Shown here: positions 1 to 64,000 of the stretch, one piece after another
Layout of the letters: each line of letters opens with the position of its first letter
Numbering within the stretch: the first letter of the stretch is position 1
Assembly (NCBI RefSeq): GCF_902459465.1
Contig: NC_047073.1
Coordinates: 7,316,001-7,380,000 of the forward strand
DNA: 64,000 nucleotides
Origin: Asterias rubens
Lineage: Eukaryota
Reading direction: 5' to 3'
Made by a program: the position numbers and the translations under genes
The notes under the pieces: model-generated
What the model saw: only the letters and a program-made list of their open reading frames with translations
What the model was told of the DNA's origin: nothing
Database searches by the model: none

Positions 1-1055
1 TCAGGCAAGAAGGTTGGAGGATAAAGTTAGAAAATATGGAGACCCCAAAAATGACAAGTGCTGATTTTTGCTGTTTCATTGTGGAGTATAAACAAAAGAT
101 ATAGAGAAGAAAAAAAGTTGGTCTTTAAAATCAGACAAGGGCACTCCTCCTGTCTATCAGTGAACCCAGTGAGATGGTTACTTAATTTGTCGACGCGTCA
201 GCTGCGAATATTGTCGCCTTGAAGTGGCGAAAACAAAGTCTAGGTATTAGAGGTACTACCCTTGAGTTAACATAGATAAGGCTCTTACTGAAAATCGTGA
301 TCGTACAGAGGCAACTAAGCTGGTACATGATAACTTTGGTCCACATTACAACTTTTGTAGACGATAGGTGGGTAGAGGGCGCCCTCAAATCATTATTTCA
401 TACAGGGTTCAGTCGTTTCATGTTTAAGGAGAATGGACGAGAAAGTGAAGAGTCTATTCTTTGACTTGAACTATTTCCCCAAGCATTGTACTTTGTCAAA
501 CGACGTTTGGTCACATCTATAACTATTTTGTAAGATGTATAATCATTTTATAGGCAACATTATCGAGTACAACGTTTCGATCAGTGTACATATATGGTCT
601 TACTAAAACAAAATAACTTGAACATGTTTTTGGAAATAAAAATAAATTAAAAAAAATCAGCTGTGTTTAACATAATTTTATCTTTCAAATTGGAAAAACC
701 GTCGTTTTTAATAAAACCACATTTGTTTGTAACGAATCTGCAGTGAAGTGTAGATTCGTAAACACACATATACACTTTCATCAATAGAGTGACGTCACAG
801 AAATAGTTTAAAACACAATAACCAAAGTTGCAAACTGAACAGCACAAATTGTAAGTCACACAAACACCCGTTTAGGGGAGATTGTGGCGAGAATAATTAG
901 CAAGACCACGTTTCTGCACCTTCCCTTAAGATTATGTGCACGACGATAATGACTTCAGGTATGGGGTCACGTAATACGATCCGAAGATATCAGACCTATT
1001 AATAGTCAAAAAGTTGTCATGTTATAAAGGTATAGGCAGTTGGGTGCGCCATTAA

Positions 1056-1421
1056 AGATGCTATGTCAGTTTTTGGCCGATTTGACCCAAAAAATTTGAT
1101 TTAAAATTCAATAGGTATTTTAATGGGGGTCGAGAAAGTTACAAGCTTTCATTTGAGCCATTGCTCGAAAAAGTCTGCCAATTATTAGTAGCAGTGAAAT
1201 AAAGTGCTCAAAATTAGTTTTTGTCGGGATCCCGACAATATATCACGGGACCAATTCTTATGTGTTTTATAAGAAACGTTTTAAATTTGTGTCATGGTTC
1301 CTAACCATTAAAAGTAAAAGTTGAACTTTTTTCGTTAGAGCGGGTGACACTCTTTGAAATACCATTCACTCAAAAAAATCTATTTTTTAATGTTTGGGGC
1401 CAAAAATCTGACATAGCATCT
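1056..1421. mobile_element. Kolobok-type non-autonomous DNA transposon (MITE)
   Basis: TIR AGATGCTATGTCAG(A)TTTTTGGCC at both ends; TTAA TSD at 1052 and 1422. Confidence 0.85.
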
Positions 1422-2577
1422 TTAAAAAAACCTTCACCGTCTATCCAAGCAGCAGTTATAAATTATGATGTAACTAATTAGAAACAGGTGAGCAGAAAGT
1501 AAAATGGCTAGAGGCCTCATTGCATTAGGAAGTTTGTCCCAAAAGAGTGCTCTCACTGAACTCAATGAAGAGCTATCATTGGCTGTCGAGAGTTGCGCCT
1601 GGCGCGTACACGCGTGTACGGACGGTTTCATGTTTTATGCAAGGGGTCTGTTTTCTGTGGGATCTAAAGGTTAAATGGTTTTGACATGGGACTTAGAAAA
1701 TGTAGGTGTCAGTAGAGTTACCAGGTGATTTTCCATTGATTACAGCCCTGAACATGCACAGTCATTACCGAGGACAATGGATTTACCTAGTAAGTCTGCT
1801 GCCACCAAGCGTCCCATAAGTTCCCCATTGTATGACGGTCCGGGTAGGTCAATTTAGGGTGGGTTGATGTGTGTGTGTGTGTGTGTGTGGGGGGGGGGGG
1901 CTAGATTGACGAGGTTTGGGGGTTCCAACCACATCCACATCAACTGGTGTTAGTTCCGTTTTCGGAGCTAAAAGGAGAAGTTTTTTTACCACAAAATTGT
2001 TTTTTCCTGCTACTATCCACCAATCGTTCCCTTTGCAACGGCTTATTTTCCCTCAAAAGCAATTCTCATTTTTATACACTTAAAGTTTGTCAGGTGCGGG
2101 AGCTCTGTGGTTTAAGCGGGAAGTTTAAGGATTAATCTGCTTTTCTTTCAGTCTCTAAAAGCTCAGCTCTCATTTGAACCCCACCTTCACCCCACCCACC
2201 CCTTGTCAACAACAAGTAAATATAGCATTAGGGTAACCTATGCAGTTCTTACAACAGAGTTCGCCGTCTCAGATATGGATACGTTAGCAATCATTAACTT
2301 AAAATCTAATATATTTTTATTGAGAAGTTGCAATAATATTACATAAAATAGGACTCCGTGAAAGAAGTAATGTCTTATGTGTGAATAATTCTTTACAGGT
2401 TAGCATTCAATTGTTCGCAAAATCTTCATGCTATGTATAGCCCTTCGGGTTGCAGAATAATTTTGTATAAATCTAGAGTGTGGAAACGGTAATGGTTTTC
2501 GACACGTTCTTATGCCCTGTCTAAGGACTATAGAATACACTCTAAGTACAATACCCAAGGAATGTATCTGCCTTTAA

Positions 2578-2960
2578 GACACTGGACACTATTGGTAATT
2601 GTCAAAGACTAGCCTTCACATGTTGGTGTATCTCAACATTATGCATAAAATAAAAAACCTGTGAAAAATTGAGCTCAATTGGTCGTCGAAGTTGCGAGAT
2701 AATAATGAAAGAAAACAACACCCTTGTCACATGAAGTTATGTGCGTTTAGATGGTTGATTTCGAGACCTCAAATTCTAAATTTGAGGTCTCGAAATCAAA
2801 TTCAGCGAAAATTACCTGTCTCGAAAACTATGTCACTCAAGAGGGAGCCGTTTCTCACAATGTTTTATACCATCAACCTCTCCCCATTACTCGTTACCAA
2901 GTAAGGTTTTATGCTAATAATTATTTTAATTTAGTAATTACCAATAGTGTCCACCGCCTA
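2578..2960 (+). mobile_element. Kolobok-type MITE family A, long-hairpin subtype
   Basis: Ends GACACTGGACACTATTGGTAATT / AATTACCAATAGTGTCCA; TTAA at 2574; internal GATTTCGAGACCTC..GAGGTCTCGAAATC hairpin; many homologues in the window. Confidence 0.85.
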
Positions 2961-4183
2961 AGTTGTCATTTGTACCATTCAAGAGGCATTTTTTCTATTA
3001 TAGAATTGCCACCCTTAAAGGAGTTCCTGGTTTCCTTTTAAGGATTCCCTTTTGAATCGATTTAGAAGGGGAAAAATGTCCCCATTGAAAACACCACGAC
3101 AGTGGCAGTTTTGATGTAAAGAACAAAAAAATTGCATCCAGGAGCGGGGCCTATGCTTAAAGGATATTTTACTGGATGAGAACTAAAGTTTGACACTGTC
3201 TGCAGGAGAAAGAAAGGCTAAATTGATGCAGGAAGCGCCAGTCGCGCCGATTACTCAACCAGCCCAGACCGCGTGATCGTCTACAGATCCCAGGCCAATT
3301 TTGGCCCCCTTTTCCCCCCAGCTTGGATAAAATGGTTCTGGGGGATCAGTAACAAGGAGACTGCTATTGCTTTAAATTCGACAGGGAATTGGATGTGTTT
3401 GGATGGGATCTAGGCGGATAAGGTTCAATATTGACTGAAAATTAAACACCGATTTGATATGATGACACATGTTAACGATCTTGTGGCAGGTACGGTCTCG
3501 AGTCGGTGGGCGACATGAAGGTTTTTTTTTCTTTACAAGATTTTGAAGGTCTGCGGGCATGCAACCGTGTTTCGCATAAAGGAAAACTCAGGTTTATATT
3601 CTATTCAACGATTGTATCAAAAATGTTCTTAATAAAGGTTATGCAAGGCAATAGTATTAAAAAAAACAAAATAATAATAATAACTGTTCATTCATTATTT
3701 GTTTTCTTTCTTTTTTGAACCCGCAGTTTTTGTTTACATTCTTTCCCAGTCAGTTTCCCTTGTGGTCTATTCCCTTTGTGTTCGCAATGTTCTGTTCTAT
3801 TCATCAATGGTATATTATAAAATTTGGAAGCATGATAATACCCAATACATTATGCACTCGTGTTCCAACTTTCTCTGCAAAAGGTAAACATTTTCCTTTT
3901 ACAACCAGCAGTGAGGTTGATCTACGACCGACTGCATCTCTAAATGATCAATTACACAAAGCAATTCTTCGGTGATACTTTATCACAGTTGATCTTATTC
4001 ACCTGCGCTAAGTGCGATAAGATAGACAAGGTATGATTCATAAAAGATTGAAGATAATGAAGTACACGGGCAGTGGCGTCCCCAGATAGCATCGGATAGG
4101 ACAAGTCTACCCCACACTGATCAATAAAAAGCCTTCAAATTTGAAACCATACTCTACTAAAAGTCTGCCTGTGGATGATTTAA

Positions 4184-4478
4184 AGGCACTGGACACTATT
4201 GGTAATTACTCAAAATAATTGTTAGCATAAAAACTTACTTGGTAACAAGTAATGGAGGGCTGTTGATAGAATAAAACATTGTTAGAAACGGCTCCCTGAA
4301 GTAACTTAGTTTTTGAAAAAGATGTAATTTCTTAGTCAAACTAATAATTTAAAAGGCTTCAGCTGGAGCCCTTTTTTTTATTATGCATCTGAAAGCACAC
4401 ACAATAATGTAACAAGTGGTTTTTCTTTCTTTCAGTATTTTACTGGTCTTTGACAAGTACACACCGAGTCAAGTGCCT
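4184..4478 (-). mobile_element. Kolobok-type MITE family A, short-palindrome subtype
   Basis: AGGCACTGGACAC..AGTGCCT ends; TTAA at 4180 and 4479. Confidence 0.8.
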
Positions 4479-5291
4479 TTAACACTCAAAGTGCAAACTC
4501 AAAAGCATTACTGTAGGGGTTCCATCAGTGATAGGGCCCCCGTTTGTCACTACAAATAATTTGTACAATAGAGTATATCAGCTCACATCAGGTGACTTGA
4601 AATGAATATGAAACTTCCTGTGACGATGTACATGAAGTAACATGTATCTTATACTAGGGCTGAATCTGAATTATTTGATCACTCTGTCTGCATATTGTCA
4701 TTCATCCTATCAATTTGTCTCATGAACACAATGAAAGGGAAGAGGTTAATTGTCCACCAGTTGATGCTTGTATATTTCACTTTGTGTCTAAGATTTGGTT
4801 TGTGTACAATCTTATCCCAAAGGCTAATGTTAATACAAAATGATGCATTTACTCAACACTTACTGATGTTCTAAAATGGACGAGCAATTTGGGTTGCATG
4901 CATACTTTCTTCAGGATAATAAGAAACAATGTGTTTGTTCTTAATTGAACCACAATTAAATCAGTGATCCCATCGCTTTGGGATATTTTGGTGGGTTTTT
5001 TTTTTGACAAAGGGGCCCTGCTGTACTACTGTAACCCTGAAGAACACTGTGAAGAGAAGATGACGAAGATATGCCAGTTTTAGATGTGAGAGGAAAACCC
5101 AATGGGGAAAGAAAACACACAACCATGGTACAGAGATAAACTACTCCACTTGAACGACACAGTCGTGGGATCGAATATGAACCACGGAGGTGAAGTATGT
5201 GACTCGAACTGGAGTCACTTTGGGTGGGATTCGATCCGGAGATACTATAATGCGAAGTCTACACGATTCGAACCGGAGTCACTGAGGCACC

Positions 5292-5519
5292 TAGTCTAGG
5301 TTCCTAGACCATTGGTGTTCCGATTATGCACGGCAAAAACTGTACACGCTTGTAATGAACGAACGCTAGCGGGCGCTCTGTTTCTCTGATTTCCGGATCT
5401 CAGAAACAGAGCGCCCGCTAGCGTTCGTTCATTACAAGCGTGTACAGTTTTTGCCGTGCATAATCGGAACGTTGGTTGTGTGTGACCACGCAACACCAAT
5501 GGTCTAGGAACCTAGACTA
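5292..5519. mobile_element. Foldback hairpin MITE with 9-bp TSD (MULE-like)
   Basis: Ends TAGTCTAGGTTCC / GGAACCTAGACTA; arms of about 95 bp; direct repeat TGAGGCACC at 5283-5291 and 5520-5528. Confidence 0.85.
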
Positions 5520-5728
5520 TGAGGCACCATGATAAGGACCTGAACATGATTTCAATAACTATAGTGAAATAGCTTCTTAGTTTAAAACCAAACACCATTT
5601 TTAATATCAGGCATCGGATTACTCCACTTGGAAATTAATAAGCACACAATTACTCCCCTAATAATGTGAACAATTAAAAACACCAAAGTCTACGTTGTGC
5701 GGGACTTTCATTCTCATGCAGAGACTAA

Positions 5729-5857
5729 GGCCGTGTCCGAAACGGCGACTTCGGCTACAGCTACGGCTAGATCGCGCGCGTCTGCCTATTCTTCAACACT
5801 GGTAGACGCGATGATCTAGACGTAGCTGTAGCCGAAGTCGTCGTTTCGGACACGGCC
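5729..5857. mobile_element. Tourist-like PIF/Harbinger MITE (129 bp, nearly fully palindromic)
   Basis: TIR GGCCGTGTCCGAAAC; TAA TSD at 5726 and 5858. Confidence 0.85.
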
Positions 5858-6421
5858 TAATAATCTAGACATCCTACCACTTCATGTTTTGCGTAGAGGC
5901 TCATTTAGCCGGGTCAAAGCAAAGGTGCGTTGGAAAGTCAAACTTATTTTTAAATTCAATTATAAAACAACACAAGTCATTTTGTGAAACGTTCCTTGTT
6001 CAAGTCCATCTTTAAGTTTGTACAGAACGATTATGGCAAACTGCCTGTTTTATATTCGAGATAACGAAGCTGTCTACTAAAGCCATGTCTAGAAGATGTC
6101 TGGGATCCATCTCAGGGTACAGTTAAGGTGATCCAGGTAAACCCACGGCATCTTCCCAAGTCAGGAAGGAAGCAGTCTATGTCTGTGTATCTCCATCGTG
6201 TTATACGTGGGGGTGGCACGGGGGTAAAGTAGGCCAGGGACGTGGGGGGCATTTGGACTCAAATAGCCCCCTTGAGTTTCTGGATATCGTCTGCAAGGCG
6301 ACTTCTCAGCCATCAGCTAAGAGTTTTTACAAAGAAATATTTTGAATGATCAAAATCAACTTCCAGCATTTGAAATGTTCACTGGTTGTCGTCGATACTG
6401 TTGTATTGGGAAACCACTTAA

Positions 6422-6840
6422 AGGGTATGTACTTTTTCCTAACAAAAAACACAATGTCCACAGATTTACATTAAATTTACATAGTTTGAAGATTATGATA
6501 GTAGAAAGCTTCCCTTGAAATTTTACTTACTGAGGTGTTGTAGTTTTTGAGAAATGAGTAAAAGTAATTATTTTCGTCTCAGTTTTAGCATGTAAAAACA
6601 GATTAACCAGTTATGCTATGGTTTTGGTATAATATCATAACTGGTTAAGGTGATTTTACATGCTTAAATAGTTTTGGTCTCATGAGACCAACATTATTTT
6701 GTGACTTGTTTGACTCATTTCTCAAAAACTACACAATCTTAGTTAGTAACATTTGAAGGGAAGCTTTCCACTATCATTATCTTCAAACCCTGTAAGTTTA
6801 ATGTAAATCTGTGGACATTTTGAAAAAGTACCCACATCCT
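6422..6840. mobile_element. Kolobok-type MITE with long imperfect inverted arms
   Basis: TTAA at 6418 and 6841; AGG..CCT termini; arms GTCCACAGATTTACATTAAA / TTTAATGTAAATCTGTGGAC. Confidence 0.8.
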
Positions 6841-8524
6841 TTAATCGATGTTAGGCCTTCTAAAACTACTTTCAGAGTAATTTAAAACCACTTTTGTTTC
6901 TCTTTTGCATATCAGTTTCGAGTTGTTATTAACATATTTTAATACTTTTCCTTAAGCATTCTTCAAGAAAGATTATGACGACTGAAAAGACCAACTGTAG
7001 GTGATACCGGTATGCTCATTTGATGTCATGACGTTTGAACGTCATCGACTTCCTGTTGTAGCATTATAGCGCCCTCATTTGTTAAACTTTAAAAAGTGCG
7101 TTTGAAAGTTAAATACTTTGAGGTCCCCTTACTTAAAAAAAAAAAAAAATGCAGTGACGCCAAGAAAGTGTCGTAGATTGACGTCAACTAAGAACGCAGA
7201 CTGTGCCAGACCATGCAACGAAATTGTTGACATCCAAATAGTTTGAGAAAGACTACATAGCCGGGACCTGTGTGTTACAATACAACAAAAAGAAATCATC
7301 ACCCATCCACGGAAGAAAAAGGGGGAAAAAAAAAACATTTTCTATTGAAACTTGTCTTAGCTAGTATTTAAAAGCAATGCACACAAAGCAAGGTCCAAGT
7401 GATCAACACAGTTTGTTATTAATTAGTAAACTATGTTGTCCATTATATTTTCTTACAGAAACACCGTCTCAACAAGTGGCTTCTCAGATTGACAGCAAGA
7501 ACGCAACAGGATTGTCGGAGTATTCTCACAACTGACTTTTAAAGAGTTCAAGACCGGCCGTTTGCGACAAGGTCAAAAGTCTCCATTAAAAAGGGCTCTT
7601 GTTGACATAATCATCCACCAAGAACAACAGATTGTAACAGGCCAGCGGCAAAGAGCGCCAATGACGTACGTTCTTCGTCACAAGAAGCAGGCTTGGAAGT
7701 ACTCCAGATCTCTTTGCTTTAAGGGCTGTAACAAGATGCCGAATGAAAACAGAATTCTCACCGGTCTCTTCATTTATCTCCTTCTTGCCTTGCGTTCAGG
7801 AATCTCTAACAGGAACACAGAGGCAGGGTTTGATAGGACTACAGCTGTTTAATGAGTCAATTAGGGCCTCAAGAACTTTCTTAAAGGTTATTTTTGTTTG
7901 AGAGAAGACGAAGAGTCCCAGGCAGTGTTTGGACTTTTAAGCCCACCTGAAAATTAACACGCCACTTGGCTATTAATGGGGCTAATTGTTTCAGGAAAGC
8001 CCGACGTCGATTTTCTTATGACAATTAACGCTGTATTATTTTAAACATACAAACATCATAGATAATAATGTAGCATTAATAACTTGTGACATTTAGGATT
8101 GTCGTCCCCAGGGGTTTAATTTATAAAAGAAGTGTGCCTTAGTTGCTCGATCCCTGGAAACAGGGTTAAATGCTGTAAACATGTGAGCAATGTTTCCCAC
8201 CTCGTCATCTCACTGTACGCTTGTATGTTTTTCCCGCAGCTACTAAAAAAGGGCCTTACAAAAAAAAGAATTGAAAGGCATTGCATACTTTTTTTTTTTT
8301 TTTTTTAACGGTTTGATTGTTTTTAATCCTATATAAATTTAATTGTATACAGAAAATAATAACCTGGGAAAATCCAAAAGGTGGTCGCGTCTTCGAGATA
8401 TCGCCGAAACTCCGGAGCGAATTATGTTCACACAAGAAGACAAAACCCTGAGAAGGGTATTCCAATTAGTGAAATTTTCTCAAAACGCATTCAGTATCCC
8501 AAGCTGCTATGGTGTACTTTTTTT

Positions 8525-8700
8525 ATCACGTTATGTTGTATTGCCATTAATCACGTTATGTTGTATTGCCATTAATCACGTTATGTTGTATTGCCATTAA
8601 TCACGTTATGTTGTATTGCCATTAATCACGTTATGTTGTATTGCCATTAATCACGTTATGTTGTATTGCCATTAATCACGTTATGTTGTATTGCCATTAA
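8525..8700. repeat. Minisatellite, 25-bp unit ATCACGTTATGTTGTATTGCCATTA, 7 copies
   Basis: Exact tandem repetition read directly. Confidence 0.95.
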
Positions 8701-9047
8701 TTTTCAGAGACATCAGACCCTTTTAATTAAACATTTAAGTGTTATTATTAAAAGATGTGCCAAGCAATTACTTTAAATGGACAAAGAACCAACACTATCT
8801 GTAGTGAAAGTGGGAGGCTGAAATCAAAACCACATTCTGTCACGTACATTGCGAATCAAACTACAACTTCACGATTGGAAAACTATTTTTGCGAAAGTAC
8901 AAGTCAACATTATACCCATGCCCGGGGCAACATTCTGGGGTAAATAGCCTCTTTGAGGTGTTTAGCGTGGGATTATCACATGCCACACGCTTAAATCATT
9001 AAAACATTTTAAAAAAAATAGGGTTATCAACACATCATCAGTGTTAA

Positions 9048-9575
9048 AGGCACTGGACACTATTGGTAAATAGTTAAAGTAAAAACATACTTGGTAATGA
9101 GCAATGGAGAGCTGTTGATAGTGTAAAACAGTGTGAGAAACGGCTCCTCTGAAGGTTAATCGTAGTTTGCAAGAAAGAGGTAATTTCTCACTCAAATAAT
9201 ACAAGACTTCAGGCCTAAAGCCTTTTAATAGGCTTCTGAAAACACTTAAGTGCAACAATGAATTTTGTCTTGCATTCTTCTCTTGCAACTTCGATGACCA
9301 ATTGAGTCAAAATGTTCACAGAATTGTTGTGGTATGCATACTATGTTGGGATGCACAAAGAGAGAATACTGGTCTTGGACATTTATCAAAGGTGTCCAGC
9401 CGTCGATTTCACCAAACTCTTCCTAACTTAGGATTAATCTCAGGACTTAGGATGAGTTGAGTCCCGCATCCAAATACGTAGGAAGCATTGAACCCATCCT
9501 AAGTTAGGACGGGTTACTCGTCCTAACTCGAGTTAGGATTAATCCTAGAGTTTCGTGAAATCGGCTGCAGTGCCT
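9048..9575 (-). mobile_element. Kolobok-type MITE family A carrying a nested MITE in its right TIR
   Basis: TTAA at 9044 and 9576; right TIR GGTGTCCAG|TGCCT split by the insertion. Confidence 0.8.
9400..9567. mobile_element. Harbinger-like MITE (CCGTCGATTTCAC family), CWG TSD
   Basis: TIR CCGTCGATTTCACCAAACTC / GAGTTTCGTGAAATCGGCTG; CAG at 9397 and 9568. Confidence 0.8.
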
Positions 9576-10264
9576 TTAACTCGTCAAAAATGGGGGTGTA
9601 AAAAAAACATCCATATTCCAATGCGATAGGGGAATACCAGTATTAAATCGTGCTTTGGGTCAACCTGTTTTACGTGGGGATAGGTGAATGGGGTATTATG
9701 CCAACCAACCACCGTGAACGGAGCAATTACAAGCTTGTTGACGACGGCTGATTTGAGACACCTTGTGTGTCGAGGGGATACCTGAGACTAGAAATGCAGG
9801 ATCGGTTAGGATCGGCTTCGCCTTTTGTCTTATGACGATGTAGACAGAATCATTGGGGAGAGGTGTGTGGAGTTGAAACAGATGGTTAAACTGCGACAAG
9901 TTGGAAATAAGTTTAAAAATAGCAAATGAGGCATTTGTGTGTGAGGACCTTTTTTTAGAGTTAAATGACCTGACTGTACTGGTAGGCCAATAAAAGGTAC
10001 AAGACACAGTCGTTGCTTTATAGTCAACACTTTTAAACAATACATGGTTTAGCTTTTGAGGTGATGTCCACTTGTATTCCTTGCAACACCGTACCGCCAC
10101 ACTGCTCAAACTGTGGTGTTATTTGACACCATGGTGAAATGAATGGCATTTTACATGAGGAGGGCTACTACACTGGATGAAGACAGCCTACATATTTTTT
10201 TTAATGATTAATGATGATGAAGTAACTCACCATGTACTCCCAGTTTATTATTAACATACCTTAA

Positions 10265-10637
10265 AGGCAGTGGACACTATTGTTAATTGTCAAAGACTAA
10301 CCTTCCAGTTGGTGTATCTCAATATATGCACACAATAACAAACCTGTGAAAATTTGAGCTCAATATTGGTCGTCAAAGTTGCGAGATAATAATGAAAGAA
10401 AAAAACACTCTTGTCACACGAAGTTGTGTGCTATCAGATGCTTCATTTTGGGACCCTCAAATCTAATTCTGATGTCTCGAAATCAAATTCGTGGAAAATT
10501 ACTTCTCGCTCGAAAACAACACTACTCAGAGGGAGCCGTTTCCCACAATGACTATCAAACTCTCCCCATTACTCGTTACCAAGTAAGGTTTTATGCTAAT
10601 AATTATTTTGAGTAATTGCCAATAGTGTCCACTGCCT
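10265..10637 (+). mobile_element. Kolobok-type MITE family A
   Basis: AGGCAGTGGACACTATTG TIRs; TTAA at 10261 and 10638. Confidence 0.85.
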
Positions 10638-10924
10638 TTAATAATAACATTCTTAAAAAAAAATACACTGATTGATAAATCCCCTGATGAGAAAGGGATT
10701 GGTTGCAATAACCAGGCCTACACCTTCCTCAGCACGACGATTTTGCTTTCCAGGTAAATCTTTGCCAAGTATAGTAGGCCCAAAGGTTGGAATTCAACAT
10801 GGATGCCGACTTGACCCCATTTCAAGCCTTTGCTTTTTTTTCTTGTATCGACACACTTTTCTTGACGCTAATTCTCGGAACTTTAGTATTCAGTCATGAC
10901 TCTAACATTCCGATGTACTTATAG

Positions 10925-11221
10925 AGGCATTGGACACGTTTGGTAATTGTCAAAGACCAGAATTCTTACTTGGTGTATCCAAACATATGCATAAAAATCC
11001 AAATCTTCTTGCACTAATGCGTGTGCTTTCAGATGCCCTTAAAAAAAGGCCTGAAGTATTTTTTAATAGTTGAGTAAGAAATAACCTCTTTCTCAAAAAC
11101 GTTTCAGAGGTAGCCGTTTCTTACAATGTTTTATACTATCATCAGCTCTCCATTGCTCGTTACCGAGTAAGTTTTTATGCTGAACAGTTATTTTAGTAAT
11201 TACCAACAGTGTCCAGTGCCT
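10925..11221 (+). mobile_element. Kolobok-type MITE family A (internally deleted)
   Basis: AGGCATTGGACAC..GTGTCCAGTGCCT; TTAA at 11222. Confidence 0.75.
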
Positions 11222-12562
11222 TTAAAACAAAAGCTGCTCAACCTCACAAATAATTTAAAGGGAAAAAAACAAAGCTTTTCTAAAATACCAGACCACCTAA
11301 TAACAAATTCTGTTTCTTTTCAAAGTTGAAAGCCCCGGGGTGCACTATTAACGCAGCCAAATAGCAGACGGTAGTACAATATGATCTAGCTTCCCCGAGG
11401 TGTGCAAACACGAAACTAGTCTCTCAAAAAATCATTATCAACCACTTCAGCATTTAGTGAATTCCAATAACAGCGGGTATATAAAATTAAAAGTTTCGTT
11501 TTACTCTGACCACATTTTAAAGGTTTTTTTGTTTTAATATTTTCCTTGCCAGTGTACAACAATGCAATGTGTCCCTTAGATTAGATTATATTTGTGTTAA
11601 GTATCATTCTTTTTGGTTAAGTGCTGGTTGATTGTTTTTTTTTTTAATACTTGCTCATTACCTTATTACCTGTGACATGTTAGAAAAGCTGTTGTCTACT
11701 TTTTAAGAAATTTTTATATTGTACATGTTCTAGTTCAATTCAACCCATCGGTTTTCATACTTTTTAATTCCTTTTTAAAGTTTTTTTGTTTATTGAAGTA
11801 AACCAATAAATAATAATGTGAATTTTTTGAGATTTCAAAATTCTTTATTTGGGTCCATGTGTCGTACTCAGATCCAAATAAGGTACTTCTTTGAAGCTAA
11901 ATATCCTCAATCCATCCCCCAGATAGATACATTTTTCTGGGAAATCTACCGATCTTATTTTAATATGCTAACTTAACCAACCAACCAACTCATGGTGATT
12001 TTACAATTTGTCTATGTTGATAACTTACAATAATAACAAACATGTTCCATCATATCTGATTTTAGAAATAACCTTTTCCATCTGAAAATGCCTTAATATG
12101 GAGACTATAACACCTGTTTTTATAGGTTTTAGTGTACAATCATGGGTCACCAAAGAACTAGTCTACTCCATTGACGTCATCCGCATGACCCAAATTCTAA
12201 ATTGGAATTCCTCATTTCAATTGGCACATTCACGTCACATCACCTGGAACGACCTTGCCGTATTTAAGTGTTGGATTTCATAGTGGATTTAAAGAGCTGT
12301 TCTGATTTGGGGGGTTTATTGTCGGCCAAGTTATTTATAGCATTGTAAATCCTTCTGGAAGATAACAATGGTCTACCTCTCTCTAGGGTGAGTTCCCAGT
12401 TCACGATTGGATTTTCAGGTGTGTTTTTTCATAGCGTGATGATTTTCTGACGTGATTTTTCTCAGAGTTATAAACAGACAAGTAGCGCGATCACTGCGTG
12501 CAACGGTGCAACGGGCTCATGTCATTAGATGTTCGAGTATAAAATAATAGTGTAAAAAATGA

Positions 12563-13432
12563 AGTACCTCGACTGGGTGCAGCCTAAGGGGGTTGTCCCC
12601 CTGACCCCAGAGTACCTCGACTGGGTGTAGCGTTAGGGGGGTTGTCCCCCTGACCCCCAGAGTACCTCGGCTGGGTGGAGCTAAGGGGGTTGTCCCCCTC
12701 ACCCCAGAGTACCTCGACTGGGTGTAGCATAAGGGGGTTGTCCCCCTCACCCCAGAGTACCTCGACTGGGTGTAGCTTTAGGGGGGTTGTCCCCCTGACC
12801 CCCAGAGTACCTCGACTGGGTGCAGCCTAAGGGGTTGTCCCCCTTCACCCCCAGAGTAAACTCGACTGGGTGGAGCTAAGGGGGTTGTCCCCCTCACCCC
12901 AGAGTACCTCGACTGGGTGTAGCTTTAGGGGGGTTGTCCCCCTGACCCCAGAGTACCTCGACTGGGTGCAGCCTAAAGGGGTTGTCCCCCTGACCCCAGA
13001 GTACCTCGACTGGGTGTAGCTTTAGGGGGGTTGTCCCCCTGACCCCAGAGTACCTCGACTGGGTGCAGCCTAAGGGGTTGTCCCCCTTCACCCCCAGAGT
13101 ACCTCGACTGGGTGGAGCTTTAGGGGGTTGTCCCCCTGACCCCCCAGAGTACCTCGACTGGGTGGAGCTAAGGGGGTTGTCCCCCTGACACCAGAGTACC
13201 TCGACTGGGTGCAGCATAAGGGGGTTGTCCCCCTCACCCCAAAAGTACCTCGACTGGGTGTAGCTTTAGGGGGGTTGTCCCCCTCACCCAGAGTACCTCA
13301 ACTGGGTGCAGCTTTAGGGGGGTTGTCCCCCTCACCCAGAGTACCTCAACTGGGTGCAGTTTAGTGGGTTGTCCCCCTCACCCAGAGTACCTCGACTGGG
13401 TGTAGCTTTAGGGGGTTGTCCCCCTCACCCAG
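12563..13432. repeat. GC-rich minisatellite, 47-50 bp unit AGTACCTCGACTGGGTGNAGCNNAGGGGGTTGTCCCCCTSACCCCAG, about 18 copies
   Basis: Tandem units that vary only in G/C run length and a few positions. Confidence 0.95.
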
Positions 13433-13645
13433 CGATCGGGTGTGTCCAGGTGAGTCCCCGCCAGGGAAATGAGCTTGCATTCATTTGCGGATACAGTGAG
13501 AGGGAGGGACATCAACGTGTAGTCTCAACCTCTCAATGGGTTATCATCTATACCATCAGTTATTAACAAAGACATCACCATAAATTCTGACAATTTGTCG
13601 GGCGACCCTAAGACGAATACCCCTGTACCCCACACCCATAAACCT

Positions 13646-14035
13646 GGACACTGGACCTTTGGTAATTCCAAAGACCAGTCTACTCAGTTGGTGTATTTCA
13701 ACATTATGCATACAAACAACAAACCTGTGAAAATTTGAACTCAATTGGTCGTCGGAGTTGTGAGATTATAACGGAAGAAAAACCACCCTGGTCGCACGCA
13801 GGTGTGTGCTTTCATGCTTGATTTCGAGGACTCGAAATAACATTCGTGGAAATATACTTCTTTCTCGAGAGAAGCAAGTTAGGTATCAATACCCCCCCCC
13901 CTCTCCTCCCCTCGGAAACTACATTACTTCAGAGGGAGCTGTTACTCACAATGTGTTATATTATCAACATCTATCCATTTAAGGAATTTTTTTATGGTAA
14001 TAATTATTTTGAGAAGTTACCAATAGCCACTGCCT
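13646..14035 (+). mobile_element. Kolobok-type MITE family A with a ~45-bp internal insertion
   Basis: Homology to 2578-2960; right end CCACTGCCT followed by TTAA at 14036. Confidence 0.75.
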
Positions 14036-14952
14036 TTAAGCACCGACAACATCTCATTTTATTGACTGGCTTTTGAACAGAATTTATACTTATGACTGCA
14101 CGAACACAAAACTTTCTCCTATAACAATGAGAGACAAGTAGCAAAGTGTTCTCTAATTTGAAAAGGGTTTCCATTTTCGATTCAGTTTTATGATCCAAAA
14201 AACAATTTGAGTAAGCTCGGGTTAGAATGGTGTCAAATACCACTGTGATTGATACACTTCACGCGCAATTTTTGTCAACGCAAAAACATGTTCGAGACGT
14301 CACATTTCAAAATGATGGTCTGTAAACTTTTGTGCAGAGAATTGACTTTGCTTCCCCCCTCCCCCAGCCCCCTCCCCGGCCCCACTCTCCCTTCCATTCT
14401 TATCAAACCATTGCCCAAGCTGGGCGAAGACAAAACTGCTTTGTCAACGTAAATGCACTCATAACTTATAAAGAAAACTTTCCTTCCAGGGCAAAATGCT
14501 TCGTAATGACATCGTGCTAACAAGGTATACAATATGCATCCCATGATTTGGGGCACAACATGTACTCAGGCCTCAACCTAACCTGGGTGTTAAAAGACAA
14601 GGGGTTGCTATTTTAAAAAGAGGTGAAGAAATTTTGAGGGGGGAAGCCCCGGAGTTTGTGAGTGGGCATAGTGAGATCCAAGCTGTTTTCGAACGGAAAT
14701 CTGCAGCTTATCGCACAGCTTGTTCTCGTAAAGTTTTTAATTCAAAATTTGTCTAACTTAGTATTATGTATGTCGTCGAGTGTGAGAGCTTTTTTTATTT
14801 TCAGCACCAAACTCCCGAAGATGTGTCACCTGTGGCGACTAAAGGGTAATCAAGGAGAAGCAAGTTGGGTACCAATACCCCCTCCCCCTCCCCCTGTTGA
14901 TGATTGAAGTTTATAGAGCCTCGAAGTTTATAGAGCCTCGAGGCCACGTATA

Positions 14953-15123
14953 CAGGCCTCGAATTTCGTTCTTGAAAGGGGCACAGCTATTTACCTTTGG
15001 TATAAAGGGGCACTTTAATTGAGGAAAATTTAAACTTTACTTAACCTTTGCAGAGGGCATTACATCAAAAGCAAAGGGCACCACGACACTTGATATGGGT
15101 GCTGTGTGTTATTTCGAGGCCTG
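14953..15123. mobile_element. Possible hAT-like MITE with AGGGCAC subterminal repeats
   Basis: Inverted ends CAGGCCTCGAA / TTCGAGGCCTG; no TSD preserved. Confidence 0.45.
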
Positions 15124-15286
15124 AGTGAAGGTTATCTGATGACGGAACACCCCCTCAGAGATTGAAAATTGGGTCACGCCTCCGATTGGACGTGGGGGCA
15201 AAAAGGGGCACGGTGAAATAGGGGCACCTTGGCAAGGCATTTCCAGAGAAAACATCAGGTGCCCAATCGTCAATAAGTGACCTTAA

Positions 15287-15647
15287 AAGCAGTGGACACT
15301 CTTGGTAATTACTCAAAATAATTATCGTCATAAAACCTTTCTTGATTACGAGTAATGGGGAGAGGTTGATAGTATAAAACATTGTGAGAAACGGCTCCCT
15401 CTGAAGTGACGTAGTTTTCGAGAAAGAAATAATTTTCCACGAATTTGATTTCGAGACCTCAAGTTTAGAACTTGAGGTCTCGAAATCAAGCAGCAGAAAG
15501 CACACAACTTCGTGTGACAAGGTTTTTTTTTTCTTTCACTGTTTTCTCGCAACTTCGACGACGGATTGAGCAGGTTTGTTATTATACGTTGAGATACACC
15601 AAGTGAGAAGACTGGTTTTCGACAATTACCAATAGTGTCCATTGTCT
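15287..15647 (-). mobile_element. Kolobok-type MITE family A, long-hairpin subtype
   Basis: TTAA at 15283 and 15648; perfect 20-bp stem at 15445-15489. Confidence 0.85.
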
Positions 15648-15862
15648 TTAACTAGTTTAAAAGTTTAACATAGTACATAGAAACAGTTTGTATTTTATGC
15701 TATCGGCTTGTAAGAAAAAATGCACTTTGTTGCCTATTTAGCAAGTATTATGTGCAACGGACAAGGAATCATTACTCAAAGTGATTATACAAAGTGTATG
15801 TTTTTGTGCAAACTAAATCTATCATAACGCCATGCGGGAAGAAGCACACGAAACAACATTAA

Positions 15863-16234
15863 AGCCATTGGACACTTTCGGTAAACAGTATTGTCCATCA
15901 AAGTCCACACTTCGTGTATCACAACTGATATAAAAAATAACAAACCTGTGAAAATTTAGGCTCAATCGGTCATCGGAGTCGGGAGAAAATAACGGGGAAA
16001 ACCCACCCTTGTTTCCGCACGTTTCGCCGTGTCATGACATGTGTTTAAAATAAATCCGTAATTCTCGACAACGAGAATTGATAATTGTTTTAACGTTTTC
16101 TCTAAAGGTAAAGCATTTCATGGAATAATATTTCAAGAGAAGTCTTTCACCATTACCTTCTGTAAACCCTGTACATTATTTGAAAAGCTGTGAACTTTTA
16201 ATTTTGTTTTCTGTTCCGAAAGTGTATAATGGCT
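15863..16234 (+). mobile_element. Kolobok-type MITE family B (young)
   Basis: AGCCATT..AATGGCT TIR; TTAA at 15859 and 16235; very similar inverted copy at 36621-36975. Confidence 0.85.
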
Positions 16235-16240
16235 TTAAAG

Positions 16241-16412
16241 CTTTAGAATTGCAAAGGTCGTGGGTTTGAAACCCACCCGAGTAACATGCCTGTGATGTTT
16301 TTGTTTTAAAGAGCTCGGAAAAGTACTTAGTATACAGTGCTAATACACATTGGTGTAGGCCTATATGGGTAAAACTAAAATGAGTATTCTTCATCCCATG
16401 CAAATTTCCATT
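16241..16412 (+). mobile_element. tRNA-derived SINE, 5'-truncated
   Basis: Degenerate B-box GGTTTGAAACCC; body homologous to the inverted fragment at 29017-29130. Confidence 0.6.
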
Positions 16413-16464
16413 TTTTCTTTTAACAATACAGCTAAAAGAAAATCCGGTTACGCCGCAAAAATAT

Positions 16465-16684
16465 CACGGTTACAACACACTGGATCGCCAATTCTGTCAC
16501 GGTTGCAACACACTGAAGCGCCAATTCTGTCACGGTTGCAACACACTGAAGCGCCAATTCACGGTTGCAACACACTGAAGCGCCAATTCACGGTTGCAAC
16601 ACACTGAAGCGCCAATTCACGGTTGCAACACATGACTGAAGCGCCAATTCACGGTTGCAACACACTGAAGCGCCAATTCTGTCA
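16465..16684. repeat. Minisatellite, 29/33-bp unit CACGGTTGCAACACACTGAAGCGCCAATT(CTGT), about 7 copies
   Basis: Tandem repetition read directly. Confidence 0.9.
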
Positions 16685-18009
16685 CTACTTGTGAGTAGTG
16701 TAGCAAAACTGCGTCCAGATTGTTAGCATTTCATAGATGTAACTTCTTGCAGACATTACGACATATCTTATTGATTTCTTCAATTGTGTGCAGACAACTA
16801 AAGGGTATAGATCTGATCTGATGTAGACAACCCAGGAAGGTTTCATGCCAGATTTTGCCAGATGTGTACAAACCACTTGGGGCTGCCTTGCATCAACATT
16901 TCTGAAACCATTTGGATGCAACTAGATGGTAAGATAAGAGAACCAGCATCTGTTGTTGGGATTCTTGCAACCCTATTACCGTAAAGGAAACACCACTTAG
17001 ACCTTACAAGAACCAGAAATGGGGAGGCTTGTATCCAAAACTAACCGGTATAATATAGAGAAGTGGCTCACCGGTAGCCGTCCTCATTGCCTGTCCACGG
17101 GAGGCAGTCAGGAGACACGACCGGACAAACGCTAATATTGTACTAACCGCTTGGAGAAACACCGGACATTGCAATTTCCAGTTGGATATGCTTACAAGTG
17201 ATTCGATGTCACATAAATTCAGGGGGTAGGAAAGACAGACACGACATATTGAGATCTGGCATTCGTTCGGCATTCTCTTTCCCTTCCATCTTGTTGTCAG
17301 ACGGCCTTTGTGGTGTATCTGTAACGCCCATTGTCTTGCATTCTCTATTTGAATTTGCCGCACCAAGCAATCGTGGGAGTTGTAGGAGTTTTATAATGTC
17401 TGACGAAAAACATACGCGACATAAACAAGCTCCTTCCCCGTGTTGATGTCACGTTCACGACACGTTTAGAAATAAATTAAACATTTAAAGAAAGACGATT
17501 ATGGTTCGCTGCCTTTATGTCCTAAGTTTGTGTTTTATCTACATATTGATAATCAATAATGACATCTCAATATTCGTAATCAGATGTTTGGGCAGTTTTT
17601 TCAAAGTTTTTTCAAAGTCTGTAGATATCGATGTGAAAACAACTTTCAAATTAATCATCAGCATTTTTCTATTGTATTTTTACAATTATTGTGTTTTACT
17701 TCCTTTAACAACCAAATATTACTTCTTCTTTTGTTCAAGTCAAAACATAGCATATCCGGGTCTGAGTTTTAAAACAAAGTTATTGCCATGGTTTCTGATG
17801 TGGCTTTGTATCTCAATGTAAACATTGCTCCGGGTGAATGAAGTATTTTTCCCGGTAGAGAATGTAACTAAATTGTTTTTGTTTACTTCCAGTGTTACGC
17901 CCCCCCCCCCCCCACTCCCTGCTCTCCCCACACACTTATCACTTTTCTATATTTTTCTTCGGGGGCTATTGGCATGTTTTTTCATTATCAAAAAATGTCC
18001 TCCCTCTCT

Positions 18010-18175
18010 AGACGATATGACCTGTGACGTCACATGTTTACAAAAGAGCCACAGGGCCTGGACTTCCTGCAGGCATGATGTGTACACAGCGTCATGGAGA
18101 TTGCACTGATCTACTGTCTAATTCGTATCAACTTTTGATATGATGAAAGGGAGCACATCTCAAAACTTGTCCAGA
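18010..18175 (+). repeat. Old dispersed repeat with invariant core GGACTTCCTGCAGG (other copies at about 36215-36410 and 58240-58400)
   Basis: Three diverged copies share AGAG..GGACTTCCTGCAGG..ATGGAGAT and downstream similarity. Confidence 0.6.
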
Positions 18176-18849
18176 TTTAAATTTCATAATTCGTGGATTT
18201 ATGTGGAAATTTATGCCACAAAATGTCAACTTTCCCATAAGACCTGTGTAGCATTTTGCCTGCCAGAACATCCGAATAATGCACAAGGTCACACTTATTG
18301 TAAACAAAGTTCACGTGGTCTATTGCTATGTCACCTGTGGCTACGGTTGAACCTTGACGTACACAAGTAACCGCCAGCGCACCACAAACTAGTCAAATAA
18401 TTGTGACGAACATTCGTTGGTATGAACACATAAATATTACTACTTGACGCTTTCTTTTGTTCTGTGTGAAGCAAGGTGTGTGATTATGAATAGGTGAATT
18501 AAACCGACCCAGTGACCGGTTTATAATAGTAAAACGGAAGTGGTTTTAATTCCCAATGGACTTTGAAGTTTGGAATGGATGGTATTTTTAAGGGCGCATA
18601 TTTTTGGCTATAAAAACCATTCAATGCTCTCATCCAAAACCGCACCGAACATTCCTCAATGAACTTAACAGAAATTCGGCGTAAAATGTTGTGAAATTAT
18701 AAAATAGTTTTACATGACGTCATGCAGTGTTATACACGCTTTTTAGAGATGTTTGAGGGGCACCAACAATCTCTCTTATCGAGTACGTACACGGTAAGCT
18801 TGGATCTTTCGTGTACGTAACCGGCAAGTTATCATAACGTACACGGTAA

Positions 18850-19935
18850 CAGTGAACGCTTACAGAATGGGTTTCCAAGTAACTTTTGTTAAACAATGTT
18901 TTCCACTAAAATGGGTCACAAATCCATGGGAGCCATACTTCTTCAGAAAAAGATAACTTTAGAAACCCTGTATACAAAATGTGCTGAAATGTTATTTTAA
19001 AAAATAACATTTCAGCACAAGTTCACAAAATTAACTCGTAAACATATAATGAACAGGTTAGGATTTGATATAAAGACACTGGACACTATAAATCGGTAAT
19101 TACTCAACATAAATGTTAGCATAAAACCCGGGGAGCTATGTATAGTATAAAACATTTTGTGGGATACTGCTCCCTCTGAAGTAACGTAGTTCTTTTGAGA
19201 AAGAGGTGATTTCTCAATAAAATCATAAAATACTGCAACTGAAGCCATTCGGCACAAAAATACATAAAATCGCTTCGTTAAAAGAAAATGCATCGGTTAT
19301 GTTTTGTTTTAAAGATAAGAGAAGCTACATTGTAATTGAAAGCGGGAAGCCGTGACACTCCTGAAAAAACTGGAGTCAGTCATTTGCGTAATGTCTTGCT
19401 TAGTAATCTAGTACTACAACGCGTGACCAAACGTCTTCTATCTAACGGTTAGGAGTGATTTATCTATACCATTAGCTCACACAAAAACTCTCTTCCGAAA
19501 TCTGTATTAGAGAACACTTACAAAATGGGTTTCCAATTAACTTTTGTTAAAAATACTTTCCACTAAAATGGGCCAAAACTGCCAACACCGGACGGATAAA
19601 AATATAAAGGATCCATTGTTATTCAGAAAAAAAAGTAACTGTAAAAAAAAAACATACAGAAGATTTGCAAAAAAGAAAAAAAAAAACATCAGTACATAAA
19701 TATAACTCGTTCAAAATTTAGATTTGTTTTAAAACGTGTATAAGAAGCTACATGATAATTAAAAGCGGTAAGCCGTGACACTCCTGCAAAACATGTTGAG
19801 TCAAATGCGTAATATATGTCTAGCTCAATTGGTTATCTACTAACGAGTGAGTGACCAAATGTCTTCTATATCTAACGGGAGTGATTTATCTCTATACCAT
19901 TAGCTCACACCAAAACCCTCTTCCGAAATCATTTA
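18850..19935. repeat. Diverged tandem duplication (unit about 430 bp); first unit interrupted by a Kolobok family A remnant at 19073-19215
   Basis: AATGGGTTTCCAA..CCACTAAAATGGG at about 18866 and 19524; GAAGCTACA..CTCTTCCGAAATC at about 19322 and 19744. Confidence 0.75.
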
Positions 19936-19941
19936 CAAGCT

Positions 19942-20110
19942 TTATAACCTCCCTTGTTTTTCCCATGAAATCCGGAACAGAATACTTAAGGACTCCGCCA
20001 CACCAGTCGCCAGCGACCTAATTTGTACGGGAAACGATGTTATGTCTTCCGCTAAACTTTCCGTTATTAATAAGTGATTTAGGGTGTTGTAAGACGTCGT
20101 TTTAGGGGCA
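19942..20110 (-). mobile_element. Degenerate CR1/L2-clade LINE ORF2 fragment (region just before the RT core)
   Basis: IRSLATGVAESLSILFRISWEKQG resembles the recalled LKELAxxIAEPLSILFNxSLxxG motif. Confidence 0.4.
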
Positions 20111-20867
20111 AAAGGGGTACATCTTCGGAAGGGTCGCGCGCCCCGTTGGGTGGGACACAACTGAACATTATACTAGGGTCTACTATAATGGGTTGAAGCT
20201 TCCGTTTTGCAATGGGGTTTAACTGGGAATGTCGCTCTCGTGAGGGCTGTACGTCGTCGGTTTAATTAAACTTTATTTGACTGGGGAATTCCCCCAGATA
20301 ATATACCATGTGACATTTTCTCTGAGGATGAGTAGGGTTCGATGATGGGTAGCAAAGGACATCTACTGCCGGAAAGGGCGGCAATGTCACTGGACCACCA
20401 ACATGTTGATTTATCTGTTTAAGTAGTTTTACTTGTACATAATTACGAAATTATCATCCCTAGTGGATTCCACTTTGTGTGGATGGAAATGTTGACGATA
20501 TGGATTATCTAAAGAATTGACTCATCTTTAACTTAGTTTTTTTTTCTTTTCAAAATTTAACTCCGTCGCTATTATTTTTAATTTTTTTCATTTTTGGGAG
20601 GGATATTTCATTATTTTTTTTACAATGAACTGTTAGTAGGAGCTATAATTCTTTTATTTCATACATTATTTTTAGCAACTGTTTCTCTACCGAACTGCTC
20701 CATAACAAAAAAAAATAGACTTACCTTTTTGTTTGAAAATTCCAACGGTTCAATTATTATTTATTTTGAATGAGTAACTTTTACGCTGTTTTCGTTTATT
20801 ATGTTTCAAACTTGCTTGTATATCCCATTTTAATGAGATATTTGGTATGTTATAGGAAGACAATTCA

Positions 20868-21180
20868 AAGGCAGTGGAAACTATTGGTAATTACTCAAAA
20901 TAATTATTAGCATAAAACCTTACTTGGTTACGAGTATTGGGGAGCTGTTGACAGTATAAAACATTGTGAGAAACGGCTCCCTCTGAAATAACGGATAGTT
21001 TTTTGAGAAAGAGTATATTTTCCACGAATTTGATTTCGAGACCTCAAAATTAGATTTTGCGTGTCTCGAAATCAAGCATCTGAAAGCACACAACTTCTTG
21101 TGACAAGGGTGTTTTTTCTTTCATTATTATCTCGCAACTTCGACGACCAATTGAGCTAAAATTTTCACAGGTTTGTTATT
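20868..21180 (-). mobile_element. Kolobok-type MITE family A, truncated
   Basis: One TIR plus the hairpin body; other end missing. Confidence 0.75.
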
Positions 21181-21540
21181 AATAATCGAACGGTTCCAAA
21201 ACCCAAAGGTAAACAATGCATTTTACAAATGTTATTGCACGTTTGAAATTAAAACAATACCTGTTAAAAACTTTGTATAACCAACCAGAATGACATGGGG
21301 TGTAAAATGTTAATAATTATTCATGGCCTTGCCCTGACGCGTTCACCCTAGCAGAATCAGTTCATAATTTCTTACCATAAAACTTTGGGTGGCCAAGTCG
21401 GATTTTTTCAAATACTGTTTAAATATGATTATATACGCTTTCGGTTTGTAAATTTTAGTGAGACAATATTGTCATAAACAAGAACACAAGTAAAATGCAA
21501 ATGTGTTTCCCCTTGTATTCCTTTAATGTCACATTTTTTT

Positions 21541-21878
21541 GTCAAAGACAATCTCACTTGGTGTATCCCAACATAATTATGCATAGAATAACAAACCTGT
21601 GCAAATTTGAGCTCAATTGGTCACAGCATTTTTAAGCGAATAATGAAAGAAAAAAACACCCTTGTTGTATTAGGCTACGTTGTGTACTTTCAGATGCATC
21701 AGCTGAAGTATATTATTATTTTGGTGAAAAATTACCTCTATTAGAAACTAGGTTACTCCAGAGGGAGCCATTTCTCACAATGTTTTATACTATCAACCTC
21801 TCTCTATATTGCTCGTTACCAAGTTAGTTTTTATGCTAACAATTATTTTGAGTAATTACCAAGTAGTGTCCAGTGCCT
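21541..21878 (+). mobile_element. Kolobok-type MITE family A, left end degenerate
   Basis: Homology to family A; GTGTCCAGTGCCT followed by TTAA at 21879. Confidence 0.75.
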
Positions 21879-23654
21879 TTAATGCAAATCTTGGAAAACC
21901 ATTTAATAATCAAATCATATATTGTTATTATACACACCCGCAAGAGACTTAATAGAAATGCCCACTTTGATCAGGATAAAGAACGGGTTCAAATCCCAAA
22001 GCAATTATTTCGTGCGTTATTTTCTTTGACTATGTGCAAATAAGTTAATCCAACGACTTAGGCAAACGGATAAACCTTATAGAAACTTTTTTTTAAAGAT
22101 GACATTTTTCATCTCCAGTGTATTTGTGTATAATGGGTCTTCAATTAATGAATTTATGAGACGCAATCCTACAAGTACAAAAGCCTTCTGTCGCTTTTAG
22201 GGGTGATCCTCGAGGGAATAAGGCCGGGGCTCGAGGGCAATTTTTCCCGCCTAGAAGAACCGACTGCAATCGGCGTTATCGGTCTAGAGCGGATATCCCC
22301 TATTGCACTAGGGATTACTTCATATTACCATTATCACGAATCTATGGTGCACTTGCAAGTTATGACCCAACTCGACATTGGTATCTTTCTCACAGTCACC
22401 CTGTTCGCCGAAACTGTGCGATGTTCGGCTGACACTCAACGCATACAACTAAACCCATCCGCGCTGCTTATATAGCTCGCCAAAAATATACAAGGCGCGT
22501 AATGATATAGCCGTATCACTGAGGTGAACTGGCGTTTACTATGTAGTCCATATCCCTGGCGCGGTCATGGTCTGCCTGTTGACTCACACGGCAACAAAGT
22601 GCTCGTCCGCGCTGCTGGCTCGCTGTTGGGATTATGTTGTTTTACCATAATCATATTACAGTCATCCGAGCGTAATAATGCCACGTCTATTGTCTGGTTG
22701 GACACCGACGGCTGGTTCATGTTTGCACTTTGTATTTTTCCTTTTGTGAATTACCACTCTGGATAGTGATATGGTTGTGTTACTTTTGTTGATGGATATA
22801 GATATGATTTGGTTCACTTTTTGTGAGAAAGCATTACAAAGAACTTCTGATTTGTAAGTTATTGGTGGCGTAACAAATTACAAAGTAAGAAACACCGAAC
22901 TGCGAGTTCAGTTTATTTGTGGCTTAACAAACCATAGGAAAAGGAACATACACTATACACAGAGATTATTACACGCAACATGAACTTGACTGATGATCCA
23001 CTGCACACATAACAAAAAGCAACAGTCGTCGGTTAGGAAAAAACCCAAAATAATAATAATACACATTTTCACAGCCTTTTTTTTTATGAATCATACCTTT
23101 ATTTAATTTGCAGACGTCCCAATATCCTCATGAACTATGAAAGCTTTGTGTTTGGAAATATTATATTGTGTGACATGGAGAAATTTTTGAGACAATGACT
23201 TTCTAGGAAATCAAAACCAAAATGTGTTACCCCCATGCATCTATTAGTCTATATTAATCTGTCTATTGGTGGAATGGCGTTATGCAAAATGAAATCATCA
23301 ATCCAAAGTGAAAATGAAAGACGCTGTGGTCGGTGGAACAGATTCGCTCTTGAGATATCATTTCAGTACCAGAAATGTTATCAGTATTTTAACAAAAATA
23401 AAAATACTATAAAATACTATTATTTCGAACAAGGAAATTGTTGTCATTAATGTCTTCATTAATGTCTTCGTTTTTTTTAAGTTTTTTTTTTAGCTTCGCG
23501 GAAATGTAGAAAATGTGGTTGCAGTAAGTTGTCAACTTTTATTCAGTTTTCATGTGAATAAAAGGTCAGTGAATGAGCTTTGATTCATGGTTGATTTGAC
23601 TGACTCTTAACAGGTTTTGATTGTATTTATATTGTTTTTTACAACATCATGGAA

Positions 23655-23789
23655 GTGGGCTTTTCGGAACATTGTGTGACTTGTGACTTGATAATCGAAA
23701 ATGTGACTTGTGACTTGACTTAACTTGAGCAATGATGACTTGCGACTTGACTTGACTTAAGAAAAAATTACTTGATTACGACAACACTG
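23655..23789. mobile_element. GACTT(G)-repeat terminus of a hAT-like element
   Basis: About 12 GACTT-like units ending in CAACACTG (reverse complement of a CAGTGTTG hAT-type end). Confidence 0.5.
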
Positions 23790-24667
23790 ACAATAGGCTT
23801 ATGGGTCAATAAAAGGCCTAAACAGTGACACAGCAATATCGACTTGATTTCTATTCATGCTTCATTCCTGAAAAGCAAAACTATACTTCCCCCAGCTTCC
23901 ATCGTGCCCCCCCCCCACCCACCCCCACCATTTCAATCATACAACAACCACGTCCTGTATTTATATCTAATACTCAAATAATGTAAGTGCAAGTATTGTA
24001 CTTTAGGTCCACATGATATAACTCTTAGATCATGAAAATAAACTTATAGGCTACTAATCATTTTCTTCTAAACAAAATATGAAAATAATCATGATCAATC
24101 AAAAACAAGGGGACAATTCAAGGGAGCCGATTTTGATTGGAACCCCCGACACGGCTGGTTTTCAGATAATAATTTGACCACTTTTGGTATTTTGTTTGCC
24201 TATTTCATGAAGGAACATCAAACAGCGCAAGCGCCAATAACATATGCGAATAGGACAAGACTAAGAAATGTCCAGTTTTAAAATGTTCCAATTTGAAAAC
24301 CCACACGGTCATGTAGCGAGTGGAAAGCTCCGGTCTGAAGTGGGGTTCGAACCATGGACAACAAGGTGCAATGGATGCGATAAGAAACTACGCGGCCAAC
24401 AATGACCCCGGGCCCCTTATGTGTATTTGGCCTTGCACCAATTCCCCAGTAATGAACAAGTCATTCGGCCCACCTCTCCGCTCCCTCAAAAAGCGGTTAA
24501 CCACAACTTGCATTTCATATTTATTAATTACAGCACAAAGAATGCAGGTTGTTTTCAGCTAATCAGTGCATCCATGTGCAATTATTACACAATTAATTAT
24601 GTCAAATATGGTGCTTGGTAGCAATTACCGAATTGCCAACCGATGACAGGTGCCCATTGGTGTAAGA

Positions 24668-26167
24668 TATGGGGCGCCGTTTGTCCATTAATTGTTTGAC
24701 ACTATTAAGGCATGTTTTTACCATGGTTTACAGCAATTAGATGTAAACCATAGAAACTGTTGCCAAATCCTGTTATGGTTTACATACCAGTAAAGTATTT
24801 GTTGTGTATAAGTTTATGGTTTACAAACCATGAACATACAAAAAACATTTACAAATCGTGGTTCATAAACCAAGAAAATTTATGCATCTTAAAAACATGG
24901 TTAATAAACCATAAAAACTGAAGCATCAAATTCATGGTTTACAAATCATGGTTTATAAACCATAACAAATGAACCATAAAATCATGGTTTGTGACCATGG
25001 TTTATAAACCATGAAAATCGAGACTTCTTAAAAAACATGGTTTATAAACCATGAACATCGAGACTTCTTAAAAAACATGGTTTATAAACCATGAAAATTT
25101 ACACATCTCAAAAACGTTGTTTGTAAACCATAAAATAATGTGCACTTACAAATCATGGTTTACAAACCATAAAAATGTGCACTCTTGATTTCTGACTGCA
25201 CATTTTTTATGGTTTGTAAACCATGATTTGTGAGTGCACGTTTTTATGGTTTATAAACCGTGATTTGTGAGCGCACACTTTTATGGTTTGTAAACCATGA
25301 TTTCTGAATGCACATTTTTTATGGTTTGTAAACCATGATTTCTGAGTTTACGTTTTCATGGTTTATAAACCATGATTTGTGAGTGCACATTTTTTTATGG
25401 TTTGTAAACCATGATTTGTGAGTGCACACTTTTATGGTTTGTAAACCATGATTTGTGAGTGCATACTTTTTATGGTTTGTAAACCATGATTTCTGAGTGC
25501 ACATTTTTTATGGTTTGTAAACCATGATTTCTGAGTGCACATTTTTTATGGTTTGTAAACCATGATTTCTGAGTGCACATTTTTTATGGTTTGTAAACCA
25601 TGATTTGTGAGTGCACATTTTTATGGTTTGTAAACCATGATTTGTAAGTGCACATTTTTTTATGGTTTACAAACAACGTTTTTGAGATGTGTAAATTTTC
25701 ATGGTTTATAAACCATGTTTTTTAAGAAGTCTCGATTTTCATGGTTTATTAACCATGGTCACAAACCATGATTTTATGGTTCATTTGTTATGGTTTATAA
25801 ACCATGATTTGTAAACCACGAATTTTATTCTTCAATTTTCATGGTTTATAAACCATGTTTTTTTAGATGTCTCAATTTTCATGGTTTATAAACCATGATT
25901 TGTAAACCATGAATTGGTTTTTATGGTTTATTAACCATGTTTTTAAGATGCGTAAATTTTCTTGGTTTATGAACCACGATTTGTAAATGTTTTTTGTATG
26001 TTCATGGTTTGTAAACCATAAACTTATACACAACAAATACTTTACTGGTATGTAAACCATAACAGGATTTGGCAACAGTTTCTATGGTTTACATCTAATT
26101 GCTGTAAACCATGGTAAAAACATGGCTTAAAAGTGTCAAACAATTAATGGACAAACGGCGCCCCATA
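24668..26167. mobile_element. 1.5 kb foldback non-autonomous DNA transposon, TAT..ATA termini, 6-bp TSD (IS3EU-like)
   Basis: Inverted arms of about 500 bp starting TATGGGGCGCCGTTTGTCC; GTAAGA at 24662-24667 and 26168-26173; dozens of ATGGTTTRTAAACCAT palindromes. Confidence 0.85.
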
Positions 26168-26338
26168 GTAAGATGTGGGGGAAAACTTCCCGCTCTATTA
26201 TAGAACTTGTTTTATACGCAGTGGAAACGTTTGACTTGTTTTCATTGATTGTGAGGAACTGTCGGGCTTCTAGGTGTTAGGTCATGAAATTAATTTCAAG
26301 CCGGTAATATATACATACAGGCTTGTAATTAGGTTTAA

Positions 26339-26740
26339 AGGAACACGTTACATTGGATCGGACGAGTTGGTCTATACAAGGGGTTGGAAACCATTTGTTA
26401 TGAAATGCATCTGGTTAGAAAGATGTTTTAAAAGTAGAATATAATGATCCACACAAGTATCACTCAGAATTGCACGGTTTTCATTTTACGTCGCGAACTA
26501 ACACGGTCGGCCATTTATGGGAGTCAAATTTATTTATGGGAGTCAAATTTTTGACTCCCATAAATGGCCGACCGTGTTTGTCGACGAGGTAAAACGAAAA
26601 CCACGCAATTTCGAGGCATATTTGTGTAGATCATTGTATTCTGCTTTTATAACATCTTTCTAACCATACAGATTTTATAACAAACGGTTACAGAACGCTT
26701 TTTAAAGACAAACTCGACCGATCCAAGGTAACGTGTTCCT
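26339..26740 (+). mobile_element. Kolobok-type MITE family D with central palindrome
   Basis: TIR AGGAACACGTTAC; TTAA at 26335 and 26741; homologous copy at 37108-37447. Confidence 0.85.
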
Positions 26741-28345
26741 TTAATCCTCTAGGAAATCTTCCATCAATTTAAAGGGAATAAGTATGTTTGGAAATCACTC
26801 TTAAAGCAATCGCACAGCATCGGTAAACAGTATTGTCCAAAGGCCCACACTTCGAAGACGGGTGGTAAGGTTCCCAAGCAAAATTTGCATGAGCGATTCA
26901 TGGGAGCAGCTATCTAAGATGTTGTTGACCTCTGACCTCACAATTTTGTTTTTTTCTGTGTGTTTTTTTAAAGACAATGCGACACTACATACAAGAACTA
27001 TTACAACGTATAACAAGAAAAACAAATTTGCCCGCAATTTGTCATTAACTTCTTTTAATTTACTGTATTGAACCGTATAAGTTTAAGCACTTTTGCATCC
27101 CAAAGACATGTTAAACACAATGCATAAGAACTATATTTTGTCACCGAAGGCGTTAGCAGTCTGTTCTCTTGTTTTCTTTTTCTTCTTTTGTTGGCAACCC
27201 CTGCCCTCGTTTCATGGCCTCTTCCAAAAAAAATGCCACAGTCATTTCGCCTTCCCTGGATTATCAGCCTTTGTCTCAACCTGATTAAGATCTTAAAAAC
27301 AATAAACCCTTAGCTTCCTTTTCTCTCTTGTCACTAGTTCACACTCCCCACCAATCCCAAGACAGTTGAGAGGGGTTTTGTCCTTTTTTGTGCTCCGTTT
27401 TCACTGCTGTACTCCACCCCCGTCTGTATCCGACGTATTGTTCAGAACGGAAACAGACAAAAGAACACCAATTATTATTTCACTTAACACAGAAGGACCC
27501 TTGGGGCTACGCAGAAGGGGGGGGGGGGTGACAGACAAGAGGGGGTTTCAAAGAAGTAACAGTTTTAAGAAAACAATTATTGAAGGAACTAGTCGATTTA
27601 TGCATTGTGTTTTCTACTGTTAAAATAAAACAATGTACTTGTATAATCATCTAAATTTCTCACGCACGACTCTTGTGTAAACTATTATTAGTATTAGGTG
27701 AGGTTACACGAATATTATTTTGGCCACCAGGTTCAAATTGTGAAGTTATATAGCAAACAAATTACAGACACATTCAAAATGACTGTCAATGCTTGTTATT
27801 CTGTATATTTTCTTTCCTCTTGGTTGCAAAAACCGAAATCATCTGTTGCTGGAGTTTTTTTTTTTTTTTTTTCGATTTCCAGATAAAGTTTTCTCGAATA
27901 TGATTTCAGTTCAGAGGGGATATTATTTCACACAAAAAAAGGTTTCTTATTTTAACTTTCTAAGTAGTAAGCTTTCAGAATAGACAAGAATCAAACATTG
28001 ATGTTTTTATCTTTACCAATCATGTTTAAACGCATTAGGCAGAACCAAATTTAAAACACGCCGTGATATCTGACTAATTTGCGGGGAGACAGAGTGCCTG
28101 ACTGGGCCCTCCTCTCGCGTAGATTCTCACCCTTCTTATCGCTACGTGGTTCTCTGAGAAACAATATCCCAAGAGATTCCAAGAAATTAACAAGATTTAT
28201 AGTTGTCACACATATTTAATCTGATATGTTTCAATAATTTTTTTAAATAGCGTAGTATATAACGTTTCACTGCCGGTCGTGTGGTATGACTGGTGGCGAT
28301 AAAACGCGATGGGTCAGATCGAAGCGTAGCATCCCGCGGTCTAGA

Positions 28346-28839
28346 CCGGTGTGGCGGTTTCAGTCTTCCGCCGTGTTCAGTTTTCCGGGTGACGTAGCCG
28401 GACATTTCACCACGTTGTTCGAACGGTTTAAGCTTTCCGGCGTTTTCAGTTTTCCGGGTGACGTAGCCAGAATACCGCCGCGAGTACCCTGGCGAGTACT
28501 GTAGTTCTCTGGGTGACCCCAAATTGTTTATTATTACGATTCTTTTCTGTTTAGTCACATTCTCTTGCCCCATCTTTACACGTATTCATGCGTACAACTT
28601 TAAGCAGGTCACACTGCTTGTGCCACACCAACATTCTCTCATACGATCCACGCGTTCGCCGCTCGTTGTACTCGTGGACGCCGCCATGACAGCTACCGGA
28701 GAGTAACACGGATGACTCAATACAGCACTAAAAATTGACTACTTTTGCTTGTTGTGCGCAGGCATCGCATGACGTAATGTTACCGTATTTGGTCATTCGG
28801 AAAACTGAACACGGCGGAAAGTTGAAACCGCCACACCGG
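28346..28839. mobile_element. CpG-rich TIR element of unknown superfamily
   Basis: About 48-bp inverted repeats beginning CCGGTGTGGCGGTTTCA; internal 24-bp direct repeat TTCAGTTTTCCGGGTGACGTAGCC. Confidence 0.65.
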
Positions 28840-29365
28840 GCTTATGTAGAGGCCAACACGGAACAAGGAAGCCCCGTTTTCGAACATCTTCGCGTTCAGA
28901 AGAAAATGCTCTTAGCATACATTGAATACAGGTTTCATGCACTCCCGAGTAGAGTATAATACATTGTTGGTAAACTTCTTAAGTTTCTCTCAGATTCAAG
29001 GCAAATGGAGTCTTAATAGATGTAAATTTGCAGCGGGATAAAGAATATTTATTTTGGTTTTACCTTATAGGTCTATACACCGATATGTGTTAGCACGGTG
29101 TACTCGGTACTTTCCTGAGCTCTATGTAAAAACAAAAATCTTAGGAAGAAGTCTTGTTTTTATATACTAAATGTCCTTAGGATGTATGTTTTGTAGAAGT
29201 TGTTTCAAAAGCGGAAACAGCCGATCTGTATATCTCAGTAATTCTGTATACATGTGACAAGTTGTGGCTAAAATGTACGTGCTTTTTTCCCTCGTGAAAT
29301 TCTTGGCGCGCATTCGAAACAAGTCAGAAAAGGATTCCGTGCGAATTATTTAAAGTTATACGATT

Positions 29366-29731
29366 ATTATTGGTAATTGCTCAAAATAATTCTTAGCATA
29401 ATAACTTGCTTGCTAACGAGCAATGGAGAACTGTTGAATGCCACATTGTGAAACTGAGAAACTGCTCTGTTTAAAGTAGCATAGTATATTGCGAAAGAGG
29501 TAATTTCTCACTCAAATAATTAAAGACTTCGGGCCTGAAGCCTAATATTATGCATCCCGAAAGCACACAAAGCAATGTAACAAGGGTGTTGGTTTTTTCT
29601 TTCAATGTTATCTTGCAAATTCGATGACCAACTTGGCCCAAGTCTTCACAGGTTTGTTATTGTATGCATATGTTGAGATACATTAAGTGAAAATACATTT
29701 CTTTGACAATTGTCAAAGGCGTCCGGTGCCT
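29366..29731 (-). mobile_element. Kolobok-type MITE family A, short-palindrome subtype
   Basis: Homology to 4184-4478 and 9048-9575; TTAA at 29732. Confidence 0.75.
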
Positions 29732-30416
29732 TTAAAGCACGACCTTGGCACGTATTCGCGTGTTTCTTTGCTATCCTGAGATAGTGTAAAACGACCACCA
29801 AGTGCAATGTCTTAATTATAGAGATGAAGATATCTCAGAAGTAAAATGAAAATAATAAATCAGAACATTTCCCAGATTCGTCGACGTGTTCTTGCGTTAT
29901 TAAAGGCTCGTGAGAATGATTTGAACCATCAGATAAAAGTCACACTCTGTAGAAATGTGTTAGAAATGTATAACTATCGTTTTTAATTGGGAAATGTTAA
30001 AGCTACTAAGACTTATCAATTGCGTTATTGTGTGTATATACTCTGATAAATGTAAGTTCTAATAACTCTTCACAGGGATGGGTAACGATTACTTTTGGTC
30101 TGTTTGTTTATTTTGTTGGGATGGTCTTCCCATAAACTCCCACAAGGGGATAACAACACCTCGATGGCACCAGCCAACTCTACATACATCTCGTATACAG
30201 ACATTGGTTTGACGTCTGTAAAATTGCACAAATCAAGAAATTGCAATTAAGTAACTAGACGACAATACATTCTGGTCATTCTGAAATCAGAGGTTAACTT
30301 TGCAGGATTCGAACCCACAACCTTGTGATTTAAAGCCCCGATGGGGACTTTTTGTTCTCTTCTGGTGTTGATGTCTCTACCAATATTACAACCCAATTTC
30401 ATGAAGCTCAGCACGA

Positions 30417-32941
30417 CATTATCATGCCTACCACAATAAGGTTACATTATCATGCCTACCACAATAAGGTTACATTATCATGCCTACCACAATAAGGTTA
30501 CATTATCATGCCTACCACAATAAGGTACATTATCATGCCTACCACAATGAGGTTACATTATCATGCCTACCACAATAAGGTTACATTATTGGCACATTGG
30601 GTGGCACGGTTGGCTTGTGCGTAAAGCACTCGCCTCTCACCAAGGTGACCCCGGTTCGATTCCCGGTCGGGGCCATATGTGAGTTGAGTTGTGCGTTGGT
30701 TCTCTGCTGTGCCACGAGGGTTTTCCAGACTATCCGGTTTTCCTCCCTCAGGAAAAATCAAACACTTTCGATCTTGGCTGTGCTCCGTGGTCATAATGGG
30801 TTGATGTGGCTGGCAGCTGAATGCGCCCTTGCATGCCTGCTTCTCGAACACGTTGTAGCCGCGTCCTTCGCAATTCAGCGTGCTCTTAGCTGCGAGTAAG
30901 GATGATTAGCCCCCCAAATTATAATTATTATTATCATGCCTACCACAATAAGGTTACATTATCATGCCTATCACAATAAGGTTACATTATCATGCCTACC
31001 ACAATAAGGTTATATTATCATGCCTACCACAATAAGGTTACATGATCATGCCTACCACAATAAGGTTACATTATCATGCCTACCACAATAAGGTTACATT
31101 ATCATGCCTACCACAATGAGGTTACATTATCATGCCTACCACAATGAGGTTACATTATCATGCCTACCACAATAAGGTTACATTATCATGCCTACCACAA
31201 TAAGGTTACATTATCATGCCTACCGCAATAAGGTTACATTATCACGCCTACCACAGTAAGGTACATTATCATGCCTACCACAATAAGGTTACATTATCAT
31301 GCCTACCACAATAAGGTTACATTATCATGCCTACCACAATGAGGTTACATTATCATGCCTACCACAATAAGGTTACATTATCATGCCTACCACAATAAGG
31401 TTACATTATCATGCCTACCACAATGAGGTTACATTATCATGCCTACCACAATGAGGTTACATTATCATGCCTACCACAATAAGGTTACATTATCATGCCT
31501 ACCGCAATAAGGTTACATTATCATGCCTACCACAATAAGGTGACATTATCATGTCTATCCCAATAAGGTTACATTATCATGCCTACCACAATAAGGTTAC
31601 ATTATCATGTCTATCCCAATAAGGTTACATTATCATGCCTACCACAATAAGGGTACATTATCATGCCTACCACAATAAGGTTACACTATCATGGCCTATC
31701 ACAATAAGGTTACATTATTATGCCTACCACAATAAGGTTACATTATCATGCCTACCACAATGAGGTTACATTATCATGCCTACCACAATAAGGTACATTA
31801 TCATGCCTACCACAATAAGGTTACATTATCATGCCTACCACAATAAGGTTACATTATCATGCCTACCACAATAAGGTTACATCATCATGCCTACCACAAT
31901 AAGGTTACATTATCATGCCTACCACAATAAGGTTACATTATCATGCCTACCACAATAAGGTTACATTATCATGCCTACCACAATAAGGTTACATTATTAT
32001 GCCTACCACAATAAGGTTGCATTATCATGCCTACCACAATAAGGTACATTATCATGCCTACCACAATAAGGTTACATTATCATGCCTACCACAATAAGGT
32101 TACATTATCATGCCTACCACAATAAGGTTACATTATCATGCCTACCACAATAAGGTTACATTATTATGCCTACCACAATAAGGTTGCATTATCATGCCTA
32201 CCACAATAAGGTTGCATTATCATGCCTACCACAATGAGGTTACATTATCATGCCTACCACAATAAGGTACATTATCATGCCTACCGCAATAAGGTTACAT
32301 TATCATGCCTACCACAATGAGGTTACATTATCATGCCTACCACAATAAGGTACATTATCATGCCTACCACAATAAGGTTACATTATCATGCCTACCACAA
32401 TAAGGTTACATTATCATGCCTACCACAATAAGGTTACATTATCATGCCTACCACAATAAGGTTACATTATCATGCCTACCACAATAAGGTTACATTATCA
32501 TGCCTACCACAATAAGGTTACATTATTATGCCTACCACAATAAGGTACATTATTATGCCTACCACAATAAGGTTACATTATCATGCCTACCACAATAAGG
32601 TTACATTATCATGCCTACCACAATAAGGTTACATTATCATGCCTACCACAATGAGGTTACATTATCATGCCTACCACAATAAGGTACATTATCATGCCTA
32701 CCACAATAAGGTTACATTATCATGCCTACCACAATAAGGTTGCATTATTATGCCTACCACAATAAGGTTGCATTATCATGCCTACCACAATAAGGTTACA
32801 TTATTATGCCTACCACAATAAGGTTGCATTATCATGCCTACCACAATAAGGTTACATTATCATGCCTACCACAATAAGGTTACATTATCTTGCCTACCAC
32901 AATAAGGTAATACATTATCATGCCTACCACAATAAGGTTAC
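30417..32941. repeat. Satellite, 28-bp unit ATCATGCCTACCACAATAAGGTTACATT, about 75-80 copies
   Basis: Highly homogeneous tandem array, interrupted once by a SINE. Confidence 0.97.
30591..30934 (+). mobile_element. Full-length tRNA-derived SINE with a V-SINE-like central domain, inserted in the satellite
   Basis: A-box TGGCACGGTTGG 30602; B-box GGTTCGATTCC 30653; central GGGTTTTCC..CCGGTTTTCCTCCC; (ATT)n tail. Confidence 0.85.
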
Positions 32942-33874
32942 CTGCTTAATTACCATCATGTCATATGTACAATATGTTTAACTGGCATGCTTGCGTTTGC
33001 TTAAGAATTATTGTTAAGCATCATTCTCTGCTTAAGCAGCTCTAAGCAATCGGGCCAAGGTCCTAACGGTCACAAAATTCGCATTATTTCAAAATACCGG
33101 AGTTTGCGTCTATATACGTGATGGTCTTCAGTCGCGACTGGGGGAACCTGGGTCCCGACACACGGTAAGGTTCTACGGTATGAGCTTGCCATGAAACAAA
33201 CCTTCTCAGACATCACGTATGGGTTTCTAAATGACTTTTTCCAAAGGATAGACTTTGTGGATACCCCCAAAAGCCCCCCCCCCCCCCCCCCCCCCCCCCC
33301 CGTCTGCACCCACTCATTAGCCCTCAGTGACATACCGGAATAATTAGTGACCCCCTCCCCCTCAAAAAAAAAAATTAATAAATAAAAAATATAAAAAAAT
33401 AAGGATTTAGATATACTTGTGATGAAAATCCACCAAATCACTGGCCTAGATCCGCGTTGATAAGTTGAACAAATTTTCAATTTCAAACATTTTTGTAAAC
33501 TTTTTTTATCAGAATTGTTCAATTATAGCTTTTAAGCTATTAAAATAAGTGATCTATTGAACAAAAATTACCGTTGCAGGACGTTACAATGGTTAAAAAA
33601 GTTACCGGTTTTTGGCGCGATATGAAAAGATCTTATATTTATGGTGTCCCGGAGATACAAAATAAATGCAACTGAATTGAGCCTGGAAACTAAACACTCA
33701 TCAGACAATTTTAACTCAACTTCAAGACTGAACCTCAACCAAGTGTCAAGTTACATTAATTTAAATACCTGAAAAAAACATATATCTTGAACCACACAAT
33801 CAATCATTCAATATGTATGCATCTTCGGAGAGGTCATCCAAAATAGAAATGAAACAGACATGACACCATTTGAC

Positions 33875-33898
33875 CATGGAGCTTTTTATAGCTCCGTG
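33875..33898. mobile_element. 24-bp CAT..GTG palindrome with 7-bp TSD (P-superfamily footprint or micro-element)
   Basis: CATGGAGCTTTTTATAGCTCCGTG flanked by ATTTGAC / GTTTGAC (one mismatch). Confidence 0.7.
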
Positions 33899-34196
33899 GT
33901 TTGACCTTGACTTCTGGTCAAAACCTGAAGTTTAAGTGAAAATAATAAGTAAATACAAAAACCTTGATTTTAGCTATGTGGCCAAAGTGAAATGAAATTG
34001 TAATATGGTTTATGTGTTTCAATGTACTATAATTACCCTTTTTTCTTTTTCTTTTTCAATTAATTCAAACGGTTGCGTCATTACATACACAGCGCCCTCT
34101 GGCGACATTATTTCAAAAAGATTACCAGTTCACGAACAAAAAAATCACACAAAAAATCACATATCGAAGAAAGGTTTAGCCCAAATGTGGTAACAC

Positions 34197-34221
34197 CATA
34201 GAGAAAGGTCCCTTTTCTATG
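34197..34221. mobile_element. 25-bp CAT..ATG palindrome with 7-bp TSD
   Basis: CATAGAGAAAGGTCCCTTTTCTATG flanked by GTAACAC twice; empty paralogous site at 62685-62691. Confidence 0.85.
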
Positions 34222-35206
34222 GTAACACCATGTAATGATAATATCTAGATGAGTTGGGGGTTCTGAAAAGAACCGTTGGTTTCAACGACTGTTTTAAAAG
34301 GAGCTTTCACTGTGTGAAAGAGAGAGACGTTAAAATTGGTCACTCGTTTGCCTTAAGCTCACATGGATTAAATAATTAATGTTCACATTGCAAAGGAAAA
34401 AACTTGGATTAAAACTGGAAAGTTCAACATAGTTTCCTTTGTAAATGTAACATAACAAAAGGCCCTACTTATCAGGACCAATGACAATTGAAGACTTAAA
34501 CCCATCACTATCCAACGATTATCTTTAGGGTCAATATTGCGGTCGCATAAAGGTTGACCACAGATTATTATGAGCCTAACCCCCGTCACCGACGTCACAG
34601 ATGTCATCTTCACATGATCCCGCATGCAAACAAACTAAAACCCAAACACTAAACTGATTATAAATGCAACTCATTCATGACAAATAAATGGTTGGTCAAA
34701 TTCGAAGTTAATTTCTAAAAGTACATACGTAGCCCCAATACCTTTCATTGCAGCAACATTATGTACATGGTCCTCAAGCAACAAAAAAAAAAAAAATGAT
34801 AATAGGCCCTACATGCAACTGATTTCAGGTGTAGTTTTCTGATACAAGGGCACCACTTTATACGATGGATTCAGAAAACCAAAGTTGAACTCTTTTTTGT
34901 CGATTCTGTGCAAGTCTACAAGCTTGAATTTATTCATTTTCGCAGACTTTGTAGGATTGTGTTCAACTTATCTTATAGCACTCCGACATGAACAAATAAT
35001 ATATAAGAGATAATAAATTGAAGCTTTGCAATGGTGAGGATCAAAAGAAAAACTGTAGTTTTTAAACGTGCTGGTGTAAATACAACTCTTTTGGCTGAAG
35101 TGTTGGCTCTGGAAGTAACCGGTGGTCTCAGTATACTATTCTTATCTTCAGGAGAAAAGACAGATACTTTTCCAAAACTCGAGACCACTTTTTTGTCTCC
35201 TCCAAC

Positions 35207-35242
35207 CATGGAGGAAACTGTTTTCTTCTTTCTTCCCCTATG
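35207..35242. mobile_element. 36-bp CAT..ATG insert with 7-bp TSD
   Basis: CATGGAGGAA..TTCCCCTATG flanked by CTCCAAC twice (35200 and 35243). Confidence 0.7.
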
Positions 35243-35578
35243 CTCCAACTCCATGCTCAAACTATGGAGGCAAACCAAATCTTCGAGTCTACCAAAATAG
35301 TTTTATACATGGTTGCACCGGCAAATTGACTCTACCAGTTTCTTTTAGACGTATTGACGTTTGCCCTGCAATCCAACTATCCCCCAAATGCAAATCAGCG
35401 TTAAATCCGGAAGGCAAAGCCCTAAAACCAAATTCAAACATGGTTAGCGTCTTTAATGGTTGACAAATACAGGTATCAGGTTGGCTCTGTATAGTTTGTG
35501 TCCCTGCCATTCACCTCTGTGGACCCCGATTCGAAGAAACTGGGCCTTGCATGTGGATGAGTTTCTAGTCCCTACCTG

Positions 35579-35799
35579 GGCCCAATTTCATAGAGCTGCT
35601 AAGCACCAAAGTTTGCTTAGCATGAAATTGCTCCCTTGATAAAAACAGGATTACCAACCAAATTTCCTTTTGTTGCATATTGCTTGTTACTGGTATTCAG
35701 CTGCTGTTTGCTTATTCTGAAAATCATGTGGAAATTTGGTTGGGAAGTAATTTCATGCTAAGCAAATTTTTGTGCTAAGCAGCTCTATGAAATTGGGCC
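35579..35799. mobile_element. Harbinger-like MITE (GGCCCAATTTCATAGAGCTGCT TIR) inserted in a V-type SINE remnant
   Basis: Near-perfect TIRs; CTG/CCG flanks; rejoined flanks read GCATGTGG..CCCTAC..TGCGTGGGTTTCCTCCC. Confidence 0.8.
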
Positions 35800-36620
35800 C
35801 CGATTGCGTGGGTTTCCTCCCTCATCTGAAATATCTGGATATTTCTTTTCGTTTCTCATTAATCATGTTATTGGCGCTGGATGTGCAATAAAATAAAATA
35901 AATCAAAACCTTGGCACGATACAAACTATACAGTACGTGGCCAACCATATCAACTATGCTATTCAGTGTGGAATGTGCAAGTGTGACGTCAATGAAGCTG
36001 GTGTGTTTGTTTTGTTACCCTGGGTTACGGGGGATTCCCCATTTGCGGTTTGATTGCAAGGCTAGTCTCTGTTTGGACGATTGCATCTGTATACAATATT
36101 TGTTTCATTGGTTCCTGTTTTATGTTTCTGGATTATTCTGCCTTTCTATAAAATGTTTGTAGGGGGATGATAAGTTCTGAAGTTGCTGGAAGTGAATGTT
36201 GTTTTATGTTGTTTTGTGACATGTGACATCATCCGTTCTCAAAAGAGTCACAGAACATGGACTTCCTGCAGGCACAATTGACATACAACTCAATGGAACA
36301 CAATGGACGGAAATATTGAATATAATACCGATGGAGATCTACCCCTGTCTGTTTTTTTTTTTCAATTTTTAAAATGAATAAAAAGGAGGCACATTTCAAA
36401 ACTTGTTTCCCTATCCTTCCACCGCTTCAACCACTCTTGTCACAGCCACCAACCCCGTTACAAACTAATAAGTATAATACACATTTCGCAAAATGAACAA
36501 GGGCGATACCTAAAATCATGCTCCAACCAACAGTTCTATCCAAAACAAAATACTTTGCTCAGCGAACAAGGTGTTGGAGGTTCTGTATATTTACTCTCTG
36601 TCGTGAAAAAAAAGTGTTAA

Positions 36621-36975
36621 AGCCATTATACACTTTCGGCACAGAAAAAAAAGTTCACAGATTTACAAATAACTTACAGGGTTTACAGAAGGTAATGATG
36701 AAAGATTTCTCTTGAAATATTATTCCATGAAATGCTTTACTTTTCGAGAAAACATTTATCAATTGTCGTTGTCGAGAATTACGGATTTATTTTAAACACA
36801 TGTCATGACACGGCGAAACGTGCGGAAACAAGGGTGGGTTTTCCCCGTTATTTTCTCCCGACTCCGATGACCGATTGAGCGTAAATTTTCACAGGATTGT
36901 TATTTTTTATATCAGTTGTGATACACGAAGTGTGGGCCTTTGGACAATACTGTTTACCGAAAGTGTCCAATGGCT
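36621..36975 (-). mobile_element. Kolobok-type MITE family B
   Basis: TTAA at 36617 and 36976; inverted homologue of 15863-16234. Confidence 0.85.
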
Positions 36976-37107
36976 TTAATACACAATTTACACATTAAGT
37001 CAACTTCATTTGCAAGAACCTTCTTTCATAAAAACTAACACTTCTATAAAAAAGGGTAATACTTGGCTCAACGAAAACAGTTTTGCTCACCACTAAAATA
37101 ACATTAA

Positions 37108-37447
37108 AGGAACACGTTGACCTGGATCGGACGAGTTGGTCTGTAAAAAGCGTTTGGAACCGTTTGTTATAAAATGCATATGACGAGAAAGATGTTGTAA
37201 AAGTAGAATGCAATGATCCACAAAAATTTGCCTCAAAATTGCGTGGTTTTCCTTTTACTTTGCGAACTAACACGGTCGGCCATTCAAGGGAGTCAAAAAT
37301 TTGACTCCCATAAATGGCCGACCGTGTTAGTCGACGAGGTAAAAGGAAAACCGTGTAATTTTACAACATATTTCTAACCATATGCATTCTATAACAAACG
37401 GTTACAAACGCTTTACCAACTCGACCGATCCAAGGCAACGTGTTCCT
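37108..37447 (+). mobile_element. Kolobok-type MITE family D inserted into a ~147-bp tandem repeat (37020-37640)
   Basis: TTAA at 37104 and 37448; flanking units CATAAAACTAACACTTCTATAAAA recur at about 37028 and 37519. Confidence 0.8.
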
Positions 37448-39957
37448 TTAAACGCAATTTACACACTCATGTATGAAACCACAACCACAAAATAATGTAG
37501 TTTTGAGGTAAGTCCTCTCATAAAAACTAACACTTCTATAAAAGGGTAATAATTGGCCCAAGCAAAAAGGTTTTGCTCACCATGAAAAAAAACAATTAAT
37601 ATGCAATTTACACATTCATGTATGAAACCACAACCAGATTGTGGTTTAGGGGTTAGTCAACTGCATTATGCATGAAACCTCCCTCAATAGGACGAAAAAG
37701 AACATTGCTTTTTGTCACAGAGAAGGTGCGTTTGGCAATCACTCACGTATACATCTACAGTTATATAAGATTCCAACAATTTTAATAAAACTTTTGAATT
37801 TATTTCAAATTAAAAAAAAACACCAGACAACCAGCCACAAGTAATACACATTGCTTAATATTGGCTAGTGATCAAACAAAAACATTACGGAATCAGGTTC
37901 GTCCAGCCTGCTGGTGTAGGTAATACACAAACGAGGACAATGGGGCCTGTTGAATAAAGGTCCCCAGTTGGAGAGTGTGTACAAAACTAAAGGTTCCCAG
38001 TTGGAGAGTGTGTACACAACTAATGGGGAACTGTTGTTAAAAAGTACAAACAAAAGAAGGACAAAAGGAGGTCCCTGGTTACATAAATTTGATTGCAGGT
38101 GGTTTTCACACGACGTCTTGAGCGAAGTTTTATGAAGAACCGTGTGAAACAGCTCACATCGGCCTTATGGTTTCACTAAACAAAAAGTTGTATAAAAGAG
38201 AGTTCATATTATGGTGTGTTCATGTTTTATGTCTGACTTGGCGCTTCATATTTATACGAACAGCAAGTCATGATGCAAATAGAAGCTTCCCACATGTTGC
38301 AGCAAAGTTCCCCCTGATGGAATTTACAACATTAAAACAACAATCGCAAAGTCATAACTTCACTGTATAAATTTGCTTAATAAAGCTAACATTCCTGCTA
38401 TGGTAAGTAGGTGCTGTGTATGTTTGACTACGGATCTAGTTCGGAAGGTCGGGGCCAATCGGACGGACTTTTGAAAGATTTGGCTTGCTATCAAACACAC
38501 ACGGGACCAAGTTATTACGCCAGCTCTATCTTCAACCCCATGCGTTAGAAACCATGGAGGAAAGATGCTCAGCTGTGCCGTACACAGTTGCAACTTTTGA
38601 TATTTTTTTAAAGTGTTAGATGTTCTATTTCTACCTCCATGTTGTTACTCATTAGTTTGTCCTGTTCCACTTCTTTCATAAAGATGACATAAACAGTGGT
38701 TAACAAGTACGGTTATCTTATTCACAAATTTCATGTTGGTTTTCGGGGTTTTAATGAGCCCCTACTTCTATATTTGTCACTGTACATTTTATTACCAGAG
38801 TATACACCTGTTTTAACCCGTTTGTGTCGTGTATATAGTAGGATCCCGCATGTCAGGCCTCTGGGATGTATAGGTCATTGCTGGTAAGCAGTTTGCAAAA
38901 AACCTCAACTCAGCTTGTTTTGTTTTAGACCATATATTTTTCCAGACCAATTTAGAAATCCAAAAACAAAGAGAACACACGTGGTGAACATTCACAAGAT
39001 GCTGCAGGGAAGGGAGGGAGGGGGTTACTGTTGTGTGTTGAGGAGGGGGAATTCTCACTCATTCTCTTATAGGTCCCATGCACTTTCCCCGAAGCTTTAC
39101 CAACTTCCCCCCTCACCCCAACCTTGGCATTAACCTTCAAGTTCGCCGTGATACGGTGCCGCCAAGTCGCTGCGTACCTTGGCCTGTCACGCAAGCTGGC
39201 GCGGCCTGCGCAATTCTGCTGAAAGATTGCTTGGTCTTCAGTGACCCACTACTGCTTATCTAATCTCAGAACCATGAGACCCCCCCCCCCTCCTCCAACT
39301 TCCTCCTACCATGCTCTTACCCCTGTCCAATTTAAAGCAATATTACCGACTTTGTGTTTACATAACGAAACCGTTGCTGTCAGTGTAAGCTGACTCCACC
39401 ATATACATAAACTGGCAAACCGCCTCCTGGCTAACGAGAAAATAGTCGAAAACCGATTGAAGTCGGCTATTCAAAACTGAGGGTTGGATTTAAGAGTCCA
39501 CATCTGTGTTAACAAAAGGAGTGTGGTAATGAGCTTTCCCTGCGTACAATACTGGTCAATGTGGGAAATTGAACAAATTGTATAGTATACATTCCAAATA
39601 AATAAAAAAAATCGAAAACTAGGCTGTAAAAGTTTAGAGATGTGCCTCCTTTCTGCATGACAAAAGTGTAACTTTTGAATTTCTAAATTGTTGTGTTCTC
39701 CAAAGGGTTCAGAAGTGGCCGAATGAAGGCAAATGCTCAGTGTGGCACTCTTGTTAACATGAGTGTATGAAATATCAATCAAAAATATAACCTGTGCGAT
39801 ATTTTTCTGCCAGAAGGAAATATCACTTGTATTATGTGAAAGCAAGCAAACAAACAGCTTTGCCATTTTTATTTGAAAAACATTGGTTTTAGGCCTATGA
39901 ACAGATAATTTGCCAGTTGCGTGCATTGGATGTTTTGAATCAAAATTAAATAATTTG

Positions 39958-40345
39958 TGATACATACATACATACATACATCACACAACTAAATATTTAT
40001 AAAGCGCCTTTACATCAAGATCAAAGCGCTGGAAAGAGCAAGACCAATTGAACTATAAATACAACAAATTACATCTGATACAAGTGAGTTTTGAGAGATT
40101 TTTATTAATAAAGGCAAAGAGTTACAATTTCTGATGCGTACTGAGAGGTTGTTCCATATTCGCGGAGCAATAAAGGAGAAAGTCCGGTTGTGAGCAGATG
40201 AGAGTGTTCTGATGGTTGGGTGTTCGGTTAGGCGTGTGTTGTCAGAAGCTGATCGCAAGCTTGAGTAGAGGCGTGGCGGTTGGTAGAGAGCAAGGCAAGA
40301 TGATAAGTAGCCTGGTGCTATTCCTTGAAAACATTTAAACACAGT
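39958..40345 (-). mobile_element. 3' end of an L2/CR1-clade LINE
   Basis: C-terminal ORF2 motif FKCFQGIAPGYLSSCLALYQPPR..LRS..RTFSFIAPRIWNNL; GCGCTTT..GCGCTTTATAAAT 3' motif; (ATGT)n tail. Confidence 0.85.
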
Positions 40346-40582
40346 AACTAAAACCTTGATTCACAACACGCTCTAATTATCTCCAGATTCCTCCTTTTCC
40401 CAAATCTGACAACTATAAATCATTTACTGATAGATTAAAAATACACGAAACTACCCGTCATTTTATTTTTAAAACAAGAATTAGCGCCATTTCCATGAGT
40501 TCCCCAGCCGTGAAAACGACCTCTCGGTTCGGTCGGAAGGAGCTGAGCCCTGAAGTACCTCGGGAAGATCACGGGAGATTAA

Positions 40583-40921
40583 AGGCACTTGACACTATTG
40601 GTAATTACTCAAAATAGTTTCTAGCATATTCAATAAACAACTTATAAGGAAAAGAGAAAGAGCTGTTGAAAAAAAAAAATGATGAGAAACGGCTCCATCT
40701 GAAGTAAGATTTTGAGAAAGAGGTAATGTCTCACTCAAATATTAAACGATTTCAGGCCTGAAACCTTTTATTATGCATCTGAAAGCACCAACAAAAATGT
40801 GCAACAAAGGTGTTTTTCTTTCATTGTTCTCTTGCAACTTCGATGACCAATTAATTCTAACGTTTTCTCAGATGTGTTATTTGTTGCATTTTGACATTTA
40901 CACAAAGTTATCCGATGCCTT
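40583..40921 (-). mobile_element. Kolobok-type MITE family A
   Basis: TTAA at 40579 and 40922; homology to family A. Confidence 0.75.
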
Positions 40922-41280
40922 TTAATTACCCCATGAAGATCACGGCAGATTAAGGGAATCTCCTACCTATAGGACCTTGAACTTTGTTTACACCTTCCAG
41001 TGAGATCTTGGCAGCATACCGTGACAAATTGGGGACGCCACGAGGGCACTATCACATCCGATGCCTTATGAGTTGCAATGGGAATATCCCCCGTACGTGG
41101 TGCTCATCAGTAATAAGTGTCAATTAGCCGGCACTGCTTTGATAAACTTTGACACCCTGTCACATTTATTAATTAAGTTAATCAAACGAATTAAACTTAT
41201 TTTTATCGAGGTTACAAAAGACACTTTTCACTAAGCAGACACTTCGGGGTGCTGTGGAGAACAGGGTCTCATAGACATGC

Positions 41281-41397
41281 AAGCAGAACAAAATGCTTAA
41301 CAGTTTTAAACTAAGCAGAAATGAGCACGATACCAGTCACAAATTGTACATTATGGTAGTTTGGCTGGTAACCTATATAACACTATGGTAAGCATGA
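41281..41397 (-). mobile_element. Internal fragment of the GGCCCAATTTCAT MITE family
   Basis: Inverted homologue of 32920-33040; holds one copy of the satellite monomer precursor. Confidence 0.65.
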
Positions 41398-41484
41398 CTG
41401 GTAAAAGTGCTCGGCTATAGTTGAAACTTAATGGAGAGCGGATACACATTTAAATGTTACAAGTTTAACTTTACTATTATTTAG

Positions 41485-41731
41485 TCAAAGACCAGTATTC
41501 TCACTTGGTGTATCCAAACATGTGCATAAAATAACAAATCTGTGAAAAATTTTACTCAATATTGGTCATCGAAGTTGCATGGGAATATTGAAAGAAAAAG
41601 AACACCCTTATTGCACAACAAGATGTGTGCTTTCAGATGACTGAAAAGGCCTCAGGCCGAAGTATTTTAGTCTTTAAGTGAGAAATTACTTCTTCTCAAA
41701 ACACTGTTACGTCAGCAGAGGAGCCGTTTCC
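41485..41731 (+). mobile_element. Kolobok-type MITE family A, partial
   Basis: Homology to the family A body. Confidence 0.7.
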
Positions 41732-43984
41732 CGAAGTATGCTGTGACAAAACGGAACATGGTATCATTCATTGTGAGTTTGAGCCCGTGTGTATTGTGTG
41801 CCTCTGTTTGGCCGAGGATATTCGAAGTGCTTCCAAAAGGTCAGGATTCACCCACTATCGGTGCTGAAGAAGGAAATTAAGTTTGTTAAAAGTGTTAGTT
41901 ATCAAAAGTCAGTTTCGTTGTAATCTTAGGCAGTGATCGGTGTGCGTGCCAATGCGGTTTGTGTTTCCATCTTCTAACGTTCACTGGTCAGTGTAGTATG
42001 CCACATTGTTGACCCCCATCTCTTCTGTAGCTGTGAAATTTTGAAGTAAAAACTATCTTACGGACACTATAGTTTGAGTCATTGACAGCTAGAACAAATT
42101 ATGGATGATTTTTAATATAGGTTTTCCCGGTCAATTTAAGGGGACAAAATCATTCAATTTTACACCTGGTTCATTTTAGTTTCGTTTGGGGCTGGTCAAC
42201 CATACATTGTATCCGTTGTATGTGAAGAAATTAGTTTTCTGAAATGTGCTCTTAATTTTTAAAATGAATATGAATACTTTGTGACTATTAAGACAAAATA
42301 AATTTCCCCTATAATGTTTGTCAGTTATTTTCTTGAGTATAGGCACAAAGAAGAAGACAGTACAGTAAAATCGATCCCAGCTACTCGAGATACACGTTGA
42401 GTCTCTACAGAACATACAAATAATACATTAGTATCGAGTAAGCCGAATACATTTTGATTATGAGTGACAGTTTCTAAAAACAGATACCCAAAATGGAGAG
42501 GAAAGAAGGAGTAAGGGCGGGGGTGAGGTCGAGAGAATTTCTCAAAGATCGTGTCGCGTTTCCCAAGACGGGTGTGGAAAACAAGTCCACGCTTTGTCGA
42601 CAAAGGTCCAGGTGGAATTCCTGTCATAATTTGCTGCAAATCAAAAAAAATGAAGGGGGAAGCAGGAGAATCTGTCAAGGTGATATTTGAAAGTCCGGTT
42701 CACACTGTCTTGGATATGAGTGTAATTGAGGAGGGTTGCAAACAAGCGCTTACTTTGTCAGGATATGTCTCCTTTTTCTAAAGGGGGAGTAAAGGGGAGA
42801 AAGGAGATTTGGCAGACGTTGATGGGGCACGCTAGAACGGTTCCAGTTGCCAGGTCTCGCACGGTGCCTTCATCGGGTTGCATTCAACTGCGTCCAGGGG
42901 TGATTCCCGACCCGTTATAAAAACCCGTCGTGCTGAAAACAGGTGTGCCATTCTTCACAAACAGGACACACCTGGGGGTTGTGTTTGACGCTATCTGGGC
43001 CTGCCAGCCGCTACACCGGGCGTCCGTAGCGTGCCGAGAGCTGTTCAACCAGGTGGTTTGCAGGGCCGTCGTCTGGAGAAGGACACACGACGCCCCAAAT
43101 TCTGTCTATGGTGGAAACGGTGCTGACAGGTTCGCAATTGCAGCGGGGACTTAAACGGTTCCCTTTAGAGAGGAGGGGGATAAATACAGACATTTTCGGG
43201 TTCAGTGAAAACCAGGAGTTTATTCTATCAAAGCTCCTTTTGGAAAGATGTCCTGCCAGAACTTTTAGAATCAATCAGTGAGCAATTACGAGCAAGAACG
43301 CTTGTTGTAGTTGACTTCAAACAACCATTTTTTCAGCCAAGCACAGGGCCGTTGAGATGGGACGTCTCACCCAAGGGGTTCAAATGTCTCAGGTACTTTT
43401 TCAAAATCGATCTCTGATGATGGAAGTTTCAGTCAAGGGGGTTAGGGCAACATGCTGAGAAACGAAGGAAAAAAGAAGTGAATCTAAAAGATGTAATAAT
43501 ATTTCTTATATATTTTCTTGGAATAAAACATTATATCAGCCAGCTCGTCGAAATTACTTTAAAGTTTCTTCTCTCATGTCTACACAAAAGGTTCTTATTT
43601 CCTGAACATTTCTCTTCACCAACGAATAATGTAATAATTCTGAGAGGCAGATGCCCTTCATTTCCTCCACACCAAACTTTTTCATCTTTCAAATTAGCCC
43701 TGTCAATTAGTTACACCTGCGAAAATATGACATCCTGGGATGTTTCCCCAAATTGAATTACAAAGAAGGGAGCTGGGACATCCATGTTCTCCCATGCGGG
43801 GGTAGAAGTATGTCAGTGACCCGTAGGGCTAGAGGGGAGGGGGACGAGACAGGCAACCAAAATAGGGGTGGATCAAAAAGTGCCAAAGGCAGTCTTGAGT
43901 CCTTTTCACACTGCTTTATTTCCCGGGGTTGCCCCCATGTGAACAAAGACCGGGCTTTGCACACTGTGATATCGCTTTCGGGAA

Positions 43985-44174
43985 TAGCCAACCCTGCTCC
44001 GGAGTAGGGGTTAGTATAGCCAACCCTGCTCCAGAGTAGGGGTTAGTATAGCCAACCCTGCTCCGGAGTAGGGGTTAGTATAGCCAACCCTGCTCCGGAG
44101 TAGGGGTTAGTATAGCCAACCCTGCTCCGGAGTAGGGGTTAGTATAGCCAACCCTGCTCCGGAGTAAGGGTTAG
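43985..44174. repeat. Minisatellite, 32-bp unit TAGCCAACCCTGCTCCGGAGTAGGGGTTAGTA, about 6 copies
   Basis: Tandem repetition; each unit is near-palindromic around CTCCGGAG. Confidence 0.95.
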
Positions 44175-44732
44175 CTGGACAACCCGGGGTATTCTTGAAC
44201 CGCACTCCCGGAAGCGATCAGGGTCGGTGTGGTAAAACAAACTCCCGGGGCCTCCCCGGGGCTGTATTTCACTAGGATAAGAGATTCATATAAAGGGACT
44301 AGTTTGGGGTTTGGGCATTTAGACAAGACATTATCCGTTGCGTCCTTGTTCATTCATAAAATAAAGTGCTTAGGAAAATCTTTTGGTATCGTCTAACAAC
44401 GCAGTGAGGATTTAGTGGCGGCTTCCAGGCGAGTGTTACCTGTGATGTGATGTTGGTTTGGAGTGTGTTTCTATACTGGTTGGTTTTCTTGGAACCAGTC
44501 TATCTAGTCATAACCAGCACTGTGCGTAATCTAAACTAGGTATCAAAGTTGCATCAAGTCGGGTTAAAAACTCACTGCTTCTGAAATGGATAATTAATTG
44601 AGGAAGTATGACGTAGATCTTTATCAAATTGTCCAACTATTTTGGTTTTGGTTTTCTACGTTCAAAGTAAGGTCAGTAAACATAGTCTGGAAGGGGAAAT
44701 CCAAAGGACCCAAACTCCGGAACAAACTTCAA

Positions 44733-44910
44733 AGGCCCAATTTCATAAAGCCTGTATTCTGTAAGCACAAAACTTGCTGAACACAGAAAAGTATTGCTCA
44801 ACAGAAACAGATTACCAGCCAAAATTAGATTAAGTTTACACTGTTGTCTGGTGCATCACTCAATTTTTGCTTAGCAAAGAAATTTGTCAAGCAGTATTTT
44901 CTGCTTAACG
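44733..44910. mobile_element. Degenerate GGCCCAATTTCAT-family MITE
   Basis: Left TIR GGCCCAATTTCATAAAGC; decayed right end CTGCTTAACGGCATTATGAAAAT. Confidence 0.6.
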
Positions 44911-46330
44911 GCATTATGAAAATCAAGAGGGCCGCAACACCCTTCAACACATTTAAGTTACTTCTGAAAGCCCTTTTGTTTCAGGAGGCCTACCATCAAA
45001 TACTTCTGCATTTCTTCTGTGCCTCAGCGCTGAGCAAAGCTATGATTTAGGAGTGACTGATGGATTGAATTCGTTGCTTTTCGTTGAATAAAAATGATAA
45101 TCGTGATGGTAAATTGGAATCAAGGTTGCTGATATTATGTTTACTGTACGATCTTTTTCATGGCAAGGCCGTTTTCGAAAACACGGTTTTCAAATCAGGC
45201 CCGTCATTTTGTAAACGTGCACATTTTGATACGGTACTTCAACATGTGGGCAGGGCCAACGCCGGGGAGGTAAAGCAGAAACCTTTATTATTTTCGAAAA
45301 GGCCAAACAAATTAAAGAATAGAAGGTATATAGTCTGGTGCCTGTGGGGGTGCGTGTGTGTGTGTGTGTGTGAAAAGGTATCCATGATTGTTGTGAGTAC
45401 CAGACGATAAAGATCCAATTGGAACCTCATGAAATTTCAGAAATCAAATGAGTGCGGCTGGATGAACAATAAGCGTGTATATTCTATATAGGCCTAGGTC
45501 TAAAAAAAAAATATATATATATATTTTTTCCTGTTTTGAGTAGTCACGGATACACTAATTATGGACAAGTTAAATTCAGCCAGACGTGATATCGACGAGA
45601 ATCGACGAGAAATGTAATTAACCAGACAGATGTCGGCAGGATATTAAATAAAAATGTTTGTGGAAAATAAGTAAAATCAACAAAAAAATTATTTTGTTTA
45701 TGATATAGGCACATGTTTACTTGTTCTAGTATTTAGTAATGTTTAGACAATCACTGTTACTACTTTTGCATACGCAAATTCACCAACGCAACAAAAACTG
45801 CCCCTGTTACAATTTGTTTAACAAAATCTCCATCACCTGCATGGATTGAACTTATTATCCCAAGCAATAATAGTTCCACTCAACATCAATGTAAAAACAT
45901 CCAGCCTTCAGGCACCGTTTTCAAAGTATGTTATTCCAAGATTGCTAATAAAATGTCAAATCGCGTTATCTCGCTGAAAAAGCAAACCTGTAATACGAAT
46001 AGCCAGGTGACGCTGATATAACAGCACCCCCCCCCCTCTCTCTCTCTCTTAGTGAAAATGAAGCCATCATAGTATTCCCCAAAGATCTAGCCCATAATTT
46101 TCTACAGTTGGGTAATAATAATGTGTTCAAGACGTAGAGGTACCGCTGAGCGGAATGTGTGAATTATGACCCATTTCCTTCATTACCGACACCTTGTTGA
46201 ACTTGTTTTAATGGATTCAGACGTACTCATGTATCATGTACATGTAATGCGTATTTCTAGAAAAGAACACGTGTGTGGTTGCTCATTTGATTGAAGCGCC
46301 CTCTATGTTATTCACCCTAAGCATAACATG

Positions 46331-46540
46331 GGGTCGATTTCACAAAGATTTAGGACTAACTTGGGACTAGTCCTAGGAGATATTACAAACCTAAAGCTAG
46401 TAAAACATCATTGTAATAAACAATAATTTATAATGCGCCAATTCAAGACGAAGCTGTTCAAAGGTGCATGGCAATTTGAGGACGAGTAACTCGTCCTAAC
46501 TCGAGATAAGACTAGTCTCAACACTTTGGGAAGTCCACCC
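46331..46540. mobile_element. Harbinger-like MITE (GATTTCAC family)
   Basis: GGGTCGATTTCACAAAG / CTTTGGGAAGTCCACCC ends; ATG flanks; internal GTCCTAACTCGAG shared with 9400 and 61784. Confidence 0.7.
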
Positions 46541-47058
46541 ATGGAATGTTTTATGCAATCTTTTAATTATTCTGGTGCTGCTTATAATAAAACATGTTAC
46601 CTAGGCCCAGAATGCATCGTGTATTGGTGGTTTAAAAAAATATGTACAAACAAATAACGTTTTAAGTTCATTTTAATTCTCTTGTGTTTTTCTTTTTAAA
46701 TCTGTAAAAACTTTCCAGTATTATTTCTAAAGTAATGTTTTTTCCGTAGGTGGCCTATTGATCACAAGACCATTAGGCCCTATATGTGAAACAGAACTTG
46801 TGCTGATACTTGTATCCTGTGTAAAAATGTTGAAGTAAATAAATGTTGATAATAAAAAAGTTTGACTCATCGCATGGGGAATTTTTTGTGCACATTTTCC
46901 ACATTACGAAGAGGACAACTCATATCAACAAAATCAATGTTATAACGATTTGAAATTGTGCATATTTCCAGTTTGAATTCATAAAAACTGCGAGTTATGG
47001 AACATTGTTATCATTCCTTTGTGCCTTCTCAGTCGGTATTAGAACAAAGCAAAACATT

Positions 47059-47508
47059 TAATTAAGATGTTGTCATCTCAATTTTAAGGTCAAAGAGGTG
47101 GGTTTTTTTCTTCCAGAAAATAGTTTCCTAATTAATGTGTCAATAATCAAAATACTAAAATTATGAGTGTTCTATTTTAGGCTGATACTAATGTGCAAAG
47201 CTATATGCAGCGTGTTATGATTAATGTAAACGCTATGACCTGAATCACATTATTTGCTAAAAATCTGTTCCAATAATTATGTTTAATTAAGATGTCATCT
47301 TACTTCTATATGGTCACTACAGGTTTTCTTTTGTTTTTTAATAGTTTCCTGCTTAATGTGTCAGTAATCAAATACTAAAATAATGAATGTGCCTTGTTAT
47401 TATTATATATAGGTTGATGTTCATAGAAAGCTATATGCAGTGTGTCACCATGATTAACGTATACGCTATGGACTGAATCACATTTTCCGTAAACAATCTG
47501 TTCCAATA
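47059..47508. repeat. Diverged tandem duplication, unit about 225 bp
   Basis: TTAATTAAGATG..AATCTGTTCCAATA occurs twice. Confidence 0.75.
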
Positions 47509-47599
47509 TTTCCAAACATCTGTTCTGTCACAATGAGTGTGAATAATACGTTGAACATGTGTCAGTAGAAACTCGCTATAAAAGTTTTGGTAGGTTTAA

Positions 47600-47974
47600 A
47601 GGGAAGGTACATGTTTGGTGACTAATCAAAACAAATATTAACTTGAAAACTGACTTGGTAACGAGCTTTGGAGAGCTGTTGATAGTATAAAACATTGTGG
47701 GAAACGACTCCCTCTGAAGAAACGTAGTTTTTGAAAAAGAGGTGGTTTCTCACTAAAATATGAGAAGACTTCTAGCTAGAAGTCTTTTATTCCTATCTGA
47801 AAGCACACAAATTCGTCCACAAGAGTGTTTATTTTTTCATCATTTTCTCCCAACTCCGATGACCAATTGAGCTCAAATTTTCACATTTTTTTGTTATTTT
47901 ATGCATAAAAATATGTTGAGATACTCCAAGTGAGAACACTGGTCTTTGACAATTACCAATAGTGTACCTTCCCT
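47600..47974 (-). mobile_element. Kolobok-type MITE, family A variant with AGGGAAGGTAC TIR
   Basis: TTAA at 47596 and 47975; followed immediately by a second truncated left end AGGAAAGGTACG. Confidence 0.85.
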
Positions 47975-48050
47975 TTAAAGGAAAGGTACGTTTAGTGACA
48001 TTATTTATATAAAAAAACTTATAGAAGTATAGCAGTTTCGATATTATTAA

Positions 48051-48624
48051 AGTCACCTGGAAGTGGTATTTTTTCCAAAATAAAGCTTTTGTCACTAATA
48101 TGTGTTTTGATGAGTGGAATGTGATTAAACAGTTAGCTAAGGTTTTAAAAAATCAGTTCTTATGTTATTTACAAATTTAAGAGTAGACCCGACCCGAGAG
48201 GGCGCTGTTCGTGACGTCAATCGAGGCAGACTTTGCCTGTAATGCGTAGAGTAAACACAATTGCAAAGTACATGTACGGACCAAATCGTGAGTTTGTACA
48301 TTTCAAAAAAAGAAATTTGTTTTTTTTCCGGCAATGCCGACCAGGTGTATTGCTGCTGAATGCAGAAAAACACTTTTTGAAATGGACCAACTCACGACTT
48401 GGACGTACATTTACTTTGCACGTGTGTTTACTGTACGCATTGCAGGCAAAGTCTGCCTCGATTGACGTCACAAAAGGGGTAGGCGGAGTCAGCCCCCCAA
48501 ACAACTTTATATATTTTTTAAACATATAAATCGTGACAAACATTACTTACAAAAATTGTTTTATTGTTCGTAAGCATTATACTCTTATGTTTGAAAGAAA
48601 AACAAATTCTATTTCCAGGTGACT
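48051..48624 (+). mobile_element. Kolobok non-autonomous element retaining the start of a THAP domain
   Basis: TIR AGTCACCTGGAA; TTAA at 48047 and 48625; internal inverted arms of about 90 bp; MPTRCIAAECRKT from 48334. Confidence 0.8.
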
Positions 48625-49809
48625 TTAAGCAATATTTTGAATAATATTTCACTTCGGAGTATTAAGGTGGTTATGGAAAAAGATACAAGTGAAAACTCGT
48701 TATAAACGTACTGAAAATTTGGTGGCATTATCAAACTTATGTGAGAAGAAGTACAGCTTTCAATAGTATAAAGCATTTGAGAAACATTTCACTTCTTCTT
48801 CCTTTCATGCTGCTTCAATAATTGAAGATTACCGCACTGCACTTCGAAGTAAGGTAGTTATGAAAAAAAATATATCAGTGGAAACTCGTTGTAAACGTGT
48901 TGAACATGGACGCGTGGTGGGCTAAAAGATAAGGTTTGTCATAAAAACTTATGGTAGAAGTACATTATGGAGTTGTCATGATACATAGTTTTACTTTGGA
49001 GAAGGTTGTTATGGGAAAGGTTTAGTTTTTATCTCCTACATTTTTAATCTGCGAAACGTTACTGTCAGATATATGTTTCTCAGATTGTGTATTCAATGCC
49101 ATGCTTGTACTTTGTTTTTTAAAAAGTGCCGCGATCAATTAAAATGTGACCCATCCACTTGCCCAAACTTTGGCAACGATTACACTGTGTGTTCACCCGT
49201 CCAGGTAGGAGGCCCATACCAGGGTCTCTCTTATTCATTTTACATACTACAAAGGTGGCCTTGCTCATGTCAGCTTCAGTGATCAGTATCAACTATCACT
49301 AATCGTCACTAAACCAAACTCGTTAGTTCTTGTTAGGTCATCAAGTGTCATTCTTTCCCGTATTATCCAGGTGTTTGCTGACTGGTACCTCGTCACCATA
49401 CAGAGCCTATAGACAGGCTCAGGTATACGTTCCAACAATCCATGATAGCGATGTATGATTCATAATGGTGTTTGGTTTGTAAAGCCAGCACTGACTGTGT
49501 GTAATAATACCCTTTGGAACCAGTGGGATATCTTCCAAAACCCATGGGCTTTACCGCTTGGTGGATGGATGACACAGAATTGCCTGGTGGAAAGAGAGTG
49601 CCCTGGAGAGTGTCATCGTTCAAGCATACTAGGGGATAATTATTAACCAAAATTGAGAGAGTCTATTATTATGAAGTCGGCCACATTCCCAAAATATTGT
49701 GTATCATCACGATCAAATACTGTAATACAACACACCATTGGCTCCGCATACCCTTAATTGAAATCAACAAAACAGCAATCATATTTTAAATTCATAACAC
49801 TGCAAATGT

Positions 49810-50360
49810 GTTGGTCAAAAATTGAGTTGAGTTAACGCATTACTTTAAGTTTGTTGGTCAAAAATGGTGTTGAGTAAACGTATTACTTTTGAAGGTTAAA
49901 AAGATTGGCAATTGGTTAAGAGAAATTGTTGCCCAACACCTTTGGTTGGCCCTAATAATAATAGTTTAAACTAATGCACTGTAAAATTGTATATAGGTCA
50001 GACATTGTGTTGAGTAAACGTATTACTTTTGAAGGTTAAAAAGATCGGCAATTGGTAAAAAGAAATTCCTGCTCAACACCTTTGAAAAAAGTTGAACAAA
50101 TTGCTGGTATTGGAATGGTCCAATGTTGGTTTGCCCTAATAATATTTTAAATGAACGGACTGCAAACTGATGGTCACAAATTGTGTTGAGTAAACGCATT
50201 ATTTTTGAAGGTTAAAAAGATTGCCAATTGGTTAAAAGAAATTTCTGCTCAACACCTTTGGACAAAGTTAAACAAGTTGTAGGTTAACTCATGGAGGTAG
50301 AATTATACCTCCATGGTTAACTGGATATGGTCCATTGTTGGTGGTTGGCCCCTAATGATA
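49810..50360. repeat. Degenerate tandem repeat, three units of about 140-180 bp
   Basis: GTGTTGAGTAAACG..TTGAAGGTTAAAAAGAT..CAACACCTTTG at about 49869, 50007 and 50183. Confidence 0.8.
50290..50315. mobile_element. 26-bp CAT..ATG palindrome with 7-bp TSD
   Basis: CATGGAGGTA-GAATTA-TACCTCCATG flanked by GTTAACT twice; absent from the preceding tandem unit (50101-50140). Confidence 0.85.
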
Positions 50361-51681
50361 TTGTCCTTGGTTTCGCAACACAATGTTGTTTTTGCTTTAT
50401 TGTTAAAATTTAACCATCTTGAAATTATAACTAGTCCCAGGCCTTAGGACCTACTGCTCTGAGAAGTTTTACAATAAAAAGAGGAACTAGGCAATTATTT
50501 GCGGCAAAACCTTCCACGTGCATATGATTATAAGCGCGAGACACTTTGCTCTGCGGCTCCATTCCTTTCAACTTCAACACGAAAGCTCTTTGAGGAAAAA
50601 ATATGTCAAAACTTCAACCTTGCAAAGTTTTCAATCTTGAAATTCAGCGGCATTAATTTGATTTAAGGCGTGTTGATAGCACGTGTTGTTCTTGTTCACA
50701 CGAGCCCCTTTTAGCAAGGGTCCCTTGCTAAATTCCTGGTTGTAAAATTTTACCATGGTGTACATGTACCTCATGTGAAAGGAAAACAAATTGCAAATTG
50801 TCTACTGCCAAGGTTCTCTTGCAAAATCTTGTTAAACATTGCTACGTTTTAAAACCGTGCTAAAAATTAAGCAAGAAACCCTAGTTTAATTGCTGTTGTG
50901 TGAATAGCATATAATAGACAACGGTTTCACAAAGGTACTGTTGCATTAAATTATTAATACAGTTTCGGCACAATCACTATCACGGGGGTTTTGCAATTAA
51001 TATTTTGCGCACACACACAAACAACAATTATGTGTAATAAAATTACTTTCAGCTTCCAGGCACTTTCTAACAAAAAACATTGTGAAATATTATCTGACCT
51101 CCCACGCAAATATCTGTACTGTACATAACGCACGTGTGCTCAAATGATTGTCTGTAAACACATAAGATTCATACCGCCCACACAAATTAATGTTAGTGAC
51201 TGAAATATTCCACACAATATGTAACAACAACAAAATAATAATCCAGGATGGAAAAAGTGAGAACCTCGCCTTCCTTCATTCGTGCCGAATGTTTTGTAAA
51301 ATACTTGTGAAAATAGTGGAGAAATGTTGGAGTTTTAATTCAAGACACTGCAAAATTTAACTATACTTCACGGGTCAAATATTTTCAATACCACGTGTAT
51401 GGTTTTAATAAAACATTGAAATGGTGGACGTTTATTCATTCCACATTATTTTTGAACCATCGGTGTTTATACTGTTATTGGGATCACAGGACCATCGGTG
51501 TACCTATACGTACATGTACTTATTGCAAAACGGGACTCCAACCGTGGCCCTCTCTCGACGCAAATTCTTACAGAATAGTGGTCATTTTTGTGCATGTATT
51601 GCAATTTTCAACTTCAAACTACCCTTCCAAACCACTGAAGTTGTGTTTTCACTTTTACTTCTCTCAATAATGCGAGTTTAA

Positions 51682-52029
51682 AGACACTGGACTGGACACT
51701 ATTGGTAAAGTCTGCTCACTTGGTGTATCTCAACATATGTATCGAATAGGAAACCTGTGAAAATTTGAGCTCAATCGGTCGTCGAAGTTGCGAGATAATA
51801 ATGAAAGAAAAAACACCCTTGTCACACGAAGTTGTGTGCTTTCAGATGCTTGATTTCGAGACTCAAATTCTACATCTGAGGTCTCGAAATCAAATTCGTG
51901 GAAAATTACCTCTTTCAAAAAAACAACCGTTTCTCACAATGTTTTATACCATCAACCTCTCCCAGTTTTTATACTCGTTACTTAATTACTATAATTATTT
52001 TGAGAAATTACCAATAGTGTCCACTGCCT
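51682..52029 (+). mobile_element. Kolobok-type MITE family A, about 2 kb upstream of the Klf start codon
   Basis: TTAA at 51678 and 52030. Confidence 0.85.
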
Positions 52030-53339
52030 TTAAAAGGTTCAACAAATAAATAGGAAGAATTTAATTTACAAACTGCGGGCGCTCTCATTCTTCATACACG
52101 TATACTACTATAGCTTTCTAAAGTTCAAACTGCTCATGTGCCAATGTAATATAAAATTTACATCGTAGTGTTGAGCGTAGTTAATACGCTCAACACTACG
52201 ATGTTCGCTCTGGCATATAAATGGTACAGTTATAACATCAATACTCCAATTTACATTGGGCAGATAGCCAAAGCATACACACGGTGCATTACATTGCCTA
52301 CCGCCACCCGTTGAGATAAACTCCTCTGTCATGTGATGTTTACAAATATTAAATAGTAACCAACGACCATCACATGAACACATGGTGATAAAGTGAAATC
52401 TTATTTTAGTTTTTGCTCATTTTGTTTTTACTTACTGCATTTAAAACGTTTATTTAATGAAGGACCTGTGTTTTGTTTTTAGTTTGAATATATTTTATTG
52501 ATTTCATTACTCAGAATCTGGGTTTAGCAAATCGATGGGAGTTAGTTTTAACATGTGTGGATTTGTTTACTTGTTTGGTTGTTTGTTTCTGTTTATAATC
52601 AGTGTTGTCGTGCTAAAACATTTCAAGACCAGAACACAGGCTATATTTGGATATGTTATCAACCATTTCTAATTTTGTTTTACCATGATTTGTTATCAAA
52701 ATTATGGGGTGGATGTTGTATGATATAAATAAAAAGAAAATGAACCAGACTTTTTAATTATTTACAGACTAAAGAAAATATTGTATGATAGAGCAACACA
52801 CACATCGAGTCGGTTTGAGTAATGCTGAATGAAATTAGAAAATATTAGACTATTAATTGAGTTTAGTTCAGTTTTATCTTTCGGTGTGATAAACATTGTT
52901 CAAACTCATTTCGTGTGTTTTTATTTTGCAAAACGGAAGACAAAGTCACCATTCAGACCAACATGGGATTTGAAAAAAGACAACAATTACGGCAAAGGGG
53001 AAATGTGTCTCACTGATACTGTGAAAACATTTGCCGTTGACAGAAATTGGATTTATCTTTTCGGAATTTTGTACTGAATAAAATGGAAGAAGATCCAGAA
53101 AAAAATGAAAATATTTAATGAAAATAAAGAATAAAGTCCAAATGTGTCACCGACAACTCTTTTTGTGTATTAAAATATGAATTATCTCTTGCTGGTATCC
53201 GGAAACGTTTTGGCTCAAACAATTACAAGGATTAGTTTTTCTGAGACGGTTTTTCCGGGTAAAAAATTACTTGTCAAACGACGCATCAGCCCTGACACAA
53301 GTCCTGACACAATACACATGAGCGAGAGCGCACTATACA

Positions 53340-54022
53340 GCGATGTGCACGGCCCGCAATCTACACAACCAACTACGGATTGAGTCACATTGCCAAGCGC
53401 TCTTATATACCTCTCTAAAAATAGCATTCGGCTCTCCTCACCAAAACAAACCCGGACTGCAATGTGTACACACGGAAAATTTCACACGGCTAAGGCCAAG
53501 CCACACTACAGTGTTTAGCATGACATAGCATATCAGAGGTATCCCCCCTACATGAGGCTGTTAGCACGTCCGGGATTCGCCGAGTGACTTCTTTACGTCA
53601 CAGCCTGTCGATGACGTCAGATTACCACTCTGCGCTGTGATTGCATTAGAGCCTATTGTTGGACAGAGCCGCTCATGTTTTATTCATGAGCCACCGACAT
53701 CTCCATAGTCACGACGAGAGCTCCGTTCACTGCGAGTGCTCGACTACACTGAGCCGTCTAGCCGACGAGCGAGCTCTGGTTATATACGGTCTAATTTTAG
53801 ATATGCTAATGAGTCAGCGCTGAGGGCTCTGATTGGCTGTGAGCAGCTGGCATGAATGAAACAACCGGAGGAGGGTATGTGATTATATTCCAACCACCGG
53901 CGGGAGATTCCTCAGAACTCACTTGAGAGTCGTGTTTAGAAGATCATAAGAGAAAAACTATATCTGCTGTGACTGAGAATTTCTTTTTGCGAGAGAATAC
54001 GGAACAATAACTGGATAAAACA
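53340..54022 (+). promoter_or_regulatory. CpG-rich proximal promoter and 5' UTR of Klf2/4
   Basis: MEF2 sites CTAAAAATAG 53415-53424 and CTAATTTTAG 53791-53800; AP-1 TGAGTCA 53381 and 53810; CRE TGACGTCA 53612 and TTACGTCA 53593; ATGCTAAT 53803; reverse CCAAT 53832; CpG density well above the flanks. Confidence 0.7.
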
Positions 54023-54079
54023 ATGGCACAAGCACTCGGCGATATGACACAACACAGCCTTTCCAACATGTCAAATGAT
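54023..54079 (+). CDS. Klf2/4: Klf2/4-like gene, coding exon 1 (MAQALGDMTQHSLSNMSND, 19 aa)
   Basis: ATG at 54023 (context ACAATGG), 19 open codons, then donor GTAAGT at 54080; phase 0 joins in frame to exon 2. Confidence 0.75.
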
Positions 54080-55906
<1,827 letters not shown>

Positions 55907-56990
55907 ACTATATCACCATGAACATTGACATTTTTTAAAGCTAAAAATGTACATGCAAAATCTTTGATTCAATATCCCATTGGATATCAGTCATATTATT
56001 TGCTATTTGTATATTTTTTGGGTAAGTTCTCGGGGGTCGATTCTTTGATTTGTATTGATATCATCGAATTGGCTAAAACCTGATGAGCTACCGACGAAAC
56101 CCAACACAGGACGCCACGATCTGGCCCTTGGTTTGTTGGTGCAGTAAGATGGACAGGTCTCTCAATAGCCAAAAAAGGAAGAACAAAATATTCTTAAACT
56201 TCCAAATTCGATTCTGATTCGATTCTGGTTCGATTTTTGAGCGAACAACTCGAGAGATCTGGACATGGGGGTGCATGCGAGATGGGTAAACATAACATCA
56301 GAAGTGGAAATTAAAAGCTAAAACACAAATCTATTTTTTAAGTATGATATCCTTTTAAGGAACAAAAATCAAACAACGCTTGCTGAAATGGAATAGTTCA
56401 ACGTCTTAAAAACACGTTTTTTCTCAAAAGCATGTTATGTTTACTTCTGAAGTTTTGAGTTGTGTTCACTAGGAGAAATACTCTTTTATGACTTGTCTTT
56501 TTTGATATAAAGACCAGAGCTGTTTCAACAAGTGAGCACAGTACTGTGTTTTTTGAAATAAAAAAAACATTTAAATATAAAACAAAAATTGCCAAGTTGT
56601 TTACACAGCTACCGCGACGCGATAGATTCGTTGAATTTTAAAGTGCAATTGTAGTACTAGAATTTTGACTGTAAAAAAAAGGTGTACATTAGAAAACGTA
56701 TAAAGAACATCATTTTATATGGGGTGTAGAGTGCATGCCAGTTTATTTCCTTATTATTTTTTAATCAGCAGGTCTGTTCTATTATTATTAATATTATTAC
56801 AATTAAAATTGAACTAATTAACTATTATCAACTGGTAATGATTTACAATATTCTTTGCCTTTGTACCTTTGTATTAATTGTATAATTATGTACTCTAATT
56901 GATTATTGGTGATGAGATATTAATTTGGAATTAATATCATCTGTGAGAGGAGGAATTTACAGCAACTGAATAAAATGACCACAGGCTGGT
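55907..56990 (+). other. Probable Klf2/4 3' UTR with two candidate poly(A) signals
   Basis: AU-rich sequence after the stop; AATAAA at 56557-56562 and 56969-56974; true end not determinable. Confidence 0.45.
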
Positions 56991-58416
56991 CAAAATGATA
57001 TGAAATACTTGTCTGTAATAATATGTTTTGTTTATCAAGCATGGAGGTAGAAGTGATTTGAAGCTTTAATTTAAAGATGGCCGACTTCGTTCAGTCCAAA
57101 CCCCAGCCAGTACGCGCGTACATGTAAAGCCAGTAAACGTGGTATCACATACATTGTATTTGGAATATTTCGAGTTAAAAAGAAACAAACCAATATCCCT
57201 CCCGTCCCCATCAGTTCTGCCCCCCCCCCTTCTACCCACCCTGCACTCGCATTGACAGCCGACCCGGTACATACAATACAAACAAAACTTTGCAATATTA
57301 TTTGAAAGGGACCTTAAAATAATCCATAGGTGCATTGGGGGGTCACAGTACTGTGGGAAAGTACTGATTATAAAGCGCTTAAATACACATCAGTGTATAT
57401 AACGACAAACGAATCAAAGCGACCTTAACCTCCTAAATATTTAAAGCTGATTACTCAAAGCTTGGGTTGTAACTATCCATTCGCATGGGTTCCAGTGGGC
57501 CGTGAAATTGTGGACTTTAACGGGAGCTTTGATCACTCTGAAAAAAAAGCGAATTGGTTAGGTTTCGACTAAGTACATTGCATTTACTTGACAATGACCC
57601 TGTTGGATTTCCGGATACCTATGCCCTACTGAAAACATCGTTTTATTTATATGATTTTTGAAACGTACAAAAAAGAAAGATATGTTTAGCAGGTTAAAAA
57701 AAAAAATATTACTTCAGAAAAGCGAAACGTTATAACCACAGTTGGCGACACAGTTTGTATGTCGTATTTCTTCATTTTGTTTAACTTTTTTGTTATTAAT
57801 TTTGTTCAAAAATAAAATAACAACGCTAACGCTAGTTTTCTCTTACAACATACCGGGCAGAAAACCTGCAAGCAATTATTGGTAAAGATATAATTTCTAC
57901 ATCAATTAATCTACCCCAAAATATCCCAAAAATGTGACAAAATGGAAGTTGCCAATATAAAGACACCCCAAACCACCACCACAGAAAAGTAATAAGCGAT
58001 CACTGCTCATCGAAAAGTTAAATTTAGAATCTAGGCTACTATACCAAACGGAAACGAACAGAAAGTTTGTTTCCTTGTAACTTAGAGAAATGTACCAACG
58101 CCACTCAGCAACCTTAAAAACAAAGCATGTGGAAATGTACAGTTTAAAGGGATGTTGTAAAGTACAATTTAGCTTCGCTGCTGGTTTTTAAATAGGGTGA
58201 TTAGTTAGGCATCTACTGCAGACCATGTATAACCGGTGACAATTCTGACAACACATGCTTACAATAGAGCCATAGAGCCTGGACTTCCTGCAGGAATGAT
58301 TTGCACTTGAAGAAAACATGAAGTCCTACAATTTTATGGAGATTGCAGTGTCCGAATTTGATAAACTTTGGGTATGAAGAAAGGGGCCAAACATTTTGGA
58401 ATTAACTATTATACAC

Positions 58417-58860
58417 ATAATGAATGTTTATGAGTGCAATGGTGCGAATATGTTCATGAGTTGAAAGAGGGAATGTTCTATTCAACGAGGCGGAGCCGAG
58501 TTGAATGGAACATTCCAGCTTTCAACGAATGAACATATTCGCACCATTGCACGAATGAAAAACATTCATTATTTGTTTTATATAACATCCAAGTAGATCT
58601 TTGTCATTTTGATTGAAAGATACAAATTTCAAAACAATCAATTTCAACTGTAGAAGCTGAATGCTAGTAATATTTTTACTATGCCTTCTTGCAGTAACAC
58701 CTGCTGCGTTACCAAAGACACGCGCACGCAGTGATGTTTTTACTCAGCTTTTTCGTTCCATCCGAAAAGTACCATTGCACGCTGCCAGCGTGCAATGGTA
58801 CTTTTCGGATGGAACGAAAAAGCACGGTGAGTGACTCAGCGTGCAATGGTACTTTTATTT
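58417..58860. mobile_element. Foldback element without evident TSD (Crypton-like nonautonomous)
   Basis: About 70-bp inverted arms around GAGGCGGAGCCGAG (58417-58571), plus a perfect 38-bp-arm palindrome at 58747-58823. Confidence 0.55.
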
Positions 58861-60778
58861 GCTATCACGTGACGGACAATCCTCCAATCAAATGGCAAGG
58901 ATCTGCTTGGGTGTTATATAAAAATAATGATTATTCATGCCATGCATAGCTCAAACATCACTTATCTCTAAACTTGTTTACAGTTGTTACATTTATTACT
59001 CTTGTATTTATATGTAAATTATGAAACAAAATGGCTAATTTACCAGATGTGACCCGCTCCTTCGTAATGAAGAATATCGAGTAAATTTCATTTTTGAGTT
59101 TATCATAATAATCCAAACAAGCAAATCTCAAAATTTTAAAGAAATTAAAAATCATGATCATACGACGACCTTCCTGTCCGAAAAATTTTACGACCCCTTT
59201 TGAAAAAACGCCAGAAAATTAATTTTTTTTAAACGCGACGTCTCACACACTCATTACTTTAAGATGTACAAGGTCACTATCCCCATAGAGCAAGGACCGT
59301 AACTAAAGGTTACTTGAGTTTGCATACGAATGAAAGTTCGTATAGAAAGTTCGATTACATGCAGTTAATACTAAATTCCTCTATATTCAACCTTAATAAT
59401 TTCTACATGAAATGTGTAATAAAACTTGTTATTTGGGGTGGGTTTTTTCTTCTAAATAAAGCGATCCAAACGATAATTATAAAAACAAAATCCCAAAGAC
59501 AAGATACGTCTCTCCTTGCAAACTCTAAACCCAAAATGATTTTTTTTTATCTGATGTTATTTATTTGGCAAACTACAAGGAAAATACCAGCAAAAACAAA
59601 CAAAATAGATTGAACACAGCAAGAAAAGAGGAGAACACACAGAAAATTCAAAGACTTATTTTCATAGTGGTCCTCTGAGTGAAATCAACTGGGCTCAGTA
59701 GGGACAAAACAGTAACTTTGAAAGACGTACCAACAGCAAATAGTACCATTAGTGAACTCATGTGAACTCGAATGGTCCATAAAACTGCAGGATTTGGTCC
59801 ATACACCGATATCCATTTACTTGAGAATTACCGAAATATAATGTATAATGTAGTATATTCTTTCCAAGAAGTGGGTACAAATGTATGTTAAGACCAAATC
59901 TGAATTTTATGGAAATATTTGAGTTCCAATATTTGTTGTTTACAGCGAAATACAAACAATAGTACACAACGGTAAATCATTGGGGAAAATGTGGAGTTAT
60001 GCAGAACGAAAGTTACAAACCCAAAACCACTTTATATGGAAAGTATGCCATGTGGTTTCATATGAGTTCAGTGAACACACAAGCCAAACGCCGACACGTT
60101 TTGAATTCCACCAGGGTTTATAACTCAAGGACAGTGTTGTCTGTGTTTATAGCGCGACTGTTGCTATAGGGAATTCATTAGCATCCGCATCCGATATTGG
60201 TTGGGGCGACCTCTTTTCTAAGGGGGAATAACCACAATTAAAGCAAGAGTTACAACAGCAATTTCTGCGTTTTTGTGCAAGAGCTCATTGTTTGTGTGAC
60301 ATTAATATTTGTTGGAGATACATGTTGATATTATTGTGAAATTAATTGCAACAATATTGAGTTTTACTAATGTGACATCAGATGGAATTATTATTTAAAC
60401 ATTTAGGATAATTGCTAACAACTTTTCAATTTAAGCAAAATAAGAAGTTTTAATGCACCAAGATGTAATGATCAAACATAACAAATGCAAGTTCAACACA
60501 AATTATAAAGATAGAGCGATGACGTAACAGCACTTATGGGTCTACATGGCCCAACATGGATAGAGGGAGAGGGCTTGCAAATGGGAGTTTTAGAGGGAAG
60601 TTTTGACAACAGTTGGCCTTGATGATGAAGTTCTAATGGAAATATTGACTGGACTATTATTCGGTAAAGATGAAGGTAAGGCTCTTCTCCGAAACGGAAA
60701 GATATCGTCTCGGGTAACTCCCGGACATAATGCACGAATACAAAAAATCTGCAAACATTTGGGCTCATTTATTGGTCC

Positions 60779-60978
60779 TCGAAGTTATAGGAAAATAATT
60801 AAGAAACTTTTTGTTGCATAAATTTGTGTGTCTCAGATGCATAATATTAATGGCTCCGAACCTGAATTCTTTGATTGTTTGCGTAAAAAACTGCCTCTTT
60901 CTCAAAAACTACGATACTTCAGAGGGGGCTGTTTCTCATAATTTGTGTATACTATCATCAGCTCACCGTTGCTCGCTA
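60779..60978 (+). mobile_element. Kolobok-type MITE family A, internal fragment
   Basis: Homology to the family A body. Confidence 0.6.
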
Positions 60979-61783
60979 CAACATAGAAATGGTAACAGTT
61001 TTTATTTTCTTAAGCAAATCGGGATAGACTCCACACTCCGATCAGGATATCGACCTCGCTAAACCCCATTTCCGATGGAGAAAAAAACAACAAACACTTT
61101 ATTCCAGTGAAATTGCGCGTCCAGATTTCCAGATTTAATTATAGTCTTGAGAAAATTCCTCACCAACCACAGACAAGAATAGGGTTCTTGGTAAGAAAGT
61201 TAACTGCTTTATGTGTGAAAGACCCCCGGAAGAGTTAAACCACTTGAATTACTATACGACCCATTGCTTTTGTTGGGGGTTGAATGGCACTCATCAGGCT
61301 TTCCAGCATACCAAATAGGCGCTAAAGTGACAGTTTTAAGCCAGTCTCTACATCAATGGTCAGTGAAGAAGTGTTGACTCTTTTGGTGACTCTGGGGGCA
61401 CAAACAACCTTATGAAACCAGTCTACCTTGCTGTCTCTGTATTGTTCTTCGTGATTAACAATCCCCCATAGGCAAAGTCAAATAGTGAGAGCCAGTGCAC
61501 AATGGTGATTCGTTATGCATTGATTCGTGAACGAAGTGTTACAAACTATTCAACGGTTCTTGCAAGAGGCGAGAGCGTGCAACAAACACTTTTATCGTTC
61601 GTTCATGTTCCCCGAAATCCAACTTCTTGCATAACACAGGAGCATGGACTTCTTTACATGAGATACACAGTTAATGTTTACAATGTGACTATTATTTACG
61701 AAAATAGAATTAGCTGTTGCAAACTTTTTACCGACCAAAAAGTTCTGTGGTATAAATGCGGGAGAAAAGGAGTTAATGTCCTG

Positions 61784-62312
61784 CCGTCGATTTCACAAAA
61801 CTCTTCCTAACTTAAAGGCAGTGGACACTATTGGTAATTGTCAAAGAATAGCCTTCACAGTTGGTGTGTCTCGACATATGCATAAAATAACAAACCTGTG
61901 AACATTTGAGCTCAATCGATCATCGAACTTGCAAGATAATAATGAACGAAAAAACACCCTTGTCTCATGAAGTTGTGTGCGTTTAGATGGTTGATTTCGA
62001 GACCTTAAGTTCTAAATCTGAGGTCTCGAAATCAAATTCGTGGAAAATTGCTTCTTTCTCGAAAACTATGGCACTTTAGAGGGAGCCATTTCTCACGATG
62101 TTTTATACCATCAACCTCTCCCCATTACTTGTTACCAAGAAAGGTTTTATGCTAATAATTATTTTGAGTAATTACCAAAAGTGACTGCCTTTAAGACTAA
62201 TCTTAGAACTTAGGATGAGTCCCAACCCTGCACTGTAGCATGCAGACCGTAAGATTAATCCTAAGTCCTAACTCGAGATAAGATGCGTGCTTACTCTTTG
62301 TGAAATCGACGG
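61784..62312. mobile_element. Harbinger-like MITE (CCGTCGATTTCAC) hosting a Kolobok MITE
   Basis: TIR CCGTCGATTTCACAAA; CTG TSD at 61781 and 62313. Confidence 0.85.
61816..62190 (+). mobile_element. Kolobok-type MITE family A, nested
   Basis: TTAA at 61812 and 62191; host sequence CCTAAC|TTAA|GACTAATC restored on removal. Confidence 0.85.
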
Positions 62313-62672
62313 CTGACGTTTCAACCCTAGCAGAGTCTTTCTCGGCTCAGATCACCTCTTTCTCGAGTCCATCTCGAATGCTATTATTTAGGCAAACCAT
62401 ACGATGAGGTCCTGTAGCAATCCCATTTTATTGCTACGAATATAAGTGTTTATAAAGTTTGTCTCCTATATAAAAACACACAAAATATTTGTATTGATCG
62501 TCGACAGTCACATACTGTTTTTGAGGTGTATTATTCCTTTTACAAAACTGTCCCAAGGGTAAAAACAATATAATTCAGAACATCTGATCTTGGATCCTTC
62601 CCGCAAAACAGTGTGGATCCTTCAAATGCTAAGCATAATCATCAGCAGCCCTGAAGAGAGTAAAACTATATG

Positions 62673-62826
62673 GAAAGGTTTGCGATAACACCATGTAATG
62701 ACTATCTCTAAATATCTCTCCAGAAGACGATCAGAGCATACTGATGAAACGTTGAGTTGAAACCAACGGTTCTTTTCAGAACCACCCTAACTCATTTAGA
62801 GATTATGGTGATACCGCAAACCTTTC
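62673..62826. mobile_element. Penelope-like terminal repeat remnant (forward piece plus inverted copy); related copy at 34170-34290
   Basis: GAAAGGTTTGCG..CTCTAAAT mirrored by ATTTAGAG..CGCAAACCTTTC; GAAAAGAACCGTTGGTTTCAAC shared with the 34 kb copy; hammerhead-like motif. Confidence 0.5.
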
Positions 62827-63043
62827 TATATCATATTTCCACCATGCAAAGTTTCAAATCCTATCTTAGGGTAAAACTATTCGAAACGTCGATACCACAA
62901 CCCCCGCCACCACTCCTCACAAAAGAGATTTACACAAGGTTGTATCCGCAAGTTAAATTTGATATCAGTTATTTCTTTTAAATAACGTAAGTGGGGCTTT
63001 CAGTGGAATTGCACTTTCAGTGGAATTGCAAATCAGCTCAAAC

Positions 63044-63064
63044 CATGGAGGAAGAAAATCCATG
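63044..63064. mobile_element. 21-bp CATGGA..TCCATG insert with 7-bp TSD
   Basis: CATGGAGGAAGAAAATCCATG flanked by CTCAAAC twice (63037 and 63065). Confidence 0.8.
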
Positions 63065-63654
63065 CTCAAACTTAACTCAAACCACCTTACAATAGTTGCG
63101 TGTCAAACGTAGGACTTGTTTACCTGCAATCGAAACATCGGTCAGGTAAATAGTTGACCAAGCTGTGTGGATACAGGTTTGTCGACAGCCCCCCCCCCCC
63201 CCCCCCCCGTCCCAAACGAGACGTAATCCAGCACCATAAAGTTGACAATTTATGATCGATTGCAGTTTCCTTTAAAAATTACTAACTTCCATAAAAGTTA
63301 GATATAGGTTCCGGAAACCCTGATGACGGATGGTGGTACGTGTGAAATGTTTGGACTTCAAATCGCCATATTCATTTTTGTGTGAACTTGAAGCTATCCT
63401 CTTAGTTGTCTGCTGAGACTCTACTAAAGTGTCTCTACATAGATGTGTACGGGAATACAGGCCTGTATGCTTCGTTTTTGAAAGGACAAGGACACCAAGG
63501 CATTTTCCCTTTGAATTAAAGAGCACCCTGTGAGGAAATTGTATGTTTCCAGTGGGACATTGCAACTTTCAACGGCACCAAGGCAATGTCCAGGGAGGCA
63601 TGGAAGTTGCCTCCTTGAAGTATCAGGCCTTGGAATAGAAGCTTTAATTTGGCG

Positions 63655-63735
63655 TTGAACAAAGACAAGTTTACTCGAGTGTGACTTGAACCTGAGCCCT
63701 CCGGACCCCCGGCGCTCCACCAAAATGAGCTAGAG
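63655..63735 (-). mobile_element. tRNA-derived SINE head
   Basis: Reverse strand TAGCTCATTTTGGT (A-box) and GGTTCAAGTC (B-box), followed by a non-tRNA body. Confidence 0.55.
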
Positions 63736-64000
63736 TATAGCACTTATTTACTCATTAGTCAGTTTCCCTTTATTTGGTATTATACTAGAATAAAACATCT
63801 GAGACTCAATACCTCACAAAAATAACTTTCTCTCAATGTCTTACTCTCACAATACCTCACATTGCAAAAACTGGGTAATTGTTCGACTGTATTGACACCA
63901 TGGCTGTATTCACAGAGAGATACCAAGAAATCCAAGGCAAGCGGCCCCACCCCCTCCCTCAACTCGACCGTGTTGATCTTATACTGACAGTCGCGACTAC

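Follow-up and report, generated by a model that had tools for sequence, protein, structure and literature searches.

The ends of Drosophila P elements begin with CATG. The interior of a MITE family is conserved and its members share a characteristic length, usually at least 80 bp. When Tc1/mariner and hAT elements excise, what stays behind is 2-5 nt of element sequence or P-nucleotides derived from the flank. To our knowledge, the scars of the 1360/Hoppel, Galileo and Pdre2 families have not been described as a genomic class. Zebrafish Pdre2 has 13-bp TIRs that start with CATA (CATACCTGTCAAC). The joining of the 17-nt overhangs that follow P excision has been documented, with blunt, microhomology and filler junctions (PMC2895639), and this 17-nt stagger has been called atypical among transposases (PMC7776569). 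1360 and Galileo generate 7-bp duplications (PMC3698922). Echinoderms possess THAP9-like genes with a Tnp_P_element domain (PMC13228809).

Here we describe short CAT...ATG inserts in the window, the 64-kb stretch of Asterias rubens DNA that was analysed. We conclude, with a probability of about 0.78, that a cut-and-paste DNA transposon family, most likely a member of the P superfamily, left them behind as fossil scars at its donor sites.

Palindromic inserts in the window

The first-pass annotation claimed five inserts of one architecture, and the coordinates, flanks and CAT(G/A)GAG ends were verified for all of them. Each starts with CAT(G/A)GAG and has the approximate reverse complement at its other end. 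The flanking 7-mer direct repeats are exact in four of the five cases and carry a single mismatch at site 1. The features, in window coordinates, are:

33868..33905, no strand assigned: putative scar 1, a 24-bp insert at 33875-33898 with ATTTGAC on the left and GTTTGAC on the right
34190..34228, no strand assigned: putative scar 2, a 25-bp insert at 34197-34221 with GTAACAC on both sides
35200..35275, no strand assigned: putative scar 3 cluster, main insert of 36 bp at 35207-35242 with a CTCCAAC duplication
38553..38641, no strand assigned: 89-bp segment with family ends, CATGGAGGAAAGA on the left and TTCTACCTCCATG on the right
50283..50322, no strand assigned: putative scar 4, a 26-bp insert at 50290-50315 with GTTAACT on both sides
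57040..57052, plus strand: solo terminus CATGGAGGTAGAA, preceded by TATCAAG
63037..63082, no strand assigned: putative scar 5, a 21-bp insert at 63044-63064 with CTCAAAC on both sides

The insert at site 1 (CATGGAGCT-TTTTAT-AGCTCCGTG) belongs to the CATGGAGC sub-family, ends in CGTG and has one mismatch in the arms in addition to the one in the duplication. That at site 2 (CATAGAGAAAGG-T-CCCTTTTCTATG) is a member of the CATAGAG sub-family; in the related sea-star contig L011, a CATAGAGGTTCTCTATG insert of 17 bp is flanked by a 7-bp duplication of its own. A further CATG directly follows the right duplication of site 2. Site 4 combines CATGGAGGTAGAATTA and TACCTCCATG, arms of 16 and 10 nt with a shared TA at the join, and an identical copy of this 26-mer occurs at another site in contig L061, where the duplication is GTTCAAC. 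Site 5 is composed of CATGGAGGAAGAAAAT and CCATG (arms of 16 and 6 nt), with the caveat that a third CTCAAAC is present after TTAA.

Site 3 has the layout CTCCAAC, 36-bp insert (CATGGAGGAAAC...CCCCTATG), CTCCAAC, TCCATG, CTCAAAC, TATGGAGG, CAAAC. It is one main scar with two one-sided end fragments between extra copies of the heptamer, although the inverted repeat is poor and the insert lies among four clustered CTC(C/A)AAC-like heptamers. The same TSD-fragment-TSD-scar-TSD arrangement was found in contigs L107 and L108. Sites 3 and 5 were considered as paralogous copies of one event, and this was rejected when no homology was found between their flanks. The only match among the flanks involves a repeat with a histone stem-loop, found near sites 2 and 5.

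Also present are two features that lack the full architecture. The flanks of the 89-bp segment (TAGAAAC and TTGTTAC) are identical at four of seven positions, and the segment may represent either two half-scars or an element that has suffered an internal deletion. The solo terminus at 57040 is probably a one-sided remnant, because a search downstream in the window found no right-hand partner for it.

Comparison with shuffled sequence, a check proposed in the annotation, revealed a clear excess. Inserts of 10-60 bp with CAT...ATG ends occur four times between exact 7-mers, against 0.095 expected (mean of 200 dinucleotide shuffles, maximum 1, tandem arrays removed), and the same test found no comparable excess for flanks of 5, 6, 8 or 9 bp. 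The family termini are CATGGAGGTAGAA, CATGGAGGAAGAA and CATAGAG. The first of these, a 13-mer, has exactly three copies in the window (38629-38641 on the minus strand, 50290 and 57040), for which chance predicts about 0.002 by our own estimate. A relaxed scan of the window for other TSD-flanked palindromes, with one mismatch allowed, returned mostly noise, with no conspicuous group besides the CAT family. Scars of very small size (TSD-CATG-TSD type) are rare, with examples of 4, 16 and 17 bp only. Viral contigs scanned for the 17-nt terminus gave one match, taken as chance.

These results bear on the possibility that the inserts are not derived from a transposon at all, and arose either as palindromes by chance or as snap-back (fold-back) templated insertions in the course of ordinary break repair. 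Insertions of the latter kind do occur in the window itself: at 52160-52204 a 29-bp inverted copy makes a palindrome, and an insert of 33 bp at approximately 50692-50724 carries an inverted copy of its own flank, both being absent from A. amurensis. Such copies, however, invert the flank and have neither a direct 7-bp repeat nor a shared terminal sequence. Chance is opposed by the 40-fold excess of the CAT...ATG class over shuffles. Given also that a terminus of 13-19 nt is common to different loci and genomes, together with a target consensus, we regard a non-transposon origin as very improbable.

Inserts and junctions in other genomes

Public metagenome contigs were scanned with the pattern CATGGAGGWAGAA-N0-30-CCTCCATG, which permits inserts up to 51 bp, and 111 loci were recovered; as the sample was chosen by the pattern itself, arm substitutions and densities are biased. 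Three animal-derived assemblies contributed 81 inserts, with perfect 7-bp duplications at 57 and one mismatch at 9 more, whereas GC-rich bacterial control contigs showed perfect duplications at 0 of 32. An FGF-like feature match suggests that one of the assemblies, JAAUXV, is from an animal; an ankyrin match in Ga0058701 is uninformative as to host.

The 57 perfect duplications give the consensus vTnnnAC, with T at position 2 in 50, A at position 6 in 46 and C at position 7 in 36. Thus, the tendency of the duplications towards GT-N3-AC, first noticed in the window, is upheld in a larger sample. The 7-bp duplication, a logo that describes a palindromic target, and ends of CATG or CATA agree with the traits of the P superfamily, whose members duplicate 7-8 (9) bp at a palindromic motif and have 5'-CA..TG-3' ends. 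The annotation also inferred several families, and there are indeed multiple sub-families of termini: CATGGAGGT, CATGGAGGA and CATAGAG, as well as CATAGATCC, CAGAGAGAAG and others in one genome.

Nearly every locus in these three other animal genomes has its own junction, the number of different sequences among the 66 TSD-flanked inserts being about 57 (23, 24 and 10 for the individual assemblies). The arms follow a single terminal consensus up to the junction, so that the inserts are nested truncations joined head to head. Those of JAAUXV decompose as 19+19, 19+18, 18+16, 16+16, 19+11 and 17+10, and terminus-based decompositions overall range from 19+19 down to 17+10 and 16+6. Junctions are blunt, share 1-2 nt of microhomology, or contain filler, including the flank-like GTAGCAC. 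The duplications are almost undiverged, yet most centres are "deleted"; therefore, the inserts were truncated from the outset rather than eroded afterwards.

The lengths have a well-defined limit. Inserts vary continuously from 22 to 39 bp, even though 51 bp was allowed, and the two longer cases are composites. The longest prefix common to the arms of different inserts tops out at 19-20 nt in two assemblies, while longer shared prefixes in JAAUXV stem from near-identical inserts and a palindromic centre. The length retained per end thus stops sharply at ~19-20 nt, compared with the 17-nt stagger of Drosophila P. Two figures in the annotation need revision accordingly: a size of about 34 bp or less becomes a measured limit of about 38-39 bp, with arms of up to ~19-20 nt, and the retention of ~19-20 nt is no exact fit to a 17-nt stagger.

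Interrupted gap repair could also leave element tips between duplications, if synthesis from the sister copy aborted early at both ends before joining. This outcome is common for Drosophila P{wa} (SDSA+EJ; PMC2895639), and the 89-bp segment at 38553-38641, with its family ends, could be such a product. However, gap repair predicts a broad tail of arm lengths extending into hundreds of bases, whereas the observed arms stop at ~19-20 nt. In addition, no end pair flanked by a duplication and 47 bp to 12 kb apart was found in the ~298 kb scanned (the offset control also gave 0). We consider it quite unlikely that gap repair generated these inserts.

It could also be proposed that a resident transposase cuts and pastes the 21-38 bp palindromes themselves, as ultra-small MITEs (non-autonomous transposons made of TIRs only), the variants being sub-families or decayed copies. 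Inverted ends and a perfect 7-bp duplication at each insert are expected in that case, and a long parent was not found in the ~298 kb scanned. In JAAUXV contigs, one identical 38-bp perfect palindrome is found at five separate sites, and a few of the other metagenome inserts recur two or three times. The five-fold recurrence counts against excision scars in that it is also expected of a mobile TIR-only element. Yet the recurrent forms are those that would be predicted from annealing at self-complementary AT, TA or AAATTT, and a stagger of ~19 nt would free a 38-bp element with no duplex part. MITEs would be near-identical copies with a conserved interior and a typical length; these inserts have no interior, differ by central truncation rather than point changes, and include about 57 different sequences among 66 loci. 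Many have one arm of only 6-12 nt, which would make a poor transposase substrate, and P elements require internal transposase-binding sites beyond the TIR (PMC7776569). Micro-elements are therefore an unlikely explanation. The preference in the annotation for scars over mobile micro-elements is well supported by the nested truncations, the end-joining junctions and the 38-39 bp limit; its size bound, 17-nt stagger and P/THAP9 link fared less well.

Age of the window copies and search for a parent element

A sister-species contig that is ~2.7% divergent (X3 record 17) aligns across 33411-34284, and no more than 5 positions of that span are gaps; therefore, the insert at site 1 is present in that species. 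Site 2 lies within the span of the same contig. Organisms B and C contain the site 3 cluster (X3 record 18, X19 record 11, X4 record 25) and the 89-bp segment (X3 record 23, X19 record 16). No empty allele was found for sites 1-3 or the 89-bp segment, as no gap of 20-40 bp interrupts the contigs that span them, which come from two sister taxa and a marine metagenome. The orthologous locus of A. amurensis was reached via the KLF gene. There, site 4 has one G-to-A change and the same duplication, site 5 has one G-to-T change, and the solo end at 57040 is conserved with one substitution.

The annotation suggested that comparison of sister species might separate empty, full-length and scar alleles. 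Only the scar state was seen in organisms B, C and A. amurensis, and no empty or full-length orthologous allele was detected, although other TE presence/absence differences are detectable in the same 20 kb. As judged from these alignments, the window copies are ancient and neutral, because sister Asterias species carry them as well and their sequences have drifted apart by single substitutions. No function is evident for the scars; each event amounts to 28-43 bp of added hairpin-prone DNA.

Neither the window nor ~234 kb of related contigs (short contigs and a small sample) yielded a longer element that has both ends together with a duplication; within the window, the search returned only the 89-bp segment, with its poor duplication, and the solo end. 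Transposases of the P superfamily combine a THAP or other N-terminal domain with an RNase H fold and a GTP-binding insertion (Pfam Tnp_P_element). No P/THAP9 transposase ORF of this kind was found among the tested window ORFs or 26 long ORFs of related contigs, which instead encode host genes (SOCS, FABP, OATP, transferrin and others) and a reverse transcriptase. Thus, neither of the partners that the annotation anticipated for these termini was recovered from the window and the ~234 kb of related contigs, and for this reason the superfamily is proposed from the inserts themselves: CATG/CATA ends, the 7-bp duplication and a long stagger point to a P/THAP9-type enzyme. The arms of ~19-20 nt speak against a P-like enzyme to the extent that they exceed the 17 nt of Drosophila P.

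Proposed excision scars and known systems

Under the scar interpretation, an element with ends CATGGAGG(T/A)AGAA... or CATAGAG... would have inserted at vTnnnAC heptamers, duplicating 7 bp. On excision, the transposase would cleave at the tip of the element on the transferred strand and ~19-20 nt inside on the other, leaving each host flank with a long 3' overhang of transposon-end sequence. Host end joining would then trim and join the two identical overhangs, either bluntly, via self-complementary AT, TA or AATT microhomology, or with a few filler bases. The predicted product, TSD, left-end piece, right-end piece and TSD, is a short imperfect palindrome of 21-39 bp. The underlying biology is an extension of well-known P-element repair, with no new mechanism.

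A broader proposal, to which we give slightly less than even odds, is that several P-like families have left fixed excision scars by the tens of thousands in echinoderm genomes, far in excess of surviving elements and invisible to repeat annotation. The arm-length limit would then correspond to the ~19-20 nt stagger of an extinct or uncharacterised transposase, and the scars would contribute small palindromic insertions of a distinct origin near genes, in mRNA-UTR-like flanks. If the scar interpretation is correct, short palindromes flanked by 7-bp repeats can serve as a fossil record of cut-and-paste activity in genomes that have lost the elements themselves. Such scars would date past mobility (here, before the split of Asterias rubens and A. 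amurensis), reveal the target preference vTnnnAC and allow the cleavage stagger of the enzyme to be estimated. They would also account for small indels that are missed by repeat annotation and could be mistaken for regulatory hairpins or micro-MITEs.

The closest counterparts are Drosophila P footprints, which share the order TSD, left-end piece, right-end piece, TSD, as well as CATG-starting ends, variable asymmetric trimming, and blunt, microhomology and templated-filler junctions (PMC2895639; PMC7776569). The sea-star duplication is 7 bp rather than 8, and about 19-20 nt are kept per end rather than 17. Unlike laboratory revertants of P, the sea-star inserts would be fixed, ancient germ-line scars, numerous in wild echinoderm genomes and left by a candidate P-like enzyme. 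The 7-bp duplication is shared with 1360/Hoppel and Galileo, and the 13-bp TIR of Pdre2 compares with the first 13 nt of the sea-star terminus, the part that is identical in three window copies. Unlike in those three families, no linked transposase gene was found, and the sequence similarity to the sea-star termini ends at CAT. The inserts resemble MITEs in being short, numerous and non-coding, with inverted ends and target duplications, but differ from them in lacking any interior and in their continuous lengths of 21-39 bp. As with Tc1/mariner and hAT footprints, they appear to be residues of cut-and-paste excision between duplicated target copies; unlike those footprints, they keep 6-20 nt of each transposon end.

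Short inserts of the window

The first-pass annotation had listed five short CAT..ATG inserts flanked by 7-bp target-site duplications (TSDs), and both coordinates and flanks were read in the sequence exactly as it gave them.

33875-33898: site 1, 24-bp insert, flanks ATTTGAC and GTTTGAC
34197-34221: site 2, 25-bp insert, GTAACAC on both sides
35207-35242: site 3, 36-bp insert, CTCCAAC on both sides
50290-50315: site 4, 26-bp insert, GTTAACT on both sides
63044-63064: site 5, 21-bp insert, CTCAAAC on both sides

All five start with CAT(G/A)GAG and end in the approximate reverse complement. After removal of tandem arrays, four CAT..ATG inserts of 10-60 bp between exact 7-mers were counted in the window, against a mean of 0.095 and a maximum of 1 in 200 dinucleotide-preserving shuffles; flanks of 5, 6, 8 or 9 bp showed no CAT enrichment in the window scan. 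The excess over shuffled sequence, which had been named as a test, is present, and the five inserts are genuine and not a product of chance.

Exactly three copies of the 13-mer CATGGAGGTAGAA lie in the window: one in site 4, one closing on its right an 89-bp CATGGAGG...CCTCCATG segment (38553-38641) whose flanks agree at only 4/7 positions, and one as a solo end at 57040, for which no partner was found downstream. Site 4 combines a 16-nt and a 10-nt arm with TA common to both, and site 5 has arms of 16 + 6 nt. An identical copy of the site 4 26-mer lies at a different site in metagenome locus L061. Site 2 falls in a CATAGAG sub-family with a further, 17-bp scar (a palindromic insert between two TSDs, and a candidate excision footprint) in metagenome locus L011. 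The window copies fit the arm-joining scheme of the larger sample described below. Clusters such as TSD-fragment-TSD-scar-TSD (site 3, site 5, L107 and L108) suggest either that a preferred heptamer was used more than once or that repair was complex.

Inserts in a larger sample

Public metagenome contigs were scanned once for CATGGAGGWAGAA-N0-30-CCTCCATG, giving 111 loci. Three assemblies of animal-like composition (JACSEG01, JAAUXV01 and Ga0058701; 36-40% GC) hold 79 of these; the remaining 32, in GC-rich bacterial contigs, served as control. JACSEG01 has repeats in common with the window, a transferrin with 77% identity to that of A. amurensis and ~60% to those of valvatid sea stars, and host ORFs without introns; we regard it as belonging to a related sea star and as probably transcript-derived. 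For JAAUXV01, a match to an FGF-like feature points to an animal host. Ga0058701 is animal-like by composition, and its ankyrin match is uninformative on the host.

Perfect 7-bp repeats flank 57 of 81 inserts from the three animal-like assemblies, where a further 9 show a single mismatch, and 0/32 in the bacterial control. The logo of the duplicated heptamer is palindromic, vTnnnAC (T2 in 50/57, A6 in 46/57 and C7 in 36/57), so the GT-N3-AC tendency claimed for the window TSDs recurs across the 57 perfect duplications. Five JACSEG loci (L085, L008, L061, L096 and L029) are mRNA-like contigs with uninterrupted transferrin, Na/Ca exchanger, FABP, LRR and SOCS ORFs. Their scars lie outside the ORFs, in UTR-like flanks, and expressed transcripts may contain scars of this kind.

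TSD-flanked inserts span 22-39 bp although 21-51 bp was permitted, and two that exceed this range are composites. The long size tail expected from interrupted gap repair is absent. When any CATGGAGG was paired with any CCTCCATG within 12 kb and a 7-bp duplication was required, no pair longer than 46 bp was found in ~298 kb; the offset control was zero.

The inserts have no interior: terminal sequence from either side is followed by a switch to its own reverse complement. This terminal sequence is CATGGAGGTAGAAAATAAA in JAAUXV, CATGGAGGTAGAATTAGAT and CATGGAGGAAGAAAAT in JACSEG, and CATGGAGGAAGAAAAACAC in Ga0058701. Arm pairs include 19+19, 19+18, 18+16, 16+16, 19+11 and 17+10. The longest arm prefix common to different inserts has a limit of 19-20 nt (JACSEG, Ga0058701); longer shared prefixes in JAAUXV reflect near-identical inserts and the palindromic centre. 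Junctions are blunt, have a 1-2 nt overlap or contain a few extra bases, in one case a copy-like GTAGCAC next to the duplication GTAGTAC. Joining at the 17-nt overhangs after Drosophila P excision is reported to yield the same junction classes (PMC2895639). Some inserts are perfect palindromes (30, 32 and 38 bp), as, we infer, would be expected from two identical overhangs annealing at the self-complementary AT, TA and AAATTT.

Among the 66 duplication-flanked inserts there are ~57 different sequences, set apart by how much of the centre is missing, and the duplications around them show almost no divergence; the truncation therefore came with the insert rather than through later decay. This diversity and the arms of 6-12 nt, which are poor transposase substrates, argue against mobile micro-elements consisting of terminal inverted repeats only. 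The sole point in favour of such elements is the finding of five identical 38-mers in one genome, but intact overhangs, too, should most often join into this form. Length, content, junctions and diversity thus bear out the preference for scars over micro-elements.

Other palindromic CA..TG inserts (18-33 bp) with perfect 7-bp duplications and unrelated ends were identified at L021, L056, L097, L109 and L111 (JAAUXV) and at L090 (Ga0058701). The JAAUXV contigs (61 kb) carry about seven, with ends CATAGATCC.., CACAGACCC.., CAGAGAGAAG.. and CAGGAAAGTTGA.. among them, and the Ga0058701 contig carries one 18-bp CAGGTGAC.. palindrome; CATAGACCCC is a further end in this group. Several transposon families seem to leave such scars.

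Age of the copies and neighbouring features

Sites 1, 2 and 3 and the 89-bp segment are spanned by contigs of two sister taxa (sequencing-run sets X3, records 17, 18 and 23, and X19, records 11 and 16), with divergences of ~2.7% and ~1.7% as estimated from shared 31-mers; no 20-40 bp gap was found at these positions in the spanning contigs. The orthologous A. amurensis locus (L113) was reached via the KLF protein (the KLF-like ORF at 54869-55906 has 100% identity to A. rubens 'Krueppel-like factor 4') and shows 94-95% identity to the window across 20 kb. Sites 4 and 5 and the solo end at 57040 are present there, with one substitution each and the same duplications. Other transposon presence/absence differences occur within the same 20 kb, so this comparison was able to reveal an empty site. 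The proposed search of sister species for empty, full-length and scar alleles returned the scar state only: neither an empty nor a filled allele was found in the two sister taxa (sites 1-3, 89-bp segment) or A. amurensis (sites 4 and 5, solo end), and each copy is shared with the species in which it was compared. They are therefore older than the split of these species and accumulate changes at roughly the background rate; the window copies are old and inert. Polymorphic or species-specific copies are ruled out by presence in the two sister taxa or A. amurensis.

Snap-back insertions, a further conceivable source of palindromes, do occur in the window, but they invert the flank, create no direct repeats and have no terminus in common. 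At 52160-52204 (window 52154-52204 against L113 8097-8180), A. rubens alone has a perfect 45-bp palindrome and A. amurensis has one arm; the gained 29 bp are an inverted copy of the adjoining 20 nt, without target duplication, and look like snap-back templated synthesis. The 33-bp A. rubens-only insert at ~50692-50724 contains TTAGCAAGGG, an inverted copy of the adjoining CCCTTGCTAA, and is the second insertion of this templated, inverted kind to postdate divergence from A. amurensis.

Further features of the region are as follows.

62763-62808 (+): Rfam Histone3 3' stem-loop match (37.2 bits), no histone ORF upstream
34238-34287 (-): similar stem-loop copy adjoining site 2; depth reaches ~197,000 in read contigs (bin 34210-34409), so it is probably part of a very high-copy dispersed repeat
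35570-35800: MITE of ~230 bp with long inverted ends GGGCCCAATTTCATAGAGCTGCTAAGCAC..., word depth >2 million in read contigs, 35600-35776 skipped by many contigs; the family is very abundant and, although it contains CATAGAG, has no relation to the scars
2755-2799 and 15445-15489: perfect 45-bp palindrome (TTGATTTCGAGACCTCAA[A/G]TT...) in two copies, the difference mirrored in both arms, without target duplication, within a ~380-bp dispersed repeat with at least 10 window copies
L113 15986-16375 (~window 60450): 390-bp fold-back element, ends AAGGAACACGTTGCCTTGGATCG, TTA/TAA site, A. amurensis only; relatives at window 26336-26745 and 37105-37451
58410-58921: 512-bp palindrome-rich segment, A. 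rubens only relative to A. amurensis
30930-32941: minisatellite, 28-bp unit, 72 copies
12563-13430: minisatellite, 48-bp unit, 18 copies
25186-25721: minisatellite, 38-bp unit, 14 copies
24.9-26.0 kb: CATGGTTTAYAAACCATG-type arrays, internally palindromic

Proposed excision model and comparison with P elements

The reading of these inserts as excision scars is well supported. On the best-supported account, a cut-and-paste element would insert, duplicating 7 bp, and later be excised by a long staggered cut, so that each host flank keeps a 3' overhang made of ~19-20 nt from the transposon end; end joining would then fuse the two overhangs. The assignment to P/THAP9-type elements is plausible but unproven. 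No longer element with these ends was found in the ~298 kb scanned for end pairs, window included, nor any P-type transposase ORF among the window and related-contig ORFs examined; we therefore infer both the superfamily assignment and the stagger length.

Likeness to the P superfamily lies in the 7-bp duplication, the CATG/CATA ends and the palindromic target. Drosophila P ends start with CATG. Those of zebrafish Pdre2 start with CATA (PMC10983969), 1360 and Galileo make 7-bp duplications (PMC3698922), and THAP9-like genes that encode a Tnp_P_element domain occur in echinoderms (PMC13228809). The P-element enzyme is the only transposase known with such long terminal overhangs, of 17 nt (PMC7776569; PMC10983969). 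The inserts do have a length bound, and the 19-20 nt arm limit lies above the 17 nt of Drosophila P. The finding is of use in genome annotation and in the reconstruction of extinct transposon activity. The phenomenon is not a new kind of system; it widens the known biology of P-element repair to include the genomes of wild echinoderms.

Follow-up and report, generated by a model that had tools for sequence, protein, structure and literature searches.

The window, which is the whole 64-kb stretch of Asterias rubens DNA that was analysed, carries a two-exon gene of the Klf2/4 type on its forward strand, and two composite modules stand upstream of it. The transcribed part of the locus consists of the following features, with the exon structure taken from RNA-seq:

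53914-53929, + strand, transcription start region; assembled transcripts start at 53922 (X1) and 53929 (X7)
53922-54079, + strand, exon 1 of Klf2/4; coding from the ATG at 54023, 19 codons
54080-54868, + strand, intron of Klf2/4; splice 54079/54869, GT..AG
54869-55906, + strand, coding part of exon 2; 345 codons with three C2H2 fingers, stop codon at 55904-55906

The open reading frame at 54869-55906 shows 100% identity to P0001, a protein of 364 aa named 'Krueppel-like factor 4 [Asterias rubens]', and the nearest relatives of P0001, which come from other echinoderms and hemichordates, are named KLF2, KLF4 or KLF2-like. In addition, Asterias Klf2/4 aligns with lizard KLF2 over the zinc fingers and over the LLTPPS motif that precedes them. 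These protein matches identify the gene downstream of the modules as a Klf2/4 orthologue, and the match to P0001 bears out a first-pass annotation of this DNA, in which a KLF of the Klf2/4 type had been named as the target gene.

Four RNA runs, which cover few tissues, place all transcript 5' ends within 53922-53933, in RNA-seq contigs as well as in raw reads. In these same runs, the read depth over 53000-53887 is 0, and no transcripts starting at either of the two TATA-like boxes of the modules are detectable. Since the transcript 5' ends lie at 53922-53929 and upstream depth is zero, GATTATATTCC at 53881-53891 is assigned as the core TATA. Compared with the window, the RNA runs labelled organism B carry a synonymous T>C at 54079, the last base of exon 1, and lack 3 nt at 55994; one contig also lacks 11 nt at 56206, within the 3' UTR. 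The differences resemble allelic or population variants.

Upstream of the transcription start region, the following elements were found:

53381-53387, + strand, AP-1 site TGAGTCA, 14 nt 5' of CTTATATACC and 16 nt before the TATATA core
53402-53411, + strand, TATA-like half of the distal double motif, CTTATATACC (TBP-type), read from the sequence
53412-53414, + strand, spacer TCT between CTTATATACC and the MEF2 site
53415-53424, + strand, consensus MEF2 site CTAAAAATAG, which fits YTA(W)4TAR
53430-53453, + strand, block GGCTCTCCTCACCAAAACAAACC of 24 nt directly 3' of the distal module; asteroid-invariant (alignment A1) and also present in L013
53470-53489, + strand, ETS-like CGGAAA in the conserved block ACACGGAAAATTTCACACGG; ACGGAAAATTTCACACGG at 53472-53489 is ETS/NFAT-like and invariant in three asteroids
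53594-53601, + strand, TTACGTCA, between the modules together with TGACGTCA; conserved core in three asteroids
53612-53619, + strand, CRE palindrome TGACGTCA, between the modules; conserved core in three asteroids
53780-53800, + strand, proximal copy of the double motif, TTATATA-CGGT-CTAATTTTAG, spanning about -140 to -120 relative to the TSS; found in 11/11 species compared
53803-53816, + strand, octamer-like ATGCTAAT overlapping a second TGAGTCA; the octamer ATGCAAAT is also present in Acanthaster and Diadema
53832-53836, + strand, inverted CCAAT box ATTGG within GATTGGCTG, 12-33 nt 3' of the proximal MEF2 site across species
53881-53891, + strand, core-promoter TATA box GATTATATTCC, invariant in three asteroids and about 30-35 bp 5' of the transcript ends

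The three motifs of the distal module that the first-pass annotation had listed (TGAGTCA, CTTATATACC and CTAAAAATAG) have exactly the coordinates given there, all on the + strand. With the start set at about 53920, the distal module spans about -518 to -496, and its AP-1 site is at about -539/-540. The composite is rare, as TTATATAC-N4-CTAWWWWTAG has a single match in the 64 kb and none in 100 dinucleotide-preserving shuffles. By themselves, CTAWWWWTAG and TTATATAC occur four and seven times in the window, respectively, and two of each are found at the Klf2/4 promoter, 377 bp apart, because a second, proximal module is present at 53780-53800. Beyond these two modules, no further double-motif copies are found in the 53 kb upstream of Klf2/4. 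A recent local duplication of the modules was considered and rejected: a repeat search did not group the two copies as a family, since they differ in the spacer and in the MEF2 core. TGAGTCA by itself is not enriched in the window (12 copies against 8.6 expected); despite this, the AP-1 copy at 53381 is conserved between species. The second TGAGTCA, in the proximal region (within 53803-53816), is Asterias-specific. Three more blocks between the two modules, TTAGCACGTCCGGGATTCG (53561-53579), a Sox-like CCTATTGTTG (53652-53661) and CATGTTTTATTCATGA (53674-53689), do not vary across three asteroids.

The Asterias locus was compared with its orthologues in ten further species (Acanthaster, Patiria, Amphiura, Diadema, Antedon, Ptychodera, Saccoglossus, Lingula, Owenia and Mytilus), which gives a sample of 11 species from five phyla. 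In 11/11 species, the gene strand carries the strict pattern TATATA-N3-7-YTAWWWWTAR at -630 to -190 relative to the ATG. Elsewhere in these loci, the pattern occurs once per 558,820 strand-bp, corresponding to 0.0012 expected per promoter. Both copies fit the strict pattern in Acanthaster, Patiria, Antedon, Ptychodera and Saccoglossus, the proximal copy does so in Amphiura, Diadema, Lingula and Owenia, and the distal copy in Mytilus. When one mismatch in the MEF2 site is allowed, Amphiura, Diadema and Lingula gain a distal copy and Mytilus a proximal one. Counting strict and one-mismatch copies, the distal module is present in the same orientation in three more asteroids, an ophiuroid, an echinoid, a crinoid, two hemichordates, a brachiopod and a mussel, and the proximal module in all 11 species, the annelid included. 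All 21 modules of the 11 species point the same way as the gene and have 4-6 nt between TTATATA and the MEF2 site.

The sites around the modules are shared to varying extents. TGASTCA stands 13-23 nt 5' of the distal TATATA in 8/8 ambulacrarians (Asterias, Acanthaster, Patiria, Amphiura, Diadema, Antedon, Ptychodera and Saccoglossus) and likewise in L013, an asteroid contig from a metagenome. The module, with or without the AP-1 site, is also found in a brachiopod and a mussel. CGGAA(A/G) lies 3' of the distal module in the asteroids, Antedon and Ptychodera, and every ambulacrarian, as well as Mytilus, has ATTGG 12-33 nt downstream of the proximal MEF2 site. Among three asteroids, the entire 900-bp promoter can be aligned (alignment A1), with 81% identity over a core of 730 bp, and no other alignable sequence is found among them within 10 kb upstream. 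Outside the asteroids, the flanks of the modules are unalignable, so the module is conserved deeper than its surroundings; in the 10-taxon alignment A2 of the distal region, TTATATA.C and A....TAG are the only invariant positions. Conservation in other echinoderms had been proposed as a check on the first reading, and the module and its AP-1 site are indeed kept in other echinoderm classes and in hemichordates.

Amphiura, Diadema and Lingula share a distal variant, TATATACCCG(T)CCAAAAATAG, which is located at 9336-9356 of the brittle star locus (L003), at 9441-9460 of the sea urchin locus (L004) and at 9393-9413 of the brachiopod locus (L009). The CCAAAAATAG variant departs from YTA at a core position, with C for T as the second base of the MEF2 site. 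It is a CArG/MEF2-like hybrid, atypical for MEF2, and represents either the ancestral state or else a tolerated, recurrent change. The Klf locus of Diadema antillarum is present on two contigs (L004 and L005) with the same protein and the same module positions, and these are probably haplotigs of the assembly. Farther upstream in Asterias, about 11 kb 5' of Klf2/4, a 100-bp block at 42938-43038 has 83% identity, in inverted orientation, to Acanthaster L001 1450-1547, which lies about 8.5 kb 5' of the Acanthaster Klf. A 35-bp piece of this block matches the extreme edge of the Patiria locus. The block has no Rfam match and no clear ORF and could be a distal enhancer or a repeat fragment.

In a reverse test, the exact pattern TTATATACC-N2-4-CTAAAAATAG was scanned against public metagenome contigs, resulting in 73 loci in 44 sequence groups. 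Most of these groups appear to be chance matches in AT-rich DNA of bacterial or organellar origin, and 8/44 resemble eukaryotic promoters with a CCAAT box. Within these eight, a KLF gene is verified in two only. One is L013, a further asteroid Klf promoter in which the AP-1 site and the second module are also present; the other is L073 (8393-8414 / 2283-3364), where the double motif and a CCAAT box are followed about 5 kb downstream, on the same strand, by KLF zinc-finger exons, and this distance therefore points to a long first intron in this invertebrate contig. The six further groups, which include termite-gut and GC-rich contigs, have a CCAAT box 16-35 nt 3' of the motif, on contigs too short to show a KLF gene. 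L012 (3728-3748) and nine near-identical termite-gut contigs contain TTATATACCAGCTAAAAATAG, followed by TGATGTCA, ATTGG, TTACGTAA and ATTGG; no KLF coding sequence is found on these short contigs. Their sequence resembles an insect-host Klf promoter of the proximal type and, if confirmed, would extend the double motif to the Ecdysozoa. L023, L055 and L048 (GC about 0.7) contain CCTTATATACCCTGCTAAAAATAGCC; CCAATCAG follows 16 nt later and a second CCAAT stands farther away. This suggests the promoter-like architecture of a GC-rich eukaryote whose gene lies off the contig.

An element of this composition is known from vertebrates, where it has been named the "MEF2-TBP double motif" of KLF2/4/6/7 regulatory elements; it combines a MEF2 site with the former 'A/T-rich motif A', now renamed, and corresponds to the shear-stress/ERK5 response element of human and mouse KLF2 (Fleisinger et al., bioRxiv 10.64898/2026.02.04.703710). 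It is located in the KLF2 promoter, in two KLF2 enhancers, in one KLF4 enhancer and in the KLF6 and KLF7 promoters, where it binds MEF2 and TBP with both halves required and with a conserved spacer of 3 bp (2-4 bp accepted), and flow raises the TBP occupancy at the motif (bioRxiv 10.64898/2026.02.04.703710). It is described as an extremely rare code that explains the selective induction of KLF genes by blood flow, its conservation is shown from human to zebrafish only, and invertebrates are unmentioned (bioRxiv 10.64898/2026.02.04.703710). The mouse KLF2 MEF2 site, ctaAATTtag, and its importance have been confirmed independently (PMC4108324).

The mammalian sequence had been given in the first-pass annotation as CTTATATACCGCGGCTAAATTTAG, and it stands exactly so in the human KLF2pr-0.4 fragment (bioRxiv 10.64898/2026.02.04.703710 supplement). 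In gene orientation, this fragment reads GGCTTATATACCGCGGCTAAATTTAGG, with a core TATAAGG about 80 nt later, and the human copy lies 110-134 bp 5' of the KLF2 TSS with the core TATA separate (bioRxiv 10.64898/2026.02.04.703710 and its supplement). A literature search for the exact mammalian string returned only its MEF2 half, in PMC4108324; the full string is in the preprint supplement. The consensus strings and alignments of the supplement were machine-read with OCR errors and were kept out of exact matching. Earlier work reportedly proposed other binders, namely PCAF, hnRNP-D and nucleolin.

The element at the Asterias Klf2/4 promoter is real, non-random and under strong purifying selection. 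The distal module, consisting of the AP-1 site, CTTATATACC, the 3-nt spacer and CTAAAAATAG, is with a probability of about 0.75 one of two composite upstream control elements of Klf2/4 that are of the same kind as the vertebrate double motif, and enhancer-type rather than core promoter. It combines the sequence and position features of that motif, i.e. a MEF2 site, a TATA-like box, a spacer, a place in a KLF regulatory element, a non-core position and deeper conservation than its surroundings, and is best read as an ancient signal-responsive upstream element. By analogy with vertebrates, MEF2 would bind the CTAAAAATAG site and a partner would occupy the adjacent TATA-like box in a fixed helical register; this partner may be TBP, for which the basis is one unreviewed preprint. 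The AP-1, ETS-like and CRE sites could add MAP-kinase and cAMP inputs, leading to a rapid, signal-driven induction of Klf2/4, with the module acting as an upstream enhancer element rather than as a core promoter.

TTATATA is also a canonical TATA sequence, and the TATA-like box could accordingly be the true core TATA of an alternative, tissue- or stage-specific upstream start, with the MEF2 site between box and initiator; the asteroid-invariant 24-nt block at 53430-53453 could then begin an upstream exon or an enhancer RNA. This is quite improbable. No start is found 25-35 bp downstream of 53404 in the four runs with their limited tissues, so the CTTATATACC box does not behave as a core-promoter TATA; the depth over 53000-53887 is zero in these runs, and all 5' ends fall within 53922-53933, behind a separate, conserved core TATA at 53881-53891. 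In addition, the constant 4-6 nt gap to the MEF2 site is foreign to core promoters, and the equivalent vertebrate box fails to bring in the other components of the pre-initiation complex (bioRxiv 10.64898/2026.02.04.703710). A chance juxtaposition of AT-rich words without function carries a negligible probability: the individual motifs are short and TGAGTCA shows no enrichment, but the composite is absent from all 100 shuffles and is kept in 11 species from five phyla, while the flanks are unalignable outside the asteroids. The rarity of the strict pattern, the one-mismatch copies and the A2 alignment effectively refute this reading.

Somewhat less improbable, although still unlikely, is that the element is real but is bound by other factors, such as two MADS-type dimers (SRF/MEF2) or a homeodomain, HMG or ARID protein on the AT-rich box, or that its likeness to the vertebrate element is convergent. 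The proximal variants of the TATATAGG type are, by our reading, one mismatch from the SRF CArG box, and the CCAAAAATAG variants of three taxa are atypical for MEF2; also, the chordate gap is unbridged and the binding of TBP comes from a single preprint. Against this, CTTATATACC departs from the CArG consensus CC(A/T)6GG at three positions (2, 9 and 10), and the AT-rich box of the KLF2-41 enhancer was not bound by MEF2A or MEF2D in EMSA (bioRxiv 10.64898/2026.02.04.703710). Convergence is unlikely because the 10-mer, the order, the orientation and the spacing are the same and the distance of the proximal copy from the TSS is nearly that of human. The reading as an upstream control element of the double-motif kind is preferred.

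The double motif is kept at Klf2/4 promoters across echinoderms, hemichordates and lophotrochozoans, together with its orientation and 4-6 nt spacing. The first-pass annotation had placed the MEF2-to-KLF2/4 wiring before the origin of endothelium, and at the level of sequence this is well supported by the match to the human promoter, the conservation across phyla and the identity of the gene as Klf2/4. As the motif is present in all echinoderms and acorn worms of the sample and in its brachiopod, annelid and mussel, the switch would predate blood vessels; the same code, in duplicated form, at the Klf2/4 genes of animals without endothelium suggests that MEF2-to-KLF wiring is older than vessels. 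Cephalochordates, tunicates, ecdysozoans and cnidarians lie outside the sample, and for this reason common descent with the vertebrate element is inferred rather than traced. A further-reaching proposal, to which we lean only slightly, is that the double motif is a pan-bilaterian, KLF-specific code, of which two copies (a distal one at about -500 and a proximal one at about -130 with a CCAAT box) were present at Klf2/4 in the protostome-deuterostome ancestor and were inherited, with orientation and 4-6 nt spacing, down to human KLF2. If this is true, the endothelial flow-responsive MEF2-to-KLF2 axis would have been co-opted from a far older circuit responsive to stress or mechanical cues, and the motif would be among the very few promoter grammars that can be traced by sequence across Bilateria. 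A grammar of factor sites conserved in sequence among protostomes, ambulacrarians and mammals is rare. The constrained features are now identified as the TTATATA core, the 4-6 nt spacing and the orientation, and sea star and sea urchin embryos, which are injectable, are open for probing the TATA-like half and the ancestral signal.

A literature search that left out most subscription journals found no report of a double motif at invertebrate KLF genes, and nothing useful was found on Klf2/4 in echinoderms. An association of MEF2 with a TATA sequence and TBP under the control of signalling has been described in Drosophila, where the core promoters of antimicrobial-peptide genes contain a single overlapping MEF2-TATA site, CTATAWAAGM, at about -30 (Clark et al. 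2013, PMC3807682). This compound element is part of the core promoter and its sites overlap, whereas the sea star has two separate sites, 5 nt apart, at about -500; a core element of the Drosophila type was thus rejected, as the sites are non-overlapping and are not located at about -30.

The vertebrate KLF2-41, KLF2-66 and KLF4-148 enhancers and the KLF6 and KLF7 promoters resemble the sea star locus in having several double-motif copies per KLF locus with ETS sites nearby. The KLF6 and KLF7 promoter copies lie 322-412 bp 5' of the TSS, comparable to the sea star distal copy (bioRxiv 10.64898/2026.02.04.703710). The vertebrate KLF enhancers are tens of kilobases away, whereas both sea star copies are within 550 bp of the TSS.

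The closest counterpart is the human KLF2 promoter. It shares with the Asterias distal copy the TATA-like 10-mer CTTATATACC, identical at 10/10 positions, and behind it a consensus MEF2 site, with the order and the orientation towards the gene unchanged; CTTATATACC adjoining the MEF2 site in a vertebrate promoter had been named beforehand as a check, and human KLF2 has it. In both cases, the element stands at a KLF2/4-type gene with its own core TATA and is more conserved than its flanks. The two differ in the distance from TTATATA to the MEF2 10-mer, which is 6 nt in human, 5 in the sea star distal copy and 4 in the proximal copy. Counted as in the preprint, where the human 6 nt correspond to a spacer of 3, the distal copy has a spacer of 2, within the 2-4 range, and the proximal copy falls just outside this range because its spacer is 2 nt shorter than that of human (spacer 1). 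They also differ in the MEF2 core, which is AATTT in human and AAAAAT in the sea star distal copy, and in the AP-1 site, which accompanies the ambulacrarian distal copies and is not seen in the human 0.4-kb KLF2 promoter. In position, the human element at -134 to -110 nearly coincides with the sea star proximal copy at -140 to -120, and the distal copy lies at -518 to -496. The sea star modules are an invertebrate, duplicated form of a known vertebrate element, and the phylogenetic depth is the notable result.
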